This document shows, piece by piece, positions 1 through 64,000 of a stretch of DNA of 64,000 bases; the first letter of the stretch is position 1, and every line of letters begins with the position of its first letter. The stretch is taken from assembly GCA_050250895.1 (NCBI GenBank), contig JBFWNU010000004.1, positions 353,362 through 417,361 on the forward strand, written 5' to 3'. The notes under the pieces are model-generated. The model saw only the letters and a list, made by a program, of their open reading frames with translations. It was not told the DNA's origin and ran no database searches. Origin of the DNA: Vulcanimicrobiota bacterium. Lineage in GTDB: Bacteria > Vulcanimicrobiota > Xenobia > Xenobiales > JADMJV01. The position numbers and the translations under genes were made by a program.

Positions 1-1
1 G

Positions 2-283
2 CCGCAATTTTTCAACATTTTGCTCGGAGAGATGTCTTTCGTCGGCCCCCGTCCGTTTCCCGAGTACCACCTTCGGGTTTTCGACAAACCGTTCCGTCGC
101 CGTCGTCAGAGCGTCTTGCCCGGACTCACCGGCCTGTGGCAAATCCGCGTGCGTAGTGGCGGAGACATCAGGGCTCAGCGTTATTGGGACCTCAAATACC
201 TGGTGGGGCGCTGCCTGATGCTCGACCTGCGCATCTTGTGCGAGACTCCCCTGGTCGTGATCCGGGCCAAAGGCGCCGTCTAG
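2..283 (+). CDS. Polyprenyl-phosphate sugar phosphotransferase (bacterial sugar transferase family), C-terminal fragment; 5' end outside window
   Basis: Frame is open to the window edge; translated tail carries sugar-transferase signature segments SFVGPRP and PGLTGLWQIRVRSG; stop at 281-283. Confidence 0.85.
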   Translation, partial: PQFFNILLGEMSFVGPRPFPEYHLRVFDKPFRRRRQSVLPGLTGLWQIRVRSGGDIRAQRYWDLKYLVGRCLMLDLRILCETPLVVIRAKGAV

Positions 284-369
284 GCTCCGGCAGCGAACCC
301 CGTATCAGCGGGCTTTGCGGCCGGCAGGCTGGGAGGAGATCGTTATTCAACCAGTAATAGTTAGCCCCC

Positions 370-2886
370 ATGCGCAGAGCACGATGCCGTCCCAGCGAAA
401 ACTCTAGCTTCCGGACTCTGGCTGGATTGTTGGTATGCTTGGTCCTGCTGGCCCTGGTGGCTCCAGTCTGGGCTCAACCGACTCCCGTGCCTCCCGCACA
501 GGATGGCCAGCCGCAGCCGTCCCAACAGCAACTGGAGGAAGACTCCGCCGACCTTGGCCAGACGGGCGAAATCCAGGTCCCCCCTCCCCCGGTCACCCCC
601 ACCCAGACGGTGCGAGAACTCAATGCGCATCCTGGCCCGACGATCGGCTCGCCGGACACCTTTCGCAACTCGAGGGTGCTCGACGCCCTCGAGCAATCGC
701 GAGTTCAGCGCCAGCAGCGCCAGACCCAAGAGCTCGAGCGCTTCGGCTCTTCGTTCTTCGAGCGTTCCCAAGAAGAGTTGACCCGGGCCGATGAGGCGAC
801 CGTGCCGGATGACTACAAACTAAGGTCAGGCGACGAACTCAATGTCACCACCTACAACATCAGAGGCGGAGAATCGGTCGACATTTCCCGGGTGGACGAG
901 TCTGGGGTTGTCCAGCTGACGGGAGTTGGCCCGGTGCCTGTGGCGGGCCTCACCCGGCCTCAGGCAGAGACACGCTTCAACAGCCTCATCTCTCGCCAGT
1001 TTCCCAACATGCGGGTGAGGCTTACCTTTACCCGCGTCCCAAAAATTCGCGTTTTCGTGCTCGGAGAAGCCAATCGCCCCGGCGGGTACCTGATGAATCC
1101 CACGGCCACGGTGCTCGACGCCTTGCTCCACGCCCGCGGGCCTTCGCGAGCGGGCAGCTACCGCCGCATCGAATTGCAGCGAGCCGGCCGCACCGTGGCC
1201 ACCTTCGACCTCTACGACCTGTTGATTTTCGGGCGTACGGCCTCGCCCCGATTGCAAAACGGCGACCGAATCTTCGTGCCCCTGGTGGGCAACGAAGTCT
1301 CGATTACCGGCGAGGTGTTGCGCCCTGCCGTTTATGAACTGCGACAAGAGAAGACGCTGGCTCAGCTGATCTCGCTCGCCGGAGGCTTGCGTCCCGAAGC
1401 CTACTCTCCGCGGGTCCAGATCGAGCGAATCGATGACCACAACCTGAGAAAGCTCATCGATATTCCCTTCGACAAGGCAGCCACGACCGCTCTTCGGCCC
1501 GGTGACTTCATCATCATCGAGCCGGTGCTAGAGAACCTGACCAATGGCGTGTTCGTGTCGGGGGCTGTCGAGCGGCCCGGATTCTATGAGATCAAAACCG
1601 GTGCCTCGACGGTGGCCGGGGTTATTCGTCAGGCCCAGGGTTTGACCAACGGCGCCTACGCCCAACACGCTGAGATTTTTCGCTACGTAAGGACGTTTGG
1701 TCCCCACGGAGAAACGCTGATCGACCGCTCGGCCCCCCAGGAGGTCATCGGCTTTGATCTGGCCGCCGCTCTCAGCGGCGATTCGACCAACGACCTGGCC
1801 CTGCTTCCAGAAGACGTGATTGTCGTCTCGACCCGCGAAGAGGCCCTGGTCGACCGCGAGCGAGTCCGTATTCAGGGCGAGGTCAAAAACCCCGGCGAAT
1901 ACCCGCGCTTTGGCAAGATGCGGGTGCGCGATCTGGTCAACCTGGCCGGTGGCATCACCCCTGAGGCCTCGGTCCAGGCCGAGATCGCTCGCCCTGGTCC
2001 CATGGGTAAGATCGAGTTCATCCCGGTCGATCTGGGGGGCGCCATGGAGGGGGGGACCCTCGCCAACAACCCGGTCCTGCAAGACCTGGATGTGCTGATC
2101 GTCAGGCCGCAGCTGCGAGCCAAGCGATGGCCGGCCTCGATCACCTTGCTGGGAGAGTTCAAGCATCCCGGCGTCTATGTCGTCGATCCTGACCGCGAGA
2201 CGCTAGCCGACGTGATCGCACGGGCCGGTGGCCTCACCGCTGAGGCTTACCCGAAGGCAGCGGTGCTCACCCGCCGACGACCCGAGATTCTCTCCACCGA
2301 CCAGAGCGGCCTGGCGGCCATCGTCTTCAAAAACCTGCAAGAGGTAGCGCGCCAGATCGCTCTGGTCGAAAATGCCCGCCTCTCCCGGCAGCCGACCGCC
2401 GCCGGCGCGGCCCGGGTGGACTTTAGAGCCTTGACCGAGGCAGCTACGGCCCCGCCCCGAGAACTGGACTTCGTGCTCACCTCGGGCCGGATCCCCATCT
2501 CGCTGGGCGAGATTCTGGCCTCGGGCCAGGGAGATCCGCGGGTCAAAGAAGGCGACGTGCTCTTTGTTCCGCAAGAGCCTGAAATGGTCATCGTCTCCGG
2601 GGCGGTCGTCATGCCCACCCCGCTGGTCTGGCGCCCAGGCCGCCACGCCGAGGAATACATTGACCAGGCGGGTGGATTTGCCGAGGACGCGGCCACGGAT
2701 CGCGTGCTCATCCTGAGGGTCAGCGGGCAACTGGTCAAAGAGGGGGACGCCGGGGTCTTAGAACCCGGAGACCTCATTCTCGTCCCGCCTCGAGCGCTGA
2801 TCTCCGAGCCCGACGCCTTCGAGCGTTTCTTGAGCGTGCTCCAGGTCATCGCCAACGGAGCCTTTGTCTGGCGGGCCTTCCGATGA
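370..2886 (+). CDS. Polysaccharide export protein, Wza/KpsD-like, with multiple SLBB-type repeats
   Basis: 838-aa ORF with ATG at 370; N-terminal hydrophobic signal-like segment (LAGLLVCLVLLALVAPVWA); Poly_export-like segment (YKLRSGDELNV) followed by several repeats of the GEV..PG.Y / ..AGG pattern typical of SLBB domains. Confidence 0.8.
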   Translation: MRRARCRPSENSSFRTLAGLLVCLVLLALVAPVWAQPTPVPPAQDGQPQPSQQQLEEDSADLGQTGEIQVPPPPVTPTQTVRELNAHPGPTIGSPDTFRNSRVLDALEQSRVQRQQRQTQELERFGSSFFERSQEELTRADEATVPDDYKLRSGDELNVTTYNIRGGESVDISRVDESGVVQLTGVGPVPVAGLTRPQAETRFNSLISRQFPNMRVRLTFTRVPKIRVFVLGEANRPGGYLMNPTATVLDALLHARGPSRAGSYRRIELQRAGRTVATFDLYDLLIFGRTASPRLQNGDRIFVPLVGNEVSITGEVLRPAVYELRQEKTLAQLISLAGGLRPEAYSPRVQIERIDDHNLRKLIDIPFDKAATTALRPGDFIIIEPVLENLTNGVFVSGAVERPGFYEIKTGASTVAGVIRQAQGLTNGAYAQHAEIFRYVRTFGPHGETLIDRSAPQEVIGFDLAAALSGDSTNDLALLPEDVIVVSTREEALVDRERVRIQGEVKNPGEYPRFGKMRVRDLVNLAGGITPEASVQAEIARPGPMGKIEFIPVDLGGAMEGGTLANNPVLQDLDVLIVRPQLRAKRWPASITLLGEFKHPGVYVVDPDRETLADVIARAGGLTAEAYPKAAVLTRRRPEILSTDQSGLAAIVFKNLQEVARQIALVENARLSRQPTAAGAARVDFRALTEAATAPPRELDFVLTSGRIPISLGEILASGQGDPRVKEGDVLFVPQEPEMVIVSGAVVMPTPLVWRPGRHAEEYIDQAGGFAEDAATDRVLILRVSGQLVKEGDAGVLEPGDLILVPPRALISEPDAFERFLSVLQVIANGAFVWRAFR

Positions 2887-2903
2887 TTGCCATAGAGGGC
2901 TAG

Positions 2904-4178
2904 ATGGACCGCCCGCTGCGCCGGATTCATGGCATCGTGTGTATCATGTACATCGCCGATGCCTTCTTCTCGCTTTATGACGAGCCCGGCGTCAGTCTCA
3001 CCGAGAACAATCCGGCCAGCCGAGTTCTCTGGATTTTCTTGATCGTTTCGTCTTTGTTGCTGGCCCTGCCGCGACCCGGCCGCACGAGCCGCATGTTCTT
3101 CAACAACCTGGCGTTGACCGGCTTCGTCCTGCTCACCGTGGCCTCCAGTGCCTGGTCTATTCTGCCGGGCACGACCTTCAGAAGAGCCGTCCTGGCAGTC
3201 TTCACGCTCCAGTTTGCCAGCCACCTTCGGGCCAACTTCAAGCAAGCCGAAGTGTGGGAGTTGCTTCGCACCGCCTTGCGATGGTCACTGCTTTTGTCGG
3301 TGGCGGTTTGCCTGGTCAGACCCGACATCGGCGTGGACTCGCAGTACCACGTGGGGCAGTGGCGAGGTCTATTTCCGCACAAGAATAGTCTGGGCCGGGC
3401 GGCGGCGCTGCTGGGTAGTCTGGCCCTCGGGCACTGGCTGAGTGGGGGCAAAGGTCGCTTCAAGATCGGGCTCGATATGGTATTGTGCCTGGGCTTGATG
3501 GTACTGGCCTTTTCCAGGACCGGTCTGGCCTCGTTTTTGGGAGTCGCAGCCGTGCTGGTAGTACTGCGCATGCTGCAGAACACCAAAGGTCACGACCGCT
3601 GGTTGGCCGCCAGCGCCATTCCGATAGCCACCGGCGTGATCCTGATCGTCTCCGGGCTGATGCTGTCCCTGCTGCCGAGCAACCTGTATGAGGACAAGCT
3701 CCTCACGGGCCGAATCCCCCTCTGGTACACCCTCACCCTGATGGCCCTGGAGAGGCCGCTGCAAGGCTACGGCTATGGCCAGACGATTTTGAGTCCGGCC
3801 GGGCACGGTCTAGAGATCTGGGCCCGGGTGGGGTGGGAAATGGGTAGCGCCCACAACGCCATGCTCCAGGTTCAGCTCGACCTGGGCGTGGTGGGATTGG
3901 CTTGCTATCTGATGGTCTGGCTCACCATCTTCGCTCGGGTGGGTCGCAACCTCACCAGGCCGCGCAGTCTGGTCGAAGTAGGAGTTTGCCTGATGGTGTT
4001 CGTCAACGGCTTGACCGAGATCGGCTCGGCCGCCCTCTCGACCCTTTGGGGTCTTGCCTTCATCCTGCTGGCGTTATCCGACAGGCAAGTCACTCATGAT
4101 AGCGGTCCCGGCCCGGCTCTGCCGGTCGCGTCGCCGCCCTCCGCCTCCCCAGCAGATCTCGAACGGCGTGAGGAATGA
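2904..4178 (+). CDS. O-antigen ligase/polymerase family membrane protein (Wzy-like)
   Basis: 424-aa polytopic hydrophobic ORF; Wzy_C-like segment GLFPHKNSLG ... FSRTGLASF; sits between exporter and glycosyltransferases. Confidence 0.75.
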   Translation: MDRPLRRIHGIVCIMYIADAFFSLYDEPGVSLTENNPASRVLWIFLIVSSLLLALPRPGRTSRMFFNNLALTGFVLLTVASSAWSILPGTTFRRAVLAVFTLQFASHLRANFKQAEVWELLRTALRWSLLLSVAVCLVRPDIGVDSQYHVGQWRGLFPHKNSLGRAAALLGSLALGHWLSGGKGRFKIGLDMVLCLGLMVLAFSRTGLASFLGVAAVLVVLRMLQNTKGHDRWLAASAIPIATGVILIVSGLMLSLLPSNLYEDKLLTGRIPLWYTLTLMALERPLQGYGYGQTILSPAGHGLEIWARVGWEMGSAHNAMLQVQLDLGVVGLACYLMVWLTIFARVGRNLTRPRSLVEVGVCLMVFVNGLTEIGSAALSTLWGLAFILLALSDRQVTHDSGPGPALPVASPPSASPADLERREE

Positions 4179-4887
4179 GACTCCACGGTTCGAGAAGGTA
4201 ACGCTGCCAGACCCGACCCGGTGTCATCAACAGACGGGCCAGCCATTCGAGGCCCAACCGTCCGGTCCAGCGCGGTGGGGTGGGAATCTCGCCCGTGAGG
4301 TAGTCAAAGATGGCGCCGACCGTGATCGAGACGCAAGGCTCCAGGCGATCGAGATTGTGGCCCAGCCAGGTTTCCTGGCGCGGCATGCCCATTCCCACCA
4401 GCAGCACATGGGGCTGGAAAGCGTTGATATCGCTGACCACCCGCTCGTTGACCCGGGGGTCCTGGGGGTCGAAATAGCCGCTGGCGGCCCGAAATTCCAG
4501 GCCGGGGTAGCGGCTGGCTACATAGTCCTGGCTGCGTTCCACGACCTCCGGGCGTCCGCCCAGAGCGTAAACCCTCCACGATCGGTTCAGAGCCCGCTCG
4601 AGCAACGGGCCGATCCAGTCCAGCACGGTGATTCGATGCTCGGCGCGCAGCGGTTCTCCTAACCAGCGCCCCCAGAAGATCAGCGGCATGCCGTCAATGA
4701 AGCAGGAGTCGGCGCGGGCATAGACCGAGCGCATCGGTTCACAACGATGAAAATGGTAGATGCTGTGGAGATTGTGGTTCACGATGAGGTGGGGCGACGC
4801 ACCGACCCCCCGTGAGACATCCTCCAAGAACTCGTCGAGGTTCATCGGGGTCACCTTCACGCCCAGCAACTGGCAGTCTCTAGGCAT
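4090..4887 (-). CDS. WecB/TagA/CpsF-family glycosyltransferase
   Basis: ORF track frame 4090..5118 trimmed to internal ATG at 4887, 2 nt after the stop of the upstream GT4 gene; conserved segments VYALGG and GMGMPRQE; the upstream 77 codons are Pro/Arg/Ala-rich and overlap the neighbouring gene. Confidence 0.8.
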   Translation of the reverse strand: MPRDCQLLGVKVTPMNLDEFLEDVSRGVGASPHLIVNHNLHSIYHFHRCEPMRSVYARADSCFIDGMPLIFWGRWLGEPLRAEHRITVLDWIGPLLERALNRSWRVYALGGRPEVVERSQDYVASRYPGLEFRAASGYFDPQDPRVNERVVSDINAFQPHVLLVGMGMPRQETWLGHNLDRLEPCVSITVGAIFDYLTGEIPTPPRWTGRLGLEWLARLLMTPGRVWQRYLLEPWSLIPHAVRDLLGRRRAATRPAEPGRDRYHE

Positions 4888-6070
4888 GGCCCCGCCTCGG
4901 CCCAAGAAGGCCTCGCTCCTCGAGAGCGTCGAGGACCTGTTGGACGCGGGAGCGCCAGCTGTGCTCAGACTCCACCAGTTGCTGGCCCCGGCGCCCCATC
5001 TCGCTCCAGCGCTCCTGGCCGGCGCAGGCCTCTCGAAGGGCGTTCTCGAGGCTGCCGGCGGTGTGGGCCTCGAAGACGAATCCGCATTCAGCCCTGGCCA
5101 CCAGGGCTCGGGCATCACGAAAGTCCGAGACGATCACGGGCAGCCCGGCGGCTAAATACTCATATAACTTCAGAGGCGAATGATACATCCCGCCCCAGGC
5201 CAGATCTCGTTGCCCCGAGAAGCCAAGATCGCAACCGGCCAGGATCGCTCCAACCTGGCTGGGCGGCACCGGCCCCAAAAACTTGACCTGCTCAGCCAGC
5301 CCCAGCTTGACACTCAACTGCTGGCACTCGCGCAAGCCTACGCCACCTCCGGCCACGACCAACCCATAAGCAATTCCGTCCTGACGAAGCCGGTCCATGG
5401 CTTCGAGTAGAGCACACAGATTCTGCCATCGCTGCACCTGCCCCACGAAACAGATGGTGGGCCCGGCAAAGAAACGACTCGCCTCGGACCCGACTTGCAG
5501 GCGCGAGGCGTTCACCCCATTGGGCACCACCAGAATCTTCTGGTCGGGGATATCGAAGGTGTCGGCCACCAGCGCTTTGAGCTGCTCGCTGACACAGATG
5601 ACCAGATCGGCGGCCGCCAGGGATGTTCTCTGAATCCGGTGAGCCAGGTCGACCAGTTCGAGGGTTCGATACTCGTCACGCGACTCGAGGTGATGAATGC
5701 CGTTGACCTCGACCACCAGGCAGCCGCGGCGACCCAGCCCTTTCAAGAGACAACCGATGGCCTGGAAACTGCCACTTCGTTCGTAAAACACGTCGGCCTC
5801 GCCTAGCATGAAATAGGAGCAGAGGGCGTTGACAGGCCACAAGGCCAATCTGACGAAGTCTGAGGCAAGTCGCGCCGCTCTCGACTTCTGCAGATACTCC
5901 TGGGGATTTCCGCGATTGGGCAAGAAATCGCCGGCGATGTATCGCCGCGTCTCCCAGGCTAGCTCCTCAAAGCCAGCCAGGACTCCCAGGATATGGGTGC
6001 GAGCCCCGTATTGGGGACAATTCTCTCGCAGGGAGACACTCGGGGCTCCGGAAAGATAGGCCAAACGCAA
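4880..6070 (-). CDS. Glycosyltransferase family 4 (group 1 GT)
   Basis: 396 aa; GT-B C-terminal domain pattern (ICFVGQV ... GLVVAGGG ... LPVIVSD ... ECGFVFE); tightly packed with neighbours. Confidence 0.85.
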   Translation of the reverse strand: MRLAYLSGAPSVSLRENCPQYGARTHILGVLAGFEELAWETRRYIAGDFLPNRGNPQEYLQKSRAARLASDFVRLALWPVNALCSYFMLGEADVFYERSGSFQAIGCLLKGLGRRGCLVVEVNGIHHLESRDEYRTLELVDLAHRIQRTSLAAADLVICVSEQLKALVADTFDIPDQKILVVPNGVNASRLQVGSEASRFFAGPTICFVGQVQRWQNLCALLEAMDRLRQDGIAYGLVVAGGGVGLRECQQLSVKLGLAEQVKFLGPVPPSQVGAILAGCDLGFSGQRDLAWGGMYHSPLKLYEYLAAGLPVIVSDFRDARALVARAECGFVFEAHTAGSLENALREACAGQERWSEMGRRGQQLVESEHSWRSRVQQVLDALEERGLLGPRRGHA

Positions 6071-6073
6071 GGC

Positions 6074-7462
6074 TTAGCGCTCCTCGTCGAGTCGAAGAGT
6101 GACTTCAGCCCCGCCGGCCTTCAGGGTGGTCTTGAGACGCTGGCTGCGGCCGCCGGCCTCGACGACGATCTCATATTCGCCGAGAAACCCAGGAACGGTG
6201 AACTCACCCTGGCTATCGGTGACCCCGTCAGCCCTGGTCCACCAATCGTTATAGACGAGCTGCTTCCAGGTCGCCAGACCCGGCTTTTCGGTGCCATCCT
6301 CACGATAGAAGGGTGAATTGTGGAGCCAGTGCGAGGGCCCGTCGAACCCCCAGACGACGAAGCCGGTCGTGGCCGGGCTGCTGAAGCAGGCGGTCATGTA
6401 GTCGCGCAGGTAATCGGCTTCGAGCTGCTCCAGCTCGGGACCGGGACGGGTCGTTGGAGCCGTCCGCCAGCGTTGCTCGAAGGTGCCCGTCGCTTGCGAG
6501 GCTTGCAGGCGCACGTCGTATTCGGTGACCTCGAGGGCCACGCCCAGGCTCCCGAGTCGCTCGAGCCGGTCGAGGACCTGGGGAATCCCGGCCAAGGAGC
6601 CGATATGGTGAGACTGCAGGCCCAGTCCGTCCACCGGCGCCTGGCGCTTCTGCAACTCTTTCATCAGCTGGGTTACGGCCACCAGCCGGGACTCTTTCAG
6701 GTCACCGCTACAAAGCTTATGCTCGTTGACGAATAGGCGAGCCTCGGGCGCGAATTGGTGGGCCGCCACCAACCACTCGGCCGCCCCCGCCGCGCCCAGG
6801 CGGGCGAACAGGTCACTGTTATCCGAGGGTTCGTTCAAGACGTCCCAATCATCGATGGCTGCAAACGCCGGATCGCCGATGGTCTGCTCGAGATGGTGCC
6901 GCACTTGCTGCCGGATCTGCTCATCGGACGTCCCCGCCAACTCCTGGGGAGTCGCCTTCTTGCGGCCCCGGTTCCAGACCAGCACATGACCCCGCACCCG
7001 AAAATCGTTGTCCTTGAGCCATTTGAGGGCTGAAAGCGAGGAGACCTTTCTCTTCTGGACCTTCTCGGGAGTGTCCCAGGTCCAGTTGTAGAAGACATTC
7101 AGGGTCGCATAATTGAAGAGTTCTTTGAGACGCTCACGGTAGACCTCACTCGGCTGGCCGTCGGCCATCAACAGTTCGGCGTTGACCTGAGTCCCGAAAC
7201 GATACGCGTGCCCGGTCATGCGCACCCGGACCCTGGCCCCGCTCAGCGGTCCCGCCTCGTCCTCGACCTTGAGCTTCAGGTCGGCTTTGCGATACTTCTC
7301 GATTCTAGCCTGGGCGGGCCCACGCCAGTCGGCCCGCGGATCGTGCCCCTCGTAGTCGTGGGGAGGATCAGAACGAAGCCCCAGCACCAGACCGGTTAGC
7401 GACAGACCGGCCAATAAAACCAGGGCTCCCAGGCTCAAAGCACGCCGCGGCCCAAAGCTCAC
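6074..7462 (-). CDS. Secreted glycoside hydrolase, GH10-like catalytic domain with C-terminal beta-sandwich extension
   Basis: N-terminal signal-like segment (LSLGALVLLAGLSLTGLVLG); acid/base region DDWDVLNEP and nucleophile region LEVTEYDV matching the GH10 WDVVNE / ITELD pattern; 4-bp start/stop overlap with Wzz-like gene. Confidence 0.75.
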   Translation of the reverse strand: MSFGPRRALSLGALVLLAGLSLTGLVLGLRSDPPHDYEGHDPRADWRGPAQARIEKYRKADLKLKVEDEAGPLSGARVRVRMTGHAYRFGTQVNAELLMADGQPSEVYRERLKELFNYATLNVFYNWTWDTPEKVQKRKVSSLSALKWLKDNDFRVRGHVLVWNRGRKKATPQELAGTSDEQIRQQVRHHLEQTIGDPAFAAIDDWDVLNEPSDNSDLFARLGAAGAAEWLVAAHQFAPEARLFVNEHKLCSGDLKESRLVAVTQLMKELQKRQAPVDGLGLQSHHIGSLAGIPQVLDRLERLGSLGVALEVTEYDVRLQASQATGTFEQRWRTAPTTRPGPELEQLEADYLRDYMTACFSSPATTGFVVWGFDGPSHWLHNSPFYREDGTEKPGLATWKQLVYNDWWTRADGVTDSQGEFTVPGFLGEYEIVVEAGGRSQRLKTTLKAGGAEVTLRLDEER

Positions 7463-8685
7463 AGGTCGGGCTCTTTCGCATCGAGCTCGAGGCGCGCTCG
7501 GTCCAACCCCTCTCGAAAGAGGGCCCAGGCCAGCGCGAGCATGAAGCCAAAGAGAAAGCCGGCCACGGTCTTCAAAGCCCCATAGCGCCTGACCGGCTCG
7601 ACGGGAACAATCGGTTCGTCGATGATACGGTAGGGCGAGGTCACGCTCTTTCCCTGCTCGATCATCTGGGCCACCTGCAATTGCTGAACATACTGCTGGA
7701 AAATGTGCTCGCGAATGTTGACCTCGCGGGTGAGTTCCCGGTAGCGTTCGGCCTGACGAGGCGTTTGCTTGAGCAGTGAGGCCTGGGCGGCCGATTCGGC
7801 CTGCAACTCGAGCACTTTGGCCTCGAGCCCTGCCTCGCGTGATTTGAGGGCCATCTGCACTTCAAGATTACCGGACGAGGCGAGTTGACTCCTCACCGCT
7901 CGAAGCTCGGCTTCGGCCAGGATGCGCTCGGTGTTGAGCGTGGTCAGGGCGGAGAACTCGCTCTGGCTTTGCGTCTCGAGGGGAACCACGATCTCTTCGC
8001 TCTCGGCAAACTCGCGTAGCTCTCGGATGGCGGCCTCGAGCTCTTGCTTGCTCTGGCGCGTCTCGTCTTCGAGAAAGGAAGAGCGCGACTGGGTCTCTGT
8101 CTGCAGGCGGGCCTCGAGCAGTTGAAAGAACTCGTCGGCGATGGCCTGGGAGAGTTCTGCTGAATCGGTTTCGACGGTGAAACGGACGGGGGCCAGCAGG
8201 GGGGGATGAGGGCCTTCGACTTCGATGGAATCGCGCAAGATCTCCAGGACTTCATCCCGGTTCAAACCGGCGTCGATCTGCCTTCCTAAGAACCTCTCGT
8301 CGGTGGCCAGAGAGAGTTTCTCCATCACGGTCAGGTGCAGGGTCTCGCTTTCGAGGATTGCCGAGACATATTCACTACCGCCGGTGCTCAGACCGAACAT
8401 GGCCGCAAACTGCTGAGCCTCGGGCGACATGGTCATGCTCACGGGGCCGGTCACGAAAACGGAGAAACCGCTGGCGTAATGGCGGGGCGCCAATAAGACG
8501 ATGGCCGCCACCAGACCCGCGCACAGAAAAGAAGCGAGGAACGTAAAACGCCACCACCGCCTGACAAAGGCAAGGACCATCGAGGGTGTGATCTCGTCAC
8601 GGGTCTCGACTGGAGGTGGGGTTCTTTTGGCAGTATCGGTCAATCTCGTCCTTTGGCCGGGTTTGGCGCCAGCGACGAGTATCAT
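7459..8685 (-). CDS. Polysaccharide chain-length determinant (Wzz-like co-polymerase, no kinase domain)
   Basis: 408 aa; N-terminal TM (FTFLASFLCAGLVAAIVLLA) and C-terminal TM (TVAGFLFGFMLALAWALF) flanking a long helical, coiled-coil-like periplasmic region; no Walker motifs. Confidence 0.7.
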   Translation of the reverse strand: MILVAGAKPGQRTRLTDTAKRTPPPVETRDEITPSMVLAFVRRWWRFTFLASFLCAGLVAAIVLLAPRHYASGFSVFVTGPVSMTMSPEAQQFAAMFGLSTGGSEYVSAILESETLHLTVMEKLSLATDERFLGRQIDAGLNRDEVLEILRDSIEVEGPHPPLLAPVRFTVETDSAELSQAIADEFFQLLEARLQTETQSRSSFLEDETRQSKQELEAAIRELREFAESEEIVVPLETQSQSEFSALTTLNTERILAEAELRAVRSQLASSGNLEVQMALKSREAGLEAKVLELQAESAAQASLLKQTPRQAERYRELTREVNIREHIFQQYVQQLQVAQMIEQGKSVTSPYRIIDEPIVPVEPVRRYGALKTVAGFLFGFMLALAWALFREGLDRARLELDAKEPDL

Positions 8686-8770
8686 TGTTCATAAGCTTTA
8701 GCCGCTCCTGCCATCGAAAGCCGAGCAGAGCGAGAGGACCTGGTCGCGCCAGGAGGAAGCGGGAGCGACC

Positions 8771-9667
8771 ATGAGGCCGCCTAACTTCTTCGTGATCGGT
8801 GCCCCCAAGTGCGGAACGACTTCCCTGGTGGCCTGGCTATCGGACCACGAGCAGGCGTATCTGTCGCCTTCCAAGGAGCCACGCTACTTCGATCGCGACC
8901 TGAAGACCCGGTTTCGCCTCAACAAAAGCCAGTACGCGGCTCTCTTCCAGCAGGTGCGTGAAGAGCACCGAGCCATCGGAGAGGCGACGGTCCTCTACCT
9001 GTATTCAGAAGAGGCCGTGGACAACATCGAACGCGAACTGCCGGGGTCTCGCTATATCGTGATGCTGCGTAACCCCATCGACCTCGCCTACTCTCACCAT
9101 GAGCAGATGACGCTGCATCTGGGCGAGAATCTGCTGGATTTCGAAAGCGCCTGGCGAGCGAGCCCGAGAAGACGGCAGGGAAAGGGCGTCAATCCTTTCT
9201 TTCTGGCCGAGCCCCGGCTGTTGGACTATCAACGTCTGGGTCAATTGGGAAGTCAACTTGAGGCGGTCTTGCGCAAAGTCGAGCCAGAGCGCGTGCTGGT
9301 CCTGTTCCTCGAGGACCTGGTGAGAAATCCGAGAGCCGAGTATGTCAAAGTCCTCGGCTTTCTAGGCTTGGAGGACGATGGCAGAACGAGCTTTCCCAAG
9401 GAAAATCCGGCCAAGCGCGTCCGTTCACGCTATCTGCAACGCCTGATCACGATGCTCATGAAACTCGAGGTGGTGGTCCGGGCCCGACTCGGATTTGCCC
9501 CCGCCAGCTCAAGACCGCTCAGGGCTCTTAACCTTTGGAACAAGACTCCCCATCCCCGAGAGCCGATGCCTGCCCGGCTCAGGTCGGAACTCGCTCTGCA
9601 TTTTCGGGACGAGGTCGCAAAACTCGAGCAGTTGACCGGTCGCGACTTGAGCCACTGGCACCGCTAA
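8771..9667 (+). CDS. Sulfotransferase (PAPS-dependent family)
   Basis: 298 aa; 5'-phosphosulfate-binding loop FVIGAPKCGTTSL near N-terminus, later RNP.D..YS segment; AGGAGG and GGGAG purine-rich stretch upstream of ATG 8771. Confidence 0.85.
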   Translation: MRPPNFFVIGAPKCGTTSLVAWLSDHEQAYLSPSKEPRYFDRDLKTRFRLNKSQYAALFQQVREEHRAIGEATVLYLYSEEAVDNIERELPGSRYIVMLRNPIDLAYSHHEQMTLHLGENLLDFESAWRASPRRRQGKGVNPFFLAEPRLLDYQRLGQLGSQLEAVLRKVEPERVLVLFLEDLVRNPRAEYVKVLGFLGLEDDGRTSFPKENPAKRVRSRYLQRLITMLMKLEVVVRARLGFAPASSRPLRALNLWNKTPHPREPMPARLRSELALHFRDEVAKLEQLTGRDLSHWHR

Positions 9668-10896
9668 GCTGCTTCTGAGCGGTACCTCGCCCAGACCGCC
9701 ACGGCCAGATAAGCGGCCAGGAACGCCTCGCAGGCAAGCGTGGCCGACACGGCCCCCTTCCACGAGTAGAGCGGGATCAAGTAAGCATTGAGGCCGACGT
9801 TGAGGACGGCCGTGAGCAGCATGGCTTTGCCACGGCCACGTTGCAGGTCTGCGCCGGTGAGAACAGAGCCGGCCAGCTCCTGGGCGATTTTCAGGCCGGG
9901 CAACAGGCAGAGCAGGTGGACCACCGGGATGGTATCCGAGAACTTCGGCCCTAAAAGGATGGGAATTACCGGAGCGAGCAGCCACAGAAGCGCCGCCGTT
10001 CCGCCAGCGTAGGCCAGGGCCGCTGGAACCAGCCCCCGAGTCAACTTGAGTGCTCCCGCCACTCCCTCGGCCCCGGCCTGAAAGTATCTTCGATACATGG
10101 TACGATTCAAGGCCAACAGGGGGGTCAGGCTGACCTGAACGATCCGATAGGCCGCCCCATACAGTCCCGCCGCATCGGCCGTGGCCAGCCGCAGCAACAT
10201 CGCTTTATCGGCATCATTGTTGATCTGTTGGCACGCCTGGGTCATCGAGAAATCGAACCCATCCGACCGGATCACCGCAAAGCTAGACCACTCGATGGCG
10301 GGGGCGTTGAAATGAAAGCGAATCAGTCCATAGGCCAACAAAGCGGACAACAGTCCGGCCGTGACGTAGAAGTTCAGGTAAAACGCCGGGGTGGGCGATT
10401 CGGCCAGGCAGACGAAGACGATCACGGCCACCAGGCGAAAGGCGAAGGGCAGGTGATTGACCAGAGCGGCCATCTTCATGTTGCCGACCGCGTTAAAGGC
10501 CAGCGAAAACCCCTCCGCGATCTTGGTAAAGAACAACTCGCTAAACCCGGTGGCCAGCACGATGGCCAGCCCGAGTTCAGCCGGAAAGAGCCAACGACTG
10601 GCGCAGCCGAGCCCCAGACACAGCGCCAGGGCAGCCACGAAATTCAGCAAGACCATGCGCCCGAGGCAAACCTCTACGCTAGTTTGAGTTCGGGAGACTT
10701 CCCTGACCATGAGCTGAGGCGTGCCCAGACTGGAAAAGGGAGCAAGAATCCCAAAGATTGCGATGACCCCGATTAAGACACCGTAGTCTGACGGCCCAAA
10801 GGTTCGCGCCAGCAACAGGAAGTAAATGGATCGTCCCACCACGTTCGCCACCTGCCCTAAAAGGTTCCAGGTCATCTCGCGCCGACGACTGGTCAT
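9664..10896 (-). CDS. Polysaccharide flippase (Wzx, MOP superfamily)
   Basis: 410-aa highly hydrophobic ORF with about 12 predicted membrane helices; position inside polysaccharide locus; 4-bp overlap with downstream gene end. Confidence 0.8.
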   Translation of the reverse strand: MTSRRREMTWNLLGQVANVVGRSIYFLLLARTFGPSDYGVLIGVIAIFGILAPFSSLGTPQLMVREVSRTQTSVEVCLGRMVLLNFVAALALCLGLGCASRWLFPAELGLAIVLATGFSELFFTKIAEGFSLAFNAVGNMKMAALVNHLPFAFRLVAVIVFVCLAESPTPAFYLNFYVTAGLLSALLAYGLIRFHFNAPAIEWSSFAVIRSDGFDFSMTQACQQINNDADKAMLLRLATADAAGLYGAAYRIVQVSLTPLLALNRTMYRRYFQAGAEGVAGALKLTRGLVPAALAYAGGTAALLWLLAPVIPILLGPKFSDTIPVVHLLCLLPGLKIAQELAGSVLTGADLQRGRGKAMLLTAVLNVGLNAYLIPLYSWKGAVSATLACEAFLAAYLAVAVWARYRSEAA

Positions 10897-12038
10897 GGGA
10901 CGCGGGGGCCACTCCTTCTAACCTCGTCGTAGATTCTTTCCAGCTTACGAGTCTGGGCCTCGAGGTCAAAGTTGGCCACGGCATGGTCGCGGGCCGCTCG
11001 ACTCATGGTTTGCCAGAGCCTGTCGTCGGCGAGCAGTCGCCGACCGAACTCGACGGCCCGCGGGACCGCGTCTTGAGGGAACAGAAAGCCAGTGCGCTCC
11101 TCGGACACCCCTTCGGGGATACCTCCGAGTCGGGTGGCCAAGACCGGCGTGCCGCAGCTTTGGGCCTCGATAAAGACCAGGCCGAAAGCCTCGACCGCTC
11201 CCGAGGGCATCGCCCGACTGGGACCGATCAGGGCTTTGGAGCGCGCCAGCATGGCCCGGATCTCGTCATCGGGCAGGACGCCCATGAAGTCGGCGTTGCA
11301 TCCCAGCGACTCGGCTAGCAGCGTCAGGGCGGGTCGTTCGGGACCATCGCCCACAATCTTCAACCGTAGATCGGCAAAGGTTTGCTGCAGCCGGGCCGCG
11401 ACCCTGATGGCCACATCGCACCCCTTATCGGGCACCAGCCGCCCCACAAAGGCCAGCCAGTTCTGTCTGGGCTCGCTCTCGGGCAGGGGCGCAAAGACGT
11501 CGGTGTCCACACCGATGTAGTGCGTCTCGAGCAAGGCCGGGGAGAAGCCCTTGCGGATGAGTTCGGTTCGCAGCGCCTCGGACACGCACAAAATCCGACA
11601 AATGGAGCCCGGAAGTCGCCATTTGTTGAGGGCATAGTAGCGACCGAGCCACCCCACTTCTTGGAGCAGAGAATGGCGAAAAGCGTCATAACCGTGATAG
11701 GTCACGACCAGGGGCAGGCCGAGAGCCCTGGCCAGGGGCAAGGCCAAAAGGCCATTGGGACCGAAGTGGGCGTGGATGATGGCCGGGTTGCGTCCTCTCA
11801 ACTCGGCCAGCAGGCGGTGGCTGGGTAGTCCCAACCCGAAGGCCAGAATCCCCAGCCACGATTCGTGCTCGCACAGCAACACTGATTCGGCCGTGAGCCA
11901 GTCTCTTTGCCCGCCCGGTCGCAGCCCCAGGAAAAGAGGCCGGTAGTCACGCAGCGCCTCTCCCTGTCTCTTGATAAACGCCTGGGAAAAGGGCAACAGT
12001 CTATCGGTGAAGATTATGGCGGTGGGTCGGGCGCTCAA
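10893..12038 (-). CDS. Glycosyltransferase family 4; start codon uncertain (TTG at 12038 proposed)
   Basis: C-terminal 380 aa of the 10893..12656 frame are a clean GT4 (IIHAHF ... AFVGRLVPDKG ... FGLVFIEAQSCGTPVL); the N-terminal ~200 codons are Arg/Pro-rich and lie antisense-overlapped with the GT1 gene; no in-frame ATG until deep in the domain; TTG at 12038 overlaps the GT1 stop as TTGA. Confidence 0.7.
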   Translation of the reverse strand: MSARPTAIIFTDRLLPFSQAFIKRQGEALRDYRPLFLGLRPGGQRDWLTAESVLLCEHESWLGILAFGLGLPSHRLLAELRGRNPAIIHAHFGPNGLLALPLARALGLPLVVTYHGYDAFRHSLLQEVGWLGRYYALNKWRLPGSICRILCVSEALRTELIRKGFSPALLETHYIGVDTDVFAPLPESEPRQNWLAFVGRLVPDKGCDVAIRVAARLQQTFADLRLKIVGDGPERPALTLLAESLGCNADFMGVLPDDEIRAMLARSKALIGPSRAMPSGAVEAFGLVFIEAQSCGTPVLATRLGGIPEGVSEERTGFLFPQDAVPRAVEFGRRLLADDRLWQTMSRAARDHAVANFDLEAQTRKLERIYDEVRRSGPRVP

Positions 12039-13270
12039 GGTTGCTCGAGTTGTACACCGGAGACCCCAGCTCCTGGATTCTGGTCGAGCAGGACCTGGCA
12101 GGTCAGGTCGGTGGCATTGGCCGCAACGGCGCCAGGACGGTCCTGGGCCAGGAGGCGGGCCAGCCTGGTTCGCATGCCCGACAGGCCGGTCGAACCCAAA
12201 TTCAATCCGGCGCCGAGAGCCTCGAGCCGGGCCGCGTTGTCGGGCTGGTCGTGGGCCATCGGGACCAGCAACTGTGGGATCCCGGCCGCCAGCGCCTGAG
12301 CCGCGGTGCCGACTCCGCCGTGGTGAATCACCACTCTGGCCCGAGCAAACAAGGCGCCAAAGGGGGCCGTGGCCACATGGAAAACATCGTCCTCGGGCGC
12401 CGTGGGAGGCAGGTGAGGCGATACCAACACCACTCGCAGGTTCAGACTGCGGCAAGTGGCCACCGCCTGCCGAAAGCTCTCTTGACCGTGCCTTTGCCCG
12501 GTGCCAAAGGTGACGACGGCCGGAGCGGGACCGGCCGCCAGAAATGCTTCGAGTTCGGACTGCAGCGATTCGTCGTCGCCCAACAGAAAGCCGGTCTGAA
12601 ACCCGGGCCTGGGCCAATCGGCGGCGGGGGCGGCGAACCACCGAGGAAACAACCACAGGTGAATGGCGCCGGCCTGCATCCAGGCGAGCACCTTGGGGGC
12701 CGGGGCCAGGCCTGCGCTCATCCGCACTTCACGGAGGGCGGGCTCTACCAGGCGGTCTATGTTGACTTCGTTGAGCCGGTAGAAGAGCCAGCGAATCCAA
12801 CGAGGCATGGGGGTCACCCACTCCCAACCGCAGATCAGGGGCGTGGCCTCGAGGCTGACGATGCCGGCCGGCGCAAACCAGAGGCAGAAACGGGGCCAAT
12901 CCAGCAACTCTTGCAGGATGCGTGTGGCCGGAAGGGCCAGATAGGTCGAGACCAACCTCCACTCCTGGGCCCGGGGCAGCGAAAGTCCCAGCTCTACGAT
13001 CGGCCGGGTCGCTGGCACCATCAAGCCTTGCAAGACCACTCCGAAAAACCGGCGCGGATGCCAAAAATCGGGGTTGGATAGGGCGGCATCGTAGAGTTCT
13101 CTGGAGAGCACCGAGGTAAAGTCCAGTCCGGCGGCTTCGGCCAGGTCCTGGTAGGGCTCGGGCCCGGCTAGAATCACCGTGTGCCCCCGACGGCATAGCT
13201 CGCCGCCCAGCCGAATGCACGGCCTGATGTCTCCGCCGGTTCCCAGGGCGACCAACAGAAAATTCACCAA
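12035..13270 (-). CDS. GT1-family glycosyltransferase (MGT/UDP-glycosyltransferase-like)
   Basis: 411 aa; N-terminal GTGGD, C-terminal nucleotide-sugar motif VVIHHGGVGT ... HDQPDNA typical of GT1 enzymes. Confidence 0.8.
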   Translation of the reverse strand: MVNFLLVALGTGGDIRPCIRLGGELCRRGHTVILAGPEPYQDLAEAAGLDFTSVLSRELYDAALSNPDFWHPRRFFGVVLQGLMVPATRPIVELGLSLPRAQEWRLVSTYLALPATRILQELLDWPRFCLWFAPAGIVSLEATPLICGWEWVTPMPRWIRWLFYRLNEVNIDRLVEPALREVRMSAGLAPAPKVLAWMQAGAIHLWLFPRWFAAPAADWPRPGFQTGFLLGDDESLQSELEAFLAAGPAPAVVTFGTGQRHGQESFRQAVATCRSLNLRVVLVSPHLPPTAPEDDVFHVATAPFGALFARARVVIHHGGVGTAAQALAAGIPQLLVPMAHDQPDNAARLEALGAGLNLGSTGLSGMRTRLARLLAQDRPGAVAANATDLTCQVLLDQNPGAGVSGVQLEQP

Positions 13271-13366
13271 CCCAGGGCTGCCTGTTCGTTAGCGGTCTCA
13301 TTCGCAGGCCTGGCTCGGTGGGGGTCGAAGGTCGCCCCCAGTCCACAGGTAGGCCGGCGATCCCAG

Positions 13367-14635
13367 GTGTTAGCAGTCACGCCTTTTGAAAAACTCTTCC
13401 TCTATTGCGACGAGGTCGCGGGCCCGACGGCCTTCGAGATCGGGCTCGAATTTACCGCTGACTTCGACCACCAGAAACTGACCGCGGCTCTCGACCGGGC
13501 CGTGACGCGCCACCCGATGCTCTCGGCCCGCATCGAAGAGCATCGCGGGCGGTTGGTCTGGGTGCCTCAGCCTGAATACCACGTTCCGCTCTTGCCGCCC
13601 GCTACCGGCAACCTCCTTTCGCCCTTGCACGGGGGCGGAGTGCGAGTTCGGCTTTCTGACCTGGGGCCGGGCACGCGTCTGCTCTTCGAGATTCATCACA
13701 GTTGCTGTGATGGCCGAGGGGCGTTCTTGTTTCTGGACGACTTTCTCCAGGACTACCACGAACTCTGCGGCGGCGCCGCCCGACGCCGCCCCAAAAGAGA
13801 TCTGTCGGTACTGGAAAGGAGGGGGCAGGTCGAGGTTTCGGAGACCAGCCTCGAACTTTCCCTGTGGCTGAGGCTGCGCCTAGCCTGGGACTTTCTGAGC
13901 ACTCGGCCCCAGGGCTTTGGCGATGTGAAGCGACCAGCTCGGTCGCACCGCCCGTTCTCTCAGCAGCTGTTTTCGCCAGCCCTGAGTTCGCTCATCGACA
14001 GCCGCCTGGCTGGCTCAGGGGCCAATCTTAACGACCTCGGTCTGGCCTTGCTGCTGCGGACGCTGGCCTCTACCTCGTCCTCCTCCCAGCCGCTGCGACT
14101 GCTGGTGCCGACCAGCCTGCGTCGCCTCTCTGACTTCAGGGCCGGGGCCAGCCACCGCACCAGCTTCGCCTTTCTCACCCGGGCCCCACACGATTGCCTC
14201 GGCGGCTTTGCCGACCTGCTCGAGTGGACCGTGGGCGAGACTCGCTTCATCAAAGCGGCCCGTCCCGACTACACCACCGTGTTGGGCGTGAATCTGCTCG
14301 AGCGATTGCGCCTGCTCCGTCGCTTCTTGAGCTGGCCCCAGGCCCGCAACACGGCCGTGCTCTCTTTCATGGACGATGTCACCCGACTCCTCTCGCTCAA
14401 GCGTTTTCCCAGTTCTGCCCAGGGTGTGGGCATTGGCGACCAGGTGTTGAGCGGAGTCTTCGGCGTGCCCCCCACCCGACCGGGCACGAGTCTCAGCTTT
14501 GGCCTGGGCCGCTTCCAGGGGCGCGTCAACGTCTGTCTGAAGGGGGAGCCCCAGGTGGTGTCCGAGCAACTCGAAGCCCAGCTCATGGCGGCCTATACCA
14601 AAGGTTGGCAGGCTTGGGCCGAGGGCGCTCTCTAG
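13367..14635 (+). CDS. Condensation-domain-like acyltransferase (HHxxxDG family; PapA5 / WS-DGAT-like)
   Basis: 422 aa; catalytic-type motif HHSCCDGRG about 110 aa from the N-terminus; convergent with the SDR gene and divergent from GT1; start codon appears to be GTG. Confidence 0.6.
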   Translation: MLAVTPFEKLFLYCDEVAGPTAFEIGLEFTADFDHQKLTAALDRAVTRHPMLSARIEEHRGRLVWVPQPEYHVPLLPPATGNLLSPLHGGGVRVRLSDLGPGTRLLFEIHHSCCDGRGAFLFLDDFLQDYHELCGGAARRRPKRDLSVLERRGQVEVSETSLELSLWLRLRLAWDFLSTRPQGFGDVKRPARSHRPFSQQLFSPALSSLIDSRLAGSGANLNDLGLALLLRTLASTSSSSQPLRLLVPTSLRRLSDFRAGASHRTSFAFLTRAPHDCLGGFADLLEWTVGETRFIKAARPDYTTVLGVNLLERLRLLRRFLSWPQARNTAVLSFMDDVTRLLSLKRFPSSAQGVGIGDQVLSGVFGVPPTRPGTSLSFGLGRFQGRVNVCLKGEPQVVSEQLEAQLMAAYTKGWQAWAEGAL

Positions 14636-15381
14636 AGCAGGCTGATACCGCCGTCCACCACCAGCGTCTGGCCCTGAATCAGGTCGGCCAGGGGGCTCGA
14701 CAGAAACAGGACACTGTCGGCCACATCGTCACAGGTCAGCTTCCGTCCGGCCGTGAGCAGGTGCTGGTCGACTGTTTCGAAGAGAGCCTCGGGCAAGGCT
14801 TTAGTCGATTGGGTTCGCACCAGCCCGGCCAGCACGACATTGAAATTGATCTGCGGAAACTCCAGAGCCAGGTGACGCGTCAGGCTCTCCAAAGCAGCTT
14901 TCGAAGCCCCGATCATGCCATAGTTCTCGATGGCTTTGCGAGCTCCGTGGCTCGACAGGCTCACCACCTTGGGTCGTCCCGAACCGGCTTGCATCCAGGG
15001 CAAGGCGGCCTGCACCAGACTCACCAGGGCCATGGCGTTGACGTTCATGGTGGTCTTGAACTGCTCCGGAGTGATCGAGCGCAGCGAGTGAAAACCGCCC
15101 CGGGCCACATTGCTCACCAGGATGTCCAGTCGGCCGAATCGTTGACCCACAAAGTCGAGCATGGCCTCAATGTCCTCGGCTTCGCCGATGTCGGCTTTGA
15201 CCACCACCGCGTCTCGGCCCAATTGCTGCACCTCTTCGGCCACCTGCTCGGCGGCCCTGGGCGAGGCCAGATAGTTGATGACCACGTCGGCCCCGGCCCG
15301 AGCCAGCTTGAGGGCGCAGGCCCTCCCGATGCCGCGCGAGGCTCCCGTGACCAGCGCCACCTTTCCGTCCAATTCGATCAT
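14632..15381 (-). CDS. Short-chain dehydrogenase/reductase (FabG-like)
   Basis: 249 aa; Rossmann motif VTGASRGIG near N-terminus; 4-bp overlap with PKS stop. Confidence 0.9.
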   Translation of the reverse strand: MIELDGKVALVTGASRGIGRACALKLARAGADVVINYLASPRAAEQVAEEVQQLGRDAVVVKADIGEAEDIEAMLDFVGQRFGRLDILVSNVARGGFHSLRSITPEQFKTTMNVNAMALVSLVQAALPWMQAGSGRPKVVSLSSHGARKAIENYGMIGASKAALESLTRHLALEFPQINFNVVLAGLVRTQSTKALPEALFETVDQHLLTAGRKLTCDDVADSVLFLSSPLADLIQGQTLVVDGGISLL

Positions 15382-18300
15382 GCGCCGATTCGGTTGGGGA
15401 CGCCGAGCCAGGCCAGCCGATAGTCATGGGCCCGCGCCATGAGCTGGCCATCGTCCCCCCAGAGATGAATTTCGAAGCGCTCCTCGCCTATCCATTGCAC
15501 CCTGACGACACAGCGCTCGCCCGGGCGGGTGAGGCGCCCCACCCACAACTCGCCGATAGTCGCTGGCACCGTGTGCCCTTCGCGCACGCTCTTCCAGGCC
15601 AAGATTCCCGCCGCATAGAGACATCCGTCCAGGATGGCCGAGGGCAGCCGCCACCCTACTGTAGAGCGGTGAGAGCCGGCCAGTTCCACCAAGGGTGGGG
15701 CCACCAGTTCGCCCCAGAGAGTCTCTCCCTCTATTTGATAGCGTCGCAGCGTTCGCAACGAGGGCCCGTGGTACATCTGACCCGAGTCGGAATAGGCGAC
15801 CGGCTCCCATTGGTCGGGAACCTCGGGGCAGGCCAGTGACTCGACCGGCATCTCGTTCACCAACTCTACCTCGAGCAAAGTTCGGCGCGCCTCTAACACC
15901 GTTCCGTCGCGGGCCAACTGGGCATAGAGCAGCCTCACCGTATTGTCGTCACGAGCCACTTCCACCTGGCGTGGACGCCCCTCGTGGAACTTCAGAAACC
16001 CTGCCGGTCGGACTCGCCTCAAGCCGATGGGGCCAGGACCTCGAGATTGCGCCTCGCAGGCCAACTCGAGGGCCACCACCAGGGGTAGTACCGGAACGTC
16101 TTCCACCCGATGGTCTCGCAAGAAGGCTTCCTGCTCGGGATCGAGCCATACCTGATTGGAGGTTCCCAGCAGGGGTCGGGCGGCCTGCTGCGTCTCGAAC
16201 AGCTCGGCGTGATAGAATCTGCGGTAATAGTGCTCATCGGTGATGAGCACCTCGGCTCTGGGGGCGCCGGCCTGCAACTCGGCGATGAGGTGAGCGACCC
16301 CCTCGGCCGCTGGCATGAAGTTCATGTTCACTAACTCGAGACCCAGCTGGCTCTCGCCTTTGACGGCCATTCCGACATCGCCCCAGGCGTGCCAATGAAA
16401 GGTCACCGCGCCGACCTCCGGCCGTTGCTGACGATAATAGGCCACTAGCTTGGCCATCATCTCGTTGGCGGCCGAATAGTCGGCGTGCCCGTTGGCCCCG
16501 AACCGACCACTGATCGAGCCGAAGGCGACAAAGAAGTCGAGCGGGTCTGCAGCCATCAGGCTCATCAAGTTGTGGGTTCCCAGGACCTTGGCTCCCAAGC
16601 ATTCCCCCACCTTTTGGTGGTCCTTCTGCTCGAACTTCGAATCGCGGGTGGCCCCGGCCCCATGCAGGACGCCGCGAATGGGTCCATCGGCCCGGATCGC
16701 CTGAAGAGTTTGGGCCAGCCGGTCCCGATCGCTCAAGTCGCAACTGTGATAGTGCGCTTCCAGGCCGGCTTCGTGGAGGGCCACCAGGGCCGCCTCGATC
16801 TCGAGGCCCTTCTCGACGGCTTCCCAGCTTTTGACCGGGTTGGCTGCTCCCTGAGAGCGAGCCGTATCCATCACTTCCAGCTTCAATCCACGGCGGTCCT
16901 GTAGCCAACGGGCTCGCCACTCGGGCGGATGCGAGGGACCGGGGGCCCGTCCGATGAGATGGAGCTTCAATCCGAAGCGGCCGGCCAGTTCGCGGGCGAC
17001 GTGGGCAGTGATGCCCCGGGCCCCGCCGGTGCAGACCCAGTTACCGCGCGGCAACACCGCCTGGCCGTCCCGGTCGTCCACTGGCTGGGGTTCGGCCGTC
17101 ACCAGGGCCCGTTGGCCGGCGATTTCACCGATCTCGAGCTCATAGTTGCGGTGGCAAAGCTCTCGTAGCACGCGCTGGCCAGCGTCTGAGGCACTGATAT
17201 CAGGGCCGCAGTCGATAACTTTCACGGTCAAATCGCGATGTCCGGCTACCCAATTCTCGATGCGCATCGACTTTAAAAGGCCGGCCAGAAATCCTCCGTC
17301 AGGACCCTCTATGGGCGTTCCAAAGCCGAAGCCGCCCCCGAGTCTGGTCACGGCCACCACGGTGGCCTCGTCCACCAGGCCGTCTCCCTTGACCCGCCGC
17401 AACCATTCCTGGCAGAGCCAGAACGGAGTCGTGATGCGGGCGGTGTAATGCTCTGGCCGCTCCAGTTCGCCCGGCACCCAGGCGGTGGTGATAAACAGGT
17501 GGGGTAGCGGCCCGAGCGCTTCGAGACCTCGCTTGAGTTCCGTCAAGGCCCGGTGGGTATCGAGGATATGGACCGGCCCCCTGAGGCGGCTCGCGAGTTC
17601 ACGACTCAAAGCGTTGTCTCCGATGATCAGCGAAGCTCCGCCAAGGCTGCGAGTGGGCGAGAGCGGGAGGGGACATTCGACCATCCTCATCAGGTAGCGC
17701 TGAGTCTGGTCGGGGGTCGAGCCGGGCAGGGTCCCGTGGCGCTCTTTGTAGCCGATCAGGTTGTAGAGATGGACTCCCGCTCCCTCGGCCAGGCCGCGAA
17801 GCTCTTCCAGGGTGGCCGGGTCGAGGCCGGCCTCGAGGTCTTTCCCAGGCCGCCTTTGCCAGGGAAAGACCTTGAGCGCATCGTGGCGCAGAGCCGCGCG
17901 GATGGCTTGGGATTGCGCCCGGCCACGTAGCCGAGCACTTTCATAGGCCTGCCCGCTGACGCGGGGCAGGAGCGGCGCCTCGGCCTCGGTCGGGGCCTCG
18001 GTCACCCCGATATGCTCGAGAATGTCTTTGAGGCTTCGGAGGTTGGCCAGCTCTTTGTCAGAGGTGTCTAGACCGAAGGCATCGCGCAGCTCGCCCAGCA
18101 ATTGGGTTCTTTTGATACTGTCGATGCCGAGGTCGGCCTCGAGTTCCCATTCCAGCTTGAGCGCGCTACGTGGATAGCCCGTCAGGTCGGCAACATGGTC
18201 GAGGAGAAAGGCTTGAGCGCGGGCGTCGATGGCCGTGGTGCGTGTCTTGCCGCTAAGGCTGTCTTCCCCCAGCACGCGCTCGAGGCGGGGCCGGGTCGCG

Positions 18301-21300
18301 TCGAAATGATCGATGCTTCCGAGCCCTCTCTGGGTGGTCGTCGAGCGCGCCTGGGGCAGCCGGTCGACGCATTCGAAGGCGGCTTCGAGGCGGGCCCACT
18401 GGAGGGCCCGCTGGCGACGCGGGTGGTCGACCGAAGTCACGATCACATTGCGCTCCTTCAAATTTTGGCGGGCCAGTTGAGTCAACACCTGTTTAGGGCC
18501 CACTTCGACGAGCAGGCCGACTCCGTCGTTCACGAGTTGATCCAGGAGCTGACCAAATCGGACCGGCTCGACCAGTTGCCGAACCAGATTCTGGCGGATG
18601 ACCTCGACCTGGGTAGCCGGCTGATTGGTCACGTTACTGTAAAACAGGATCGTGGGTGGACGCAGCTCGAGCCTGGCCAGCCGGGCTTCGAGGGCCGTCT
18701 GAGCCGATGCCACCAAAGGAGTGTGAAGGGCGCCCGGAACCTTGAGCCGGCGAGTGGGCATGCTGTCTTTTCTCAGCTCGCTCTCCAGGGCGGCCAGCTG
18801 ACTGTTAAGGCCGCCCACCACCGTCTGACCGGCGGCGTTATAATGGGTGAAATAAAGTCCTAGCTCGGCCACCAGAGGCTCGAGCCGTTGGGGAGGCGCG
18901 GCCACGGAAAGCAGACCTCCGTCGGGCGAGGCTGCTAGCAGAGCCTGAGCGCGGACCTGGGTCAGCTCCAGAGCGTCTTCGAAGGTCATGACCCCGGCCG
19001 CCACCAGGGCAGGAATCTCGCCAAAGCTGTGGCCACACACACAGTCGGGCCGATAGCCTTGCTCGTCGAGCACGGCGAAAGCGATCTGATCAGCGATCAA
19101 GACGGCCAACTGGGTGACCACCGGGTCGGCGTCAAGGCGCTCATCCGCTTGCCAGGCCAGGAGTCCAAAGCCAGGCAGGCCCATCTTCTCGAGGGCAGCG
19201 TCGGCCCGGCGCACCACGGCTGCCGCGGCCGCGGACCCGCTCACCAGGTCTCGCAGCATGCCTTGATACTGAGAGCCCTGACCCGAGAAAAGATAAGCGA
19301 TCCGCGGTCGAGCACGGCCGAGTTCGCAGTAGAAGATACCCTGCTCTTCGAGCAGGCGCCGGCCCTTGGCTTCGGCCAACTGGTCAGCTGCCAGAGCCAC
19401 ATTCTGGGCCAGGCGAGGCTGGTCGGGAGCCACGGCCACCAGGCGGACCGGGTCGGCCTGCGCCAGGCCCTGGCGACCCTCGCGAAGGTTGGTCGCCAGT
19501 TGGTTCGGGTCGTGGGCACTGTAGCGAGCCACCCGGGCGGTGACGGATGACCGGGGGCCGGCGCCCTCGAAGATGAGCTGGGCAGCCTGGCCGGTCTCGG
19601 CCAGGCCGGCCAGCACCACTCTCTCTTGCGGATGGCACAAGCTAGCTCTCAACAACGAGAGCATCCCCCCGGCCGCATGCAGAGCCCCGAATTGGGCGGC
19701 CAATGAGGGCAAGAGGGGCTTGCCGCAGACCCGCTCCAAAACCGGGGCCAACTCGGCCGAGGGGGCATCAGCCAGGGCAAGGCCCGGGTCAGACAAGGCA
19801 GGGCCGACCACCAATTCGAGGGCCGACTCGGGGGTGAGTCCGCTGGCGAGTTCTGCCGTGTGCAAAAGGCCATAGATTCGGTCCCCGTCCTGCTGGGCTC
19901 GGTCGAGGGTCTTGAGGATGACCACTCCGACCCCTTCGCCTGGCAACTGGGCGCTCAAACGACCTTTGAGGGCAAGACTCTCGAACCCCACCAGGTCCAT
20001 GGAGTGCTGGCCGGCCGCCACCACCACGGCTGAGCAATCGCCGCCCCGCAGCAGGTCACAACCCACCTTCAAGGCCGCCTCGGACGATGTCTCGCCCACA
20101 TCGAGAGCCAGGGCTCCACCGCGCCAATCGTGGGCTTTAGTCAATCGTGAAGCGAGAGAGCTACAGGTAAAGCCTCCCGTCTCGTCGAGCAGTGCCGAGT
20201 ATCGCTCGAAGAAAATCCGGTCGAACTGCTCGAGCAATCCGGGCTTCGAGAGGCCCAACTCAGCCAGCAGCCTGGCCACCTCACGGCGAATCTCGGCGTG
20301 GCGAAAGCCCACTTGCATCTGATTGCCGAAGTCCGAACAAAAACTCGCGCCCACCACCACGGCTGTCGAGTTTGCCTCGAGTGGGGAGCCCAGCTCTGCC
20401 AGGGCCTGATTGGTCGCATCCAACAGCATCAGCTGGACCGGATTGGCCCGCTTGACCTGCTTGGGAGGAATCTTGTGGCCGACGGCGTCGAACTCGAAGT
20501 TAGTGATGTAGCCACCGCGACGGGTGGGCGTATGCCAGGGCTGGAGCTGCTCGGCCAGGCCGGCGTCACTGGGCCAGCGACCGGCCGGCGGTTCGCCGAG
20601 TTGGGACTGGCCGCTGCCGAGCAACTCTTTCAACTCGCCCAGGTTGCGAGCGCCGGGGACGACGACGCCGCGCCCGACCACCGCCACCAGCGGCTCGTCG
20701 GCGGCCACCGGCTCGACCGGTCCGCCTGGCTCTTCGACCACCAGGTGAACGTTGAGACCGCCCACCCCAAAGGCGCTGACACCGGCTCGGCGAGTCTCTC
20801 CCTGACGGGGCGCAGGCCAATCGGACGGCTCTCGCTGGACCACGAAAGGTAGCCGCGACCAGTCCACTCCGGGGTTGAGCTGGTCGACGTTGATGGTGTG
20901 GGGAATGCCGCGGTGTCTCAAGGCCAGCACGACCTTCAACAAACTGGCCAGTCCGGCCGTCTCGAGCGTATGCCCCAAATTGGACTTGACACTGCCGATG
21001 GGTATCTGGCGTCCTTTCAGATGAGGCCCGAAAAAGGTCGACAAAGACTCGAGTTCGGTGGCGTCACCCAGCTGAGTGCTGGTGGCGTGGGCTTCGATGT
21101 ACTGGACGCTGGCCGCGTCGACTCCGGCGTAGCAACGTTGCAGCGCCTCGAGCTGTCCCTCGGCACGGGGGGCCCACAGACTGCGACCGCGACCATCCGA
21201 AGACAGACCGATCGAGCGGATCACCGCTTGCATCGAATCCCCGTCGCGGCGGGCCGCATCGGCCCGCTTGAGGACCATTGCCACCACTCCTTCGGAGCTG

Positions 21301-22088
21301 ATCAGGCCGTCGGCTTCGGCATCGAACGGGCGCGAGCCGGACGCGCTGCACGATTGGGCGTGGGAAAAGAGAATGAGGCTCTCCGTCTTGTTGTAGGAGG
21401 ACCCTCCGACGATGGCCAGGTCGATTTCGCCCCGGGTCAGAGCCAGGGCGGCCAGGGAGAGAGCCACCAACGACGAGGCACAGGCGGCGTCTACCACCAG
21501 CTGAGGGCCGGCCAACCCCAGTTGCCGGACCAGCAGGCCCGCGATCCATTGGGCCTCGAGACACGGTTTGCCTTCCCCGTCGCGGCGAGGCCGTCCGCGG
21601 CGTAGCTGGCCGGTCAGGGCTTGCATGGCGGCCTGACGCGTCTGGGTCGGCAAAGCGCGAAAATCGGGCAAGCACTCGAGCAACTCCGCCACCTGAGCGG
21701 CCAGGGTGGCTACCACCAGTTCTCCCCCCCGGGGCGTTCCTCCGGAGTGACCGGCATAGACACCGACTCGCTGGCCTTGCAGCCCGTCAGCATAGCCCGC
21801 CTCGGCCAGCGCTTCCAGAGCCACATCGCAAAAGATGCGGTGGCTCAAGTCATAGGAATCATCTCCCGAGCGGGCCTGGCAAGACTTGAGGCAGCCGCCG
21901 ATGCTGGAGTAAGTCTTTCCCACCTGACCGCGGGTCGAATCAAAGTAAAGTTCTCGGTCCAGTCGCTCGGGGGGCAACTCGCGAACCGCATCATGGCCGT
22001 TCCAGAGCAACTCCCAGAATTCGGCCGGGTTGTCCGAATCGGGCAGGCGGCAGCCGCACCCCAATATCGCGATAGGAGCGATCTTCAT
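15378..22088 (-). CDS. Type I polyketide synthase, single module: KS / KS-like / AT / ACP / KR / DH
   Basis: 2236 aa; KS DAACASS + HATST + GHT; AT GQGSQ + GHSFGE; ACP LGIDSI; KR TGGARGIT + YSAAN; C-terminal HRVEDVPVLP hot-dog motif; 4-bp overlaps with flanking genes. Confidence 0.9.
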   Translation of the reverse strand: MKIAPIAILGCGCRLPDSDNPAEFWELLWNGHDAVRELPPERLDRELYFDSTRGQVGKTYSSIGGCLKSCQARSGDDSYDLSHRIFCDVALEALAEAGYADGLQGQRVGVYAGHSGGTPRGGELVVATLAAQVAELLECLPDFRALPTQTRQAAMQALTGQLRRGRPRRDGEGKPCLEAQWIAGLLVRQLGLAGPQLVVDAACASSLVALSLAALALTRGEIDLAIVGGSSYNKTESLILFSHAQSCSASGSRPFDAEADGLISSEGVVAMVLKRADAARRDGDSMQAVIRSIGLSSDGRGRSLWAPRAEGQLEALQRCYAGVDAASVQYIEAHATSTQLGDATELESLSTFFGPHLKGRQIPIGSVKSNLGHTLETAGLASLLKVVLALRHRGIPHTINVDQLNPGVDWSRLPFVVQREPSDWPAPRQGETRRAGVSAFGVGGLNVHLVVEEPGGPVEPVAADEPLVAVVGRGVVVPGARNLGELKELLGSGQSQLGEPPAGRWPSDAGLAEQLQPWHTPTRRGGYITNFEFDAVGHKIPPKQVKRANPVQLMLLDATNQALAELGSPLEANSTAVVVGASFCSDFGNQMQVGFRHAEIRREVARLLAELGLSKPGLLEQFDRIFFERYSALLDETGGFTCSSLASRLTKAHDWRGGALALDVGETSSEAALKVGCDLLRGGDCSAVVVAAGQHSMDLVGFESLALKGRLSAQLPGEGVGVVILKTLDRAQQDGDRIYGLLHTAELASGLTPESALELVVGPALSDPGLALADAPSAELAPVLERVCGKPLLPSLAAQFGALHAAGGMLSLLRASLCHPQERVVLAGLAETGQAAQLIFEGAGPRSSVTARVARYSAHDPNQLATNLREGRQGLAQADPVRLVAVAPDQPRLAQNVALAADQLAEAKGRRLLEEQGIFYCELGRARPRIAYLFSGQGSQYQGMLRDLVSGSAAAAAVVRRADAALEKMGLPGFGLLAWQADERLDADPVVTQLAVLIADQIAFAVLDEQGYRPDCVCGHSFGEIPALVAAGVMTFEDALELTQVRAQALLAASPDGGLLSVAAPPQRLEPLVAELGLYFTHYNAAGQTVVGGLNSQLAALESELRKDSMPTRRLKVPGALHTPLVASAQTALEARLARLELRPPTILFYSNVTNQPATQVEVIRQNLVRQLVEPVRFGQLLDQLVNDGVGLLVEVGPKQVLTQLARQNLKERNVIVTSVDHPRRQRALQWARLEAAFECVDRLPQARSTTTQRGLGSIDHFDATRPRLERVLGEDSLSGKTRTTAIDARAQAFLLDHVADLTGYPRSALKLEWELEADLGIDSIKRTQLLGELRDAFGLDTSDKELANLRSLKDILEHIGVTEAPTEAEAPLLPRVSGQAYESARLRGRAQSQAIRAALRHDALKVFPWQRRPGKDLEAGLDPATLEELRGLAEGAGVHLYNLIGYKERHGTLPGSTPDQTQRYLMRMVECPLPLSPTRSLGGASLIIGDNALSRELASRLRGPVHILDTHRALTELKRGLEALGPLPHLFITTAWVPGELERPEHYTARITTPFWLCQEWLRRVKGDGLVDEATVVAVTRLGGGFGFGTPIEGPDGGFLAGLLKSMRIENWVAGHRDLTVKVIDCGPDISASDAGQRVLRELCHRNYELEIGEIAGQRALVTAEPQPVDDRDGQAVLPRGNWVCTGGARGITAHVARELAGRFGLKLHLIGRAPGPSHPPEWRARWLQDRRGLKLEVMDTARSQGAANPVKSWEAVEKGLEIEAALVALHEAGLEAHYHSCDLSDRDRLAQTLQAIRADGPIRGVLHGAGATRDSKFEQKDHQKVGECLGAKVLGTHNLMSLMAADPLDFFVAFGSISGRFGANGHADYSAANEMMAKLVAYYRQQRPEVGAVTFHWHAWGDVGMAVKGESQLGLELVNMNFMPAAEGVAHLIAELQAGAPRAEVLITDEHYYRRFYHAELFETQQAARPLLGTSNQVWLDPEQEAFLRDHRVEDVPVLPLVVALELACEAQSRGPGPIGLRRVRPAGFLKFHEGRPRQVEVARDDNTVRLLYAQLARDGTVLEARRTLLEVELVNEMPVESLACPEVPDQWEPVAYSDSGQMYHGPSLRTLRRYQIEGETLWGELVAPPLVELAGSHRSTVGWRLPSAILDGCLYAAGILAWKSVREGHTVPATIGELWVGRLTRPGERCVVRVQWIGEERFEIHLWGDDGQLMARAHDYRLAWLGVPNRIGA
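15381..16226 (-). other. PKS dehydratase-like hot-dog domain, approx. residues 1955-2236
   Basis: HRVEDVPVLP (HxxxDxxxxP variant of the DH HxxxGxxxxP motif) at ~1993-2002. Confidence 0.55.
16344..17651 (-). other. PKS ketoreductase (KR) domain, approx. residues 1480-1915
   Basis: NADPH-binding VCTGGARGIT (~1685-1694) and catalytic YSAAN (~1871). Confidence 0.75.
17994..18236 (-). other. PKS acyl carrier protein (ACP) domain, approx. residues 1285-1365
   Basis: Phosphopantetheine attachment motif ADLGIDSI (Ser ~1324); only one such motif found. Confidence 0.75.
18399..19301 (-). other. PKS acyltransferase (AT) domain, approx. residues 930-1230
   Basis: FSGQGSQ at residues ~934-940 and active-site GHSFGE at ~1019-1024. 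Confidence 0.8.
19854..20693 (-). other. PKS second KS-like segment lacking catalytic Cys (chain-length-factor-like), approx. residues 466-745
   Basis: KS-like N-terminal half (VAVVGRGVVVPG, NPVQLMLLDA, LDVGETSS in place of Cys motif, GEGVGVVILK) that then loses KS similarity. Confidence 0.5.
20733..22082 (-). other. PKS ketosynthase (KS) domain, approx. residues 3-452
   Basis: Active-site Cys in DAACASS (residue ~203), His in EAHATST and NLGHT. Confidence 0.8.
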
Positions 22089-23458
22089 GCGGCCCCTAGT
22101 AGATCGACGACGTGCATCAGCATTTTTAGCGCTTCATCCAGGCGCTCGGAGTCCCCGACGAGCACCAGCTCACCTGCATAGAGAGCTTGCTCTGGGGTCA
22201 GCTGGCGGCCTGCCAGGTGAGCCAGCGTAGGCAGGCTGCAAAACGCTTCAGGCGCGCATTCGACTCTTGTCAGGGGAGTGCGTCCCGTTTCGGCAAAACC
22301 CCATTGTCCCCCTTCGGGTCCGGGCACGGTCAAAAAGAGCCGGGGTTCTGAGTTTGAGGCCAGCGGAATTCGCGAAAGTCGCCGGGCCAGATCCCACTCC
22401 GGCGCAGCCTGAAAGCGATGTTCCAGGGCGAAACCGACCAGCCGTTTAAGCGCCTCGCCATCCAGACGAGGGCAAGGCACGCCACTGTGCTCGAGGGTCA
22501 GCTGGCAGTCAAAGGTCGGATGGTTGCTGAGATAGGGTCGATAGGTCGACACCGCGGCCGGCCCGTCGAGCGATTGAACCGATGGCGGTTGGTCATCCTC
22601 GCTTCGACAGGCGCGCACAGCGTCATACAGAGCTTGGAAGCTGGTGGGATGAGGATTGGTCAGATGATAATATTGCTGGGCCGAGCGCTCCTGGCCCAGC
22701 AACGCGATGACCACCTGCGAGACCCAGTCCACCGGAACCAGGTTGATCCCGTCCTCGGGGTCTTCGACCCCTACCGTTTCTAGTAGTGAACGACTGCTCG
22801 AGGCCGAGTTCAGCCAGGTCAGCAAGAGGAGCGGGTACGCTCCCTGAAAATTCGGGGTGTAGCCGGTGGAAGACTCGCCTACGATGATGGAAGGACGATA
22901 GATGGTGAAACGCCGCAGAAACTCGGCCTGGGCAACCAGCGACTCGGCCAGGGCCTTGCTGCGCTCGTAGTCATTGTTGAAGACCTGGTGAAGGGGCACG
23001 GGTCGGGGCTCAAGGTTGGGAACGGTGGCCCCGCAGACGTAGGCGGTCGAAATCAAGTGAAACTCGTCGAGGTCACACCCGCGACTCAGTTCGAGCAGGC
23101 GGGCGGTTGCGTCGACATTGGTCAGATAAGGTTCTCCACTGCCATCGGCTCGAAACTTCACGGTGGCTGCCGAATGCAACACCCGGCAGCAGTGGTTCTT
23201 GAGCCACTCACGAGCCTGCTCGTCAAGACCGAGATCGGGTTGGCGCAGGTCACCCTCGATGAGCTGGGGACGAGGGAGCTGGCGGGCCAGCCCTCTTTCC
23301 AGTCGCTGGCAACAAACCTCGATCCTTTCGGCTGCAGACGCTCCGTTCGTCGGGCGAGCCAAAACCGCGAGGTTCAAGCCTTGCAATAGACCGTCACGCA
23401 TCAAAAACTGGCCCAGCAGGCCGGTTGCTCCGGTGAGTAGCGTAAAGGTTCTATCCAT
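22085..23458 (-). CDS. Stand-alone thioester reductase-domain protein (NAD(P)-dependent fatty acyl reductase-like)
   Basis: 457 aa; LLTGATGLLGQFL Rossmann motif at N-terminus, YERSK catalytic-type motif; no ACP segment; stop overlaps PKS start by 4 bp. Confidence 0.7.
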   Translation of the reverse strand: MDRTFTLLTGATGLLGQFLMRDGLLQGLNLAVLARPTNGASAAERIEVCCQRLERGLARQLPRPQLIEGDLRQPDLGLDEQAREWLKNHCCRVLHSAATVKFRADGSGEPYLTNVDATARLLELSRGCDLDEFHLISTAYVCGATVPNLEPRPVPLHQVFNNDYERSKALAESLVAQAEFLRRFTIYRPSIIVGESSTGYTPNFQGAYPLLLLTWLNSASSSRSLLETVGVEDPEDGINLVPVDWVSQVVIALLGQERSAQQYYHLTNPHPTSFQALYDAVRACRSEDDQPPSVQSLDGPAAVSTYRPYLSNHPTFDCQLTLEHSGVPCPRLDGEALKRLVGFALEHRFQAAPEWDLARRLSRIPLASNSEPRLFLTVPGPEGGQWGFAETGRTPLTRVECAPEAFCSLPTLAHLAGRQLTPEQALYAGELVLVGDSERLDEALKMLMHVVDLLGAA

Positions 23459-23532
23459 TGATGCTTACCAGTTCTTGGCGTCGCGCCCGACTAGCCCGGT
23501 GTCGACCGGCATCGCCCAGCGCCGGGATGACG

Positions 23533-23590
23533 CAAGTCTAAGACAGTATACGAGATCCTCCGAGATTTCAAGTCTTTGGCCAAGTCTTCA
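23533..23590. promoter_or_regulatory. Three direct copies of CAAGTCT (plus two CGAGAT) in the region upstream of the thioester reductase-PKS-SDR operon
   Basis: Copies at ~23533, ~23569 and ~23581 in the 130-bp gap between the hydroxylase gene end and the reductase start codon (23458, minus strand). Confidence 0.3.
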
Positions 23591-24676
23591 AGCCTGACCA
23601 CGGGTCTCGATGGTGGGTCTTTCGATAGCGGTCTGGGCTTCTTTCCAGCGAACTCCACCGGGCAAGAGGTTGTAGGCTCGCTGGAGTCGAGCGATGGCGC
23701 GGGTTTCGGCCGTCGACAAACAAGGGTGCCACAGGTTGAGAAAGAGGACCACCCTGAGCTGATCGCTGTGATTCCAGACCTCGTGCACGAAAGCGTCGTC
23801 AAACACCAGCACTTCGCCCTCCTCCCAGGTGGCCACCTGACCGCCGACTCGCAGGCCACAGTGGTCGGGCACCAACAGACCCAGATGGAAGCGAAGAATA
23901 CCGTTGATGGTGCCTACATGAGGAATGATTCGGCTCTGGGGGTTGAGGGCCGAGAACAGGATGAACTCTTTCTCGAGCCGGGGCAGACTGGCCAGCAACC
24001 CGCTCGTCAGGGGACAGCGTCGACAGTTGTCTTCCACCGCCTCACCCTGAATGTAGAAGTGGAAGGTGTTCCAGCCCGGCATCAGGTTGCCGTACTCCGT
24101 GCGATAGTTGCCAAAACCGCGCGGCTCCGCCAAGAGATCGTTCAACTCGTGGCGAATGGTCTGGCAATGCTCGCGCAGGATGGAGGTCCAGGGAAAATCT
24201 GAAGCCTGGTAGAGCCGGCGGGCGGGAATGCCAGGCAAAAAGAAGTGGGGGCGTTGATGGGGGTCGGTAAACTCGGTGCAAGGCCAATCGTCTTGATGGA
24301 AAAAGACGTCGAGAAAGCCGGACCGGTGGAACAGCGCTTCGGCCACGTTGCGATATCCGAGCCTGGCACAACCCCGTTGGAACGTGGCGTGGGCGTCCAG
24401 TCCGAACACCGCTCGGGCGAAGGCGTCGGTCTGGGCTGGTCGGAACTGGTTGGCCAGGTCACGCCAGAACCGGGCCGTGGGGTTGCTGACGAAGGCCCCT
24501 CCCAGGGCCCAGAGCCGATGCAGCCCCCACACCGACAGCCCGAGCGCGGTGGGGCCGCTCGCCGCCACCCTGGCCCAGACCCGGCGCAGCCAGGCCGGCA
24601 GACGCACCGGAGAACCATCCAAACCCAGCTGGTCGTAGCTCACCTGCATCAATTGTTCGAAAGTAGGTTGGGCCAC
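23588..24676 (-). CDS. Asp/Asn beta-hydroxylase-family Fe(II)/2-oxoglutarate oxygenase (LpxO-like)
   Basis: 362 aa; C-terminal cupin segment IPHVGTINGILRFHLGL ... DDAFVHEVWNHSD ... NLWHP resembling the aspartyl/asparaginyl beta-hydroxylase family. Confidence 0.65.
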   Translation of the reverse strand: MAQPTFEQLMQVSYDQLGLDGSPVRLPAWLRRVWARVAASGPTALGLSVWGLHRLWALGGAFVSNPTARFWRDLANQFRPAQTDAFARAVFGLDAHATFQRGCARLGYRNVAEALFHRSGFLDVFFHQDDWPCTEFTDPHQRPHFFLPGIPARRLYQASDFPWTSILREHCQTIRHELNDLLAEPRGFGNYRTEYGNLMPGWNTFHFYIQGEAVEDNCRRCPLTSGLLASLPRLEKEFILFSALNPQSRIIPHVGTINGILRFHLGLLVPDHCGLRVGGQVATWEEGEVLVFDDAFVHEVWNHSDQLRVVLFLNLWHPCLSTAETRAIARLQRAYNLLPGGVRWKEAQTAIERPTIETRGQA

Positions 24677-24707
24677 GGCCGAGCGCTCTTCTGGTCAGCT
24701 CTGCGAA

Positions 24708-24926
24708 CTAGCAGGTAATGTCGAGGTTGCGGCCGAGGTTGCGCTGGCGACGGGCGCGTTCCATCACCTCATCGGGCAGCTTGACGCTACGTTGGCACGA
24801 GGGGCAGCGCAGCTTCTCGGCGCCAAGCACCTCGTCGACGCTCCACTCGGGCAGCAAGGCCCGGCAATGGGGGCAGGCCATACGCTTCTCGGGGTTGATT
24901 CTTCCTACTTCAGCCATGTCGCCCAT
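24708..24926 (-). CDS. Small zinc-ribbon protein (FmdB-like CxxC...CxxC)
   Basis: 72 aa; CPHC ... CPSC pair separated by ~20 residues. Confidence 0.4.
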   Translation of the reverse strand: MGDMAEVGRINPEKRMACPHCRALLPEWSVDEVLGAEKLRCPSCQRSVKLPDEVMERARRQRNLGRNLDITC

Positions 24927-24979
24927 TTAGTCGGGGCTCGGCGAGGGTCCTCCCGGTAGCCGGCGCGAATGCTCCAGCC

Positions 24980-25852
24980 ATGCTATTTCTGGGAGCTGAC
25001 TGCAGCCGCCACAGCATCCATTGTGTGCTGGTCGACGCCGACGGCAGGGTCTGGCAGCGCACTCGAGCCCGTCGTCAGGGTCCCCTCGAGGCCGATCTGG
25101 CTTCGGCCCTGGCCCCCTGCTTGCAAGCAGCCACCGGACCGTTCGAAGCGGCCATCGCGGCCGAGGGTTGCGGGCCGTTGGCGCTGCCCGAGGGCGCCGC
25201 CAGCCTGTGGCAGTGCCGGCCCGAAGAAGCCCTGTTGTGTGGGGCGCTGGCCTGCCGGCCGGGGGTAGTCATCACCAGTGCCACCACGGCCCGCGCGCTG
25301 GGCATCGACCGCGGGCTAAAACCACGCCAACTCGAGCAAGATGGCGGCAGCGCCGGCTGGCTGGCCGAGCAGGGTCTAGCCTCGCGGGCCCAATCCCCGC
25401 GACTGGCCCAGGCAGTCCAACGTGTCTTTGGCTCGAAAGAGCCCGAAGGGGTGGCCCGACTGGCCTTTTGCCGCGAGGTGCTTGAACTGGCGACCTTTCC
25501 GGGTCCCGACCCCATCTGCCGGGCGCTGGTGCTCAAAGCCGCCCGCAGCCTGTGCGACCTGACTCGCTATCTGGTGCCACGGATCCAGACCCTCGAACGA
25601 GCCAGTTGGGCCGGGGTGGGCATGCGGGAACCGCTGCTCGAGGCCTATTTTCAAGAACTTCAGCAACATCTCCCCGGCCTGCCCTGGCGCCAGCCACGCT
25701 TTCCCGCCGAGGTGGGCTGCGCTCTGTTAGCGCAGGCTGGCTATCACGAACGCCAGCGCCGCGACGATCAGGCAGCCACCCCGCGCAGGGTCGGCCCCGA
25801 TGTCTGGCGCCACGTCTTTCGCAACCGCAAGCCCTTTCCTGAGTATGAATGA
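24980..25852 (+). CDS. Hypothetical protein
   Basis: 290-aa ORF in the coding strand series; N-terminus LFLGADCSRHSIHCVLVDADG weakly resembles sugar-kinase/ASKHA phosphate-1 loops, not assignable. Confidence 0.4.
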   Translation: MLFLGADCSRHSIHCVLVDADGRVWQRTRARRQGPLEADLASALAPCLQAATGPFEAAIAAEGCGPLALPEGAASLWQCRPEEALLCGALACRPGVVITSATTARALGIDRGLKPRQLEQDGGSAGWLAEQGLASRAQSPRLAQAVQRVFGSKEPEGVARLAFCREVLELATFPGPDPICRALVLKAARSLCDLTRYLVPRIQTLERASWAGVGMREPLLEAYFQELQQHLPGLPWRQPRFPAEVGCALLAQAGYHERQRRDDQAATPRRVGPDVWRHVFRNRKPFPEYE

Positions 25853-26513
25853 GCGACGGCTAAGGAAGCCCTGGTATGGCATCATTGGCGAGCTGTTTTG
25901 GGGCTGCTCGCTCACCATGTTCGAAATGGTCAATCTGGGCGGGTTTCCCTGGTGGTGGAAGCTCCACTGGCTGATGTTTCGCCACTATCGCGGCTTTGAT
26001 CCCGACGGGCGGGTGCGGCAATTGTACGGCAACAACCCGGGGTCGCTGGCTTATGGTGAAACCCCCGTCTCGGCCACTCGGCGCATGCTGGCCCTGGCCG
26101 AACTGCCGGTAGGTTCGACCCTGGTCGACCTCGGTTGCGGACGCGGCCTGGTAGCCATGGCGGCCGCCTGTTCAGGCTATCGAGCGGTGGGGGTCGAGGT
26201 GATGCCCGAGTATCTCGCAGCCGCTCCGCTCATCACGGCCGCCCTCGACATCGAGGTGGAGTGGCTGATCGGCGATTTTCTCGAACTCGAACTGCCTCGG
26301 GGCGATTGTTATTTCGCTGCCTCGACAGCGTTTCCCCAGCCTGTGCGCGAGCAACTCGGGCAACGCCTGGCCGAGGTCGGGGCCCCCCTGCTGATCACGC
26401 TCGACTGGATCGTCGAGCATCCTGACTATGAACCCATCCGGTCGCTGCGACTGCCGACCACCTGGGGCACCTCGCTGTTTACCGTCCACCGACTTCGGGG
26501 AACAGAGCCTTGA
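25845..26513 (+). CDS. Class I SAM-dependent methyltransferase
   Basis: Frame 25800..26513 trimmed to ATG 25845 (ATGAATGA overlap with upstream stop); motif I LVDLGCGRG, acidic post-I GVEV, motif II IGDF. Confidence 0.7.
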   Translation: MNERRLRKPWYGIIGELFWGCSLTMFEMVNLGGFPWWWKLHWLMFRHYRGFDPDGRVRQLYGNNPGSLAYGETPVSATRRMLALAELPVGSTLVDLGCGRGLVAMAAACSGYRAVGVEVMPEYLAAAPLITAALDIEVEWLIGDFLELELPRGDCYFAASTAFPQPVREQLGQRLAEVGAPLLITLDWIVEHPDYEPIRSLRLPTTWGTSLFTVHRLRGTEP

Positions 26514-27973
26514 TGGATTTCTTACCTGTGCTCTCTGAATCGGCCCAGGCCTTCTGGCGTACCAGTTACGGCCTGCTGCTGTTTTTGACCCTGTTGCTGA
26601 CCTGGCCGGCTTCGAAGTGGTTCTTCCGCAGCGAGAAGTGGGGTGGCTATGCCGAATCGAGCCCCACCGTCGATCTCGTTCAGAACCCCTTCATCCATCC
26701 CCTGGTGATGGGACTGTGGTTCACCTGCGCCACCATGCTGATGCTGGGACGCGACACCGTCCTGTTCGCTCTCATCAACCTGGGCCTGTGCTGGTATTTT
26801 TTCATCTACATGCGTTGGCGCGGCATCTTGCGCGGCATGGGGGCTCCCGGCTTCATGTGTTACTGGATGGGAGCGGCGGTGCTGTTTCTCGAGGCTGGTC
26901 GCCATCTCGACCCCAGCGGCCGCTTGCTGGCGGCGGGTCTTTTCGCCTTTCAGGTCGACTACGCCATCATCCAGCTGTGTGCGGGCAGCTACAAGCTGCG
27001 AGCCGGCTATCCCCGCAACGAGGGCATGCAGTTAGGAATGGCCAATCCCTGGTGGGGCTACTACTGGCGCTTCTTCAAGCAGCTCGATTACACCCATCCT
27101 CTCTACGTCTTTCTCAACCAATCGGCCTATCTGACCCAAATCGGGGCGGCCTTCTTGATGCTCTATCCTCCGACGCGGTTGCTGGGAGCAGGCATCATCA
27201 TGGCCAGCTTCGTGTTCATTCTCACCCAGATCCGCCTGGGTGTGCTGTGCGAGATGGTCATTATCGGCGGCCTGTTGTTCATCCCAGCCGGCGGCGTGGT
27301 CGACGGTTGGGTGACCTGGCTGATGGGGCACCCCCAGGTGCCCCAGAGTCTGCCCCAGATGCCGCCCTGGCTGGCTACAGGCCTGGCCGCTTTCTTCTGC
27401 GTTTATATCGCCTTGCTACCCTTTGCCAAGTTCGGCCAGTGGTATAACTATCTGGCCCACCAGCGTTTGCCCGAACCTTTTCAGACCTTCCTCGAGAAGT
27501 GGACCAACGCCTTCGGCATCATCATCTGGCGCGTCTTCTCGGTGGATGTGGTCAACTTCTTCGTCCGCGTCTATCAGGTCGACGGCGATGGCCGCGAGCA
27601 AGAATACACCTGTTTCGGAAAGATCGACTGGCCGACGCGCTGGCGCTATATCCATGTGGGCGAGTTCGTCTGCTTTGCCTCGATTTTCACGACGCTAAAA
27701 TATCATCCCAGCAACTCGGAGATGTTTCGCGCCAAGCTGGTTCGCTACGCCCGCACCATTCCTTGTCCCTCCGGAGGCAAGCTTCGCTTTGCCTATTTCT
27801 CGCTGGCCCGCGGCCAGGGAGAGATCGAACATCGCCACAGTGCCGACTTCCTCGTCGAGCCCCACTCGGGCCACCTCGAGGTGCGCCAGTATGACGACCT
27901 TGACCTGAGCAAGGGCCATGCCGTTTCTCCCGTGCGAGAGGGTGCCCGACCTGGAACCTACGCGCCGGCCTGA
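26513..27973 (+). CDS. Polytopic integral membrane protein, unknown function
   Basis: ~486 aa; ATG at 26513 overlaps upstream stop (TGATG); N-terminal two-thirds highly hydrophobic with Trp/Tyr-rich helices, C-terminal soluble region. Confidence 0.6.
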   Translation: MDFLPVLSESAQAFWRTSYGLLLFLTLLLTWPASKWFFRSEKWGGYAESSPTVDLVQNPFIHPLVMGLWFTCATMLMLGRDTVLFALINLGLCWYFFIYMRWRGILRGMGAPGFMCYWMGAAVLFLEAGRHLDPSGRLLAAGLFAFQVDYAIIQLCAGSYKLRAGYPRNEGMQLGMANPWWGYYWRFFKQLDYTHPLYVFLNQSAYLTQIGAAFLMLYPPTRLLGAGIIMASFVFILTQIRLGVLCEMVIIGGLLFIPAGGVVDGWVTWLMGHPQVPQSLPQMPPWLATGLAAFFCVYIALLPFAKFGQWYNYLAHQRLPEPFQTFLEKWTNAFGIIIWRVFSVDVVNFFVRVYQVDGDGREQEYTCFGKIDWPTRWRYIHVGEFVCFASIFTTLKYHPSNSEMFRAKLVRYARTIPCPSGGKLRFAYFSLARGQGEIEHRHSADFLVEPHSGHLEVRQYDDLDLSKGHAVSPVREGARPGTYAPA

Positions 27974-29066
27974 ATTCGGGCTGGCCACTTCGGCCTTTCA
28001 AGTCGAAGGCGGTTGGTCCGAGCGAGGTGCTTCCATTTGGGATGAGGCCTGTCCTCAGGCAGCCACAGCCTGCGGCAGCTGGCCCGACTTCGAGGGTGAA
28101 CTGGCCATGCTGGGCTGGCTGGGCGCCGAAGCCTTTCGCTTCTCTCTGGCCTGGCCTCGGCTTTGCCCGGACGGACGCCGATTTGAACTTGCTCGGCTGG
28201 CCCCTTACGAGCGCTTGGTGGAGCGATTACTGGAAGCCTCGATTCGGCCCGTTCCCACCCTCTATCATTGGGACCTGCCGCTGGCCCTCGAGGGCGGCTG
28301 GAAAAACCCCGACACGGCCCATCGCTTTGCAGACTACGTCGAGGCGGTGACAGGGCGGCTCTCGGACCGAATCGGACAATGGTTCACCCTCAACGAGCCG
28401 TGGTGCAGCTGTCATCTGGGCTATGAGACCGGCGAGCACGCCCCCTTCGAAACTTGCCCGCCCCGGGTGGTAGCCCAGGTTCGTGACCACCTGCTCGGGG
28501 CTCATCGCCTGGCGGTCCAGGCCATTCACGCCGCCGGAAGCCGCTGCGGCGCCGCCATGCTGCCGATTCCGTTGGTGGCCGCCGGACCCGAACACGAAGA
28601 GGCGGCCGAACTGGCCTGGCGCGAGGTCAACGATGTCTGGTTCGAGCCGCTCTATCCAGCCGACTTTCTGGGTCTCAACCTCTACTATCCCACTCTGGTC
28701 GAAGCCGTCGACGGCGGCTGGCGAGAGGTTCCCTGGTCGGGACCTCGCACCAGCCTGGGCTGGCCCGTGGACCCGGGCTTCTACGGCCCCACCATCGAGA
28801 AGGTCCTGGGCCGCTATGGTCCTCAAACTCTGGTGATCAGCGAAACCGGTTGGGCCACCTCTGATGACAGCCAAAGACAGCAGTGGCTCGAGGCCTCGCG
28901 GCTTGACCAGCTGCCGGTCGAAACGGTCTTCTTCTGGAGCCTGATGGACAATCTAGAGTGGCAGCACGGGTTCGAGCCTCAATTCGGGTTCTTCAGCCGC
29001 CAGGGCCAACCCAAACCCAGCGCCGCCTGGCTCAGGCGTAATTGGGGCCAAGCGAGGGGCGACTAG
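27918..29066 (+). CDS. Glycoside hydrolase family 1 (beta-glucosidase-like)
   Basis: 382 aa; N-terminal FGLATSAFQVEG, acid/base TLNEP, nucleophile ISETGW; start overlaps upstream gene by ~56 nt so true start may be the GTG at ~27942. Confidence 0.85.
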   Translation: MPFLPCERVPDLEPTRRPEFGLATSAFQVEGGWSERGASIWDEACPQAATACGSWPDFEGELAMLGWLGAEAFRFSLAWPRLCPDGRRFELARLAPYERLVERLLEASIRPVPTLYHWDLPLALEGGWKNPDTAHRFADYVEAVTGRLSDRIGQWFTLNEPWCSCHLGYETGEHAPFETCPPRVVAQVRDHLLGAHRLAVQAIHAAGSRCGAAMLPIPLVAAGPEHEEAAELAWREVNDVWFEPLYPADFLGLNLYYPTLVEAVDGGWREVPWSGPRTSLGWPVDPGFYGPTIEKVLGRYGPQTLVISETGWATSDDSQRQQWLEASRLDQLPVETVFFWSLMDNLEWQHGFEPQFGFFSRQGQPKPSAAWLRRNWGQARGD

Positions 29067-29424
29067 GCCCCGCAAAACTCGAAGCTCCGGTCGCCCGGGA
29101 TTCTTTGGCCGCGAAGCGCTCGAGGTATTGACGAAACAAGATCTGGCCGGTCGAATCGCAGGAAAAGGACACCAGGCATCGCCAGCAGCCGTTATCGAAC
29201 TTGACCTGATCGACCCGAGCACTGGCCCGCACGGTGCCGATGGTGACCAGTTGAAAATCGAAGGTCATCGTTTCGCCCGGTTCGACTCGCACGAAACTCT
29301 TGACCAGGACGCGCTGCAAGCCCACCTCGTGGCTCAACATACAGGTTGGGCGATCAGCGCCTACCCGCCAGGCGAAGATGAGCAGACTAAACTCTAGCTC
29401 GTGAAACTCCGGTAACAACGACAA
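29032..29424 (-). CDS. Hypothetical protein (weak call)
   Basis: 130-aa ORF; third-codon positions more G/C-rich than the overlapping plus-strand ORF 29128..29397; no recognisable motifs. Confidence 0.3.
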   Translation of the reverse strand: MSLLPEFHELEFSLLIFAWRVGADRPTCMLSHEVGLQRVLVKSFVRVEPGETMTFDFQLVTIGTVRASARVDQVKFDNGCWRCLVSFSCDSTGQILFRQYLERFAAKESRATGASSFAGPSRPSLGPNYA

Positions 29425-29552
29425 CCCTTCTTCCTCTCTGGAGCTTACAGCATAACTGGCAACACTGCAAGATGCCCGAACACGAATTTTAACATTTTTT
29501 TCGTCGCATCTTTGCCCGTTCTCTGCTTAAATAGGGGGTAGGAGTTTCTTGT

Positions 29553-30083
29553 ATGGCGACGATCAATCCCAATACCCCTCTCAATTCCGTCCTCCCCACC
29601 CGACCCGCCGCGACTGGCCTGCCCCTCTCTACTTCGCTCGGCAGTGGTCAGGTCCAGTTTCAGGCCCTGACCACCCTCGGTTTGGGTTGGCTCGACTTCG
29701 GAGGTGTTACGTCGGCGCAGCACCCTGGTTTCAATTTCGGAGCACCGGCTTTTCCGGCCGGCTTCGGCACGCCGGCCGCCATCCAGAGCCTGGTGGGCGC
29801 AGGCACCTTTCCCGAGTTGGATGTACGTCCTTTCCAGGCGCTCGACGCGGCCACCCTCAACCTGACCCCCCAGCTGCCCGCGGGCGTGGCGGGCGGCGTA
29901 ACCGCTCCCAAAATGCCCAGCCTACCAAAAGACTTCGAGAAACAGCTCAAGAAACAGATGGAGCAGTATGACAAGGCCATGAAGTCGGCCTTGAAAGGTG
30001 CCAGCAAGGGCGATAAGGCCGTCCTCTCGACCTATGAGGCCAGCAACAAACTCTGGCGCCAGTTGCTCGGATTGCCCGGCTAA
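29553..30083 (+). CDS. Hypothetical Ala/Gly/Pro-rich protein
   Basis: 176 aa; GGAG Shine-Dalgarno ~8 nt upstream of ATG 29553, preceded by the most AT-rich intergenic stretch of the window. Confidence 0.5.
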   Translation: MATINPNTPLNSVLPTRPAATGLPLSTSLGSGQVQFQALTTLGLGWLDFGGVTSAQHPGFNFGAPAFPAGFGTPAAIQSLVGAGTFPELDVRPFQALDAATLNLTPQLPAGVAGGVTAPKMPSLPKDFEKQLKKQMEQYDKAMKSALKGASKGDKAVLSTYEASNKLWRQLLGLPG

Positions 30084-30119
30084 CGCAGGGGAGAGCCCGC
30101 CGAGCGCAAAGGGATCCTC

Positions 30120-30494
30120 ATGCGAAAGATGATTCCGTTGCTATTGCTGATTCTGGCCCTGCCCAGCTGGGCCGAAGCCCCGACTGTAGGCGGTTGGTGG
30201 CGTCTTCATATGACCAACGGACATTGGAAGAAGGAAGTTCGCCTCAACCTCGAGCAAACCGGTGAGCGGCTAGAAGGCTATCTGTTCGACTCGAGCTTCT
30301 CGGGCGGAACCAAGGTCCAGGGCAAGGTCGACGGCGACCGCGTCATGGTTTGGTGCAAGGTCGAGGACCGCGCCGGGAACTCCGCCGAGTCGACCTTCCG
30401 AGCGGACCTCAAGGACGACCAGATGGTGGGCACCGCCGACTACTTTTCCAAGCGCTATGAGTTCACTGCCGAGCGCTTCGAACCCGAAAAGTAA
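30120..30494 (+). CDS. Hypothetical secreted protein
   Basis: 124 aa; signal peptide-like N-terminus MRKMIPLLLLILALPSWAEA; AAGGGA upstream of ATG. Confidence 0.5.
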   Translation: MRKMIPLLLLILALPSWAEAPTVGGWWRLHMTNGHWKKEVRLNLEQTGERLEGYLFDSSFSGGTKVQGKVDGDRVMVWCKVEDRAGNSAESTFRADLKDDQMVGTADYFSKRYEFTAERFEPEK

Positions 30495-30495
30495 T

Positions 30496-31221
30496 CTATA
30501 GCCTTCGATAGAGCGAGAGAAACCGTTCACTGGAAGCGGTCAACGGCGTCTTGTTCCAATCGCCGTACCGGGCCTCTAGAGCCAGCCCCGCCAGCCGGGC
30601 CATCAGGTCGAGTTCGCTGGGCCAGACGTAGCGCAATTCGGCCGGATAGCACTCGATGCCCCCCGTGCCCATCAAGAGATGGCGGGCCGAGACGCGCTGG
30701 CGAACCAGGTCGTGGATGGCGAAGTGGACATGAACACCGTCGTCGGTCATGGCGTAAGCGGCCACCCGCTGTCCTCGATCAAAGCGAGCCGGGTCCGGCC
30801 AGAAAGCCTCGACCAGAAATCGACCCCCGGGCTCGAGATGGGCAGCCACGCACTCCATGCAATGGATTTGATGCTCCTGGTCGAGCAGAGCCAGAAAGGT
30901 CGAGAAGGCGATGAAGACCAGCCCGTAGCGTCGCTGCAGCTCGAAGTCGCGAAAGTCGGCCCGGTGCACCGTCAGCTCGGTGCCGCCTGGCTTGGCCCGC
31001 AACATCTCGATCATCAGATCGGAGATATCGAGCCCTTCGATCTCGACCCCGGCCTCGGCCAGCGGCAGGGCCAGCCGGCCGGTCCCGATGCCCAGCTCGA
31101 GGACCCGCCGCGAACCTGCCAGTTCAAGCAAAAGCTCGACGGCCCCGGGCTCGGGGTCGGGGTAGAGCCGGTCGTAGATTGGCGCGATGGTATCCCCGTA
31201 GGTGCTGGGGTTATAGGGCAC
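30496..31221 (-). CDS. Class I SAM-dependent methyltransferase
   Basis: 241 aa; motif I VLELGIGTGR; apparent GTG start overlapping the stop of the upstream coiled-coil gene. Confidence 0.8.
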   Translation of the reverse strand: MPYNPSTYGDTIAPIYDRLYPDPEPGAVELLLELAGSRRVLELGIGTGRLALPLAEAGVEIEGLDISDLMIEMLRAKPGGTELTVHRADFRDFELQRRYGLVFIAFSTFLALLDQEHQIHCMECVAAHLEPGGRFLVEAFWPDPARFDRGQRVAAYAMTDDGVHVHFAIHDLVRQRVSARHLLMGTGGIECYPAELRYVWPSELDLMARLAGLALEARYGDWNKTPLTASSERFLSLYRRL

Positions 31222-32198
31222 TAGACGGAGTAGATGCCCATATCGAACAGGGCGTTGGTGAGATAGGCCGGCAGCACCTCGGAGAAGTTCTCGTTCTTAG
31301 GCTGGGCGTTAGCGGCGGCCATCATCTGGCGAGGGTCCATCAAGAAGTTGTCTTGCTGTTTCTGCGATTTGGCGGCCTCTCGTTCGGCGGCCATGGCCTG
31401 AGCCATGTCTCGGTCGTAATCGAGCAGGGCCTGTAAGTCTTCGGAGCCCTCTTCGGCCTGGGCGTGCCGCTGCTCCATCTCGCGCAGTTGCGAGAGTCCG
31501 CTATCGGCTTTGGCCAGGATCTCGCCGGTCGGCGGCAGGTCGATCTTCCAGCGCTCGTCATCTTGATCTTGCTGCAGCTTGAGAGCCTTTTTCTTGCTGT
31601 CGACGACCATCCGCTGGAGCTCGCCCTGCAAGATGGGGTCGTGCAGCGCGCCTTGATTCTGGGCCAAGAACTGCTTCACATTGGTGGTCTCGTTCTTGGT
31701 GAACGACTCGCGCTGGTCGGCGTGCTTGGTGGCCAACTCGTTGCGTTTGGCGGTCTCGAACCCTTCCCGGGCGAGACGTTGCTGCGGGTTCTCTGGCCCT
31801 TTCTCGACCTGGGGGCGGCCCTGCTGATCGAGAGCCACCTCGGGCTTGCCGTCGTTGCCGAATTTGGTGGCATAGTGGTTCTCTTCGAAGAACTCTTGCT
31901 TCATCTGGCCCAGCTCGTTCTGCAGGTTCTGCTGCAGGTTCTGTCGTTCGCCATAGTGCTGGGTCTGCATCTGTTGCAGGTTGTTGAAGGATTTCTCGGG
32001 GTAGTCTGGGACCTTGAAGTCGAACGTGATGGGGGACTTTAGTTCGGGCTCGTCGCGCTGCAGCAGGTCCAGATTGCCTTTCATTGCGTCGGTCTGACGC
32101 TGCATCTGCTGGATCTGGTTGCGCATCTGGTTGCCCTGCGTCAACCCTTGAATTGTGTTGATGAGCAAACCGACGCCCATTACCGCCCACATTGCCAT
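31221..32198 (-). CDS. Gln/Asn/Glu-rich coiled-coil protein with N-terminal membrane anchor
   Basis: Frame 31221..32261 trimmed to ATG ~32198 (MAMWAVMGVGLLINTIQG), which has AAAGGAG 9 nt upstream; remainder is strongly Q/E/K/N-rich helical heptad-like sequence. Confidence 0.55.
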   Translation of the reverse strand: MAMWAVMGVGLLINTIQGLTQGNQMRNQIQQMQRQTDAMKGNLDLLQRDEPELKSPITFDFKVPDYPEKSFNNLQQMQTQHYGERQNLQQNLQNELGQMKQEFFEENHYATKFGNDGKPEVALDQQGRPQVEKGPENPQQRLAREGFETAKRNELATKHADQRESFTKNETTNVKQFLAQNQGALHDPILQGELQRMVVDSKKKALKLQQDQDDERWKIDLPPTGEILAKADSGLSQLREMEQRHAQAEEGSEDLQALLDYDRDMAQAMAAEREAAKSQKQQDNFLMDPRQMMAAANAQPKNENFSEVLPAYLTNALFDMGIYSV

Positions 32199-32284
32199 GT
32201 TGGGACAACTCCTTTTGTCTTTTTTGGAGAGGGCATACTTCTCCAGGTCCCATGCTAACACAAACTATAGGGCGCAAGTCAAGG

Positions 32285-34444
32285 ATGCCGGGCACTTACG
32301 GCGAAACCAAACCCATGGGGCAATCACCAACGGTCCTGGTGGCCGGCGCTGACGAGTCGGTCCGCCAAGCGCTAGATGTCTGTTTTCCCGATCTCGCCAT
32401 GGACCGATTCGAGACCGGGCGTGCCGCCATGAATGCTCTGCTCAAGAGCCATTACGATCTGGTCGTGCTCGACCATCGACTCCAGAAGCCCGACGGGGTA
32501 AAGCTGCTAGAGTACCTGGCCAACCATCCCCGCCTGCGCGAAGCCCAGGTCATTTACTGCCTCGGCAAACATGTCGATGCCGCTCTACCCCGGCGTCTGG
32601 TCACCGAGCTCGGCGTCACGTCGCTCATCTATCATCCGGTCGAGCCCGAAGAGCTTTGTTTTCAGATGGCTCGGCTGCTGGGCTTGCCGTCGCCGGTAGC
32701 CCTACCCCGCCTGACCGTGGACACCCGGCGAACCACCAGTCGAGGCGACGGTGAAGGGGGGCTCTTGCTAGCGGTGGGCCTGGGTGAAGACATGGTGGCG
32801 GATCTCATCCCGCGGGCCACGGCCCGACGCTTGCGTACGGCCGTGTCCGAAGATTGGCAGAGCCTGACCGCGGCCGAGTGGATCGAAGACCCACCCCAAC
32901 TCTTGCTGGTCGACCTCAGCGGGCCCGAACGCAAAGAGAGGATGGCCCTTTTCGGGCGGATTCACGAACTCGAACTCAACACCCAGGTCATCGCCCTCGT
33001 CGGCGAAGAGCTGCAAGACAGGGTCGAAGCTTCCAACCGCGGGGCAGCCCGGGTGCTGACCAAGCCCTTCACCATCGAGGCCGTGATGGATGCCATCTAT
33101 GACGTGCTCGAGAGCAACAAAGAAGAGCAACTCAAGATTCTAGTGGTAGACGACGATCCCCTGACCCTGGCCAACTTGCAGTGGCTGCTCACCCAGACGG
33201 GCTACCGCGTGCAGACCCTGAGCCAGCCGTTGGCCTTTTGGGAATCCCTCGAGTCGTTCGTGCCCGACATGGTGATCCTCGATGTCATCATGCCAGCCGT
33301 GAGCGGTCTTGACCTTTGCCGAGCGGTGCGCACCGATTTGCGCTGGCGCGATCTACCGCTGCTGTTTTTGACCATTCAAAGTGACGCGGTGACCGCCCAC
33401 AACCTGTTTCAGGCCGGGGCCGACGACTTTCTCAACAAGCCCCTGCACAGCCTGGAAGTGCTGACCCGGGTGACCAACCGTCTGTCCCGCGCTCGCACCG
33501 CCCGCAGCGCCGATCGGGATGGCCTGACCGGAGTGCTGACCCGACGACGGGCCGCTCCCACCCTGCGCCGCCTGCTGCGCATGGCCGACCGCCGCGACAT
33601 CCCCTTCTCGTTGTGCGTGCTGGATCTCGACAACTTCAAGCAGGTCAACGACACCCACGGCCACCCGGCCGGCGATCAGGTGCTGGCCGCTCTGGGCAAA
33701 CTGCTCCACCGGGCTTTCCGCAACGAGGACGTGGTGGCCCGTTGGGGTGGCGAAGAGTTCGTGGTCGGTCTCTATGGCATGCCCTCTAGCACCGCCTCAC
33801 GCCGACTGCGCGGGTGCCTCGAGAAGCTGCGCAAACGGATCTTTCGCGGGCCGTCAGGTCCGTTCGGGGCCACCTTCAGCGCCGGGGTGGCCGAGTACCC
33901 TCGCGACGGTGAAGACATTCAGACCCTTTACGCCCAGGCCGATGCCGCCCTTTATGAGGCCAAGCAGAAAGGCCGCGACCAGGTGGTCGAGGTCTCTGAG
34001 CAGCGCCAACCAACGGTCAGTCGGGTGGTGCGCAAGGTCGACATCGCACTGGTGGCTCCGGTGGCGGAATGGAGCCATCTGCTGGCCGACGGCCTCAACG
34101 AGACCGGCTACAGCTCGGTGTGGTTCGAATCCACCGAAGAGGCCACCGCTCAGCTGACGGTGACTCCGGCCGAACTCCAGGCGAAACTGATCGTCTTGGA
34201 CCTTGACTCCACCGGCAGCCTGCTCGAAGACCTGCGCCTGGACCGCCGACGCGACTTCACCCAGGTCCTGGCGGTGACGGGTCAGACCAACGCCGAGGTT
34301 CGCCTCTGGGCTCTCGACCAGGGAGCCTATGATTGTCTCGAAGCCGGCTGCGGACTGCCGTTGATGTTGCGCAAGCTGGATCGAGCAATGCAGTTTGGCT
34401 ACATGTCCGAGCATATGCCTCGGCCGACCGCGGCACGCTCGTAA
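32285..34444 (+). CDS. Multi-receiver response regulator with GGDEF diguanylate cyclase domain
   Basis: Degenerate REC-like segments, then a canonical REC (KILVVDDDPL ... MVILDVIMP ... FLNKP), GGDEF domain with RNED I-site-like motif immediately before GGEEF, and a C-terminal receiver-like segment; start among in-frame ATGs at ~32252/32285/32315 is uncertain. Confidence 0.8.
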   Translation: MPGTYGETKPMGQSPTVLVAGADESVRQALDVCFPDLAMDRFETGRAAMNALLKSHYDLVVLDHRLQKPDGVKLLEYLANHPRLREAQVIYCLGKHVDAALPRRLVTELGVTSLIYHPVEPEELCFQMARLLGLPSPVALPRLTVDTRRTTSRGDGEGGLLLAVGLGEDMVADLIPRATARRLRTAVSEDWQSLTAAEWIEDPPQLLLVDLSGPERKERMALFGRIHELELNTQVIALVGEELQDRVEASNRGAARVLTKPFTIEAVMDAIYDVLESNKEEQLKILVVDDDPLTLANLQWLLTQTGYRVQTLSQPLAFWESLESFVPDMVILDVIMPAVSGLDLCRAVRTDLRWRDLPLLFLTIQSDAVTAHNLFQAGADDFLNKPLHSLEVLTRVTNRLSRARTARSADRDGLTGVLTRRRAAPTLRRLLRMADRRDIPFSLCVLDLDNFKQVNDTHGHPAGDQVLAALGKLLHRAFRNEDVVARWGGEEFVVGLYGMPSSTASRRLRGCLEKLRKRIFRGPSGPFGATFSAGVAEYPRDGEDIQTLYAQADAALYEAKQKGRDQVVEVSEQRQPTVSRVVRKVDIALVAPVAEWSHLLADGLNETGYSSVWFESTEEATAQLTVTPAELQAKLIVLDLDSTGSLLEDLRLDRRRDFTQVLAVTGQTNAEVRLWALDQGAYDCLEAGCGLPLMLRKLDRAMQFGYMSEHMPRPTAARS

Positions 34445-34455
34445 AGGCTGACCCA

Positions 34456-34480
34456 GGGTGGGGCGGGGCCGGCCCTTTTC
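34456..34480 (+). terminator. Possible weak intrinsic terminator after the GGDEF regulator gene
   Basis: GC-rich stretch GGGTGGGGCGGGGCCGGCCC able to form a short stem (GGGGC/GCCCC-type pairing) followed by TTTT, 12 nt after the TAA stop. Confidence 0.25.
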
Positions 34481-34506
34481 ATACAAGTTCACACCGTTGA
34501 AACAAC

Positions 34507-35607
34507 ATGCTCGCTGGCGAAAAGCATGCATGGGGAATGAACCTGAACCCATCCGCCCACACCGTATCCCCCCACCGCGCCGCGGGTTGTTTCAACTGGC
34601 CCGGCACCAAGCCGCCGGAAGAGCCCCCCAAGCCCCCGGCCCCGCCGAACCCGCTCGATCCCCCGGTCAATCGCGACCGCCTGGTGGACACCTTCATTCG
34701 CTTCACCCAGGTAGAAGGTCCCACCCGCAACGAGCGCAAGATCGCTGACGCCATCAAGGCCGAATTGGCCGATCTCGGCCTGTCCGCCACCGAAGACGAC
34801 GCCGGTCCTAAGATTGGTGGCAACACGGGCAACCTGATCGTCAACATCAAGGGCAACGTCGAGGGTGCGCCTTCGCTGCTGTTTGCTGCCCACATGGACA
34901 CCGTGCCTCTAGCCGTCGGCGTCAAACCGCAAATCGGCGAAGACGGCATCATTCGCAGCGACGGCACCACTGCCCTTGGCGGCGACAACCGCGCCGGTGT
35001 CTCGGAAATCCTCGAAGCTTATCGCGAGATCAAAGAGAACAACCTGCCCCACGGCGACCTGCAGTTTCTCTTCACAGTCGGCGAAGAAGGCGGCCTCCTG
35101 GGCGCCCGGGCGCTTGACCCCAGCGTGCTGAAGTCTGACTTCGGCTTCGCCGTGGACGTGTTCAAAGCCAACCAGCTTTACACCCAGGGACGCCATCTCT
35201 TGATCGATGGACAGGAACCCGATTTCTCGCCCGAAGGAGTCCACGCGGCCAAAGACGCAGCCGCCAACTCGCCCATCATTCCGCCCGAGCACCTCGACCT
35301 GCGCCCTGAGGAAGTCGACATCATGAACTTTGCTGGTGGGGCCATGAAAGACATCGGTCTCGAACCCGAGTTCCACCGCATCGAGTGGGCCGGAACCGAC
35401 GCCATCGCCCTGCGCCGCCACGGCATGAACGCCATCAGCCTCGGCGCCGGCGAGAACCGGCCTCACACCACCCGCGAGTTCGTCGAGATCAATGACCTGG
35501 TGGCCAGCACCACCCTGATTCGCTCGATGATCGCCAAAGCGGCTGCCCAGGGCATGGCCGCCGCCGCCGTGGGCGGCCCGGCCGGAGCCGCGCTGGCCAC
35601 CGCCTAG
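34507..35607 (+). CDS. M20/M42-family metallopeptidase (aminopeptidase-like)
   Basis: Metal-ligand pattern AAHMDTV ... GGDNRAG ... GEEGG; start uncertain (alternative ATG ~34537). Confidence 0.6.
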   Translation: MLAGEKHAWGMNLNPSAHTVSPHRAAGCFNWPGTKPPEEPPKPPAPPNPLDPPVNRDRLVDTFIRFTQVEGPTRNERKIADAIKAELADLGLSATEDDAGPKIGGNTGNLIVNIKGNVEGAPSLLFAAHMDTVPLAVGVKPQIGEDGIIRSDGTTALGGDNRAGVSEILEAYREIKENNLPHGDLQFLFTVGEEGGLLGARALDPSVLKSDFGFAVDVFKANQLYTQGRHLLIDGQEPDFSPEGVHAAKDAAANSPIIPPEHLDLRPEEVDIMNFAGGAMKDIGLEPEFHRIEWAGTDAIALRRHGMNAISLGAGENRPHTTREFVEINDLVASTTLIRSMIAKAAAQGMAAAAVGGPAGAALATA

Positions 35608-36405
35608 ATGCGACTGGCGCTAGTTACCTGCGCCGAGTTCGGTCTCATCGACGACGACCAGTTTCTGGTCAAAGCCCTCGAAGCTCGAGGGCTTTTTGCA
35701 TCGCCGGTGGTCTGGACCGGCCCCATCGACTGGTCCGGTTATGCGGCCGCCCTGGTGCGAACGCCCTGGGACTACCAGGGCCGTTTGCAAGAATTCCTGG
35801 CCTTCAGTCGCTCGGTCCCGGTGCCCCTGTGGCACTCGCCCGAACTCATCGCCTGGAACGCCAGCAAGACCTACTTGCTCGAACTTATCCCGCAAGTACC
35901 GGTGGTGCCCACCTTGCTCGACCCCGACTGGGATGAGGTGCCGTGGGACGAGGTGGTGGTCAAGCCCGTGGTGGGAGCCAGTGCCCGCGGGCTCGTTCGT
36001 CTGCGCCGCGGCCAGCCCTTGCCGACCGGCCTGGTTCAGCCATATCTGCCCAGCGTCGCCTGTGACGGCGAATTTTCGCTGATCTTTCTCGATGGTCGCT
36101 TCACTCACGCCATTCGCAAGCAGCCAGCGGCCGGCGACTTTCGCGTGCAAGAGCATCTGGGCGGTCGCTCCTTGCCCGCCCTCGCTTCGCCCACCCTGAT
36201 AGCTCAAGCCGAAGCGGTGCTGGCCTGCATCGAGCCGACGCTCTACGCCCGGGTCGACTTTTTGCCAGGACCCCAGGGTTGGCTGCTCAGCGAACTCGAA
36301 CTCATCGAGCCAGAACTCTTCTTTCGCTGTTGTCCCCAGGCGGCCGAGGTGCTGGCCGACGGGATCGCCGCTCGCCTGGCCGGGGGCTGCGCCCTTACGG
36401 CCTAG
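35608..36405 (+). CDS. ATP-grasp-like protein (RimK/glutathione synthetase-like fold), tentative
   Basis: 265 aa; ATG directly after upstream stop; central VVKPVVGASARG and C-terminal segments compatible with the ATP-grasp fold. Confidence 0.5.
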   Translation: MRLALVTCAEFGLIDDDQFLVKALEARGLFASPVVWTGPIDWSGYAAALVRTPWDYQGRLQEFLAFSRSVPVPLWHSPELIAWNASKTYLLELIPQVPVVPTLLDPDWDEVPWDEVVVKPVVGASARGLVRLRRGQPLPTGLVQPYLPSVACDGEFSLIFLDGRFTHAIRKQPAAGDFRVQEHLGGRSLPALASPTLIAQAEAVLACIEPTLYARVDFLPGPQGWLLSELELIEPELFFRCCPQAAEVLADGIAARLAGGCALTA

Positions 36406-37172
36406 CCGTGATCCACCGGTCGCCAGCCCAACAAAAAGCCACGCTGAGCCAGTTGCTGCAGATCGACGAGTTCTTCGAGCTGCTGGCGGGGCATGTGGGC
36501 GACCACGCCATAGACGTAGTGGTCTTTACGGGTCAGCAAGGTGGTGTAACCCTGGTACTGCTGGGGCTCTAGTTCGCCCTGGTAAGAAGCGAGAAAGTCG
36601 CTGGCCGGCAAGACATAGACCGACACCCGCTGGTCCCCCTTGAGATACATCAAGTGCCCAGCCCGGACCTCGCCGGCCGGGCATTCGCGCTGGTCGTAAG
36701 CGACCAGCTCAGACGAAACCGTGGGCGAGGGGGGCTTGTCGCCACCGAGCTTATCGAGCCATCGCTGGTATTGAGACTTGCGACCCGGGCTGGGGGCGAT
36801 ATCGAAACAGGTCTCATGATGATCGACCAGGGCGATGATGGCCTCGTCGGCCCGAGGGCGATAAAGATAGCCAAGACAGACCAGACAGATGACGGCGGCC
36901 GCGGCCAGCACCTTGAAGACCAGCGGGCGCAGGGGTCGGACCTTCCTCTGACGCTCTTGAGCGATGGCCTCGAGTAGACGCGCTTGAACCTCGGCCGGAT
37001 ATTCGAACTCTGGCTGGCTCCGCACCAGGGCGCCGCGTAACCCCACCAGGAATTGCTTCTTCAAGCGACAATCCTCGCAACTGGCCAGATGCTCTTCCAC
37101 CGTCACCGGGTCGGACAGGTGGCCGTTGAGATACTCGGTCAGTTGGTCTTGTACGTCTTGGCAGGCTTGCAT
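36402..37172 (-). CDS. Anti-sigma factor with zf-HC2-type zinc finger and transmembrane segment
   Basis: Frame 36402..37262 trimmed to internal ATG ~37172 (MQACQDVQDQ); HxxxCxxC motif EEHLASCEDC; central TM VLAAAAVICLVCLGYL; divergent from ECF sigma gene. Confidence 0.7.
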   Translation of the reverse strand: MQACQDVQDQLTEYLNGHLSDPVTVEEHLASCEDCRLKKQFLVGLRGALVRSQPEFEYPAEVQARLLEAIAQERQRKVRPLRPLVFKVLAAAAVICLVCLGYLYRPRADEAIIALVDHHETCFDIAPSPGRKSQYQRWLDKLGGDKPPSPTVSSELVAYDQRECPAGEVRAGHLMYLKGDQRVSVYVLPASDFLASYQGELEPQQYQGYTTLLTRKDHYVYGVVAHMPRQQLEELVDLQQLAQRGFLLGWRPVDHG

Positions 37173-37208
37173 GTCTTTCTCCAGCCCCCACAATGGGGCC
37201 GGCTCCAG

Positions 37209-37235
37209 AAAAAGTTCCCGATCTCGGAACTTTTT
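37209..37235. promoter_or_regulatory. Perfect 10-bp inverted repeat AAAAAGTTCC-N7-GGAACTTTTT between divergent anti-sigma and ECF sigma genes; possible operator and/or ECF -35 (GGAAC) element
   Basis: Read directly from sequence at ~37209-37235; GGAACTT is the classic ECF -35 core; a TCCAAA-like stretch lies ~16 nt downstream. Confidence 0.35.
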
Positions 37236-37273
37236 TTTGGAGGATTCCAAAAGTGGCCGCATAACCCGGGCGA

Positions 37274-37816
37274 GTGAGCGACACTTTCAACGACGAGGCG
37301 CTGACCCACTCCGAAGCCCTGTACCGCTTCGCGCGGCGGCTTTGTCGTTTGCCGGCCGACGCCGAAGACTTGCTCCAAGAAACCTTCCTCAAGGCCTATC
37401 GCTCCTTTCACCAGTACACTCCCGGCACGAACTGCAAGTCGTGGCTGTTTCGCATCATGCACAACTGCCACCGCCAGAAGTGGCGCAAAGCCGAAACCCG
37501 AGCCACCCATGTGGCCATCGAGCAAGAGGGCGGTGAATTCGTGCTGCACAACTACATGCTCGAAAAAGACGAGACCTATCGAGACAATCCCGAAAAGCGG
37601 CTACTCGACCGCTTGCCCTCGGCCGCCATGCAAAAGGCTCTCGAAGAATTGCCCGAAGAGTACCGCACCACGCTGTTGCTGTGCGACGTCGAGCAGATGT
37701 CGTATCAAGAAGTGGCCGATCTGCTGGAGGTGCCGATCGGCACGGTCCGCTCGCGACTCAACCGGGCTCGCGGCCGGCTGCAGCGAAGGCTCATGCAACT
37801 GCAATCACTCGAGTAG
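37274..37816 (+). CDS. ECF-type RNA polymerase sigma-70 factor
   Basis: 180 aa; region 2 LLQETFLKAYRSF, region 4 HTH YQEVADLLEVPIGTVRSRLNRAR; apparent GTG start. Confidence 0.9.
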   Translation: MSDTFNDEALTHSEALYRFARRLCRLPADAEDLLQETFLKAYRSFHQYTPGTNCKSWLFRIMHNCHRQKWRKAETRATHVAIEQEGGEFVLHNYMLEKDETYRDNPEKRLLDRLPSAAMQKALEELPEEYRTTLLLCDVEQMSYQEVADLLEVPIGTVRSRLNRARGRLQRRLMQLQSLE

Positions 37817-40264
37817 TTCACCCTCTTCTTCCTCGACGTAGGGCGGCAAAGCGATCGAGAAGGTGGCTCCCCGATCGGGTTGCGAGCGCAAGGCCAGACT
37901 GCCGCCATTGCGTTCGACCAGTTCCAGGCTGACCGAAAGCCCGAGACCGGTGCCCTGGCCGACATCCTTGGTGGTGAAGAAAGGGTCGAAAATACGGTCT
38001 TGCAGCTCGGGCGCCACCCCCGGACCGGTGTCGACCACCTCGAGCAAGACCCTCTCCCCGTCAAAGCGCGAAAAGACCGTGACCAGGGTGTCGGAGGCTT
38101 CGGGCAAAAGCACGGCGTCCTTAGCATTGATGATCAGGTTGGTCAGGACCTGTTGGAGCTCGGTGCGGTTGGCGCGAACCAGCGGAACCTCGGAGAGCCG
38201 CTTCTCCAGGCGGACCCCCAGCTTGACCACTTGAGGGCCGATGAGGGCCAGAGTGTCGCTGAGCACCTGGTTGGGATCGACGGTCTGCTGTTCAGAGGGT
38301 GCCCGGCGTGAATAGACGAGCAGCTTGGAGATGATCTCGCGGGCGCCTTTGGCCGCTTCTTCGGCCACCGCCAGCTTCTTGTCGGCTGGTCCGAGGTTGC
38401 CCTTTTTGATGTTGATCCGCACCGATTGGACGGCCAACAGGATGGCCGCCAACGGCGAGTTGATCTCATGGGCCACCCCGGCCGCCAGCTGCCCGATGGC
38501 GGCCATCTTCGAGGATTGCACCAACTGAGCTTGCGATTCTTCCAACTCTTGATTGGTAGCCAGAACCTGCTGATAGAGACGACTGTTGGTGCAGACCGCG
38601 GCCGCGTGGTAGGCCAGGGTCATCAGCACGTCCTGATCATTGCGGGAAAAGGCGTTGGGCGTGGGCGAGGTTAGCGTGACGATACCCTCGACCCGGTCCT
38701 CGGACAGGATCGGCACCACCAGCACCCCTTTGGCGCCGGCCGTCGGCTGGCCAAAGCGAGACGTCTGGATATCTTCAAAGAGCAAAGGGCAGCCCTGCGT
38801 GGTGGCTGCCTGCAGCAACCCCTCGAGCGCAGGGGTCCAGCGAACCGAGTCGGGCCAATGCAGACGCAACGAGCGTTCGTCGCTCAAGAGCACGATGCAG
38901 CCAGCCTGGTGATGAGGCACCAACCCTCGGGCCAGCCGCTGGAGCCGGTCGAGCAGGGCGGCCGGGTCGAGGGTCGAGGCCATCTCTCCCGAGGCCGCCA
39001 GCATCGCCGCCAGGCGCTCGTTCCACAAGGAAAGATTCTGGTTGGCCTCCGCCTGCGAAGTCAGGGCCGTGCCCAGCTCTTCGGACCGGCGGGCCGAGAC
39101 CAGCGCTGGCACCACCTGGTCGGCCAGCAGTGCCAGCAGGTTCAGTTCGGCCCGCTCGAAACGCTCGCGGTGAATCTTGCCACAATAGAGCACCCCCACC
39201 CGAAACAGCGGCAGAGCCACCGCGCTTTGCTCGTCGTCGAAAAGGCGCGGACCGGCCAGGTGGTGTGGCTTGGTCAAGAGCACCTTGCGCTCTTGCCAGC
39301 ACTGCAACACGATGGGTTCGTGGGTATCGAGCAGTTCGAAGCTCTCGAGCTTCTCGCGGTGGCGGCTCTTCCAGCCCTTGGGCACCAGTCGCTCTGCCTC
39401 TTCCAGAAAGATGACGGCACTGTCGCAGCGCACCACCCGCTGAGCCATGGTGACGGCCATCTCGATGGTCGCCTCGAGCCCCGGTCCGCGGGCCAGTTCG
39501 GCCGCCAACTGGTCGAGCAGGGCACGCTCTTCATACTTCTCGCTCAAAGTTCGCTGGGTCACGTTGAGGGCGTTGCCCAGCTTTTCAGCCTGCCGCTCGG
39601 CTGCCTCCTGGCGTTGCTTGAGCAGGCGGCGGGTCAGGGTTTCGACCTCGCTGGTGACGAAGCGGCCGAAGCGAACCCCCGACATCAGGATGGGCATGGT
39701 GGCTAGCGCCAGCCACGGCTCGGTCTGCATGCTGGTGGCGATCAGGGGAGCCAGGAGTCCCGCCCCGGCCTGGAACGGGAAGAGATTCAGCCGAATGAAA
39801 CTCTCTTGTTCGGGGTCGATGTCACCGGCTAGTTGGCCGGGCAACCACAGCATCAAGGGCGAGTAAAGGCCGAGCGCCAGGAAAGTGCGCCCCAACAAGC
39901 CCGGATCCGTGAAGAGCACCTCGGCCGGTGGCCCCGACAGCGTCAGGGCCATCAGTCCGGGCAGCAGGTCCACCAATATGTCGCGAAGTTTGGGGCCGCC
40001 ATGGAGCACGCTCTTGAGCAAGACTCCACCAACCATAAACAGGACGGCCGCTCGCAGCCCCACCCCTTCGGTGAGTGCGATGGCCAGATAGATGGGGAAA
40101 GCCAGGCTGAACAGTCCGTAGCCAGGCACCACCACAGCTCGCGCCTCGATCACCACCACAGCGATGAGATAGGCGTAAAGGAGAACCGAGGAGGTGGGAT
40201 TTGTGCCGACCCAGAGGTCGAAAGCGCCCAGAACCAGGCAAAGCAGCAGGGCTGGGCGTTCCAA
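37805..40264 (-). CDS. Sensor histidine kinase with N-terminal membrane domain and GAF-like segments
   Basis: 819 aa; hydrophobic N-terminal third; HisKA phospho-acceptor box AAGVAHEINSPLAAI; HATPase_c G-boxes (DTGPGV, GTGLGLS); 12-nt convergent overlap with sigma gene end. Confidence 0.85.
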   Translation of the reverse strand: MERPALLLCLVLGAFDLWVGTNPTSSVLLYAYLIAVVVIEARAVVVPGYGLFSLAFPIYLAIALTEGVGLRAAVLFMVGGVLLKSVLHGGPKLRDILVDLLPGLMALTLSGPPAEVLFTDPGLLGRTFLALGLYSPLMLWLPGQLAGDIDPEQESFIRLNLFPFQAGAGLLAPLIATSMQTEPWLALATMPILMSGVRFGRFVTSEVETLTRRLLKQRQEAAERQAEKLGNALNVTQRTLSEKYEERALLDQLAAELARGPGLEATIEMAVTMAQRVVRCDSAVIFLEEAERLVPKGWKSRHREKLESFELLDTHEPIVLQCWQERKVLLTKPHHLAGPRLFDDEQSAVALPLFRVGVLYCGKIHRERFERAELNLLALLADQVVPALVSARRSEELGTALTSQAEANQNLSLWNERLAAMLAASGEMASTLDPAALLDRLQRLARGLVPHHQAGCIVLLSDERSLRLHWPDSVRWTPALEGLLQAATTQGCPLLFEDIQTSRFGQPTAGAKGVLVVPILSEDRVEGIVTLTSPTPNAFSRNDQDVLMTLAYHAAAVCTNSRLYQQVLATNQELEESQAQLVQSSKMAAIGQLAAGVAHEINSPLAAILLAVQSVRINIKKGNLGPADKKLAVAEEAAKGAREIISKLLVYSRRAPSEQQTVDPNQVLSDTLALIGPQVVKLGVRLEKRLSEVPLVRANRTELQQVLTNLIINAKDAVLLPEASDTLVTVFSRFDGERVLLEVVDTGPGVAPELQDRIFDPFFTTKDVGQGTGLGLSVSLELVERNGGSLALRSQPDRGATFSIALPPYVEEEEGELLE

Positions 40265-40269
40265 GGCCG

Positions 40270-40578
40270 CTAAGGCGCCCCGAAATCACCGGGTGTGGCG
40301 AGAATGTGCATGGCGCGAAAAAGCTCTTCGCGCTGAATGCGAAAATCGACCCCCAGTTCTTGACCGCGCTTCTGCAGGTCCTGACGCAACTTCAACAGGT
40401 TGAAGGAGTCGCAATTCGAGGACTCGGCAAAAAGAAGAAGTCCCCCGCGGGCCTGCTCGGTGCGACTGACCACCAGGCCCTGGTCGGCCAACAGACCCAG
40501 CACCCTGCTCTCGAATCCCCCTTCGCCCTTGAGGCTGAAGGCTGCGATGATCAAACTACAACCGGAACTCATAGGCAC
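40270..40578 (-). CDS. Hypothetical small protein (possible ACT-like regulatory domain)
   Basis: 102-aa ORF immediately upstream of and co-oriented with the histidine kinase. Confidence 0.35.
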   Translation of the reverse strand: MPMSSGCSLIIAAFSLKGEGGFESRVLGLLADQGLVVSRTEQARGGLLLFAESSNCDSFNLLKLRQDLQKRGQELGVDFRIQREELFRAMHILATPGDFGAP

Positions 40579-40614
40579 AGGTTCACCGCCTGCAGCGAGC
40601 CCCCTCCTCCGGCC

Positions 40615-41286
40615 TTAAGGAGCGACTTCGGTCCACACCGGCAGGCGGAAAGGCTGCCCTTTGTGCGTTCCCTCGATCCACCACGGGCCGGCCGCCTCAA
40701 CCTTGAGGTCTCCCAGCGTTTTGCCTTTGAGGTCACCCGCCTGGCCCACCCCGCCCTGGCCTTTGAATTGAAGCGACTGCTTTGCAGTTCTGACGGTCAG
40801 GGTGTAGTGTTGGCCCTGGGCCAACAACAGGTCGGCGCTGGCCCCGGTCGCCTCTTTGCCTGCCCAGCGCGGGCCGCTGCCGGCCTCGGCCTTGAGGGAC
40901 CGCAGGGCTGACACCAGCCCGGTCAGGGGAACGGGCAGGTCCCGGCGACCCTGCTCCCAGCTGTAGTCACGCCGGCTGCCAGCAGACTGATAAACCAGAG
41001 AGGTGGTCATATTGGCGTATTGCCTGAGCTGGATGCCTTCTGCCGCTTTGAGACAGTTCAGCACCTTTTGCAGCTGGGTCTTGTCCACTTTGCCCAGATA
41101 GGTCCGGGTGGCGTGCCCCGGCGTCACCATCGTAGTCTTGAAAAGCGAGCCATCCGAGCGCAGTTCCGTTCCGCCTCCCCCACCGGTGATTCCCCCGGCG
41201 GTGGTCAGCGTGATCCGCCACGGTTCCTCGGCCAATCCGGGCACGGCGCACAGCAAGAGCAGAACTATTCCTAGTCTCGTTCGCAT
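40615..41286 (-). CDS. Hypothetical secreted protein
   Basis: 223 aa; signal peptide-like MRTRLGIVLLLLCAVPGLAEEP. Confidence 0.5.
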   Translation of the reverse strand: MRTRLGIVLLLLCAVPGLAEEPWRITLTTAGGITGGGGGTELRSDGSLFKTTMVTPGHATRTYLGKVDKTQLQKVLNCLKAAEGIQLRQYANMTTSLVYQSAGSRRDYSWEQGRRDLPVPLTGLVSALRSLKAEAGSGPRWAGKEATGASADLLLAQGQHYTLTVRTAKQSLQFKGQGGVGQAGDLKGKTLGDLKVEAAGPWWIEGTHKGQPFRLPVWTEVAP

Positions 41287-41399
41287 CAGTCATGCTTCTG
41301 GCGGCTAGCGGGACCTCCTGTGAGGCCACCCGCCTGATACGATCTCGATGAAGTCTGGCCGGGCCAGGATTCTGGCCCTGGTCAGGAATATCAAGAACC

Positions 41400-42098
41400 A
41401 TGCCAAACTTCTCGCAAGTTCCCCCGCACGCCTCGGGTCGCCTGGGCAAGTTGCTGCTCATCGAAGACAACCCCGAACTCTCGCGCTTGCTAGAAGCCTA
41501 TCTGAGCAAGCAGGGCTTCGAACTCGAGGCCGTGGACGAGGGGGACGGAGTGCTCGAGCAACTCAAGCAGGGCTATGACCTGATTCTGCTCGACTTGCTC
41601 TTGCCCGGCATTAGCGGCATGGAAGTCATCAAGCGAGTGCGCGCTCGCACGCCCCTGCCCATCCTGGTGATCTCGGCTTGCGCGGCGGGCGAGGACCGGG
41701 TCAAGGCTCTCGACCTGGGGGCCGACGACTACCTGGTGAAGCCGTTCCTGCCGGCCGAACTGGTGGCTCGGGTGCGGGCCCTCTTAAGACGAACCCGAAC
41801 GGTCCAGCCCTCAGCTTATGAGTCGGTGCTCGAGATCGATCCGGCCAGTCGCGAGGTCCGCCTGCTGGGGCAGCCCGTCGATCTCACCGAGCGCGAGCGC
41901 GAATTACTGATGGTGCTGGCCTCCGAGCCGGGTCGAAACTTTACCCGAGCCGAACTGCTGGAGCGAATCTGGGGAGGCACCCAGGATACCCGTCGCGTCG
42001 ACCTCTACATCAGCCGCATTCGAGCCAAGTTGCGGCTACCAGGCGACCAGGAGTTCGTCCATTCCATCTACGGAGTAGGCTATCGCTTTGGCCAGTGA
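41400..42098 (+). CDS. OmpR-family response regulator
   Basis: Receiver LLLIEDN ... LILLDLLLPG ... LVKPF followed by winged-helix output (LTERERELL ... VYGVGYRF). Confidence 0.9.
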   Translation: MPNFSQVPPHASGRLGKLLLIEDNPELSRLLEAYLSKQGFELEAVDEGDGVLEQLKQGYDLILLDLLLPGISGMEVIKRVRARTPLPILVISACAAGEDRVKALDLGADDYLVKPFLPAELVARVRALLRRTRTVQPSAYESVLEIDPASREVRLLGQPVDLTERERELLMVLASEPGRNFTRAELLERIWGGTQDTRRVDLYISRIRAKLRLPGDQEFVHSIYGVGYRFGQ

Positions 42099-42110
42099 GA
42101 AGTCCGTCCC

Positions 42111-43475
42111 GTGCGCCTGAAAAACTTGCTGACCCTGGCTCTGGTCGCCTTGAGCCTGCTGGTCCTTGCCATCTACAGCGCCCTGTTCCGGAATACCGGG
42201 CTGGCCGACGCCCAGGGACCGCCCCCCGTGGTCTTTCATTTTCCCAACAGCCGTGAGGTCCATCTGGCCGAGCAACACCGGTGGCCCGAGCTACGCCACC
42301 ATCTCGGCACGGTCCCCTGGCCCCCCGACACCGCGGCTGCCTACCAGCCTCTGGCGGGCGAGCGGATTCAGCTTCGGCACTTCGTGGATGACTTTCCTCA
42401 GAATCTCATCGACCGCTCGGATGAGGCGGGAACCTGGTTGCTCGAGGTCCACCCCGACTTCGTCTATCAGGTGTTTCCCATTCATCGCGACGGTCGATTG
42501 GATGGACACGTGCTGGTCCATCTCACGCCCGGCCCGCGCTTCAACGAGCACCGGCGTCCCGCCATGGTCACGGCTCGTTGGGCCAGCGCGACGGTGGCCT
42601 TGCTGGTCTGCCTGATGATGGTGCAGCTGGCCAGCCGCCGCTCGGCCGTTCGCCTGGAAGAGCTGGCCCAGGCCGCTCTCAGTCTCTCGGCCGGCCAGCG
42701 CCGGCGCCTGGACCCGCCCCGAGTCCCCCTCGAGTTAGCCCAGTTGGGAGAGGCCTTCAACACCATGAGCGACCAGCTCGAAGAGCGTATGGCGCGGTTG
42801 GTGGAAGCTCGCCAGGCGGCCGAAGAGGCCGATCGATTGCGGCGGGACTTCATCGCCGATATCGCCCACGGCATCGGCACCCCCCTGGCCTCGATCCACC
42901 TGAGACTGCAGTCTCTAGGCTCCCTTACACCGAGCGAGCGCAGCCAGGCCGAGAAGAAGTTGCTGCGCGACATCGCCTGGGTCAGCCAGGCCTCGCGGCG
43001 ACTGCTCGACCTATCGGTGTGGGAGACGGTCGAGCCCGAACTGCGTCTGACCGAGTTCGACCTGATGCAGCCGGTCATGGAGACCATCGAGACCCTCGAA
43101 GAACCGTTGCTCGAGGCCGGCATGGAGCTCGACCTCAAAGATCTGCGCGCTCTGCAGGTCCGGGCCGACCTCGGGGCGGTGCGCGAGATTCTGGTGGCCT
43201 TGCTCGAGAACTGTGTCAAACACTCGGGAGGAAATTGTCGTTTGCTGGTCAGGGCCGAAGAGAGCGAGGGTCAGGTCGAGGTGACCATCCGGGACGAAGG
43301 GGTGGGAATGGGCGAAGAGCAGCTGAGTCGGGCCGCTCAACGCCACTACACCACCGGCGGCAGCGGATTGGGTCTGGCCATCGCCCGCCGCCTCGTCGAG
43401 GCCCATGGCAGCCGCCTATCGATCACCAGTGCTCCCGGCCAGGGGGTGGAGTTTCGCTTTCGCCTAGATTCTTAG
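42111..43475 (+). CDS. Sensor histidine kinase (TM-HAMP-HisKA-HATPase_c)
   Basis: Two hydrophobic segments, HisKA box FIADIAHGIGTPLASI, ATP-binding boxes DEGVGM and GGSGLGLAI; 13 nt after the response-regulator stop. Confidence 0.9.
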   Translation: MRLKNLLTLALVALSLLVLAIYSALFRNTGLADAQGPPPVVFHFPNSREVHLAEQHRWPELRHHLGTVPWPPDTAAAYQPLAGERIQLRHFVDDFPQNLIDRSDEAGTWLLEVHPDFVYQVFPIHRDGRLDGHVLVHLTPGPRFNEHRRPAMVTARWASATVALLVCLMMVQLASRRSAVRLEELAQAALSLSAGQRRRLDPPRVPLELAQLGEAFNTMSDQLEERMARLVEARQAAEEADRLRRDFIADIAHGIGTPLASIHLRLQSLGSLTPSERSQAEKKLLRDIAWVSQASRRLLDLSVWETVEPELRLTEFDLMQPVMETIETLEEPLLEAGMELDLKDLRALQVRADLGAVREILVALLENCVKHSGGNCRLLVRAEESEGQVEVTIRDEGVGMGEEQLSRAAQRHYTTGGSGLGLAIARRLVEAHGSRLSITSAPGQGVEFRFRLDS

Positions 43476-45995
43476 CTTGACCACGGTGACGCCCCAGCCC
43501 CCCTCGTGGACTTCGCCTAAGCGATAGTCGGCCACCAGGGTGTGCTGACGCAGGTGGCTCTGGACGGCATTGCGCAAAGCGCCGGTCCCCTTGCCGTGAA
43601 TGACTTCGAGCTTGTCCGAGCGGGCCATGGCAGCGGCGTCGAGATAACGGTCTAGCTCGAAGAGAGCCTCGTCGACGGTGAGCCCGCGCAGGTCGACCCG
43701 GGTCGAGACCTTATCGCGACCGCTCTCGGGCAGGCGGATCTGGGTGGCCTCGCGGCGAGCCTCGATCACCTCCAGGTCATCGCGGTCGACGGTCATGCGA
43801 ACGGCGCCCAGCCGGACCTCGACCCGGTCGCCCTTGTGCGAGATGACCTCGCCGTCTTGCCCGTAGCGGCGGGCGTAGACGGCCGTGCCGGGCTCGAGCG
43901 GAGCACTCGCGTCCGCCGGCTTGGGAGCAGGTCGGTAGGGAGCCAACTGCTCGTCGAGTTGAGCCAGGGCGGCCTCGACCTGGCGGGCCTCGCGGCGGGC
44001 GACTTCGTCGACCACGTCCTCGTCCGGTTCGGGCTCGGCCGGGGTTTCGGTGGTGGCGAACTGCTCGTCAAAGCCCTCCTCTTCGGCCTCTTCCAGGGGA
44101 GCTTCCAACTCCTCCTGGCTCGGTTCTGGGGGCGGCTCGACCCGTTGAGCCAATTCTTCGGTCAACTGGCGGGCCTGCTCGAGAGCGTCCCGGCGAGCCT
44201 GACCCAGAGCTTTCATGCGGGTGCGAAAGTCTTGCAGCAAGCCGGTGACCTTCTTGCGGGCATCTTCCACCAGGCGTCCGGCCTCGACCGAGGCCTCGGC
44301 CAGCAGTCGTTCGCGCTCGTCGCGAGCGGCTCGCATCTTCTCTTCATAGGCCCGGCGCAGCTCCGACAGCTCGCGATTCTCGACCTCGAGCCGCCCTTCC
44401 AGAGCCCGCACGGCGTCGCGTTCGTGCTCGAGATCGTCGAGCAACCCCTCCACCCCGGCATGGTCCTGGCCCAGGTGCTCGCGAGCCCGCCGCAGCACTT
44501 CTCGAGGCAATCCCAGGCGGTCGGCGATGGCCAGAGCGTTGGAGCGGCCGGGAATGCCCATCAAAATGCGAAAGGTCGGCGATAGGCTGGCGGCGTCGAA
44601 CTCGACAGCCGCATTCTGAAAGCCCGGGGTCTGAGCGGCGTGGACCTTGAGTTGGGATAGATGAGTGGTCAGCACCGTCAGCCCGCCCTGGGCGTTGAGA
44701 TAGTCGAGCAGGGCGATGCCCAGCGCGCTGCCCTCGGCCGGGTCGGTGCCCGCCCCCAGTTCGTCGAGCAGGACCAGAGTGCGGGGGCCCGATTGGGGTA
44801 GGATGCGCAAAATCTGGGTGAGGTGGGCGGAAAAGGTCGATAGGCTCTGGGCGATGCTCTGCTCGTCGCCGATGTCGGCCCAGACGCCCGTCAGTAAAGG
44901 CACGGTGGTGCCCGAACTGGCGGGGATGGGCATGCCGCACAGCGCCATCACGGCCAGCAAGCCCACCGTCTTGAGCCCCACCGTCTTGCCCCCCGTGTTG
45001 GGACCGGTGATGACCAGGGTGGTGAAACCGTCACCCACTTCGATCGAGATCGGCACGCAGTCTCGCCCCAGCAACGGATGGCGGGCGTTGACCAGGCGCA
45101 GGGCGCAATCCTCTTTGACCTCGGGCAGGTTGGCCCCCGCCTCGACGGCGTAACGAGCCAGGGCCAGGATAGCATCGAGATAGCCGAGGGTGTTGGCCAC
45201 CTCGAGCAGCCGATGGCTCTCTTCCCCCACCCGGCCCGAGAGGCCGGCCAGCACGGCCTCGACCTCTTTCTCTTCGGCCAGCTCGGCCGAGCGCAACTTG
45301 TTGCCCAGTTCTACCACCGAGTAGGGCTCCATGAAGACCGTGGCGCCGCTGGCTGACTGGTCGATCACCAGGCCCGGAAACTGCCCTCGATGGTCGGCCT
45401 TGACCGGCACCACGTGGCGGCCGTTGCGTTGAGTGACGATGGGCTCTTGCAGTAGCCTGGCGATGTCTCCTCGACGCAAGATATTCTGCAAGGTCGACTG
45501 GACCTGACCCTCCAGGCGGCGAACCTCGAGGCGCAGCTTGCCCAGCCGCGGGCTGGCCGTGTCGAGCACCCGTTGGTCGGGCCCGATCGAATTCTTGATG
45601 GCCGACTCGAGCTTGGGAAAGGGCGTCAGAATCTCGCCGCGACCGGCCAGCCGGGGACATTGCTGGCGCTGCCCGTGCAACAGCCGCCCCGAGCGCCGCG
45701 AGGCGGCTATCAGCTCGAGCACGTCGAGCAAGACCCCCGGGCCCAGCACCGAGCCTTTAGCCGCAGCCTTGATCGGGTCGCGCACATCCTGCAGGCCGCC
45801 CAGCGTCAGGCCCGAGCCCGACTCGACCAGCTCGAGCCCCTCGGCCACTTCGGCCTGGCGTTCGCTCAGGTCGTAAAGATCGTTGCAGGGCTGGAAAGCC
45901 TCGAGGGTCTGGCGGCCGAGACTCCAATGGGTCTGGCGACAGACCAGCTCGAGCACGGCCGGAAACTCGAGCACTCTGAGGGCGTGGGAGTCCAT
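43464..45995 (-). CDS. mutS2: Endonuclease MutS2 (MutS domain plus C-terminal Smr domain)
   Basis: Frame 43464..46142 trimmed to ATG 45995 (MDSHALRVLEFPAVLELV); Walker A GPNTGGKT, Walker B LVLLDELGAGTDP, Smr domain LDLRGLTVDEA ... VIHGKGTGALR. Confidence 0.9.
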   Translation of the reverse strand: MDSHALRVLEFPAVLELVCRQTHWSLGRQTLEAFQPCNDLYDLSERQAEVAEGLELVESGSGLTLGGLQDVRDPIKAAAKGSVLGPGVLLDVLELIAASRRSGRLLHGQRQQCPRLAGRGEILTPFPKLESAIKNSIGPDQRVLDTASPRLGKLRLEVRRLEGQVQSTLQNILRRGDIARLLQEPIVTQRNGRHVVPVKADHRGQFPGLVIDQSASGATVFMEPYSVVELGNKLRSAELAEEKEVEAVLAGLSGRVGEESHRLLEVANTLGYLDAILALARYAVEAGANLPEVKEDCALRLVNARHPLLGRDCVPISIEVGDGFTTLVITGPNTGGKTVGLKTVGLLAVMALCGMPIPASSGTTVPLLTGVWADIGDEQSIAQSLSTFSAHLTQILRILPQSGPRTLVLLDELGAGTDPAEGSALGIALLDYLNAQGGLTVLTTHLSQLKVHAAQTPGFQNAAVEFDAASLSPTFRILMGIPGRSNALAIADRLGLPREVLRRAREHLGQDHAGVEGLLDDLEHERDAVRALEGRLEVENRELSELRRAYEEKMRAARDERERLLAEASVEAGRLVEDARKKVTGLLQDFRTRMKALGQARRDALEQARQLTEELAQRVEPPPEPSQEELEAPLEEAEEEGFDEQFATTETPAEPEPDEDVVDEVARREARQVEAALAQLDEQLAPYRPAPKPADASAPLEPGTAVYARRYGQDGEVISHKGDRVEVRLGAVRMTVDRDDLEVIEARREATQIRLPESGRDKVSTRVDLRGLTVDEALFELDRYLDAAAMARSDKLEVIHGKGTGALRNAVQSHLRQHTLVADYRLGEVHEGGWGVTVVKLRI

Positions 45996-46033
45996 GCCCG
46001 CGATGTTCCCACTCTCGAGTTCGAATCCTTCGC

Positions 46034-46795
46034 CTAACGTCCCAGCGCCTGGCGTACCAACTGCTCTCGCTCGTGGCCGCCAGGGTGTTGCATATCGGCC
46101 TCCAGGCCGCCCAGGAACGCCAGTGCCGGAGCCGGATCGCAACCAAGCTGAGCCAACACTCCGGCGGCGAAGGCGTCGGCCTCCCGTTCGTTCTGGTGGC
46201 GACCTTCGCGCAAGACCTTGAAGCTGAGGCTCTCTAGCTGGTCGTTGCCCTGGCAGCCGGCCAGGAAGGCCTCGAGCCCGGCCACGCCCGCCTTGTCGCG
46301 ATGCTGGCGATGGCCCTCTTCGTGGGCCAGAGTGAAGAGCAAGATGGTGTCGTCGGCCATGTCGCCGGCCAGGCTGGCGGTGCCCAGATACATTTCGCGG
46401 CTGTCGGACTGGGCGTCGATGAAGCTCGACTCGAGCACCACCGGGGCCGGAAAGCTCGACTGACTGGCCTGGGCCACCTGGCTCCAGGCCTGCTCGACTC
46501 GCGGGTCCTGGCGGTGCGGTAGGCTGGAGTACTGGTCGGCCAGATTATCGGCAAAAGCGGCATCTTCGGCCTGACTCACCAGGTTCTGGCCGATCTCTTG
46601 ACTGAGGGCCGCCAGGGCCGGCACTTGGCTGGCTCCGGCAGCGGCCGAAACGGCCAGGACCATCTGTTGGAAACGACGCGCCTGGTTACTCGGTTCGAAG
46701 CTATCGGCCGGCAAAGCCTCGAGCTGGTCAGCCGGGACGAGGGGACGGGCCCGTTCGCAGAAGGCGCGTTGAAACTGGAACGTGTCGATTCTCAC
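46034..46795 (-). CDS. Hypothetical HExxH protein (possible zinc metallopeptidase)
   Basis: 253-aa ORF; single HExxH motif in TLAHEEGHRQHRD; start uncertain. Confidence 0.45.
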   Translation of the reverse strand: MRIDTFQFQRAFCERARPLVPADQLEALPADSFEPSNQARRFQQMVLAVSAAAGASQVPALAALSQEIGQNLVSQAEDAAFADNLADQYSSLPHRQDPRVEQAWSQVAQASQSSFPAPVVLESSFIDAQSDSREMYLGTASLAGDMADDTILLFTLAHEEGHRQHRDKAGVAGLEAFLAGCQGNDQLESLSFKVLREGRHQNEREADAFAAGVLAQLGCDPAPALAFLGGLEADMQHPGGHEREQLVRQALGR

Positions 46796-46818
46796 ATAGC
46801 GACTCTAGGCGAGCTGGT

Positions 46819-47175
46819 ATGCTTTGTCCTGAACAAGCTGTGTCCAGACGACCAAAAGGAGCGCAACCACCGACCATGGAAAGATCCCGAATGGAATGGC
46901 GCTGTCCCGACTGCAACATGCTGGCGAACTCGGCGGTGTGCGAGTGCGGACGCCGGCAAAGTCGCCGATCAGCCTTCGGCAGCCCTTTGCAGCTGTTCTT
47001 TCTGGCGGCTCTGGTGACGTGCCTGGTGCTGGCGGCCTGGTGCGAGGCGCACTACTACAACCACGGCATCGACTGGCTGGTAGCCGGACGCCAGATCCAT
47101 GAGGTCTTCCAGGGACTGGCCATGGGCCTGGTCGTGGTCACCTTGATCTCGCTGGTGGATTGGCGGTCGGCCTGA
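46819..47175 (+). CDS. Hypothetical small protein with zinc-ribbon-like Cys pairs and one TM helix
   Basis: CPDC ... CEC motif followed by hydrophobic LQLFFLAALVTCLVLAAW; start may be an internal ATG. Confidence 0.4.
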   Translation: MLCPEQAVSRRPKGAQPPTMERSRMEWRCPDCNMLANSAVCECGRRQSRRSAFGSPLQLFFLAALVTCLVLAAWCEAHYYNHGIDWLVAGRQIHEVFQGLAMGLVVVTLISLVDWRSA

Positions 47176-47505
47176 ATGAGCGATATCCCCCCGCCTTACA
47201 GTCCCGAGATCGAGGCGCGCATCGCCCAAATGGTAGCCCTCGGCTGGCGGCGTGACGATGTCTACGTGCGAGCCAATGGCGAGGTGTATCACGACCCGAT
47301 GAGTGACGCTGTGGCCTATCTCTGCGCCGGCCATCACGCCAGCCTCGATTGCTACATGAACAGCCACCCCCACCGCTTTCCGGTGCCCGAGCCCGTCGAC
47401 GAAGCGAGTATCGAACTCCCTCCCGAGCCGTGGTGGATTCGGCTCAACTGGGCCATCATCGGCTACCTCGCCCGACTGGGCAGGGCCCAGAGGGAGAGTT
47501 CCTAG
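47176..47505 (+). CDS. Hypothetical protein
   Basis: 109-aa ORF starting 1 nt after previous stop; no recognised motifs. Confidence 0.4.
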   Translation: MSDIPPPYSPEIEARIAQMVALGWRRDDVYVRANGEVYHDPMSDAVAYLCAGHHASLDCYMNSHPHRFPVPEPVDEASIELPPEPWWIRLNWAIIGYLARLGRAQRESS

Positions 47506-48722
47506 TCGCGAATGTCGAGTTCGATATCGCCCACGGTAATGACACCATCACCCAAATCGATGGTGGGAAGAGGGGCGTCGGGCTGGGCGGGGTCGCGCTC
47601 GAGAGCTTTCAATAGACCCATGCTGGAGAGGGCGTGTAGTCCGCCTTTGCGCGTAGCCAGGATGACCCGGTCCCCTTGCAGGGTCAAGCTGGAGGGGGTC
47701 TGTTTTTCGTCGGAGGTGTAGTTCCACAGCACCGAGCCGTCCTCGGGGCGCATGGCATAAACCTGACCTTCCTGGTCGCCCACCGCATAGACGGTGTCGT
47801 CAGGGCCAACCTGGACCCCGGAATGGGCTATGGGAAACTGCATCTGCTTGCTCCACAGTTCGTTGCCTTCGGCGTCGAGGCAAAACAGGGTGCGATCCCA
47901 GCTGCCGGCGTAGATGCGGGTGCCATCGTTGGAGAGAACCGGGGTCGAACTCAACGCAAACGAGTCTCGCTTGGAAAGGGATTCACGCTGCTCGGCGGTC
48001 ATCTGGTCAAGCCGTTGATGAGCCTCGCCCGAGAACTCCCAGAGCGTATTTCCCTGGGTGTCCATCTTGCGGATCTTGCCATTACCGGTGGTGAAGAGCA
48101 GGCCATCCTCGGTCGGAGTGACCCGCGTGCCCGCGTGCAATCCGTCGTAAGACGGAAACCCCCGGGACCACAAAAAGTTGCCGTCTTTGATGGCGGTGAT
48201 GGAGCCATCGGCCTGATAGATGGTGTCGTCGGCGCCCACCGCCAGACCGCCGTGATGCCCGGTGTTTTGCCGAGTATAATGGGTCCAGCCCCGCTGACCG
48301 TCAAACTTGATGAGATGGACGTTGCCGGGCCAGCCCTCGGAATAGACCACGCCATCCTTAGACACAGCGCCAATACGACCGGTAGGCGGGGCCGGCAGGT
48401 CTTCTTTACTGATGCTCCACTGGGGCTGGCCGTCTTTGCGGTCCAGGCAAACCAGGGGAGCCTCGCTCGTCGTAACGATGACGGCCTCGCTGGTAACCAG
48501 CGGGGAGGCGGCCATGGCCAGGCCTTTCATCTCTTTTTGCCACTGGACTTCGGCGTTGTCGGGATTCATGGCGATAAGAGCCCGGTCGGTGGGCACGTAG
48601 AGCGTTCCGTCATCGCCCACGCTGGGCGGGGCCACGATATCGCGGTCGAGCTTGACCGACCATTCCTCGACCGTGCTGCGCTTGGGGTCGAGGACCACAG
48701 AGATGGGGTTGGAGCCTATCAT
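47502..48722 (-). CDS. PQQ-like beta-propeller repeat protein
   Basis: 406 aa; repeated segments of the DG.lYa....G.l.Al...G...W type (DGTLYVPTDRALIAM, DGVVYSEG, DDTIYQADGSITAI, DGTRIYAGSWDRTLFCLDAEGNELW, DDTVYAVGDQEGQVYAM). Confidence 0.75.
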   Translation of the reverse strand: MIGSNPISVVLDPKRSTVEEWSVKLDRDIVAPPSVGDDGTLYVPTDRALIAMNPDNAEVQWQKEMKGLAMAASPLVTSEAVIVTTSEAPLVCLDRKDGQPQWSISKEDLPAPPTGRIGAVSKDGVVYSEGWPGNVHLIKFDGQRGWTHYTRQNTGHHGGLAVGADDTIYQADGSITAIKDGNFLWSRGFPSYDGLHAGTRVTPTEDGLLFTTGNGKIRKMDTQGNTLWEFSGEAHQRLDQMTAEQRESLSKRDSFALSSTPVLSNDGTRIYAGSWDRTLFCLDAEGNELWSKQMQFPIAHSGVQVGPDDTVYAVGDQEGQVYAMRPEDGSVLWNYTSDEKQTPSSLTLQGDRVILATRKGGLHALSSMGLLKALERDPAQPDAPLPTIDLGDGVITVGDIELDIRD

Positions 48723-48745
48723 CTCATGAGCCTAAAGCGCCCGGC

Positions 48746-48994
48746 TTAACGGGTTCTTAAATAACGGAGAAAATCCCACAGGCCAGCGAAACGGTAGTCG
48801 CCGTCGATGTAATGCTCGATGACGTAGAAGGCGAAGTAGTAGGCCCGGGCAAAGGCCCAGATAGCCAGCGCCAGCATCCCGGCTACCATGGGCTCGGGAT
48901 GAAGCAGCAGCAGATTGAGCGCCGCCATCAACCCCAGCAGTAGAAAAAGCACACCTTTGGCATAGAGCCACTTCGGATTCTCGAGATCGCCCAT
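48746..48994 (-). CDS. Small two-helix membrane protein, hypothetical
   Basis: Frame 48746..49060 trimmed to internal ATG ~48994 to leave a divergent intergenic region; two hydrophobic helices. Confidence 0.35.
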   Translation of the reverse strand: MGDLENPKWLYAKGVLFLLLGLMAALNLLLLHPEPMVAGMLALAIWAFARAYYFAFYVIEHYIDGDYRFAGLWDFLRYLRTR

Positions 48995-49040
48995 CACCCG
49001 ATTTATACCCCCAGGTTGCACTTCTCGGAAGTTTTCCACA

Positions 49041-49056
49041 AGGATTTGAGGATTTT
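49041..49056. repeat. Tandem 8-bp repeat AGGATTTG/AGGATTTT with a further GGATTT copy at the start codon, upstream of the beta-helix/ATPase pair
   Basis: Read directly from sequence in a locally AT-rich stretch preceding 49074. Confidence 0.3.
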
Positions 49057-49073
49057 TCAAGGAATCTAAGGGA

Positions 49074-50843
49074 ATGGATTTATTGGGCTTGGTAGAGCAA
49101 GCGGCCGATGGAGACGTGCTGCAGCTCGAGGGTGTCTATTCTTTGGCCGAGCCGCTGGTCTTGACGCGGGCAGTGAGCCTGGTGGGCCAGGCGGCCACCA
49201 TCGTGTCCGAGAGTCCTGACGTGGTGGTGCGGCTGGTGGGTCCCGGCCCTTTCAGTTTTCATGACATCCGTTTCGAATATCGCGGCCAAGAGCCGGCCCG
49301 GGTGGTCTGGCTCGAATCGGGTCGAGCCGACTTCGAGCGCTGTCGCTTCAGCGGCGGCCATTGGAATGACGAGCGTGGCTATGGCTGCGGTCTGCACCTG
49401 GGCGGCCAGAGCCAGGCCAGAGTGCGCCAATGCCAGTTCTTTGAAAACGATGTGGGGGTGCTGGTCGACCACCAGGCTCGGCCTTTACTCGAGGGTTGCC
49501 GGTTCACCGATAATCGTCTCGACGGTTTGCGTTTTCGTGGCTATTCGGGCGGTCGGGCGGTGCAGAACGAATGTCGAGGCAACGGCTGGTCGGGTATTTC
49601 GGTGGCCGGCGAGGCGACCCCCGAGCTGGTCAGCAACTTCTGCTCCGAGAACGGGAGCAGCGGTATCCTCTATCGCGAGCGAGGCAGCGGCATCGGTTCG
49701 TCCAACGAGTGTTCGCACAACGCCCACCACGGCATCAGCTTGAGCGAATACTGCCGCCCCTTGCTCAAAGCCAACCAGTGCGAAGAGAACCAGCTCTGCG
49801 GCATCGACCTGGGGGATCAGTCGCGCGGCGTGTTGCAATCGAATCTTTGTTGCGGCAACGGCGTGCACGGCATGCAGGTGCGCGATGAGGCCGATCCCGT
49901 CCTGGAAGACAACGAGTGCATGGAGAACGCCAGCTCGGGGCTGGCCATTTTCGGAGCCTCGCGAGCCGTGTGCCGGCGCAACGTGTTGACCCAGAACGCC
50001 TGCTACGGCCTGCAAGTGAGCCAGGACGCCTCGCCCGTGCTCGTCGAGAACCACGCCGTGGGTAATCGTCTGTCGGGGTTCGGCTTCTTTGGCCAGGCGG
50101 GCGGCCTGGGGGCCGCCAACGAGTGCAGCGAAAACCACGGCTACGGGGTGCAACTGTCGGGCACCGCAGCCCCCATCCTGGGCGATCAGCTCTGCACTCA
50201 AAACCAGCGCGGGGGCCTCCTGGCAGCCGAAGAGAGCCGTCCCCTCGTGCGGGGCGGCCAGTTCAGCAAGAACGAAAAGCACGGCCTGGTGGTCAACGAC
50301 CGCTCCCGCCCCCTGTTGCACGGAGCCAAAGCCGCCAGCAATGCCGAAGACGGCGTGGTCTTCGTGGGCCGAGCCGGGGGCGAGGCGCTGGCGGTCGAGG
50401 CCAGCGAGAACGGCCGCCACGGAATGTCCATCGGCCCCAAGACCTCACCCCTGCTCGAAGGCTGCAACTGCAACCAGAACCAGGCAGCCGATACCAGCAA
50501 CCAATCGGGCAAGGCCCGCACAGCCTCGCGGGGCGGCGAACACGAACCACTGCCCGAGGGCTTCGAGGTGGCCATCGAAAGCGGCGAATCGCTGCGTCTG
50601 CCGTTCGAACCCAAGGGAGTGGAAAAGTTGATTCTCGAGGCTCTACTAAAGCACGGTCGCTTGAGCGAGGCATCCCTTGCCAAGGTGGCCCGCACCCGCC
50701 GCATCGGGGGAGCCATGGAGAACTTGCTCGAGCGCCTCAATCAGGCCGGGCTGCGCTATATTCGGCGCGACGGCGAGGGGCCCGAGGGCAACGTCTACGC
50801 GCTCAGCCGCGACACCAACCAATCAGGGAGACAAGCATGCTAG
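49074..50843 (+). CDS. Cytoplasmic right-handed parallel beta-helix repeat protein with C-terminal helical domain
   Basis: 589 aa; no signal peptide; more than 12 tandem ~22-residue repeats with a recurring N.C..N...G pattern (NECRGNGWSGISV, NFCSENGSSGIL, NECSHNAHHGISL, NQCEENQLCGIDL, NLCCGNGVHGMQV, NECMENASSGLAI ...); last ~100 residues non-repetitive and helical; start could be TTG ~49083. Confidence 0.7.
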   Translation: MDLLGLVEQAADGDVLQLEGVYSLAEPLVLTRAVSLVGQAATIVSESPDVVVRLVGPGPFSFHDIRFEYRGQEPARVVWLESGRADFERCRFSGGHWNDERGYGCGLHLGGQSQARVRQCQFFENDVGVLVDHQARPLLEGCRFTDNRLDGLRFRGYSGGRAVQNECRGNGWSGISVAGEATPELVSNFCSENGSSGILYRERGSGIGSSNECSHNAHHGISLSEYCRPLLKANQCEENQLCGIDLGDQSRGVLQSNLCCGNGVHGMQVRDEADPVLEDNECMENASSGLAIFGASRAVCRRNVLTQNACYGLQVSQDASPVLVENHAVGNRLSGFGFFGQAGGLGAANECSENHGYGVQLSGTAAPILGDQLCTQNQRGGLLAAEESRPLVRGGQFSKNEKHGLVVNDRSRPLLHGAKAASNAEDGVVFVGRAGGEALAVEASENGRHGMSIGPKTSPLLEGCNCNQNQAADTSNQSGKARTASRGGEHEPLPEGFEVAIESGESLRLPFEPKGVEKLILEALLKHGRLSEASLAKVARTRRIGGAMENLLERLNQAGLRYIRRDGEGPEGNVYALSRDTNQSGRQAC

Positions 50844-52141
50844 CCAGTTTAAGCCGCGACACGGCCACTTCGATCATCAACGCGCTGCGTTCGGGAACCG
50901 TCCCTTTTGACGGGCTCGAGCACTATGCGGTGGGCCTCGAGCGCCAGATGGAGGTGCTGCGCGAGCAGCGCGAGTACGTGGCCGGTGGTCACTCGGCCTA
51001 TAAGTGCATTCGGGGCGCTTACGGGTCGGGCAAGACCTTTCTCTCGAGCCTGGCCGCGGCCGAAGCTGCCGACGCCAAGTTTCTGACCAGTAAAGTGGTC
51101 ATCTCGGCCGCCGATACGCCGCTCCATAAGCTCAAAGAAGTCTATCGCCGCTTCTGCCAGAACCTTTCTCTGGCCGACCGCCGAGGGGGCGCCCTGCAGA
51201 CCCTGGTCGACCGCTGGCTCTATCGCCTCGAGGACCAGGTCATCGAGGTCGATGGAGTGGCTGAGGACGACCCCGACTTCGCCGAGGTGGTGGCCCGCAA
51301 GGTCGACATGAGCCTGGTGCGCATCGGAGAACGGGCGGGCCGCCTGGCCGTCACCCTCAAAGCCTATCACAAAGCCAAGTACGACAGTCGCTTCTCGGAC
51401 GCACGGGGCTTGCTCGATTGGGTCTCGGGCGAACCCAAGGTGGGGGCCGACGTCAAGCGCCTGGCCTCGGTGACCGGCCAGATCGACAACACCGACGCCC
51501 TGGTCTTTCTGCGCGGTTGGCTGGAACTGGCGGAGGCGGCCGGCTACGCCGGGGTGTTGCTGGTGCTCGACGAAGTCGAGACCATCCTGCGCCTGCGCCG
51601 GCCCGAGCGGCTCAAATCGCTCGAAGTGTTGCGCCAGTTGATCGACGCCGTCGAGAATCAAGAACTGCCGGGGTTGCACCTGCTGATCACCGGCACCCCC
51701 GACTTCTTCGAAAGTTCCCAGGGGGTCCCGTCGCTGGTGCCCCTGCACGAGCGCATCCGCCAGACCCACCGCGACGGCGAGCCCGAGAACTTTCGCCAAC
51801 CCCAGATCACGTTGCCCACCCTCGACGCCGAGCGTCTGCGCCAGGTGGCCACGCGGGTGCGGGCCATCTATCCGGCCGAACATGGCGAGCGGTTGAGCAA
51901 GCGAGTACCCGACAGCTATGTGTTGCAACTGGTGGACCAGATGACGGCCGGCTTCGGTGGTCGCATCGAGGTGTTGCCGCGCTTGTTCCTGCGCGAATTC
52001 GTGCACATCCTCGACCTGGTCGACCAGCACTCAGACTACGATCCGGCTCAAGCCTATCGCTTTGATGTGGCCGGACTGAGCGAACTCAGGCCCGAAGAGG
52101 AAGAGGCCATTCAAGCGGCCGGGCGCGAGGTTCTCATCTAG
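50837..52141 (+). CDS. P-loop NTPase (AAA-like ATP-binding protein; possibly BrxC/BrxD-type DUF2791 fold)
   Basis: Frame 50123..52141 trimmed to ATG 50837, preceded by GGGAGA and overlapping the upstream stop as ATGCTAG; Walker A GAYGSGKTFL, Walker B LLVLDEVE; C-terminal helical region. Confidence 0.8.
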   Translation: MLASLSRDTATSIINALRSGTVPFDGLEHYAVGLERQMEVLREQREYVAGGHSAYKCIRGAYGSGKTFLSSLAAAEAADAKFLTSKVVISAADTPLHKLKEVYRRFCQNLSLADRRGGALQTLVDRWLYRLEDQVIEVDGVAEDDPDFAEVVARKVDMSLVRIGERAGRLAVTLKAYHKAKYDSRFSDARGLLDWVSGEPKVGADVKRLASVTGQIDNTDALVFLRGWLELAEAAGYAGVLLVLDEVETILRLRRPERLKSLEVLRQLIDAVENQELPGLHLLITGTPDFFESSQGVPSLVPLHERIRQTHRDGEPENFRQPQITLPTLDAERLRQVATRVRAIYPAEHGERLSKRVPDSYVLQLVDQMTAGFGGRIEVLPRLFLREFVHILDLVDQHSDYDPAQAYRFDVAGLSELRPEEEEAIQAAGREVLI

Positions 52142-52153
52142 TCCGCGCTGCAG

Positions 52154-54103
52154 TTAGAACTGCTGCCAGAGCAGCACGCGGCTCTTCTCGGCCGGGTCGA
52201 AGACCTGATTGAGGTCGAGATTGATCAAGTAGAACTCTTTGCCGTTCTTGATGGTGGGCTTGAGCAGCGAGTCGAGATAGGCTTCGACCTTCATGTCATC
52301 GACCTTGACGGCCGGCTGAAAAGTGTGAGTCGAACTCGAAGAGGTCTTGGTGGTCTTGGACGAGAGCCCGAACCAGGAACTCTCCTTCTTCTTGTATTCG
52401 GTGGTTACCGTGTATTCCACCGGCGCGCCGGCCGAGGCCTGGGCCACTGCGGCCCAGTTGGCAACTTCGGCCAGCACCGTCTCGCGAGAAACGTTATTGC
52501 CGCGATAATAGTTGACATAGACCGTCTTGTCTTCAATAGTGAAGGGGTACTTGTCGAGCTGGAAATTGGCCGCATCTTCAACTGGGATGGCCGAGGCATC
52601 GGTATACATGTTGCCTCGCGAGAAAGCGCCTTGAATAGCCACCGAGAAGCGCTCTTCACCGGTCTCGGTGGCGGGCATTCGATGGCCTGACACCGCCAGC
52701 CCGGCCACCACCGAGTCGGCCAGCTTGGCCTTGTCGGCGGCGCTGATGATGTTGGTGGTGGTGGTGTCTTTATCGCCCCAGCCGAGGAACCGGTCGTCGT
52801 CTTCATCCTCTTTGCTGGTGGTATCGGGCAGCGTGCTCTTGGTGACATCGGGCACGCCGACCGCAAAACTCACCGAGATGGGCGTCTTGACCAGGGTGAC
52901 GTTGTCGAGGCGCAACTTTCCTTTCCCTTTGGGGCCGTTGGCCACGGCCGCTCCCACCACCGTGATGTCCTTGGCCCACAGGTCGCCTTCGGAATAGACC
53001 AGTCCGTTAAAGAAGTTGCCACTCTTGCTCAGGCCGTGAAGGGTGATATCGCCTTTGGAGACCAGCGCCACCACATCGGTGGCCGAAATCTCGGCGCCCT
53101 CTTTGATCGACACTTCACCGAGCGAGAAAATCGCGCCGTTGCCGTAGACCTTGCCGGTCACGTCGACATCGCCCCGCACATACAGCAGGCCACCGTTGAG
53201 GTGAATGTTGCCATTGACCCTGAGGTCGCCCAGGGCCTCGGTGAAGAAGTCGACCTCTAAATTGGTAAGGGTCGGCGACCCATCGAGGATCTGATCGTTG
53301 CCTTTGATCTCGTCAAGCTTGGCAAAGATGTTGTCCACATCCAGGTCGGGCATGGTCTGCTCACCCGAGTGCTCGCGCACCTCGCCGGCCACTTTGACCG
53401 AGGTATCGAGGTCGATGCTTCCTACTGCCATGACGTCGCCCATCACGGTCGAGGTTGGCCCGATAGAAACGGCCTTGTCCCCGGCAAAGTTACTGGCCAC
53501 ATGGGCCATATCCAAATCCGCCGGGTCGAGGGTGGTGGCTTTGCCGGTGTCGGCAAAAGCCTGGGTAGAAGCCACTCCTGCAACCAGCAGCCCGCCCGAC
53601 GAGGTCAGGGGTCCGGTCGAAGCCAGAGCGTTGGGATAAGGAGGGATGTAGTAAATGGCTTCCATCTGGTAGCGGGCGTTCTTGCACTTGCCCACGGCCA
53701 CCAGGTGCACGGCGCTGTCGGGAATCTGCCGGCCGTTGGCCCCCTCGACCGAGGTCGGCTCTTCGAAATTATTGGTCGAGAAGGGCAACTTCAGATCGGA
53801 GGCCTGCTTCTTGCTGAAGGTCAGCCAACCATCGGCCTCGTCAGGAGCGAAGCTGGATGGGATGTGAATGGTCTGGTCATCAGCCCGGGCCTTGCCGAAC
53901 GTCTGGTCCATCCAGATGCGTCCCAGCGCCGTGGCCACCGCCGACTCGGCCAGATTGCGGGCTTCGCGCTGGTCCACCACCGTGTTGCTGAAATTGAGGT
54001 GGAAGAAGGAAACGGCCACCACGGTAAACAGCGCCAGGGTAATGATGGTAACCAGCAGTAGAACAGAACCGATTGTGAGACCGCGTGCTCCCCTGCGAAC
54101 CAT
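52154..54103 (-). CDS. Large surface/secreted beta-helical protein with pseudopilin-like N-terminal hydrophobic segment
   Basis: 649 aa; N-terminus MVRRGARGLTIGSVLLLVTIITLALFTVVAVSF resembling minor-pseudopilin leaders; central Gly/Asn/Val-rich repeats (NGNIHLNGGLLYVRGDVDVTGKVYGNGAIFSLGEV ...). Confidence 0.65.
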   Translation of the reverse strand: MVRRGARGLTIGSVLLLVTIITLALFTVVAVSFFHLNFSNTVVDQREARNLAESAVATALGRIWMDQTFGKARADDQTIHIPSSFAPDEADGWLTFSKKQASDLKLPFSTNNFEEPTSVEGANGRQIPDSAVHLVAVGKCKNARYQMEAIYYIPPYPNALASTGPLTSSGGLLVAGVASTQAFADTGKATTLDPADLDMAHVASNFAGDKAVSIGPTSTVMGDVMAVGSIDLDTSVKVAGEVREHSGEQTMPDLDVDNIFAKLDEIKGNDQILDGSPTLTNLEVDFFTEALGDLRVNGNIHLNGGLLYVRGDVDVTGKVYGNGAIFSLGEVSIKEGAEISATDVVALVSKGDITLHGLSKSGNFFNGLVYSEGDLWAKDITVVGAAVANGPKGKGKLRLDNVTLVKTPISVSFAVGVPDVTKSTLPDTTSKEDEDDDRFLGWGDKDTTTTNIISAADKAKLADSVVAGLAVSGHRMPATETGEERFSVAIQGAFSRGNMYTDASAIPVEDAANFQLDKYPFTIEDKTVYVNYYRGNNVSRETVLAEVANWAAVAQASAGAPVEYTVTTEYKKKESSWFGLSSKTTKTSSSSTHTFQPAVKVDDMKVEAYLDSLLKPTIKNGKEFYLINLDLNQVFDPAEKSRVLLWQQF

Positions 54104-54249
54104 ACACCAAAGTATATCACGATCGACCAGCGCTGGACCAGTTCATCTAAAATTAACATCCCCCAACACTTTTCCAAGGGATGCTCCGGAGGCACCCGGT
54201 AGACTGAAACCATGGCAGGAGAGTTTGCGCTTATTGTGGGCGGCCGGCG

Positions 54250-55125
54250 ATGAATGCGGTCAGAACCCATCGCCCGACCGCCGGGCCCACTCTCCCGGCC
54301 GCGCGCCCGCGCCCGGCCGGGCCTGCGCTCAGCGGCACCGCTGACACAGGGCTCAAGGCGCAGCGCCTCTCTGAGCTGCGCGACCAGAAACCGACCACCC
54401 CGGCGGGCCAGAACCCCACTCTCGCCAGCCAGGCCGAAAGGGCTAGGGCAGGCCTGGGCCAAGCCTTCGAGCTAAAGAAGCCGGTCACGCTCAAGAATGG
54501 AGTCACCGTGGTCAAAAGCGCCGACCTCAGCGACGGCTCGGGCCTATATGACCTGAATGTGGGCGGCCACAAAGTGGGGGTCCGTTTCGACCAGGGAATC
54601 GACGCAGGCACAAAGCTGCCGCAATTGGCCGACTACCTCGAGCAGACACCCGAACACTTGCGCAAAGAGCTTGGTTTTATCAACTTTCAGAACGGGGCCA
54701 ATCCCAAGGACGCTGAAATCGCCAAGAAGTTTGGAGTCGAAGAGTTTCAGACCTGGGCTACCGCCGATGACCACGCCATCAACGTCTACCACGGCGGAAA
54801 ATTCTTCGGTCAACGCGAGTTCGACCACGAGCTGGGCCATCTGGTGGGCGCCCGTCGCAGCGGCCACGACGAACTGGTCGACTGGGTCAATCTGCGCCAC
54901 GACCCCCACAACACACCGGTTGGTTGGGGGGCCCGCAAAGCCTACGACCATAAAGAGGTTTCTGACTACGGAAAGCTGTCGCTCGGCGAGGACTTCGCCG
55001 AGGGCTATGCCGACTACATGCAGGCTCGCCGTCAGGGCCCCGAAGCCTGGCAGGCGTTCGGACAGAAGTTTCCCAGCCGGACGGCCCTGCTCGAGCGCAT
55101 CGTGACCAACGGAGACACCCGCTGA
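54250..55125 (+). CDS. Hypothetical protein with HExxH motif (possible metallopeptidase/effector)
   Basis: 291 aa; low-complexity Pro/Ala/Arg-rich N-terminus, then globular region with FDHELGHLV; start uncertain. Confidence 0.45.
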   Translation: MNAVRTHRPTAGPTLPAARPRPAGPALSGTADTGLKAQRLSELRDQKPTTPAGQNPTLASQAERARAGLGQAFELKKPVTLKNGVTVVKSADLSDGSGLYDLNVGGHKVGVRFDQGIDAGTKLPQLADYLEQTPEHLRKELGFINFQNGANPKDAEIAKKFGVEEFQTWATADDHAINVYHGGKFFGQREFDHELGHLVGARRSGHDELVDWVNLRHDPHNTPVGWGARKAYDHKEVSDYGKLSLGEDFAEGYADYMQARRQGPEAWQAFGQKFPSRTALLERIVTNGDTR

Positions 55126-55167
55126 CACTCCGCCAAGACAGGGTTTGCCCAGGCCTGGCAGAAATCC

Positions 55168-56130
55168 GTGGCGATGGCCGACTTCATTGCCCTGGGGACC
55201 GAGAAGTGGGACCGGGCCGCCGCTCGGGCCTATCGACTCGAGCGCTTTCTTTATCGCAACCAGGACCTCGAACTCAGGCTGCTCAGGTCGGGGCGGGGCC
55301 AGCCCTGGGTGAGCAATCCCTACGGCTATGTCGGGGGCCTGGACCGAGCCCGGCCTGAACTCACCCAGGAGCTGCCTCAGGTGTTGGCCAGGCTGCTGCA
55401 GGAAAGCCAAGCCCCCTATGCGCTGTTGCGCACTCTCGAGCCGTTAGGAGGCGAGGTGGCCGAGAAGTTTCAGGTCGACACCCGCTTTCACACCTTCTTT
55501 CTTGACCTCGAGGGTGGCTCTGAGGTGGTCTGGAACACGCGTCTGGCCTCGAAGGTGCGCCGCCAAACGCGCCGCGGCCTCCGTCAGGGGGTAGTGGCCC
55601 GCCTCGGCCAGCTCGACCTTTTCCCAGACTTCTTGCGGGTACTGAGCCAGTGCTGGAGAGACCTGGGTACTCCCTTTCACACCCCCGCGTTCTTCAAAGC
55701 GCTGCTGGCCAACTATGGCCCGGCCGATTCGGCCATCCTGAACCTCTACCAGGGCGAAGAGCCAGTGGCCACCGCCCTGCTGGTCATCGCGGGCGATACG
55801 CTGTTTTTTCCCTACACCGGCACCCTCAAAGAGGCTCAGCGAAACGGAGTCAACAACGTGCTCTACTGGCGCATCATCGAGTTTGGCTGCGCGCGGGGCT
55901 GCCGCTGGTGGGATCTGGGGCGCAGCCGCAAAGACTCGAGCCACGCCATCTATAAGCGACCATGGGGGGTCCAGGAGCGGCCGCTCTACTACAACTATCT
56001 GATGGCCCCGGGCGCCGCCATCCAAAACCTGGAAAGCCGCCTGGTGAAGCTAGCCGTCGAGACCTGGAAGCATTTGCCGGTAGGCCTGCATCGGGCCCTC
56101 GGTCCCCGGCTGATCCGGAGGGTGTTATGA
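55168..56130 (+). CDS. FemAB-family / BioF2-like GNAT-fold acyltransferase
   Basis: 320 aa; architecture and C-terminal segments (ALLVIAGDTLFFPYTG ... NNVLYWRIIEFGCARGCRWWDLGRS) typical of FemAB-like proteins found in polysaccharide loci. Confidence 0.6.
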   Translation: MAMADFIALGTEKWDRAAARAYRLERFLYRNQDLELRLLRSGRGQPWVSNPYGYVGGLDRARPELTQELPQVLARLLQESQAPYALLRTLEPLGGEVAEKFQVDTRFHTFFLDLEGGSEVVWNTRLASKVRRQTRRGLRQGVVARLGQLDLFPDFLRVLSQCWRDLGTPFHTPAFFKALLANYGPADSAILNLYQGEEPVATALLVIAGDTLFFPYTGTLKEAQRNGVNNVLYWRIIEFGCARGCRWWDLGRSRKDSSHAIYKRPWGVQERPLYYNYLMAPGAAIQNLESRLVKLAVETWKHLPVGLHRALGPRLIRRVL

Positions 56131-56717
56131 GCTTCACCCAGGCCGATTCGACCACCGATCGGGCCATCCTCGAGCAGGTAGTCCAACTGCACCTGGCCAC
56201 CCTGGGCGACCTCTTTCTCAGCCAGCTGGGTTCTTATTTCGTCGACCGTTACTACGACGAACTGCGCCACGACGGCGGCTCGCTGCTGGGCCTTTGGATG
56301 GACGGTCCGCAAGTGGTGGGTCTGGCCGCTGGCGGCCTGGCTCCCGGTCAGGTCTTTTCGCGGCTGGGTTGGCGTCGTCTGGAGTTTAGCCTGCAGATGC
56401 TACGTGCGCTGGCCAGAAGGCCTCGCCTGCTCGGCCAATTGCTGGCCTCGCTGGGCGGCGTAGAAGACTTACCCTCGAGCCAGGTCGAACTGACCTATTT
56501 CGCGGTGGCTCCGGCCCGCCAGGGCCAGGGTCTCGGTAAACAGCTGCTCGAGGCTTATGCTCAATGGTGGACCGCGCGAGGCATGACGGGGCTTTCTCTG
56601 AGCGTTGAAGAAGAGAACCAGGGCGCCTTGCGATTCTACTCTCGTCAGGGCTTCCAAAAACTCGGGGCTCAAAAGCACGGAGCCTATCAGCGTTATCTAC
56701 TGAGAAAACCGTTGTGA
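56127..56717 (+). CDS. GNAT-family N-acetyltransferase
   Basis: Frame 55962..56717 trimmed to ATG 56127 (ATGA overlap with upstream stop); acetyl-CoA-binding motif QGQGLGKQLL and RFYSRQGF. Confidence 0.75.
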   Translation: MSFTQADSTTDRAILEQVVQLHLATLGDLFLSQLGSYFVDRYYDELRHDGGSLLGLWMDGPQVVGLAAGGLAPGQVFSRLGWRRLEFSLQMLRALARRPRLLGQLLASLGGVEDLPSSQVELTYFAVAPARQGQGLGKQLLEAYAQWWTARGMTGLSLSVEEENQGALRFYSRQGFQKLGAQKHGAYQRYLLRKPL

Positions 56718-57526
56718 GATTTCACGCCGACGACCTGGGCGCCAGCCCCGCCATCACTCGGGCCGTGCTCGACTGTTACACGGCCGGGGCGATTTCGAGC
56801 TGCAGCGTGCTGATCAATCGCCAACCCTTCGAGCAGCTGGTCGAGGCTTTGCAGCCCCACCCCGGCCTTGGCCTCAGGCTGCACCTCAATCTGAGCGAAG
56901 GCTATGCTCTGACGGAAGCTCCCCGGCTGTGCCGGCCCGACGGCAGCTTTCGTCACTCCTTCCAGAGTCTCGCCCTGGACTATCTCTTCTCGCCTCAAAG
57001 GGCTGAACTCCGGCGCCAGTTGCAGGCTGAACTCGAGGCCCAGTGCCACCGCTACGGCCAGCTGCTGGCAGCCCTGGGCCGCAGCGCCGAAGTGGGCCTC
57101 GACAGTCACGAGCACTTCCACTTTCTGCCCTTTGTCTTTGAAGCCGTGTCCCAACTGGCTGGGCAGTTTGCGGTGGTGTCGCTGCGCCTGCCTCCCAGGA
57201 CCGTCTTCCTCAGTCACTTCACTCCGGCCTCGCCGGTGCCGCTGCTCAAAGCGCTGGTGCTGACCGGTCTCGGCAGGTGGCTGCACTCGCGCTGGCCGTA
57301 TCAGGCACCTCGGTTGCTGGTCACGGGCACCGTCGATCCCTTCCGACTCGATATCGACCAGGCCGGCGAGGTGATTTTTCACCCCGGGCAACTGGCCCCC
57401 GACGAATCGGGACCTCCTCAGCCGCGATTGGCCAGGGCCTATCGGGCCGAGCATCGCAAGCTCGAGCACGAAGCTCTGCTTCGCTTCACAGCTGGTCGCG
57501 CAGCACGTAACGGGGCCGGGCTTTGA
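56714..57526 (+). CDS. YdjC/ChbG/HpnK-family carbohydrate deacetylase
   Basis: 270 aa; N-terminal FHADDLGAS motif typical of the YdjC family; 4-bp overlap with GNAT stop. Confidence 0.7.
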   Translation: MRFHADDLGASPAITRAVLDCYTAGAISSCSVLINRQPFEQLVEALQPHPGLGLRLHLNLSEGYALTEAPRLCRPDGSFRHSFQSLALDYLFSPQRAELRRQLQAELEAQCHRYGQLLAALGRSAEVGLDSHEHFHFLPFVFEAVSQLAGQFAVVSLRLPPRTVFLSHFTPASPVPLLKALVLTGLGRWLHSRWPYQAPRLLVTGTVDPFRLDIDQAGEVIFHPGQLAPDESGPPQPRLARAYRAEHRKLEHEALLRFTAGRAARNGAGL

Positions 57527-58403
57527 CCTCTTCGTGGATCCGGCCCACGTAGAGACCGAGAATGGACAGGCCCAGAAAGTTGAGCCCGCCCGACGAGAGA
57601 ATCAGAAAGTTGATGGTCGATAGACCGTTGACCGCCTGTCCGGTGAACTTGAGATAAAGGGTCCAGCCGCCCACCAGCGAGGCCGGAAAGAGCAGCAGCA
57701 ATCCGGTCACCAGCAACATGGTGAGGGGAATCGACGAGAAAGCCGTGATGTTATTGATGGCATAGCGCATCAGCCCGAAGAACGACCACCGCGAGTCGCG
57801 ACCGGGGATGTCGCGCACCATGAACTGCACCCGAGCCCGGTCGAACCCGAGCCAGTTGGTCACGCCTCGAAAAAACATATTGCGCTCGGGTAGCCTCAAC
57901 CAGGCATCGCGGGCTCGGGCGCTGAGCAGCTTGAAGTCGGTCTGCCCCTCGAGATCGGTGCCACACATCAGGTTGAACACCTTGTAGAAGAGCCTGGCTC
58001 GGGTGCGGCTGAAGTAGCCCTCGTTAGGAGAGCGCATCTTGATGCCCTCGACGAGATCGCAGGCTTGCTCTTGCCAGGTCCTGACCATCTCGGGAATGAG
58101 CTCGGGGGGATGCTGCAAATCGCCGTCGATCGTCACGAAGGCCTCGCCTTCGGCGAACTCGAGGCCGGCACACAAAGCCGCCTCCTTGCCAAAGTTGCGA
58201 CTCAGTCGCAAGGCCCGCAAAGGGTATTTCTCTTGGAGCTCGGTTAGAGCCGCCCAGGTCCCATCGGTTGATCCGTCATCCACCACCAGACACTGGTAAT
58301 CGAGGTCTTTGAGGTGGATGTCGAGCTGCTCGAGCAGGGCCGGCAGCCCACTGGCCTCGTTATAGATCGGGACAATCACGCACAGAGTCGGCACAGAGCT
58401 CAT
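57486..58403 (-). CDS. GT2-family polyprenyl-phosphate glycosyltransferase (ArnC/DPM1-like)
   Basis: 305 aa; CVIVPIYNE, VVDDGSTDGT, DGDLQHPPE motifs, two C-terminal TM helices. Confidence 0.9.
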   Translation of the reverse strand: MSSVPTLCVIVPIYNEASGLPALLEQLDIHLKDLDYQCLVVDDGSTDGTWAALTELQEKYPLRALRLSRNFGKEAALCAGLEFAEGEAFVTIDGDLQHPPELIPEMVRTWQEQACDLVEGIKMRSPNEGYFSRTRARLFYKVFNLMCGTDLEGQTDFKLLSARARDAWLRLPERNMFFRGVTNWLGFDRARVQFMVRDIPGRDSRWSFFGLMRYAINNITAFSSIPLTMLLVTGLLLLFPASLVGGWTLYLKFTGQAVNGLSTINFLILSSGGLNFLGLSILGLYVGRIHEEVKARPRYVLRDQL

Positions 58404-58493
58404 CGTTCAAGGTTCGAATTCGCCCACATAGCCCCTGCGCTCGAGCGCTGCTTTGTCGGCAGGAACTGCTTGCAGCGACAGGAACCGGTTGCG

Positions 58494-60191
58494 ATGACCA
58501 GGGTTCGACCGCTACCGGTGATTCTTTGCGCCTTCATGCTGGTCACGTTCCCTCTGCGTCTGCGCGAACACGATACCTTTCAAGTCGAGTTCGATCAGGC
58601 CAACATCCAGCAATATCTGTGGCTGATGGCCCACGGCCAACGACCCTATGGCACGCTGGCCGAGAGTCACGCCTTCGGCGATCACTTCGACCCCGTCCTC
58701 TATCTCTTCTGCCTGCCCTTCCGCTGGCTCCCCAGCTTCGAACTCTATCTGCTGATGCACCTGGGCCTCATGCTGGTCGGTGGAGTGGCCGTCTTTCGTC
58801 TGGCCCATCGCAAGCTCGAGTCAGAATGGCTGGCGGCCGCCTGCACCATGGCCTACATGTTCAATCCCCTTACGTTGGGCGTGAGCCTCTATCCCCTACC
58901 CCATGTGGCCGTCGGGCTGGCAGCCTTCCTGTGGGCTCTGGCCCTGGACTGCGACCCTCGTGCCCTGGCGGTAGGCCTGCTGGTGGCGGCGGCCAGTGTC
59001 GAAATGGCTCTACTTCCATTCCTGGGTCTGGCCCTTTACCTCCTCAGCCAGAAAGAGTACAAGAAAGGACTGGTGTTGGCCGCGGCCAGCCTGTTCTTGA
59101 TGGTCCTGCTCACCCAGGTGGTCACCCCCACCTTCGGGGCCGTCGGGCAGCACGCCGGGCTGGACCGCCAATTCGGTCGCTTCGACTATCTCAAGCAAGA
59201 TGTGGCCGGGCTGCCGGGCCGGCTGGCCACTCATGCCGCCGCCTTTTGGAGCCTGGATCGAACCTTGCTGGCCCAGATGTTCTTGGCCACGGCCGGGCTT
59301 TTCGTGTTGGCCCTGCCGGCCTGCCTGGCCTTCTTGCCAGGGCTGATCATCAATCTGGCTGCCGACTTCTGGGGGATGCACAGCGTCTTTTTGCACTATC
59401 AGGCCATCGTGGTAGGCGGGCTCTACTTCGCGGCCATCTGCGGCCTCGAGCGTTTGGGCGACCAGCACCGGTCCAGGGCGGCGGTGTTCCTGCTGGTAGG
59501 CACAGCCGGGTCGCTTTTGTTGGGCAACCCGCTGGCCGGCCGGGTCGGGCAATCACCAGAACGCGTCGCTCAACTCAGCACGGCCCTGGACCGGCTGCCT
59601 CCCCAGGCCTCGGTCCTGGCGCCGGCCTCCACCGTCTCGCACCTGGCCTTTCGCCCCCAGGTCTACAGCCTGCCCTCGCTGACCGAGACGCCATCCTGGC
59701 AGAGTTCGGCCGCCCACCAGGCACAGGTCGACTGGATCCTGCTCGATCTCGACGGGCTGGGCTTTCCCTGGCGCAAAGACATGCTCAACCTCAAGGCCCA
59801 ACAGATTTTGCAAGACCCCGACTACGGTTTTCACTCAGCCATCGGGCGCCTGGTCCTGCTCGAACGGGGCAACACCACCCCTTTACCCGAAGGCCTGGTC
59901 AAGGTGATCCCGACCTATTCGAGTCTGGAACTGGTGAACGCTTACCTGGCAGGGGGCTTCCCCGAACAGGCTCAGGCCGAACTCGACCGCCTGCTGGGCC
60001 AGGCCGAGTCGCCGGTCTTGTGCTACTGGCAGGGGCGCATCTTCCAGCAGCAGCGGGCGGTCGAGAAATCGAACCAGTGGTTCGAACGGGCCCTCGAACA
60101 GGGTCCTTCCGACGACCTGCGCCAGGAGTTGCTGGCCCAGCTCGAGACCAACCGGCGGGGCTACGTTCCCCAGATCGCGCCGCGATACTAA
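58494..60191 (+). CDS. Polytopic membrane protein (DUF2079-like, possible GT-C-type glycosyltransferase)
   Basis: Frame 58314..60191 trimmed to ATG 58494 (MTRVRPLPVILCAFMLVTF); many hydrophobic helices then soluble C-terminal domain; preferred over the overlapping 58526..60835 frame, which is Arg/Pro/Gly-rich low-complexity. Confidence 0.6.
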   Translation: MTRVRPLPVILCAFMLVTFPLRLREHDTFQVEFDQANIQQYLWLMAHGQRPYGTLAESHAFGDHFDPVLYLFCLPFRWLPSFELYLLMHLGLMLVGGVAVFRLAHRKLESEWLAAACTMAYMFNPLTLGVSLYPLPHVAVGLAAFLWALALDCDPRALAVGLLVAAASVEMALLPFLGLALYLLSQKEYKKGLVLAAASLFLMVLLTQVVTPTFGAVGQHAGLDRQFGRFDYLKQDVAGLPGRLATHAAAFWSLDRTLLAQMFLATAGLFVLALPACLAFLPGLIINLAADFWGMHSVFLHYQAIVVGGLYFAAICGLERLGDQHRSRAAVFLLVGTAGSLLLGNPLAGRVGQSPERVAQLSTALDRLPPQASVLAPASTVSHLAFRPQVYSLPSLTETPSWQSSAAHQAQVDWILLDLDGLGFPWRKDMLNLKAQQILQDPDYGFHSAIGRLVLLERGNTTPLPEGLVKVIPTYSSLELVNAYLAGGFPEQAQAELDRLLGQAESPVLCYWQGRIFQQQRAVEKSNQWFERALEQGPSDDLRQELLAQLETNRRGYVPQIAPRY

Positions 60192-61807
60192 CGGGCGGGA
60201 AAGCGATAGACCTGGTAGACCCAGATCTGGGCAATCTTGTCGGCCCCGGCGGTCAGGCGCTCGAGGAGTCTGGCTTCTTCCTTCTGATACAGGTCGGGGT
60301 CCATGCTGGGGTATTCGGCCCGAATGCTCGAAGCGGTCGAGAGAAAGAGCACTCCACAGCGGTCGGCCGCTCGGATCTGTCGCTCAGCTTTTTCGAAGGC
60401 CTCTTCCGGATAATAGAGGGGAACCAGGCTCTCGAAATCGGTGGGGTTGTGGGCTCCCACCAACCAGACCAGCTGGGGAAGCTCGGGAAAGGCGAAGAGG
60501 TTCTGGCCGGCAAACTGCTGGGTCAAAACGTTGCTCAACTGCTGGGTGGCCGCGGCCACTTGAGGATCGTTGGCATACAGGGTGCCGCGCGGAAAGCGAA
60601 TAGGATAGCGGTATGGGCCCCAGCCGATGACATTGTCGAGGCCGTGCGTCAAGAACACGGTCACCACACACGCGGCCACTGTCCTGGCCAGGCGGGGATA
60701 GGCCGATTGAAGCCAATAGAGCAGGTAGGCCAGCGCGGGATACCAGGCCACCGTCAAAAAATTAAAGTGGTAACGAGTGGCCCGGGCCATGGCAAAATAG
60801 GTCGAGACCCACAACAGGAGCAGCAACCCCAGTAGCAAGCTCCGGCCGGCATCGTCGAGAGCCTGGGAGTGACGCAGCCTGGTCGCGTAGACCACGGTGA
60901 GCACGATCAGGACCGGGAAAAAGCCGGTATACTTCACTAGATCCACTCCGGCAAAGGCGGCGGCCCGCACGAACCAGACCAGCCAGCTAACGATGGACGG
61001 ATTGCCGAACTGGGAGAGCCCCGAAGAAAGCGTCTGGAAATGTCCGAGGGCCAGCCCCCAGTCGAACGGATAGCCCTGGACGGCTTTGTATTCGAGCACG
61101 TTGAACAGGATCGCCTGAGACCAGAAGTCGCCAAAGACGCCCCGCCAGAGCATCCAGCCGACAAAGAGGGCTCCCGGGATAGCCGCGCCGGCCACCAGAT
61201 AGGCCAAACGCTCGAGCCGCGCCTCCTGGCTGACCACCACCATGAGCGCCAGGGCCAGGCAGACAGCCACTCCCCGCGGTTGCAGATAGAGCACGGTCAG
61301 CCCGGCGAGAAGACCTGCCCCCAGTTGGTGGCGGGGCTGGCTGGCGTAAGCCGAACAGAGGAGGGCGAGCAGAGCGGGGATCGAGGCATCCCAGTGATAG
61401 ACAGCCATGGGGAACATCTGGCCCCCCACACAGGCGAACATCAGCGGCGGGATGGCCGACCAGAGCCGAGGCATGAGGCAGCGACTGACCAGCCAGACGG
61501 CCACGCAAAGCAGGCACAGCGACAGCATGAAGTAGAGCCGGGCCACCCAGATCTGCTCGCCCAGGGCGAGAAAGAAGATTTTCAGACCGAACGGCGTCCC
61601 CGGCATGAAGCGCATGAAGAAGTCGCGATAGGGAAGTTGCCCCTGGTTGAGGCGCGAGGCCCACTCGAGCATGTTACCCTCGTCTTGCAGCACCAGGTAG
61701 GCCGAACGAGAGGGCCAGATGGCCGCCAGTTGCAGCCAGAAGACGAGGGCCGAGCCCTTGACCAATTCGGAGGCCGACGGCGTCTGGTAGGAGCGCGATT
61801 CGGTCAT
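60188..61807 (-). CDS. GT-C-fold membrane glycosyltransferase-like protein (ArnT/PMT-like)
   Basis: 539 aa; polytopic; first predicted loop carries QDEGNMLEWASRL, resembling the DE..Y.E loop motif of ArnT/PMT enzymes; 4-bp overlap with DUF2079-like gene end. Confidence 0.55.
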   Translation of the reverse strand: MTESRSYQTPSASELVKGSALVFWLQLAAIWPSRSAYLVLQDEGNMLEWASRLNQGQLPYRDFFMRFMPGTPFGLKIFFLALGEQIWVARLYFMLSLCLLCVAVWLVSRCLMPRLWSAIPPLMFACVGGQMFPMAVYHWDASIPALLALLCSAYASQPRHQLGAGLLAGLTVLYLQPRGVAVCLALALMVVVSQEARLERLAYLVAGAAIPGALFVGWMLWRGVFGDFWSQAILFNVLEYKAVQGYPFDWGLALGHFQTLSSGLSQFGNPSIVSWLVWFVRAAAFAGVDLVKYTGFFPVLIVLTVVYATRLRHSQALDDAGRSLLLGLLLLLWVSTYFAMARATRYHFNFLTVAWYPALAYLLYWLQSAYPRLARTVAACVVTVFLTHGLDNVIGWGPYRYPIRFPRGTLYANDPQVAAATQQLSNVLTQQFAGQNLFAFPELPQLVWLVGAHNPTDFESLVPLYYPEEAFEKAERQIRAADRCGVLFLSTASSIRAEYPSMDPDLYQKEEARLLERLTAGADKIAQIWVYQVYRFPAR

Positions 61808-61810
61808 GGA

Positions 61811-63469
61811 CTAGCGCGCCCCTGACGGGGGAGGAACGGGCCGCGTCCAGAGAGGAATCTCGGTCTCCTTGATGATCTCGATGGTGGGATAGGTGAAGTA
61901 CTCGACATCGACGGCCGTCAGGCTCACCAGCGGCTCCTGGCCCTGGTACGAGCCTTCGGGACGACGCACGAAGAAGTGATTGGGCGCCTGCAACCAGTTG
62001 AGCACTCGCAGCGGCCAGGAACGCTTGTAGCTGTAGCGATTATGGGTGTAGTAGACCAGAAACTCGGTAAAGCGACGGCTGGTCTCTTCGGAATAGCGGT
62101 CCTCGCCAAAGGCGGCCTTCACCTTGGGGAGCTGGGCGGGTTCGACCTGGTTGAGAAACCGGGCCACCACCGGCGAGTGGGTGGCTCCGTAGGTCTCGAC
62201 CAGCCTCGGTTCGGAGCGAAGAAAGAAAAAACGGCTCTGGACCATCTCGAGTTCGTAGAGAGAAAAGTCGGAGGGAGCCAGCTCATAGGTCTGACCACTG
62301 GCGCCGGTGCCGACGAGCCGAAATCGATTGACGAAGGGCGTGTCGTACCAGAAGAAGCTGGTGGGCAGCAAGAAGAAGATGCCCAGGCAGTACATCGCCA
62401 ACCACAGACCGCGGTGATAGCGGTTGAAGATGGGCCTCAGAAAGCGACCGCGGCCTCGCCAGAGAACGAAGATCAGGACCAGATCGAGCAACATCCAGGT
62501 CCAGAAGAAGATCCCGCTGGTCACCAGGATCAGCGCGTGCAGCCCGATGACGCCGACCAGGCCCAGTTGAGCGCTGCGACGTCCCCAGATCAGCAGGATA
62601 CCGCCCAACTCGAGCAGCAAGGCGCCGACCTGCATAGGCACGGCGAAGACCGACATCGACCGGGCTACGCTCTCGATCTCGGCCTGGTTCATCCAGGTGT
62701 GCATGCGGTAGATCCAGCCGGCCGGGAGCAGGTGGCTCATATCGTTGCCCAGCACCCAACGCAGGCCGCCCGCATAGAAGATCTTGCCGACTCCGGCGTT
62801 GAAATAGAAAAATCCCGTCAGGGCGATGGCCAAAAAGACGAAAAAGCGCCGGTTGAGCTTGAGGCAGTATTGCACCGGCAGATAGGCTGCGAACAGGATC
62901 ATCATATCCCAGGGCAGGCGCTTGTCGAGCAAAAACCAGAAGTAGCCAAAGACCGGAAAGCGAAACTGCAGACTGATGGTGGTGATGGTGGCGATAAAGG
63001 GATAGATGAACAGCGGGTGCCTCCACAGGGCCAGCCAGAGCACGATGAGGCAGAGGCGGTCGCCCAGGTGCTCTTGCCCGAAGAAATAGTTCATCTGATA
63101 GGCGCTAAAGATCCAGGTCAGAATGGCGGTGGTGGCCAGAACGATGATGCGAGCGTTGCCGCTGGGGTCGATAGCCTCCCAGCTCAGCTCGTCTTTGACG
63201 TGATACGAAATGATGACGAACAGGCCGGCCAGAGCCAGCACCAGGGGCCTTTTGAGTTGCTCCCACATGAGAAAGGGAGCGCGAAAAACCGCCTCATCAA
63301 GACCCAGTACGCTCTGGGACATGATCCAGACGAGATTGAATAGAAGGATGACCGCCACCATCGCGAGCAGGCCTTTGGAGCGGAGAAAACGGCTCACGGC
63401 CCTTCGATTCCGTGTCGCCAGGGGAAGAACCTCTCCTGGAACTCTGGCCACCACGAGCTGGTTATGCAT
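61811..63469 (-). CDS. Polytopic integral membrane protein with C-terminal soluble domain, unknown function
   Basis: 552 aa; hydrophobic N-terminal two-thirds; same general architecture as the 26513..27973 protein. Confidence 0.55.
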   Translation of the reverse strand: MHNQLVVARVPGEVLPLATRNRRAVSRFLRSKGLLAMVAVILLFNLVWIMSQSVLGLDEAVFRAPFLMWEQLKRPLVLALAGLFVIISYHVKDELSWEAIDPSGNARIIVLATTAILTWIFSAYQMNYFFGQEHLGDRLCLIVLWLALWRHPLFIYPFIATITTISLQFRFPVFGYFWFLLDKRLPWDMMILFAAYLPVQYCLKLNRRFFVFLAIALTGFFYFNAGVGKIFYAGGLRWVLGNDMSHLLPAGWIYRMHTWMNQAEIESVARSMSVFAVPMQVGALLLELGGILLIWGRRSAQLGLVGVIGLHALILVTSGIFFWTWMLLDLVLIFVLWRGRGRFLRPIFNRYHRGLWLAMYCLGIFFLLPTSFFWYDTPFVNRFRLVGTGASGQTYELAPSDFSLYELEMVQSRFFFLRSEPRLVETYGATHSPVVARFLNQVEPAQLPKVKAAFGEDRYSEETSRRFTEFLVYYTHNRYSYKRSWPLRVLNWLQAPNHFFVRRPEGSYQGQEPLVSLTAVDVEYFTYPTIEIIKETEIPLWTRPVPPPSGAR

Positions 63470-63922
63470 CAGGTGAGACTTTTGCTGAGCACGATCCTGG
63501 TGGCCCTGGTGGCGTGGTGGCTATGGCCCGTCCCCGAGCCCGATTGGGCTCACCTGAGCGACCAGCAGTGGCAGCAACGCTTGAGCGCCGAACAATACCA
63601 CATCCTTCGCGAGGGTGGCACCGAACCGCCCGGCACCGGCCTCTATGCCAAGCCGGGCCAGCCAGGCACGTTTCGCTGTGCCGGCTGCGGCCAGCCCCTG
63701 TTTGCCAGCCAGAAGCAGTACGACTCGGGCACCGGCTGGCCCAGCTTTACCCAGCCCCTCGAGGGGGCTGTCGACCACCACCAGGACAATACTTTCATGT
63801 TCGCCCAGGTCGAAGTGCGCTGCGGCCGCTGCCTGGGTCATCTGGGACACGTCTTTCCCGACGGTCCTAAGCCGACCGGAACGCGCTACTGCATCAATTC
63901 GCTGGCCCTCGAGCTAGAATAG
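63464..63922 (+). CDS. msrB: Peptide-methionine (R)-S-oxide reductase MsrB with N-terminal hydrophobic extension
   Basis: SelR signatures: CxxC pairs (CAGCGQPLF and RCGRCLGHLGHVF), GWPSF, RYCINS; N-terminal LLLSTILVALVAWWLW hydrophobic segment. Confidence 0.9.
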   Translation: MHQVRLLLSTILVALVAWWLWPVPEPDWAHLSDQQWQQRLSAEQYHILREGGTEPPGTGLYAKPGQPGTFRCAGCGQPLFASQKQYDSGTGWPSFTQPLEGAVDHHQDNTFMFAQVEVRCGRCLGHLGHVFPDGPKPTGTRYCINSLALELE

Positions 63923-64000
63923 GCACCGAAGGCCAGCACGGCGTTGAGCCCGCCGAAGGCGAAAGAATTGGAAATCGCTTTCTGGACGGGGGCTTCGAGA

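Follow-up and report, generated by a model that had tools for sequence, protein, structure and literature searches.

Gene content and organization of the locus

Positions 1-24,676 of the window, a stretch of 64,000 nucleotides from a soil-dwelling member of Vulcanimicrobiota, a phylum about which little is known, hold two sets of genes that have stayed linked in evolution, one for polysaccharide synthesis (2-12,038) and the other a lipid module (12,035-24,676). Gene content was assigned with Pfam and NCBIfam profiles; all 16 genes of the originally predicted run lie where they had been placed, and the family calls were essentially right. The five start/stop overlaps reported for this run (4880-4887, 7459-7462, 12035-12038, 15378-15381, and 22085-22088) are all real, and a sixth same-strand overlap (10893-10896) as well as three convergent 3' overlaps (4090-4178, 9664-9667, and 14632-14635) were identified. 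The run does not form a single operon; its genes fall into six transcription units of alternating orientation: PGT-wza-wzyC (plus strand), gnvr-GH10-GT4-GT26 (minus), the sulfotransferase (plus), GT1-GT4-wzx (minus), the acyltransferase (plus), and the hydroxylase with TR-PKS-ER (minus).

The polysaccharide set starts with the 3' end of a gene for a polyprenyl-phosphate glycosylphosphotransferase (PGT; Bac_transf/WbaP-like; 2-283, plus strand; TIGR03025, E = 2e-28, frame-2 translation), which is truncated by the window start so that only its tail lies inside; the tail is 54-60% identical to the small PGTs adjoining the PKS module in L002 and L088 (L numbers denote the compared loci). On the same strand follow a Wza/OPX-like outer-membrane polysaccharide exporter of 838 aa (370-2886) and a Wzy_C-family polytopic membrane protein (2904-4178; Pfam Wzy_C, E = 2e-14). 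The exporter combines an N-terminal signal/TM segment with Pfam Poly_export and five SLBB domains, is assigned to the EpsE-type export proteins by NCBIfam, and has orthologs that are 54-58% identical in L002, L086, and L088. The Wzy_C protein, with about nine predicted TM segments, contains the motif HNx9Gxx[GTY] (residue 317) that is common to L002, L085, and L088, and its top NCBIfam match is a weak one to a putative O-glycosylation ligase; this single protein is a candidate for either the repeat-unit polymerase or a WaaL-like ligase.

The next unit, on the minus strand, includes a GT26 glycosyltransferase (WecG/TagA/CpsF, EpsA-like; 4090-4887; PF03808, E = 6e-48; EpsA, E = 2e-34), the ATG of which, at 4887, overlaps the stop codon of a GT4 glycosyltransferase (4880-6070; Pfam Glycos_transf_1/Glyco_transf_4). 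It further encodes a GH10 glycoside hydrolase that was absent from the original gene list (6074-7462; Glyco_hydro_10, E = 4e-31) and a Wzz-like polysaccharide co-polymerase involved in chain length determination (7459-8685; Pfam GNVR; NCBIfam eps_transp_fam/chain-length determinant), with two TM segments (47-65 and 371-389) and without a kinase domain. The hydrolase, which has one N-terminal TM segment acting as a membrane anchor or signal, is a probable polymer-trimming enzyme; a GH10 gene is also present at the edge of L002. A PAPS-type sulfotransferase (8771-9667, plus strand; Pfam Sulfotransfer_3/_1), with the PAPS-binding motifs PKCGTTS and RNPIDLAYS visible in the sequence, precedes a Wzx-type flippase (9664-10896, minus strand; Polysacc_synt, E = 6e-18) with about nine TM segments. 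The start of the flippase gene overlaps, at 10893-10896, the stop of a second GT4 glycosyltransferase gene (10893-12038, minus strand, TTG start at 12038; Pfam and NCBIfam). Judged by its predicted gene content, this set is a Wzx/Wzy-type capsule or exopolysaccharide pathway, the product of which would most likely be a sulfated heteropolysaccharide on polyprenol diphosphate.

The lipid module, which is self-contained, begins with a macrolide/sterol-GT-like GT1 glycosyltransferase (12035-13270, minus strand; Pfam EryCIII-like_C, Glyco_transf_28, and UDPGT; NCBIfam Rgt/MGT) that carries the motif HHGGVGT. In the window, 4-nt overlaps chain the GT1, GT4, and Wzx genes; in L088, the GT1 counterpart, 36% identical, comes directly after the enoyl reductase gene in the lipid operon. 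We propose that GT1 is a lipid glycosyltransferase and the bridge gene joining both sets. The adjacent gene (13367-14635, plus strand) encodes a stand-alone condensation-superfamily acyltransferase with HHSCCDG at residues 110-116. The resemblance of this protein to PapA5 holds at the profile level: the family profile matches PapA5 in the PDB (8s6l, E = 2e-19; 1q9j, E = 9e-16), as well as C domains and, at E = 1e-8, WSD structures. The family comprises 668 cluster representatives (E ≤ 1e-10), and its members adjoin the PKS in most loci.

The remaining genes, all on the minus strand, encode the core of the module. The protein previously called an SDR (14632-15381) does belong to that superfamily, and its precise identity is a FabL-like, trans-acting enoyl-ACP reductase (ER): the best NCBIfam match is FabL (E = 3e-75, versus about 1e-40 for FabG), and the Yx6K motif (Y154-x6-K161) is kept in 43 of 44 PKS-adjacent orthologs. 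Motif and match speak for an enoyl reductase and not for a ketoreductase. The type I PKS (15378-22088; 2236 aa; Pfam; NCBIfam PfaA, 584 bits) is of the iterative, PfaA/HglE-like kind and has the domain order KS-CLF-AT-ACP-KR-DH, where CLF, an addition to the earlier description, is a second KS-like domain lacking the Cys. Catalytic motifs include C203, H334, and H373 in the KS, GHSFGE in the AT, and S1324 in the single ACP; residues 6-695 align with PDB 6riw, and 22 full-length homologs show 43-55% identity. The stand-alone thioester reductase (TR; 22085-23458; Pfam NAD_binding_4, E = 4e-43; TIGR01746), with the motifs TGATGLLG and YERSK, is closest to MxaA (4u7w) in the PDB and is predicted to catalyze reductive chain release. 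Finally, an Fe/2OG-type, OlsC/LpxO-like lipid hydroxylase (23588-24676; Asp_Arg_Hydrox, E = 3e-45; NCBIfam OlsC, E = 7e-35, and LpxO, E = 2.5e-22) is extended at its N terminus by about 150 conserved residues. Its orthologs were found in L086 (60% identical, same position) and in L091, and most other loci have a Rieske oxygenase in its place.

Conservation of the lipid module and linkage to glycan genes

The same gene combination was found again in unrelated genomes, so the arrangement is more than chance. The trio of TR, PKS, and ER, usually joined by genes for a PapA5-like acyltransferase and an oxygenase, is present in Vulcanimicrobiota, Gemmatimonadaceae, Acidobacteriota, and Planctomycetota, and TR-PKS-ER with overlapping stops and starts was observed around every full-length PKS homolog for which the context was inspected. 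A search seeded with the acyltransferase retrieved the same module (L093). In almost every locus, no gene is tied to the PKS more closely than the TR, through gene overlap or through fusion; in several homologs, PF07993 lies inside the PKS within a single ORF.

The homologous PKS blocks of close relatives have polysaccharide genes beside them, so the original proposal withstands its own test, in which PKS blocks that always lack such genes would have counted against it. Among the 12 non-planctomycete loci, which are phylogenetically non-independent (three come from Vulcanimicrobiota, and two or more from close relatives of the Gemmatimonadaceae type), glycosyltransferases lie within 10 kb of the module in all 12, and 11 also have a gene dedicated to glycan assembly or export. 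Nine of these 11 were identified by HMM (PGT, Wzx, Wzy_C, Wza, Wzz/Wzc, or Wzm), and two by Pfam matches, to Wzi in L003 and, weakly, to an O-antigen polymerase in L001. Among the large planctomycete loci, 6 of 19 have such a gene within 10 kb. By a rough estimate, the chance expectation for a hallmark gene of this kind is a few percent. A reciprocal search from the Wza side yielded a single close contig, a short one.

In several genomes, genes of the two sets are coupled translationally or share an operon. For example, one operon of L088 runs TR-PKS-ER-GT1-Rieske-PGT-Wzy_C, with a 4-nt ER/GT1 overlap; in L002, ER and PGT overlap by 8 nt; L090 has a 4-nt overlap between a PapA-like gene and Wzy_C, with identical gene order in L013; and L091 carries lipid and glycan genes, including a PGT-Wzy_C arrangement, in the same operon. 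The lipid and glycan genes of the three Vulcanimicrobiota genomes have diverged to a similar extent (identity of 46-48% for PKS, 58-60% for ER, 54-57% for Wza, and 54-60% for PGT), which is consistent with co-inheritance. The glycan export route varies, from Wzx/Wzy to Wzm/Wzt (L092) and an MsbA-like ABC transporter (L091), a variation that a loose association would explain as well as a fixed mechanism would. Genes for a sulfotransferase or for PAPS synthesis are found near the module repeatedly, namely, GT2-sulfotransferase fusions in L091 and L092, sulfotransferases in L085, L093, L058, L079, and L083, and CysNC/CysD beside the TR in L001.

Predicted product and alternative readings

We infer the following order of steps. 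The PKS and the trans-acting FabL-type ER would elongate a saturated long acyl chain on the single ACP; the OlsC/LpxO-like dioxygenase, or the Rieske oxygenase in most relatives, would add a hydroxyl; the MxaA-like TR would free the chain as an aldehyde or alcohol; the PapA5-like acyltransferase would esterify a hydroxyl; and GT1 would glycosylate the alcohol. These steps would yield a glycolipid that has no glycerol and is built on a long-chain (hydroxy)alkanol. Produced alongside the polysaccharide, this glycolipid might provide the membrane anchor or acceptor of the polymer, or else form an obligatory companion layer. We put at about even the probability that the locus makes such a hydroxylated long-chain fatty-alcohol glycolipid together with, and possibly anchoring, a sulfated Wzx/Wzy polysaccharide. 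The original notion of a combined polyketide-lipid and glycan locus is backed by gene linkage, coupling in several genomes, and recurrent sulfation genes; its routing of the lipid through Wzx/Wzy/Wza is not. The presence of a PGT implies that a conventional polyprenol-linked glycan pathway runs beside the lipid module, and polyprenol can support synthesis of the polymer in the absence of the PKS lipid.

The main alternative, which we consider rather unlikely, is that the two sets are neighbors and not partners. In that case, the lipid module would make a free envelope or storage lipid (a long-chain diol or a wax (di)ester, for example), perhaps in sulfated form, and would simply lie among cell-envelope genes, beside an ordinary Wzx/Wzy exopolysaccharide locus. 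No glycan-assembly hallmark was detected within 10 kb in 13 of the 19 large planctomycete loci, so the lipid module can stand and function alone; in L093 and L079, only a sulfotransferase adjoins the PapA5-like gene; and the window itself counts against joint action, given that the PKS operon and the glycan operons are separate units and the PKS operon contains no glycan gene. Moreover, a FAR-like reductase with an HHxxxDG acyltransferase is classic wax-ester logic, in line with the WSD match. Conversely, this reading must contend with the shared operons and overlapping codons of L088, L002, L090, L013, and L091, with hallmark frequencies well above the roughly estimated chance level, and with GT1, which belongs to the lipid operon in L088 and, in the window, to the same operon as Wzx.

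It is improbable that the PapA5-like enzyme instead esterifies hydroxyl groups of the sugars, in the repeat unit or in the polymer, with the PKS-bound acyl chain; the product would then resemble emulsan or an acyl-trehalose, and the reductase would serve a side branch. In favor of this reading, sugars and not only diols are acylated by PapA-family enzymes, as is known from mycobacterial PapA1-3/Chp, and the family profile matches both PapA5 and C domains; discrete ACP and KS genes adjoining the acyltransferase in L002 and L091 suggest carrier-bound acyl donors, and L090 and L013 show coupling of the PapA-like gene to Wzy_C. However, the tight TR-PKS linkage makes reductive release look like the main route, TM prediction found no TM segment in the PapA5-like protein whereas the finished polymer is periplasmic, and no PapA5-like gene was detected within 10 kb in several loci, including L085, L086, and L087. 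Least probable is a phosphorylated PKS-TR product replacing undecaprenyl phosphate as the starting carrier of the PGT, akin to Pks12-derived mannosyl phosphomycoketide or to the "specific lipid carrier" that has long been proposed for rkpA: although small PGT genes are linked directly to the module in L002 (ER/PGT overlap), L088 (Rieske-PGT), and L091 (PGT-Wzy_C) or flank it (planctomycete L033, L045, L076, L083, and L089), no recurrent lipid kinase or phosphatase was found among the loci examined, GT1, the acyltransferase, and the hydroxylase would be left without a role, and the PGT tail in the window is, by NCBIfam, that of a typical EPS-type polyprenyl-phosphate transferase.

Relation to known systems

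No published description of this combined system was found in the literature, in agreement with the original prediction, although the locus is not fully unprecedented, given that PKS genes inside capsule loci (rkpA/wcbR) and a PKS with a reductase-sulfotransferase (swf) have been published (PMC3908369). Together with these, the hgl glycolipids and PDIM/PGL are partial precedents. The domain set matches the heterocyst-glycolipid logic invoked at the outset, and the heterocyst envelope, with its glycolipid and polysaccharide layers, is a model for the companion-layer role of the glycolipid proposed here. The cultured relative Vulcanimicrobium alpinus has polar lipids that include four unidentified glycolipids and no identified phospholipid (PMC9758169). 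The same pairing of lipid and glycan genes in other phyla points to a hitherto undescribed lipid-linked surface glycan.

Gene content and layout of the locus

Every gene family that the original prediction, made from the sequence alone, had assigned to positions 1-24676 was recovered with its coordinates by ORF listing and by Pfam and NCBIfam searches. Python coordinate checks confirmed the five start/stop overlaps it had listed, and a sixth same-strand overlap was found at 10893-10896. The picture of a single operon did not hold; instead, the run comprises six transcription units with alternating orientation. Three gene pairs converge with overlapping 3' ends (4090-4178, 9664-9667 and 14632-14635), the overlap between the Wzy_C and GT26 genes amounting to 89 nt, and because there is no terminator space, transcription from the two strands must end in collision or in read-through of the opposing gene. 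A scan of 6000-25999 returned no promoter-like sites and terminator-like sites only at the background of shuffled sequence, and did not inform operon boundaries. The window has an even GC content throughout (0.60-0.66), and neither Rfam models nor a tRNA search gave a match in it. A horizontally acquired island was rejected on this even composition and the lack of an integrase or tRNA.

The tail of a polyprenyl-phosphate glycosylphosphotransferase (PGT; 2-283), truncated by the window edge, matches the initiating transferases (TIGR03025, E = 2e-28), and its presence implies an ordinary polyprenol-based pathway. A Wza-like exporter (370-2886), a Wzz-like GNVR protein with two transmembrane (TM) segments (7459-8685), and a Wzx flippase with about nine TM segments (9664-10896; PF01943, E = 6e-18) were also identified. 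The only Wzy_C-family protein (2904-4178) carries an H-x10-G motif, typical of WaaL ligases; its top NCBIfam match is a weak one to a putative ligase, and a PDB sequence search with it found no relative. The glycan operon further includes a membrane-anchored GH10 hydrolase (6074-7462) that was missing from the original prediction, and the homologous locus L002, from a second genome of the Vulcanimicrobiota (formerly Eremiobacterota or WPS-2), is also flanked by a GH10 gene.

Other features were observed in the rest of the window. Divergent from the hydroxylase gene that ends the locus, four overlapping genes (24980-29066, + strand) encode a 290-aa protein of no known family, a methyltransferase, a 487-aa polytopic membrane protein without a Pfam match and a short GH1 protein; no homologs of this unit were detected in the related loci, and a polymerase that escaped recognition is a possible identity for the membrane protein. 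The ECF sigma factor encoded at 37274-37816 adjoins an opposite-strand zf-HC2 anti-sigma-like gene (36402-37262), the pair being followed by a GAF-GAF histidine kinase, all within 36402-40264; apart from these genes, positions 41400-43475 encode an OmpR-type two-component pair. A BrxC/BrxD-family ATPase (50123-52141, + strand; Pfam E = 3e-118) apparently stands alone, overlapped by a long antisense ORF (50849-52030) and neighboured by a NosD-like beta-helix protein (49074-50843) and a 649-aa protein of no known family (52154-54103). Finally, a second glycan-related cluster (54250-63469) encodes a FemAB-like Acetyltransf_6 protein, a GNAT, a YdjC-like protein, a GT2, a DUF2079 membrane protein with TPR, and two proteins (539 and 552 aa) that match no family. 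By tblastn, no Rieske oxygenase, PPTase, radical SAM or CysNC/CysD gene was found elsewhere in the window.

Composition and conservation of the lipid module

The polyketide synthase (PKS; 15378-22088, - strand) is one 2236-aa protein of fused domains, with a thioester reductase (TR) and a FabL-type enoyl reductase (ER) acting in trans. Its ketosynthase (KS) is of the PfaA/HglE type, with the motif HATSTQ, and all catalytic motifs of the PKS are intact. In a second KS-like domain, LDVGETSS replaces DAACASS, so that the active-site cysteine is absent, and the KS together with this second region can be aligned to 6riw, a KS-CLF didomain structure from a polyunsaturated fatty acid (PUFA) synthase. 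This cysteine-less CLF domain and the 6riw alignment give the architecture KS-CLF-AT-ACP-KR-DH. The TR (22085-23458, - strand) carries the motifs TGATGLLG and YERSK, and its closest solved relative is MxaA, a four-electron, alcohol-forming reductase. The predicted SDR is a real gene (14632-15381, - strand), but its signature is that of an enoyl reductase (Yx6K, Y154..K161), with a far better NCBIfam match to FabL (E = 3e-75) than to FabG.

Three further genes would modify the chain. The hydroxylase (23588-24676, - strand) is OlsC/LpxO-like according to NCBIfam, and the glycosyltransferase GT1 (12035-13270, - strand) is of the macrolide/sterol type, with the motif HHGGVGT. The acyltransferase (13367-14635, + strand) has 422 aa, carries HHSCCDG at residues 110-116, and has no dedicated Pfam family. 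A profile of 26 family members matched PapA5 (8s6l, E = 2e-19; 1q9j, E = 9e-16), NRPS C domains and, with weaker scores, wax synthases; PapA_C matches were found in two members, P0122 and the one at locus L090. Because word-indexed searches with either the single sequence or the 26-sequence profile found only the protein itself and two true relatives, the size of the family had to be established by exhaustive search, which returned 668 cluster representatives at E <= 1e-10. When clustered at 50% identity, the PapA5-like family numbers 668 clusters or more. An AlphaFold2 model of the acyltransferase, built from a 3-sequence alignment, was unusable (mean pLDDT, 41.7). Judging from sequence, the lipid genes are predicted to form a complete reducing iterative chain builder with reductive release, hydroxylation, O-acylation and glycosylation.

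The module was compared, by BLAST and with custom HMMs built from Pfam-labelled examples, across the neighbourhoods of full-length PKS homologs (41-54% identity), two planctomycete homologs, and 80 loci identified by scanning species-representative genomes. The TR-PKS-ER trio is invariant, with overlapping codons, and TR is fused to the PKS in some genomes. A PapA5-like gene and a Rieske oxygenase lie beside the trio in most loci, those of Planctomycetota included; an LpxO-like enzyme was found at the window, L086 and L091. A search seeded with the acyltransferase returned the same module, at locus L093, where the PKS is split and a sulfotransferase is adjacent.

Variants of the module were observed as well. 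In L093 (229-7949), the PKS is divided into a KS-CLF gene and an AT-ACP-KR-DH gene, whereas several planctomycete and acidobacterial loci have the N terminus of the PKS fused to TR; L083, L076, L080, L012 and L043 display such modularity at the gene level. Radical SAM genes, known from the sponge-symbiont swf clusters and lacking in the window, recur beside the module (L003, 17657-19315; L087, 17724-19145; L092, 1943-3613; also L076, L080 and L083), those of L003 and L092 being B12-binding.

Association of the lipid and glycan genes

Glycosyltransferases were found within 10 kb of the module in all 12 non-redundant loci from outside the planctomycetes, and 11 of these loci harbor a dedicated glycan assembly or export gene, counting nine detected by HMM and two by Pfam, a Wzi (L003) and a weak match to an O-antigen polymerase (L001). 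Among the large planctomycete loci, 6 of 19 have such a gene within this distance; in about two thirds of the planctomycete loci, the lipid module stands alone. Homologous PKS blocks thus do not always occur without polysaccharide genes in relatives, and the association far exceeds the few percent roughly estimated to be expected by chance for a 20-kb neighbourhood.

In several genomes, genes of the two sets also belong to common operons. For example, in the Eremiobacterota isolate SZAS-1 (L088/L022), the order is TR-PKS-ER-GT1-Rieske-PGT-Wzy_C; ER and PGT overlap by 8 nt in L002; and a PapA-like gene overlaps Wzy_C by 4 nt in Thalassoroseus (L090), L013 being identical in order. In the window, 4-nt overlaps chain GT1 to GT4 and Wzx. 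Set beside the SZAS-1 order, this chaining places GT1 in the lipid operon of one genome and in the flippase operon of another. Within Vulcanimicrobiota, lipid and glycan genes have diverged to a similar extent, and comparison of their sequences is consistent with inheritance as a unit. The export route differs by locus, with Wzx/Wzy, Wzm/Wzt (L092), or an MsbA-like ABC transporter (L091). Testing synteny in reverse, from Wza homologs on metagenome contigs, yielded one close match, on an 8-kb contig, and one distant match, with flanks too short to be informative.

Sulfotransferases accompany the module in several loci. Stand-alone enzymes were found in the window (8771-9667, + strand), L085, L093, L079, L083 and L058, and PAPS-synthesis genes adjoin TR in L001. 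GT2-sulfotransferase fusions were observed beside the PKS module in both domain orders (L091, 21101-22879; L092, 21446-24715); these fusions suggest that at least some of the sulfation takes place on the nascent glycan.

Second-messenger genes were another observation. GGDEF/EAL or cyclic-nucleotide signalling proteins lie within 10 kb of the module in L085 (6517-7614), L087 (23231-25300) and L086 (19047-20801 and 24049-24756), and the window encodes a diguanylate cyclase with three receiver domains (32192-34444, + strand) about 8 kb from the locus, which may be under second-messenger control.

Known systems and the possible meaning of the coupling

The closest working likeness, by analogy, appears to be the heterocyst glycolipid pathway. 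The hgl island of cyanobacteria comprises HglE/F/G/D/C/A/B and HglT, with KS, CLF, AT, ACP, KR, DH, ER and thioester reductase activities (PMC11804610). All activities of this synthase set are encoded in the window with intact motifs but in another protein arrangement; a glycosyltransferase, a PfaA/HglE-type KS, and the logic of a long-chain fatty alcohol or diol glycoside are likewise common to both, and the heterocyst envelope pairs a glycolipid layer with a polysaccharide layer, recalling the composition of the locus. However, the window has its domains in one protein, TR and a FabL-type ER in trans, and an additional PapA5-like gene and oxygenase; the hosts are not cyanobacteria, and the lipid genes are embedded in a Wzx/Wzy locus with associated sulfotransferases. 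By Pfam, no DevB/DevC/DevA-like genes were found in the window; GT1 is present, and a DevBCA/HgdD-type exporter is absent.

The system also resembles the PapA5-dependent PDIM/PGL assembly of mycobacteria, with its Pps, Mas and PapA5 proteins, GT1 rhamnosyltransferases and methyltransferases, but it lacks features that define this system, just as it lacks features that define the heterocyst pathway. A PapA5-like HHxxxDG gene, HHSCCDG in the window and matched by PapA5 in profile searches, adjoins the PKS, a GT1-type glycosyltransferase is present, several related loci include methyltransferases, and the predicted product is a hydroxylated long alkyl chain that is esterified and glycosylated. 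In contrast to PDIM/PGL, there is no modular Pps/Mas, FadD26/28 loading or MmpL7/DrrABC (Pfam detected no AMP-ligase, MMPL or Drr genes in the window), the chain is released by a thioester reductase, and the genes occur in diderm hosts that have a capsule-type glycan pathway.

Two further systems use PKSs of other families, with other partners. The swf clusters of sponge symbionts consist of the PKS SwfA, the reductase-sulfotransferase SwfB and the radical SAM protein SwfC; SwfA has the order KS-AT-DH-ER-KR-ACP and a KS signature of its own, the R and ST domains are fused in SwfB, and a PapA5-like gene, GT1 and glycan assembly genes are unreported (PMC3908369). An iterative single-module PKS, reductive release and a sulfotransferase are shared, but the domain order in the window differs, and about 12 kb separates its reductase and sulfotransferase, each encoded by a gene of its own. 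In Sinorhizobium and Burkholderia, rkpA/wcbR-type PKSs lie with an SDR gene in capsule loci and are thought to supply the polysaccharide lipid; they are cis-AT-like, with DPQQR/HGTGT motifs, conventional domain order and ABC-transporter (Kps-type) capsule genes (PMC3908369). The window similarly places a type I PKS and an SDR gene within a polysaccharide locus, but its KS motif is HATSTQ, its ACP precedes KR and DH, the partners are TR, the PapA5-like protein and GT1, the route is Wzx/Wzy, and KpsM/T/C/S-like genes are absent. A PUFA (Pfa) synthase was rejected given the single rather than tandem ACPs, the PKS-type DH (PS-DH) in place of a FabA-like DH pair, the SDR-type rather than FabK-type ER with Yx6K, the absence of PfaB/C/D partner genes, and a PfaA model score of 584 bits against a cut-off of 1010.

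The functional reading of the original prediction, a glycosylated polyketide-derived lipid handled by the Wzx/Wzy/Wza route, is supported in part and strengthened by the cross-phylum synteny; the product and the mechanism are predictions. Neither the module nor its link to Wzx/Wzy loci turned up in literature searches; PKSs in capsule loci and a PKS with a reductase-sulfotransferase are already known (PMC3908369). Weighing the association above chance against the solo planctomycete modules, the PGT and the varying export routes, we consider a functional link between the lipid and glycan gene sets probable. The likeliest lipid, with about an even chance of being correct, is a long-chain (hydroxy)alkanol glycolipid. 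The lipid may serve the glycan as an anchor or acceptor, form a companion layer, or provide acyl decoration. It is doubtful that an alkanol/diol glycolipid acts as a non-lipid-A anchor onto which Wzy_C ligates the polyprenol-built, often sulfated glycan, and the WaaL-type motif of Wzy_C is a lead rather than a test; if true, this anchor would constitute a second widespread LPS-like molecule across Vulcanimicrobiota, Gemmatimonadota, Acidobacteriota and Planctomycetota.

The sole cultured strain of Vulcanimicrobiota is a diderm with four unidentified glycolipids among its polar lipids (PMC9758169). These are compatible with, although not specific to, the model. The carriers belong to four phyla that have received little study despite their environmental abundance, found in dry, oligotrophic soils and waters. 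In a planctomycete genome paper, such clusters carried no label beyond the antiSMASH terms "hglE-KS" or "type I PKS." Should the coupling be real, the genes of an undescribed class of glycerol-free long-chain-alcohol glycolipids would be in hand, suggesting a new mode of tying surface polysaccharide to the membrane. It would also provide a genetic handle on the glycolipids of the cultured strain, a function for a class of PKSs so far without a product in planctomycete genome mining, and the first functional context for the PapA5-like family beyond actinobacteria.

What the first reader, a model, noticed from the sequence alone, without database searches (positions are those of the whole stretch)
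8771..9667. Sulfotransferase embedded on the opposite strand inside the polysaccharide operon
Seen: PAPS-binding loop GAPKCGTTSL in a gene flanked by the Wzz-like gene and Wzx, and the only plus-strand gene in this block. Established: this family transfers sulfate from PAPS to carbohydrate or other hydroxyls. Inference: the polysaccharide or glycolipid product is sulfated, which is uncommon for bacterial surface polymers.
Basis: partly seen in the sequence, partly recalled or inferred. Interest (0 to 1): 0.45.

Follow-up and report, generated by a model that had tools for sequence, protein, structure and literature searches.

The report
Sulfotransferase in an exopolysaccharide gene cluster
This is an intact sulfate-adding enzyme gene in the surface-polysaccharide gene cluster of an uncultured soil-phylum bacterium (Vulcanimicrobiota), so the secreted sugar polymer is probably sulfated, which has been predicted from gene clusters in other bacteria and shown chemically in a few.

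Summary
ORF 8771-9667 (+) encodes a 298-aa protein with GAPKCGTTSL at residues 10-19. It passes the Pfam cut-offs for PF13469 and PF00685, and the AlphaFold model (pLDDT 95.9) has a sulfotransferase fold. The closest solved structures are the uncharacterised bacterial protein 3rnl, then heparan-sulfate 3-O- and N-sulfotransferases. Polyketide-synthase, tyrosine and small-molecule sulfotransferases match less well.

The gene lies between a Wzz-like co-polymerase and Wzx in a Wzx/Wzy locus of a Vulcanimicrobiota MAG. Its closest relatives (54-59% identity; the two named genomes are Chloroflexota) sit in a partly orthologous cassette: Wzx-ST-ST-Wzy-GT4-GT4-WecG, with GH10 in some. One such locus also has a sulfate-permease-like gene and a bifunctional PAPS synthase directly upstream. 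Of 80 related loci in named genomes, 58 contain a Wzx-like gene and 1 contains a PKS.

Against a strain variant, dN/dS is 0.10. The variant keeps the same convergent layout.

Best reading: a cytoplasmic, PAPS-dependent O-sulfotransferase that modifies the lipid-linked repeat unit before flipping.

Not settled: whether this genome can make PAPS. None of the roughly 73 kb examined encodes a PAPS-synthesis gene.

Verdict: new member of a known kind, of modest interest.

The parts
8771..9667 (+). Sulfotransferase gene (298 aa). PAPS 5'-phosphosulfate-binding loop GAPKCGTT at aa 10-17 (K13). Putative catalytic base E36 in KEPRYFD. 3'-phosphate-binding motif R100...S108 in MLRNPIDLAYS.
   Evidence: Passes both Pfam cut-offs. 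AF2 pLDDT 95.9. dN/dS 0.10 against a strain variant.
8581..8770 (.). Divergent intergenic region between the co-polymerase gene and the sulfotransferase gene. It presumably holds the sulfotransferase's own promoter. SD-like AGGAGGA at 8751-8757 and GGGAG at 8761-8765.
   Evidence: Sequence read directly. The sigma-70 consensus scan found no site. AGGAGGA is conserved in strain variant L096.
9664..10896 (-). Wzx-type flippase (Polysacc_synt), convergent with the sulfotransferase gene. The two stop codons overlap.
   Evidence: PF01943, 6e-18.. The same arrangement is present in L096.
7459..8580 (-). Polysaccharide co-polymerase (Wzz-like, GNVR domain). The public gene call is 373 aa; the ORF extends to 8685.
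6074..7462 (-). GH10-family glycoside hydrolase inside the cluster. It also occurs in the related cassette of L005/L006.
4880..6070 (-). GT4 glycosyltransferase (GT4a), 36-40% identical to its cassette counterparts.
4090..4887 (-). WecG/TagA/CpsF-family glycosyltransferase, 46-49% identical to its cassette counterparts.
2904..4178 (+). Wzy_C-family polymerase/ligase, 27-31% identical to its cassette counterparts.
370..2886 (+). Wza-type outer-membrane polysaccharide export protein (Poly_export plus 5 SLBB domains).
1..283 (+). 3' end of the initiating sugar-phosphate transferase gene (Bac_transf, 204 aa). The window starts inside this gene.
10893..12038 (-). GT4 glycosyltransferase (GT4b), translationally coupled to Wzx by a 4-nt overlap. 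33-36% identical to its counterparts in four of the five cassette loci compared.
12035..13267 (-). GT1-family (RhlB/YjiC/EryCIII-like) glycosyltransferase, coupled to GT4b by a 4-nt overlap. It marks the boundary between the polysaccharide genes and the neighbouring PKS lipid genes.

Best explanation
The gene encodes a soluble, cytoplasmic, PAPS-dependent carbohydrate O-sulfotransferase that belongs to the Wzx/Wzy-dependent exopolysaccharide (or capsule) pathway encoded around it.

Proposed mechanism:
- The P-loop-like GAPKCGTT loop (K13) binds the 5'-phosphosulfate of PAPS.
- R100 and S108 bind the 3'-phosphate.
- E36 deprotonates a sugar hydroxyl, which attacks the sulfuryl group in line.

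The acceptor is most likely the undecaprenyl-diphosphate-linked repeat unit. That unit would be built by Bac_transf, WecG and the two GT4 enzymes at the inner face of the membrane. The sulfated unit would then be flipped by Wzx, polymerised by Wzy under control of the co-polymerase, and exported through Wza. The GH10 enzyme may trim the polymer.

Shown: family membership, intact motifs, fold, purifying selection, and conserved linkage to polysaccharide genes and, in relatives, to PAPS synthesis genes. Inferred: the acceptor, the timing before flipping, O- rather than N-sulfation, and that the cell supplies PAPS.
For: Family and fold:
- Both Pfam models score above their curated cut-offs.
- The match to sulfotransferase 3rnl is full-length, and the match to heparan-sulfate 3-OST-3 aligns K13, E36, D41, R100 and S108 with that enzyme's PSB lysine, EPHFFD glutamate and RDP...S motif.
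- These positions are invariant or near-invariant in 55 homologues.
- The AF2 model has pLDDT 95.9 and pTM 0.92.
- Foldseek ranks 3rnl first (2.4e-17). Only heparan-sulfate 3-OST and NDST sulfotransferase domains follow (TMq 0.59-0.65). CurM/OLS PKS sulfotransferase domains (TMq 0.46), TPSTs and cytosolic SULTs (about 0.4) score lower.

Location:
- There is no hydrophobic segment (maximum KD19 of 1.32) and the protein is net basic.

Context:
- The closest relatives (54-59% identity) lie in Wzx-ST-ST-Wzy-GT4-GT4-WecG cassettes, with GH10 in some.
- WecG (46-49%), GT4a (36-40%), GT4b (33-36% in four of five loci), Wzy (27-31%), GH10 (33%, one locus) and Bac_transf (36-42%, two loci) match the window's proteins.
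- L005/L006 carry a Na_sulph_symp/CitMHS permease and an ATP-sulfurylase/APS-kinase fusion directly upstream of Wzx.
- Among 80 loci from named genomes across many phyla, 58 have a Wzx-like ORF. It lies directly upstream on the same strand in 27 of the 71 loci with room for it. Ten loci have PAPS-synthesis ORFs within 10 kb, 22 have a second sulfotransferase, and 1 has a PKS.
- More distant relatives on plasmids sit in polysaccharide clusters. In Sulfitobacter pontiacus the gene is two genes from sat/cysC. In S. meliloti pSymB the cluster has three sulfotransferases.

Selection:
- dN/dS is 0.10 against a strain at dS 0.38, the same as for Wzx. The arrangement is conserved.
Against: - No PAPS-synthesis or sulfate-uptake gene was found in the window or in the 73 kb of the contig that could be read. 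The rest of the genome could not be examined.
- The window has one sulfotransferase where the related cassettes have two.
- The window's Wzx is not detectably orthologous to the cassette Wzx by tblastn.
- The gene is transcribed separately, and convergent with Wzx.
- A PKS/acyltransferase/GT1 lipid cluster lies only 2.4 kb away, so a glycolipid acceptor is not excluded.
- No member of this exact subfamily has a biochemically defined acceptor. Its best PDB relative, 3rnl, is listed only as 'Sulfotransferase'.
Confidence: 0.7

Rival explanations
1. The sulfotransferase acts on a glycolipid made by the neighbouring lipid cluster. That cluster comprises a GT1 RhlB-like glycosyltransferase, a stand-alone HHxxxDG acyltransferase, an SDR, a PfaA/HglE-like PKS, a thioester reductase and an OlsC-like hydroxylase. 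The product would be a sulfated glycolipid, loosely analogous to mycobacterial sulfolipid-1.
For: The lipid cluster begins 2.4 kb from the sulfotransferase gene. GT1 is translationally coupled to GT4b and Wzx through 4-nt overlaps. The 422-aa protein carries HHSCCDG, and its relatives hit the Condensation, PapA_C and WS_DGAT models weakly. GT1 relatives are named rhamnosyltransferase subunit B, a lipid glycosyltransferase.
Against: None of the closest sulfotransferase loci has a PKS, and only 1 of 80 genome loci has a KS within 10 kb. GT1 and the PKS have no counterpart in the orthologous cassettes. In another Vulcanimicrobiota MAG the GT1 homologue sits beside polysaccharide genes with neither a PKS nor a sulfotransferase. 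Structurally the protein is closer to polysaccharide sulfotransferases than to PKS-associated ones.
Confidence: 0.1
2. It sulfates an acceptor unrelated to the locus, such as a protein tyrosine, a small molecule or a signalling oligosaccharide. Its position in the cluster would then be incidental.
For: Sulfotransferase families are promiscuous in acceptor type. The gene is a separate transcription unit on the opposite strand. NCBIfam has no specific model for it.
Against: Linkage to Wzx and glycosyltransferases recurs across phyla. Cassette orthology argues the same way. TPST and cytosolic SULT structures match much less well (TMq about 0.4). The arrangement is conserved in a diverged strain.
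Confidence: 0.07
3. The gene is intact but idle in this organism. It was acquired with the cassette, and the host does not make PAPS, so the polymer is not sulfated.
For: No PAPS genes were found in about 73 kb around the gene. The closest named relatives are in another phylum, Chloroflexota. The gene has the lowest GC (59.2%) and GC3 (71.6%) in the locus.
Against: dN/dS of 0.10 over dS 0.38 shows sustained purifying selection, equal to that on Wzx. Only 10 of 80 related loci keep PAPS genes nearby, so their absence from the neighbourhood is the usual state.
Confidence: 0.08

Closest known systems
PDB 3rnl, sulfotransferase from Alicyclobacillus acidocaldarius (its PDB entry names it only 'Sulfotransferase')
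   Same: The sequence match is full-length (E 7.8e-28, 27% identity) and it is the best structural match (Foldseek 2.4e-17, TMt 0.87). It has the same PKCGT loop, KE-P motif and RNP...S motif, and the same C-terminal extension.
   Different: The tools gave no acceptor or function for 3rnl, so the match gives fold and family only.
Heparan-sulfate 3-O-sulfotransferases (3-OST-1/3/5) and the NDST1 sulfotransferase domain (animal polysaccharide sulfotransferases)
   Same: They share the PAPS-binding fold. The PSB-loop lysine, the glutamate of E-P-x-F-F-D (the catalytic base in 3-OST, from established knowledge of that family), and the R...S 3'-phosphate motif all align. They are the top characterised structural neighbours (E 6e-10 to 1e-7, TMq 0.59-0.65).
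   Different: Identity is only 16-21%. The histidine of EPHFFD is arginine here. The bacterial protein has an extra C-terminal helical region of about 90 residues. The animal enzymes are Golgi-lumenal and act on a finished polymer, whereas this protein is cytoplasmic.
XssA and XssE of the synechan (xss) cluster, Synechocystis PCC 6803 plasmid pSYSM (Maeda et al. 2021, PMC8205485)
   Same: These are sulfotransferases inside a Wzx/Wzy cluster that also has a WecG-family GT, GT4, a co-polymerase and a sugar transferase. The xss cluster yields a chemically verified sulfated exopolysaccharide, and loss of xssA abolishes EPS accumulation. XssA aligns at 24% identity over 203 aa, E 4e-15.
   Different: The relationship is distant; XssE is barely detectable (E 1e-4). 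This is a different subfamily with different regulators (XssQ/R/S are absent here) and a different phylum.
Sulfated capsule and surface-polysaccharide clusters of Proteobacteria and Actinomycetota: Vibrio sp. KMM 8419 (PMC11641403), S. meliloti pSymB SMb21237/43/49 with nodP2Q2 (PMC5498481), Actinoplanes missouriensis wps-1 (PMC13390465)
   Same: All are polysaccharide clusters that contain one or more sulfotransferases, often with PAPS-synthesis genes. The Vibrio paper calls this combination a hallmark of sulfated polysaccharide synthesis. The pSymB relative (31% identity) follows a gene annotated 'lipopolysaccharide biosynthesis protein' and precedes a GT4 and an O-antigen-ligase-family gene. 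wps-1 also combines sulfotransferases with a glycoside hydrolase, Wzx, Wzy and Wzz.
   Different: The Vibrio capsule uses an ABC transporter route. Sulfation in S. meliloti pSymB and in Actinoplanes is predicted, not shown. The window has no PAPS genes nearby.
Stf0 with PapA1/PapA2/Pks2 (mycobacterial sulfolipid-1 pathway; recalled from memory, not tested here)
   Same: The window contains the same kinds of enzyme within 16 kb: a sulfotransferase, a PKS and an HHxxxDG acyltransferase.
   Different: No homology to Stf0 was tested. The comparative context of the window's sulfotransferase is polysaccharide, not PKS.

Membership tests
PAPS-dependent sulfotransferase superfamily (Pfam clan of PF00685/PF13469) | Score above the curated family threshold | tested here: met
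   PF13469 scores 51 bits (cut-off 27) and PF00685 scores 42.8 bits (cut-off 22).
PAPS-dependent sulfotransferase superfamily (Pfam clan of PF00685/PF13469) | 5'-phosphosulfate-binding loop (GxxKxGT[TS]) after the first beta strand | tested here: met
   G10-A-P-K13-C-G-T-T17. G10, P12, K13, C14 and G15 are invariant in 55 homologues. In the model, strand 6-10 is followed by helix 16-24.
PAPS-dependent sulfotransferase superfamily (Pfam clan of PF00685/PF13469) | 3'-phosphate-binding motif (Arg at the end of a strand, Ser in the following helix) | tested here: met
   R100 is invariant. S108 is the family consensus residue at that position. Both align with the R and S of VVRDPVTRAIS in 3-OST-3. 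In the model, strand 94-99 is followed by helix 102-115.
PAPS-dependent sulfotransferase superfamily (Pfam clan of PF00685/PF13469) | Sulfotransferase alpha/beta fold | tested here: met
   AF2 pLDDT is 95.9. In the Foldseek PDB search, 93 matches reach E<=1e-3 and the 50 best listed are all PAP/PAPS-type sulfotransferase-fold proteins.
PAPS-dependent sulfotransferase superfamily (Pfam clan of PF00685/PF13469) | PAPS-dependent sulfuryl transfer activity | not testable with these tools
   This needs an enzyme assay.
Carbohydrate (polysaccharide) sulfotransferases of the heparan-sulfate 3-OST/NDST type | Catalytic glutamate in the E-P-x-F-F-D segment | tested here: met
   E36-P-R-Y-F-D41 aligns with E-P-H-F-F-D of 3-OST-3. 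K35, E36 and P37 are at least 90% conserved. The catalytic role of the glutamate is taken from established knowledge of 3-OSTs.
Carbohydrate (polysaccharide) sulfotransferases of the heparan-sulfate 3-OST/NDST type | Closer to carbohydrate than to small-molecule, protein or PKS sulfotransferases | tested here: met
   Foldseek gives 3-OST/NDST E 6e-10 to 1e-7 (TMq 0.59-0.65), CurM/OLS 2e-6 (0.46), and TPST/SULT at or above 1e-5 (about 0.4).
Carbohydrate (polysaccharide) sulfotransferases of the heparan-sulfate 3-OST/NDST type | Demonstrated saccharide acceptor | not testable with these tools
   Only genomic context is available.
Sulfated-polysaccharide biosynthesis cluster (sulfotransferase plus assembly genes plus PAPS supply, as defined in PMC11641403) | Sulfotransferase inside a complete assembly/export gene set | tested here: met
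   Bac_transf, Wza, Wzy, WecG, GT4 x2, GH10, PCP and Wzx surround the gene.
Sulfated-polysaccharide biosynthesis cluster (sulfotransferase plus assembly genes plus PAPS supply, as defined in PMC11641403) | PAPS-synthesis genes in the cluster | tested here: not met
   None was found in the window or in contig positions 2685-75721. They are present in the related cassette L005/L006 and in 10 of 80 related loci.
Sulfated-polysaccharide biosynthesis cluster (sulfotransferase plus assembly genes plus PAPS supply, as defined in PMC11641403) | PAPS-synthesis genes anywhere in the genome | not testable with these tools
   The rest of GCA_050183855.1 could not be read. The genome is not among the loci returned by the genome-contig scan.
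Synechan-type XssA/XssE sulfotransferases | Close sequence relationship to XssA or XssE | tested here: not met
   XssA is 24% identical over 203 aa (E 4e-15). XssE gives E 1e-4 over 124 aa. They belong to the same superfamily but a different subfamily.

The most novel reading that the evidence does not exclude
The polysaccharide genes and the adjacent PKS / HHxxxDG-acyltransferase / GT1 / reductase / hydroxylase genes form one super-locus. It would make a sulfated glycan or glycolipid carried on a polyketide-derived lipid. That would be a sulfoglycolipid or lipid-anchored sulfated polymer in Vulcanimicrobiota, with no described counterpart outside the mycobacterial sulfolipids.
Probability: 0.1. 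Interest if true: 0.6.

Novelty: new member of a known kind. Interest (0 to 1): 0.3.

Why it matters
Recent papers still state that sulfated polysaccharides in bacteria are reported only from cyanobacteria (PMC8205485, PMC13390465). Structures from Vibrio and Cobetia show otherwise (PMC11641403, PMC11766843).

This gene adds Vulcanimicrobiota (Eremiobacterota/WPS-2), a poorly cultured phylum, to the lineages predicted to make such polymers.

The comparison also shows two things that were not described in any paper found in the searches run here. Most of the sulfotransferase cassette is orthologous across phyla. The sulfotransferase subfamily is widespread and is often placed directly after Wzx.

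Sulfated polymers hold water and cations, which would suit life in dry or oligotrophic habitats. The enzymes are also of interest for making sulfated glycans.

The finding is a prediction from sequence. It does not open a new kind of system.

Tried and rejected
- **Invertible element.** I looked for inverted repeats flanking the oppositely oriented gene. Only short, imperfect pairs lie inside coding sequence (best 20 nt, 85%), so there is no evidence for one. A diverged strain has the same orientation.
- **Second sulfotransferase, PAPS synthase or sulfate permease in the window.** None was found with phmmer or with a family HMM.
- **Extending the view of the contig.** Look-ups with Wza and with the 552-aa ORF failed. 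For Wza, translating the non-ATG start codon literally probably explains the failure. The Wzy anchor added nothing new. The 539-aa ORF added about 8 kb beyond the window's end, with no PAPS genes.
- **Sigma-70 promoter and terminator scan around the gene.** No promoter-like site, and no terminator-like site between the convergent genes.
- **NCBIfam.** No model matches the sulfotransferase.
- **The Vulcanimicrobium alpinus description.** It does not contain the words 'sulfate', 'polysaccharide' or 'PAPS'.
- **The 587-aa 'GT4' ORF (10893-12656).** It is an over-extension. The public calls and Pfam show two genes, GT4 (10893-12038) and GT1 (12035-13267).
- **Word-indexed homologue search for the 422-aa neighbour.** It found only the protein itself. 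The exhaustive search found 1252 remote relatives.
Full report
**1. The observation**

The ORF at 8771-9667 on the plus strand is real. It has an ATG start, a TAA stop and 298 codons. Its product begins MRPPNFFVIGAPKCGTTSL, so GAPKCGTTSL is residues 10-19.

PF13469 gives 51 bits against a cut-off of 27. PF00685 gives 42.8 bits against a cut-off of 22.

The word-indexed search of the large protein collection found 1119 homologues at E<=1e-3.

The gene is flanked as described. A GNVR-domain polysaccharide co-polymerase (Wzz-like) lies at 7459-8580 (-). A Polysacc_synt flippase (Wzx) lies at 9664-10896 (-).

'Only plus-strand gene in the block' is correct for 4090-13267. The same locus also has plus-strand genes: the end of a Bac_transf gene (to 283), Wza (370-2886), Wzy (2904-4178) and a 422-aa gene (13367-14635).

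The sulfotransferase's stop codon overlaps the Wzx stop codon (CTAA at 9664-9667). The gene is divergent from the co-polymerase gene. It is therefore a separate transcription unit embedded in the cluster, not a member of the operon.

**2. Source**

The window is identical over its first 19 kb to NCBI contig JBFXAX010000029.1 of GCA_050183855.1. NCBI names the protein 'MAG: sulfotransferase [Vulcanimicrobiota bacterium]'. That phylum was formerly Eremiobacterota/WPS-2.

**3. The protein**

The best solved relative by sequence is 3rnl, a sulfotransferase from Alicyclobacillus acidocaldarius (E 7.8e-28, full length). Next is human heparan-sulfate 3-O-sulfotransferase 3A1. In that second alignment:
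- K13 matches the lysine of the PAPS 5'-phosphosulfate loop.
- E36-P-R-Y-F-D41 matches E-P-H-F-F-D. By established knowledge of 3-OSTs, that segment holds the catalytic glutamate.
- R100 and S108 match the 3'-phosphate-binding R and S.

In an alignment of 55 homologues, G10, P12, K13, C14, G15, R100 and P102 are invariant. K35, E36 and P37 are at least 90% conserved.

An AlphaFold2 model built on that alignment has mean pLDDT 95.9 and pTM 0.92. Foldseek against the PDB ranks the matches as follows:

| Match | E-value | TM-score |
|---|---|---|
| 3rnl | 2.4e-17 | TMt 0.87 |
| Heparan-sulfate 3-OST-1/3/5 and NDST1 sulfotransferase domains (next 20 hits) | 6e-10 to 8e-7 | TMq 0.59-0.65 |
| CurM and olefin-synthase PKS sulfotransferase domains | 2e-6 to 5e-6 | TMq 0.46-0.47 |
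| Tyrosylprotein and cytosolic small-molecule sulfotransferases | 1e-5 or weaker | TMq about 0.4 |

It is not met.

The protein has no hydrophobic segment (maximum Kyte-Doolittle 19-residue mean of 1.32). It is net basic, with 47 K+R against 37 D+E. It is therefore taken to be cytoplasmic, which is where PAPS is made.

**4. Selection**

A strain variant (L096) has the same gene at 89.7% nucleotide and 93% amino-acid identity. It shows the same convergent 4-nt overlap with Wzx. dN/dS is 0.10 at dS 0.38, the same as for Wzx. The gene is maintained by purifying selection, and the arrangement is stable.

**5. Context in relatives**

The closest homologues outside this lineage (54-59% identity) lie on metagenome contigs L003-L008 and in two Chloroflexota MAGs (Thermoflexus L012, Anaerolineae L013). 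They sit in a recurring cassette: Wzx, two tandem sulfotransferases, Wzy, two GT4s and a WecG-family transferase. Some also have GH10 and Bac_transf.

The window's proteins match their cassette counterparts as follows:

| Protein | Identity to cassette counterpart |
|---|---|
| WecG | 46-49% |
| GT4a | 36-40% |
| GT4b | 33-36% (four of five loci) |
| Wzy | 27-31% |
| GH10 | 33% (one locus) |
| Bac_transf | 36-42% (two loci) |

The window's GT1 and PKS have no counterpart in those loci. The window's Wzx is too divergent for tblastn. phmmer links it to the L005 Wzx at 2e-8.

The window's sulfotransferase is the orthologue of the Wzx-adjacent copy (54-59%) and not of the second copy (45-48%). No second sulfotransferase exists in the window.

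In L005/L006 a Na_sulph_symp/CitMHS permease and a 576-aa ATP-sulfurylase/APS-kinase fusion sit immediately upstream of Wzx. That is sulfate uptake and PAPS synthesis next to the cassette.

I analysed 80 loci from named genomes. They span Chloroflexota, Acidobacteriota, Gemmatimonadota, Proteobacteria, Cyanobacteria, Planctomycetota, Verrucomicrobiota, Bacteroidota and candidate phyla. My ORF and HMM analysis found:
- a Wzx-like ORF in 58 of 80 loci;
- that ORF directly upstream on the same strand in 27 of the 71 loci with room for it;
- a convergent Wzx, as in the window, in 3 loci;
- PAPS-synthesis ORFs within 10 kb in 10 loci;
- a further sulfotransferase in 22 loci;
- a ketosynthase in 1 locus.

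More distant plasmid-borne relatives tell the same story. In Sulfitobacter pontiacus (37% identity) the gene is in a polysaccharide cluster, two genes from a bifunctional sat/cysC. In S. meliloti pSymB (31%) it is in a Wzx/Wzy-type cluster with three sulfotransferases. Zou et al. predicted that cluster to make a sulfated surface polysaccharide (PMC5498481).

**6. Best explanation**

This is a PAPS-dependent carbohydrate O-sulfotransferase of the cluster's Wzx/Wzy pathway.

The enzyme and PAPS are both cytoplasmic, and the gene family is so often placed directly after Wzx. I therefore infer that it sulfates the undecaprenyl-diphosphate-linked repeat unit before flipping. Wzx, Wzy, the co-polymerase and Wza would then handle a sulfated unit.

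Family, motifs, fold, selection and linkage are shown. The acceptor, the timing, O- versus N-sulfation and the PAPS supply are inferred. Confidence is 0.7.

**7. Rivals**

(a) *A glycolipid acceptor.* A lipid cluster starts 2.4 kb away. It comprises:
- a GT1 related to RhlB/YjiC;
- a 422-aa protein with an HHSCCDG motif, whose remote relatives hit Condensation, PapA_C and WS_DGAT weakly;
- an SDR;
- a PfaA/HglE-like PKS with the domain order KS-AT-ACP-KR-DH;
- a thioester-reductase-like protein;
- an OlsC/LpxO-like hydroxylase.

This recalls sulfolipid chemistry. However, the sulfotransferase's relatives are not PKS-linked. The GT1 homologue in another Vulcanimicrobiota MAG sits beside polysaccharide genes with no PKS and no sulfotransferase. 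Confidence is 0.1.

(b) *An unrelated acceptor.* Confidence is 0.07.

(c) *An idle gene for lack of PAPS.* No PAPS genes occur in contig positions 2685-75721. That is also the usual state in related loci, and selection argues against idleness. Confidence is 0.08.

**8. Comparison with what is known**

Sulfotransferases in bacterial polysaccharide clusters are established or predicted in several systems:
- Synechocystis synechan (XssA/XssE, PMC8205485). XssA is a distant relative at 24% identity, E 4e-15. XssE is barely detectable.
- The sulfated capsule of Vibrio sp. KMM 8419, which has cysNDC and sulfotransferases in its cluster (PMC11641403).
- Cobetia marina (PMC11766843).
- S. meliloti (PMC5498481).
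- Actinoplanes missouriensis wps-1, which also pairs sulfotransferases with a glycoside hydrolase (PMC13390465).

The window's gene is therefore a new member of a known kind, in a phylum where this had not been noted in the papers found here.

It fails one 'hallmark' feature, PAPS genes in the cluster. Whether it meets the weaker requirement, PAPS genes somewhere in the genome, could not be tested.

**9. Verdict**

The finding is an ordinary but sound functional prediction with some comparative interest. That interest lies in a cross-phylum cassette, a recurrent Wzx-sulfotransferase pairing, and evidence that the gene family is far more widespread than the chemical literature suggests. Interest is 0.3.

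Noticed in passing
window 12035-24676: A lipid (glycolipid or ester) cluster lies next to the polysaccharide genes. It holds a GT1 (RhlB/YjiC-like), an HHxxxDG acyltransferase, an SDR, a 2236-aa PfaA/HglE-like PKS (KS-AT-ACP-KR-DH), a thioester-reductase-like protein and an OlsC/LpxO-like hydroxylase. It resembles heterocyst-glycolipid or 'secondary lipid' loci.
   Followed up: partly
window 13367-14635 (+): A 422-aa protein with an HHSCCDG motif. The word-indexed search found only the protein itself. Exhaustive HMMER found 1252 remote relatives of about 450 aa, with weak Condensation, PapA_C and WS_DGAT hits. One relative carries an Asp_Arg_Hydrox fragment. It appears to belong to a poorly annotated family of stand-alone acyltransferases.
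   Followed up: partly
window 9664-9667, 14632-14635 and 4090-4178: Both plus-strand genes embedded among minus-strand genes (the sulfotransferase and the 422-aa gene) end with stop codons that overlap the stop of a convergent gene by 4 nt. Wzy and WecG converge with an 89-nt overlap. No terminators fit between them, so antisense read-through is possible.
   Followed up: no
window 6074-7462 (-); L005 16509-17942: A GH10 (xylanase-family) hydrolase with a CarboxypepD_reg-like tail is part of the polysaccharide cluster. It recurs (33% identity) beside the related cassette. It may process or trim the polymer.
   Followed up: partly
L005/L006 4937-8614: A Na_sulph_symp/CitMHS permease and a 576-aa ATP-sulfurylase/APS-kinase fusion sit directly upstream of Wzx in a related cassette. 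A UDP-glucose dehydrogenase and an epimerase lie further upstream.
   Followed up: yes
window 9664-10896 compared with L003-L013: The window's Wzx is not detectably similar by tblastn to the Wzx of the otherwise orthologous cassettes. The sulfotransferase is also inverted relative to the usual Wzx-then-sulfotransferase order. This suggests local rearrangement or flippase replacement.
   Followed up: partly
L093 (GCA_046327835.1), 1-11221: Another Vulcanimicrobiota MAG has a different polysaccharide locus: Wzz, Wza, GT2, GT4, Wzx, a Rieske oxygenase, an ABC exporter and a GT1. It has no sulfotransferase and no PKS. Surface-glycan loci therefore vary within the phylum.
   Followed up: no
window 49074-52141 (+): A beta-helix/NosD-like protein of 589 aa is followed by a BrxC/BrxD-family ATPase (Pfam 3e-118; public call 50837-52141). 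No other BREX genes were seen nearby.
   Followed up: no
window 55168-60191: A second glycan-related group: two GNAT acetyltransferases (one FemAB-like), a YdjC-like deacetylase, a GT2 and a DUF2079 membrane protein with TPR.
   Followed up: no
window 32192-34444 and 37805-40264: A dual-receiver GGDEF diguanylate cyclase and a multi-GAF histidine kinase lie about 23-30 kb from the polysaccharide cluster. They are candidates for c-di-GMP control of matrix production.
   Followed up: no

Follow-up and report, generated by a model that had tools for sequence, protein, structure and literature searches.

A stand-alone condensation-superfamily protein encoded beside an iterative polyketide synthase operon belongs to an uncharacterised, planctomycete-centred family

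Stand-alone enzymes with the condensation-domain (C) fold, including PapA5, WS/DGAT, AzeD and Bamb_5915, decide the release and attachment of polyketide synthase (PKS) and fatty-acid products. The protein analyzed here, encoded in a stretch of DNA of 64,000 nucleotides that is referred to as the window, belongs to a family of such proteins designated C-like in this work. It resembles PapA5, the phthiocerol dimycocerosyl transferase of Mycobacterium tuberculosis (PDB 1q9j), in being a stand-alone enzyme genetically linked to a PKS, but the two proteins are only about 14% identical, their host lineages differ, and the PKS partner, which is Mas/Pps in the case of PapA5, is here an iterative PfaA-like KS-CLF PKS accompanied by a thioester reductase (TR) and an enoyl reductase acting in trans. 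A possible likeness to WS/DGAT enzymes (Marinobacter Ma1, PDB 6chj; 7nxg), which pair with a fatty acyl reductase (FAR) that supplies the alcohol, lies in an NAD_binding_4 TR, a candidate source of alcohol or aldehyde, that is present in the window operon and adjoins the C-like gene in many relatives, whereas the acyl donor, which is CoA-bound for WS/DGAT, is likely bound to a carrier protein for the C-like enzyme, the genes of which are PKS-linked. The C/E domains of NRPSs (PF00668) have the fold and the HHxxxDG, RHxxL (C2-like) and NDxLL motifs in common with the C-like protein, which differs from them in lying outside any megasynthase and in having PKS, SDR and TR genes, and no A or PCP domains, as neighbours. 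Bamb_5915, the stand-alone C domain that releases the enacyloxin chain (PDB 6cgo), may be related in its logic as judged from established knowledge, but its structure matches far less well than those of PapA5 or AzeD, and the separate ACP and KS are missing in the window.

The remaining comparator is AzeD of Pseudomonas aeruginosa (PDB 8s6l), a stand-alone C-family dehydratase with a PHxxxDG motif that dehydrates a small heterocycle in an NRPS pathway, and in the clade of which the first His of the motif varies in a third of the members (bioRxiv 10.64898/2026.07.17.738954). The C-like family, in contrast, conserves both His residues; no NRPS accompanies the window gene, and identity of the window protein to AzeD is 14%. 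The probable mode of action is that of PapA5 or WS/DGAT (or Bamb_5915), and the closest resemblance is to AzeD.

Gene, fold and active site of the C-like protein

The C-like gene and the features that define its position are as follows.

12035 to 13270, minus strand: GT1 (EryCIII/MGT-like) glycosyltransferase, first gene of a GT1-GT4-Wzx operon (Pfam and NCBIfam)
13271 to 13366: divergent intergenic region of 96 bp, common to the C-like gene and the GT1-GT4-Wzx operon (from coordinates)
13367 to 14635, plus strand: C-like gene, encoding the stand-alone condensation-superfamily (CAT-fold) enzyme (GTG start, 422 aa)
13694 to 13714, plus strand: HHSCCDG catalytic motif, His110-His111-x3-Asp115-Gly116 (residues 110-116; family consensus FHHACCDGxGA)

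The NCBI gene call on the source MAG contig is identical to this reading frame and is annotated "hypothetical protein AB7S38_27030"; an identical copy of the protein is present on each of three contigs. An earlier sequence-only reading had described a soluble protein of 422 aa with HHSCCDG about 110 residues from its start, encoded divergently from GT1 and convergently with an SDR/PKS operon, and each of these points was borne out. Mean Kyte-Doolittle hydropathy does not exceed 0.81 over any 19-residue window and GRAVY is -0.08, and hence no membrane segment is predicted. The gene is separated by 96 bp from the divergent GT1 gene, and its stop codon overlaps that of the convergent SDR gene (14632-15381, minus strand) by 4 bp (14632-14635), which leaves no room for a terminator, so that the transcripts of the two units would overlap in antisense. 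No sigma-70 consensus was identified in the 96-bp region, and scans for promoters and terminators in its surroundings were not informative.

The same reading had placed the protein in the HHxxxDG superfamily that comprises condensation domains, PapA5 and WS/DGAT, and had proposed HMM searches as a check. With the window protein alone as query, these searches did not reach a curated family: scores remained below the cutoffs for PF00668 (15.7 bits versus a gathering cutoff of 30.6) and for the NCBIfam PapA5 model NF006787 (16.5 bits versus 396), PF03007/PF06974 and the WS/DGAT model TIGR02946 returned no match, and a match to AATase in the Pfam scan was marginal. On these sub-threshold scores, the protein belongs to none of the curated families named. 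A phmmer search of the PDB with the single protein returned only alignments with E-values of 0.009 and 0.6, the second of which (TycB) covers HHxxxDG, and a word-indexed protein search recovered only the protein itself, with just five matches added by a family profile. An exhaustive phmmer search of 1.84 billion representatives, on the other hand, yielded 1252 clusters with E≤1e-3, of which 668 had E≤1e-10; the best match other than the protein itself is 39% identical.

Superfamily membership became apparent at the level of the family. A profile of 121 family sequences matched NRPS C/E domains (BacC, PvdL; E about 1e-23), AzeD (7.5e-20), PapA5 (3e-16) and WS/DGAT (2e-9 and 9e-6), and with a profile built from the 13 closest relatives PapA5 was the best single-domain match, aligning the HHaccDG of the profile with HHCMADG. 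Weak PF00668 matches at E<0.01 were obtained for all 13 of these relatives (best 4e-9), sub-threshold TIGR02946 matches for eight (best 2e-11) and weak NCBIfam PapA5 matches also for eight (best 4e-11), while PapA_C (PF16911) was matched by two and PF03007 by one, at E 0.0099. HHSCCDG aligns on the HHxxxDG motifs of TycB, BacC and PvdL and on the HHCMADG of PapA5. In the 121-sequence alignment, His111 and Asp115 are invariant and His110 and Gly116 are conserved at 99% and 91%, respectively, and RHPLL (C2-like, RHxxL) and NDLLL (NDxLL) motifs are also present; loss of the second His, one of two observations that the earlier reading had said would speak against it, was thus not seen, and the other, the lack of a significant match to the superfamily, does not apply to the family profile. 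Identity as a Cy domain (DxxxxD) or an X domain (HRxxxDD) was rejected from the sequence and established knowledge, since HHxxxDG is intact.

The motif by itself proves little. Six-frame translation of the 64-kb window contains two HH...DG occurrences versus 0.28 expected from shuffles, which is near chance level, and the observation is meaningful only because of the homology and fold evidence. The other occurrence, HHRGRDG at 33070 on the plus strand, is out of frame with a GGDEF response-regulator gene (32192-34444) and is a chance occurrence.

Structure prediction, which had likewise been proposed as a check, yielded the C-domain fold. AlphaFold2 run on the single sequence produced a useless model (pLDDT 38), and the model used was therefore the one based on the family alignment, with a pLDDT of 95.3, a pTM of 0.94 and 383 of 422 residues at pLDDT of at least 90. 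It displays the two-lobed, pseudo-dimeric CAT fold, and a Foldseek search with it returned only C/E/Cy domains and PapA5-like proteins (E about 1e-17). Profile matches, motif alignment, the invariant second His and the predicted fold together place the window protein firmly within the HHxxxDG condensation/CAT-fold superfamily, with an intact active-site motif.

From fold, motif, family and gene linkage, we infer acyl transfer of some kind, which is quite likely, and a donor and acceptor as set out below. The C fold also supports other chemistry, such as dehydration as in AzeD, epimerization or cyclization, here on a polyketide or lipid intermediate. This seems improbable for the C-like enzyme: AzeD carries PHxxxDG and belongs to a clade that varies the first His in a third of its members, whereas His110 is 99% conserved here, identity to AzeD is low, the PKS already has a DH domain and no NRPS is present.

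The window protein nevertheless deviates from its family at several positions. It has His at the 98%-conserved Asn263 (N263H), in a C5-motif-like AANxxS, and Phe at Asn334 (N334F) and Asp at Gly336 (G336D), both within a conserved LSNxGD; a deletion near residue 236 removes an 89%-conserved Trp, and the protein is among the shortest members of the family. These deviations indicate that it could be atypical or impaired, and weakened or altered activity of this copy is possible from its sequence. A degenerate or non-catalytic copy, for instance a scaffold or a decaying paralogue, would agree with these substitutions, with the lost Trp and short length, and with the absence of the ACP-KS partners found in the closest relatives; such a copy is nonetheless very improbable, given that the reading frame is intact, HHxxxDG is complete, the model is confident throughout and the identical protein occurs on three contigs.

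Lipid-gene partners in the window and across the family

The genes convergent with the C-like gene form a minus-strand operon, in which PKS and TR lie upstream of the SDR, with a hydroxylase gene further upstream.

14632 to 15381, minus strand: FabL-like SDR, convergent with the C-like gene (Pfam adh_short_C2, 195.6 bits; NCBIfam FabL, 252.6 bits, cutoff 328)
15378 to 22088, minus strand: iterative PfaA/HglE-like type I PKS, KS-CLF-AT-ACP-KR-DH, 2236 aa (Pfam domains; NCBIfam PfaA, 584 bits, the best curated match)
22085 to 23458, minus strand: stand-alone TR (NAD_binding_4), 457 aa (Pfam, 147.8 bits; TIGR01746, 113 bits, cutoff 213.35)
23588 to 24676, minus strand: OlsC/LpxO-like Fe/2OG acyl 2-hydroxylase homologue (Pfam Asp_Arg_Hydrox, 154 bits; NCBIfam OlsC, 120 bits, and LpxO, 79 bits, both below cutoff)

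The active-site Cys is present in the first KS of the PKS and missing from the second KS-like region; the AT presents GHSFG and the ACP LGIDSI, and no TE or R domain was detected in the PKS by the Pfam domain scan. The SDR is the probable trans enoyl-ACP reductase of this PKS. OlsC and LpxO perform 2-hydroxylation of ester-linked acyl chains in membrane lipids, and homologues of the window hydroxylase at 60-69% identity are found in two related loci, L002 and L083, in the latter immediately upstream of the C-like gene. Pfam scans covering most of the large ORFs in the window revealed no A or PCP domains, and no NRPS-sized ORF is present, the largest besides the PKS being 892 aa.

In order to compare these surroundings across the family, a search for related loci was seeded with a 13-sequence alignment of the closest relatives, and homologues of the window genes were used as probes in 166 related loci from genomes and metagenomes. 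The family is large (more than 1000 clusters at 50% identity), planctomycete-centred, uncharacterised and essentially annotated as "hypothetical protein", and a literature search found no paper describing it. Of 208 confirmed genome loci, nearly all of the best 80 belong to Planctomycetota (Pirellulales, Planctomycetaceae, Gemmataceae and the isolate Stieleria marina), whereas the source MAG, GCA_050183855.1, is labelled Vulcanimicrobiota, which points to horizontal transfer, mis-binning or a distribution broader than that seen in the genome set.

In the 83 loci that span 12 kb or more, the PKS was detected in 19, an SDR at 45% identity or higher in 17, the TR in 13, and a PPTase and an AMP-ligase in ten each; SDR homologues that adjoin C-like genes are 50-62% identical to that of the window. 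For about three quarters of the family loci, no PKS is seen within 10 kb. A neighbour-joining tree places the window protein with those of L002, L003, L008, L043, L057 and L068, and in its clade (these six loci with L084 and L085) PKS and/or SDR and/or TR are always present. The closest metagenomic relatives are 34-39% identical to the window protein. A tight arrangement is that of L003 (59-12759), a co-directional TR-PKS-SDR-Clike operon with a Wzy_C-like membrane protein last and no Rieske gene. Two other loci, L008 (103-11317) and L092 (3648-11302), carry in this order the PKS, a Rieske ring-hydroxylating-type oxygenase, a FabL-like SDR, a Wzy_C-like membrane protein and the C-like gene, and L097 (1257-9297) has the same gene set but with the Wzy_C-like (O-antigen-ligase-like) gene after the C-like gene. 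The convergent layout of the window recurs in a second clade (L005, L015, L027, L035, L036, L042 and others), where the C-like gene faces SDR-PPTase-PKS. Linkage of the stand-alone C-like gene to the PKS is therefore kept across two clades, co-directional operons included.

The closest relatives also carry, downstream of the C-like gene, a separate ACP and KS dedicated to it. In L084 and L085, the C-like gene, an 80-aa ACP and a FabF-like KS are closely spaced or overlapping, and divergent from TR-PKS-SDR; L083, with a C-like protein 36% identical to that of the window, has the order AspH-Clike-ACP-KS-TR, and in L002 a desaturase and a CMAS-type methyltransferase are interposed among the same genes. 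This ACP-KS pair is absent from the 64-kb window. The C-terminal end of a FabF-like ketosynthase, probably the housekeeping FabF, runs off the window at 63922-64000 (minus strand) and shows about 79% identity across 24 aa to the stand-alone KS encoded in related loci. The gene call at 8243-9814 of L083 (protein P0004) joins the C-like protein to the C-terminal portion of a hydroxylase of the OlsC/LpxO type; as contig coverage is about 2x, the fusion is probably a frameshift, and the hydroxylase is still placed directly upstream of the C-like gene. Two tandem C-like paralogues occur in many planctomycete loci (L028, L044, L055, L058, L064, L065, L069, L072, L074 and L077), and a convergent pair in L030; the pattern suggests that the gene has been duplicated repeatedly and that the copies possibly act in sequence or as heteromers.

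A TR homologue immediately adjoins the C-like gene in L025, L029, L030, L068, L084 and L085; in the first three no PKS was detected in the available stretch, which extends about 10 kb on both sides only for L030. In a sister clade, L012 (5592-11377) and L149 (5919-10950) present TR, a class-III aminotransferase, an AMP-ligase and the C-like gene in a row, preceded in L012 by PKS-PPTase-SDR.

Proposed reaction and the nature of the acceptor

The conserved core, in which an iterative PKS without a TE is combined with a trans enoyl reductase, a TR and a C-fold enzyme, suggests two release routes that meet, and the gene order of L012 and L149 implies the reduced chain end as nucleophile. The TR-Clike pairs, which resemble the combination of FAR and WS/DGAT, the aminotransferase clade and the weak matches to O-acyltransferases favour esterification, and PapA5/wax-synthase-like esterification of a pathway-derived alcohol or diol is put forward here as the favoured but tentative assignment. 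Under this scheme, the TR would release part of the very-long acyl chains as aldehyde or alcohol, while the C-like enzyme would take an acyl thioester bound to a carrier protein (or CoA). His111 would act as general base or oxyanion organiser in the transfer of the acyl group to a hydroxyl, most likely on the reductase-derived alcohol or diol, and the product would be a lipid of the wax-ester or diol-ester type, as from PapA5 or from a FAR and WS/DGAT pair. A later step may be 2-hydroxylation of the ester-linked chain by the OlsC/LpxO-like hydroxylase. Several observations were counted against esterification: the closest structure, AzeD, is a dehydratase and not an acyltransferase, the window protein scores below thresholds and deviates at conserved residues, the ACP-KS pair is missing, and about three quarters of the loci have no PKS.

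The aminotransferase clade bears as well on the nature of the bond formed. Stand-alone C enzymes that form amides are known, such as VibH and the stand-alone C enzyme of the zeamine pathway, and the C-like enzyme could in principle N-acylate a fatty amine, an amino sugar or an amino acid with a carrier-bound chain. Genuine amide-forming C domains are among the top sequence and structure matches, and the row of TR, aminotransferase, AMP-ligase and C-like genes in L012 and L149 would fit the formation of a fatty amine and its subsequent N-acylation. The surroundings of the gene, both in the window and in the loci of its clade, contain no aminotransferase, adenylation domain or PCP, however, and the weak matches among curated bacterial families are to the O-acyltransferases PapA5 and WS/DGAT; amide formation is accordingly regarded as distinctly improbable for the window enzyme.

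Esterification leaves the acceptor to be considered, and glycan-handling genes near some relatives indicate that it may not be a simple alcohol. In the window, positions 1-13270 hold a complete-looking Wzx/Wzy-type polysaccharide cluster, which may be a sulfated exopolysaccharide locus and which comprises, in addition to GT1, the following genes.

2 to 277: Bac_transf fragment
370 to 2886: Wza/SLBB exporter
2904 to 4178: Wzy_C
4090 to 5118, minus strand: WecG
4880 to 6070, minus strand: GT4 (first of two)
6074 to 7462, minus strand: GH10
7459 to 8685, minus strand: GNVR/Wzz
8771 to 9667, plus strand: sulfotransferase
9664 to 10896, minus strand: Wzx
10893 to 12038, minus strand: GT4 of the GT1-GT4-Wzx operon (NCBI call, 381 aa)

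GT1, GT4 and Wzx overlap by 4 bp each, and GT1 thus belongs to this operon. A longer GT4 ORF of 587 aa (10893-12656, minus strand), which overlaps GT1, was rejected as an over-extension in GC-rich sequence, the NCBI call being 381 aa.

The sequence-only reading had proposed that the enzyme might link the PKS product to a sugar or polyol. As a glycolipid acyltransferase, it would transfer the PKS-made chain onto a sugar or polyol hydroxyl and feed a possibly sulfated glycoconjugate, and PapA1 and PapA2 likewise transfer acyl groups onto trehalose-2-sulfate. The 96-bp divergent region common to the C-like gene and the GT1-GT4-Wzx operon and the nearby sulfotransferase are consistent with this role, as are L083, which combines Wzx, Bac_transf, two sulfotransferases and GT4 with AspH-Clike-ACP-KS-TR, L068, with an epimerase and two GT2 genes after the SDR, and the Wzy_C-like membrane proteins that flank the C-like gene in L003, L008, L092 and L097. 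The comparison across loci argues in the other direction. GT1 homologues were found near none of the 166 related loci, whereas PKS, enoyl reductase and TR recur, and homologues of the sulfotransferase, GT4 and Wzx were found in a single locus only, L083; none of the four genes is otherwise a conserved partner. The window Wzy_C protein, considered as a counterpart of the Wzy_C-like partner in L003, was rejected because the two proteins are not related, and the window glycan genes look like a standard Wzx/Wzy polysaccharide cluster, which may merely happen to lie next to the C-like gene. The proposed sugar or polyol acceptor hence receives little support, although glycan-type genes recur in a few related loci; a link between GT1 and the C-like enzyme is putative, and a glycolipid acyltransferase is considered rather unlikely.

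Implications for planctomycete lipids

To our knowledge, the unusual very-long-chain lipids of Planctomycetota have no assigned biosynthesis. The stieleriacine cluster of Stieleria encodes N-acyl amino acid synthases that are unrelated to the C-like family. Planctomycetes are reported to contain C26-C32 (omega-1)-hydroxy fatty acids that are residue-bound only (PMC3327967), and a link between these residue-bound acids and the C-like/PKS pathway is speculation. Taken further, the C-like family could provide the coupling step that is missing from an as yet undescribed envelope-lipid pathway, in which very-long chains made by PKS, enoyl reductase and TR, for example such hydroxy fatty acids, would be ester-linked to each other or to a glycan or an acceptor in the envelope, with Wzy_C-like membrane proteins and Rieske and LpxO-like hydroxylases assisting in some loci. 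This broader proposal is unlikely as it stands; if it is true, the product would be a bound lipid or glycoconjugate of a new class.

The outcome for the window is a sound annotation and not a surprise, and the novelty lies in a new family with a new partner set, the chemistry being presumably familiar. The C-like family could supply a new ester-forming off-loading enzyme for the engineering of long-chain esters, and once its donor and acceptor are identified, it would become clear what a widespread orphan gene cluster makes.
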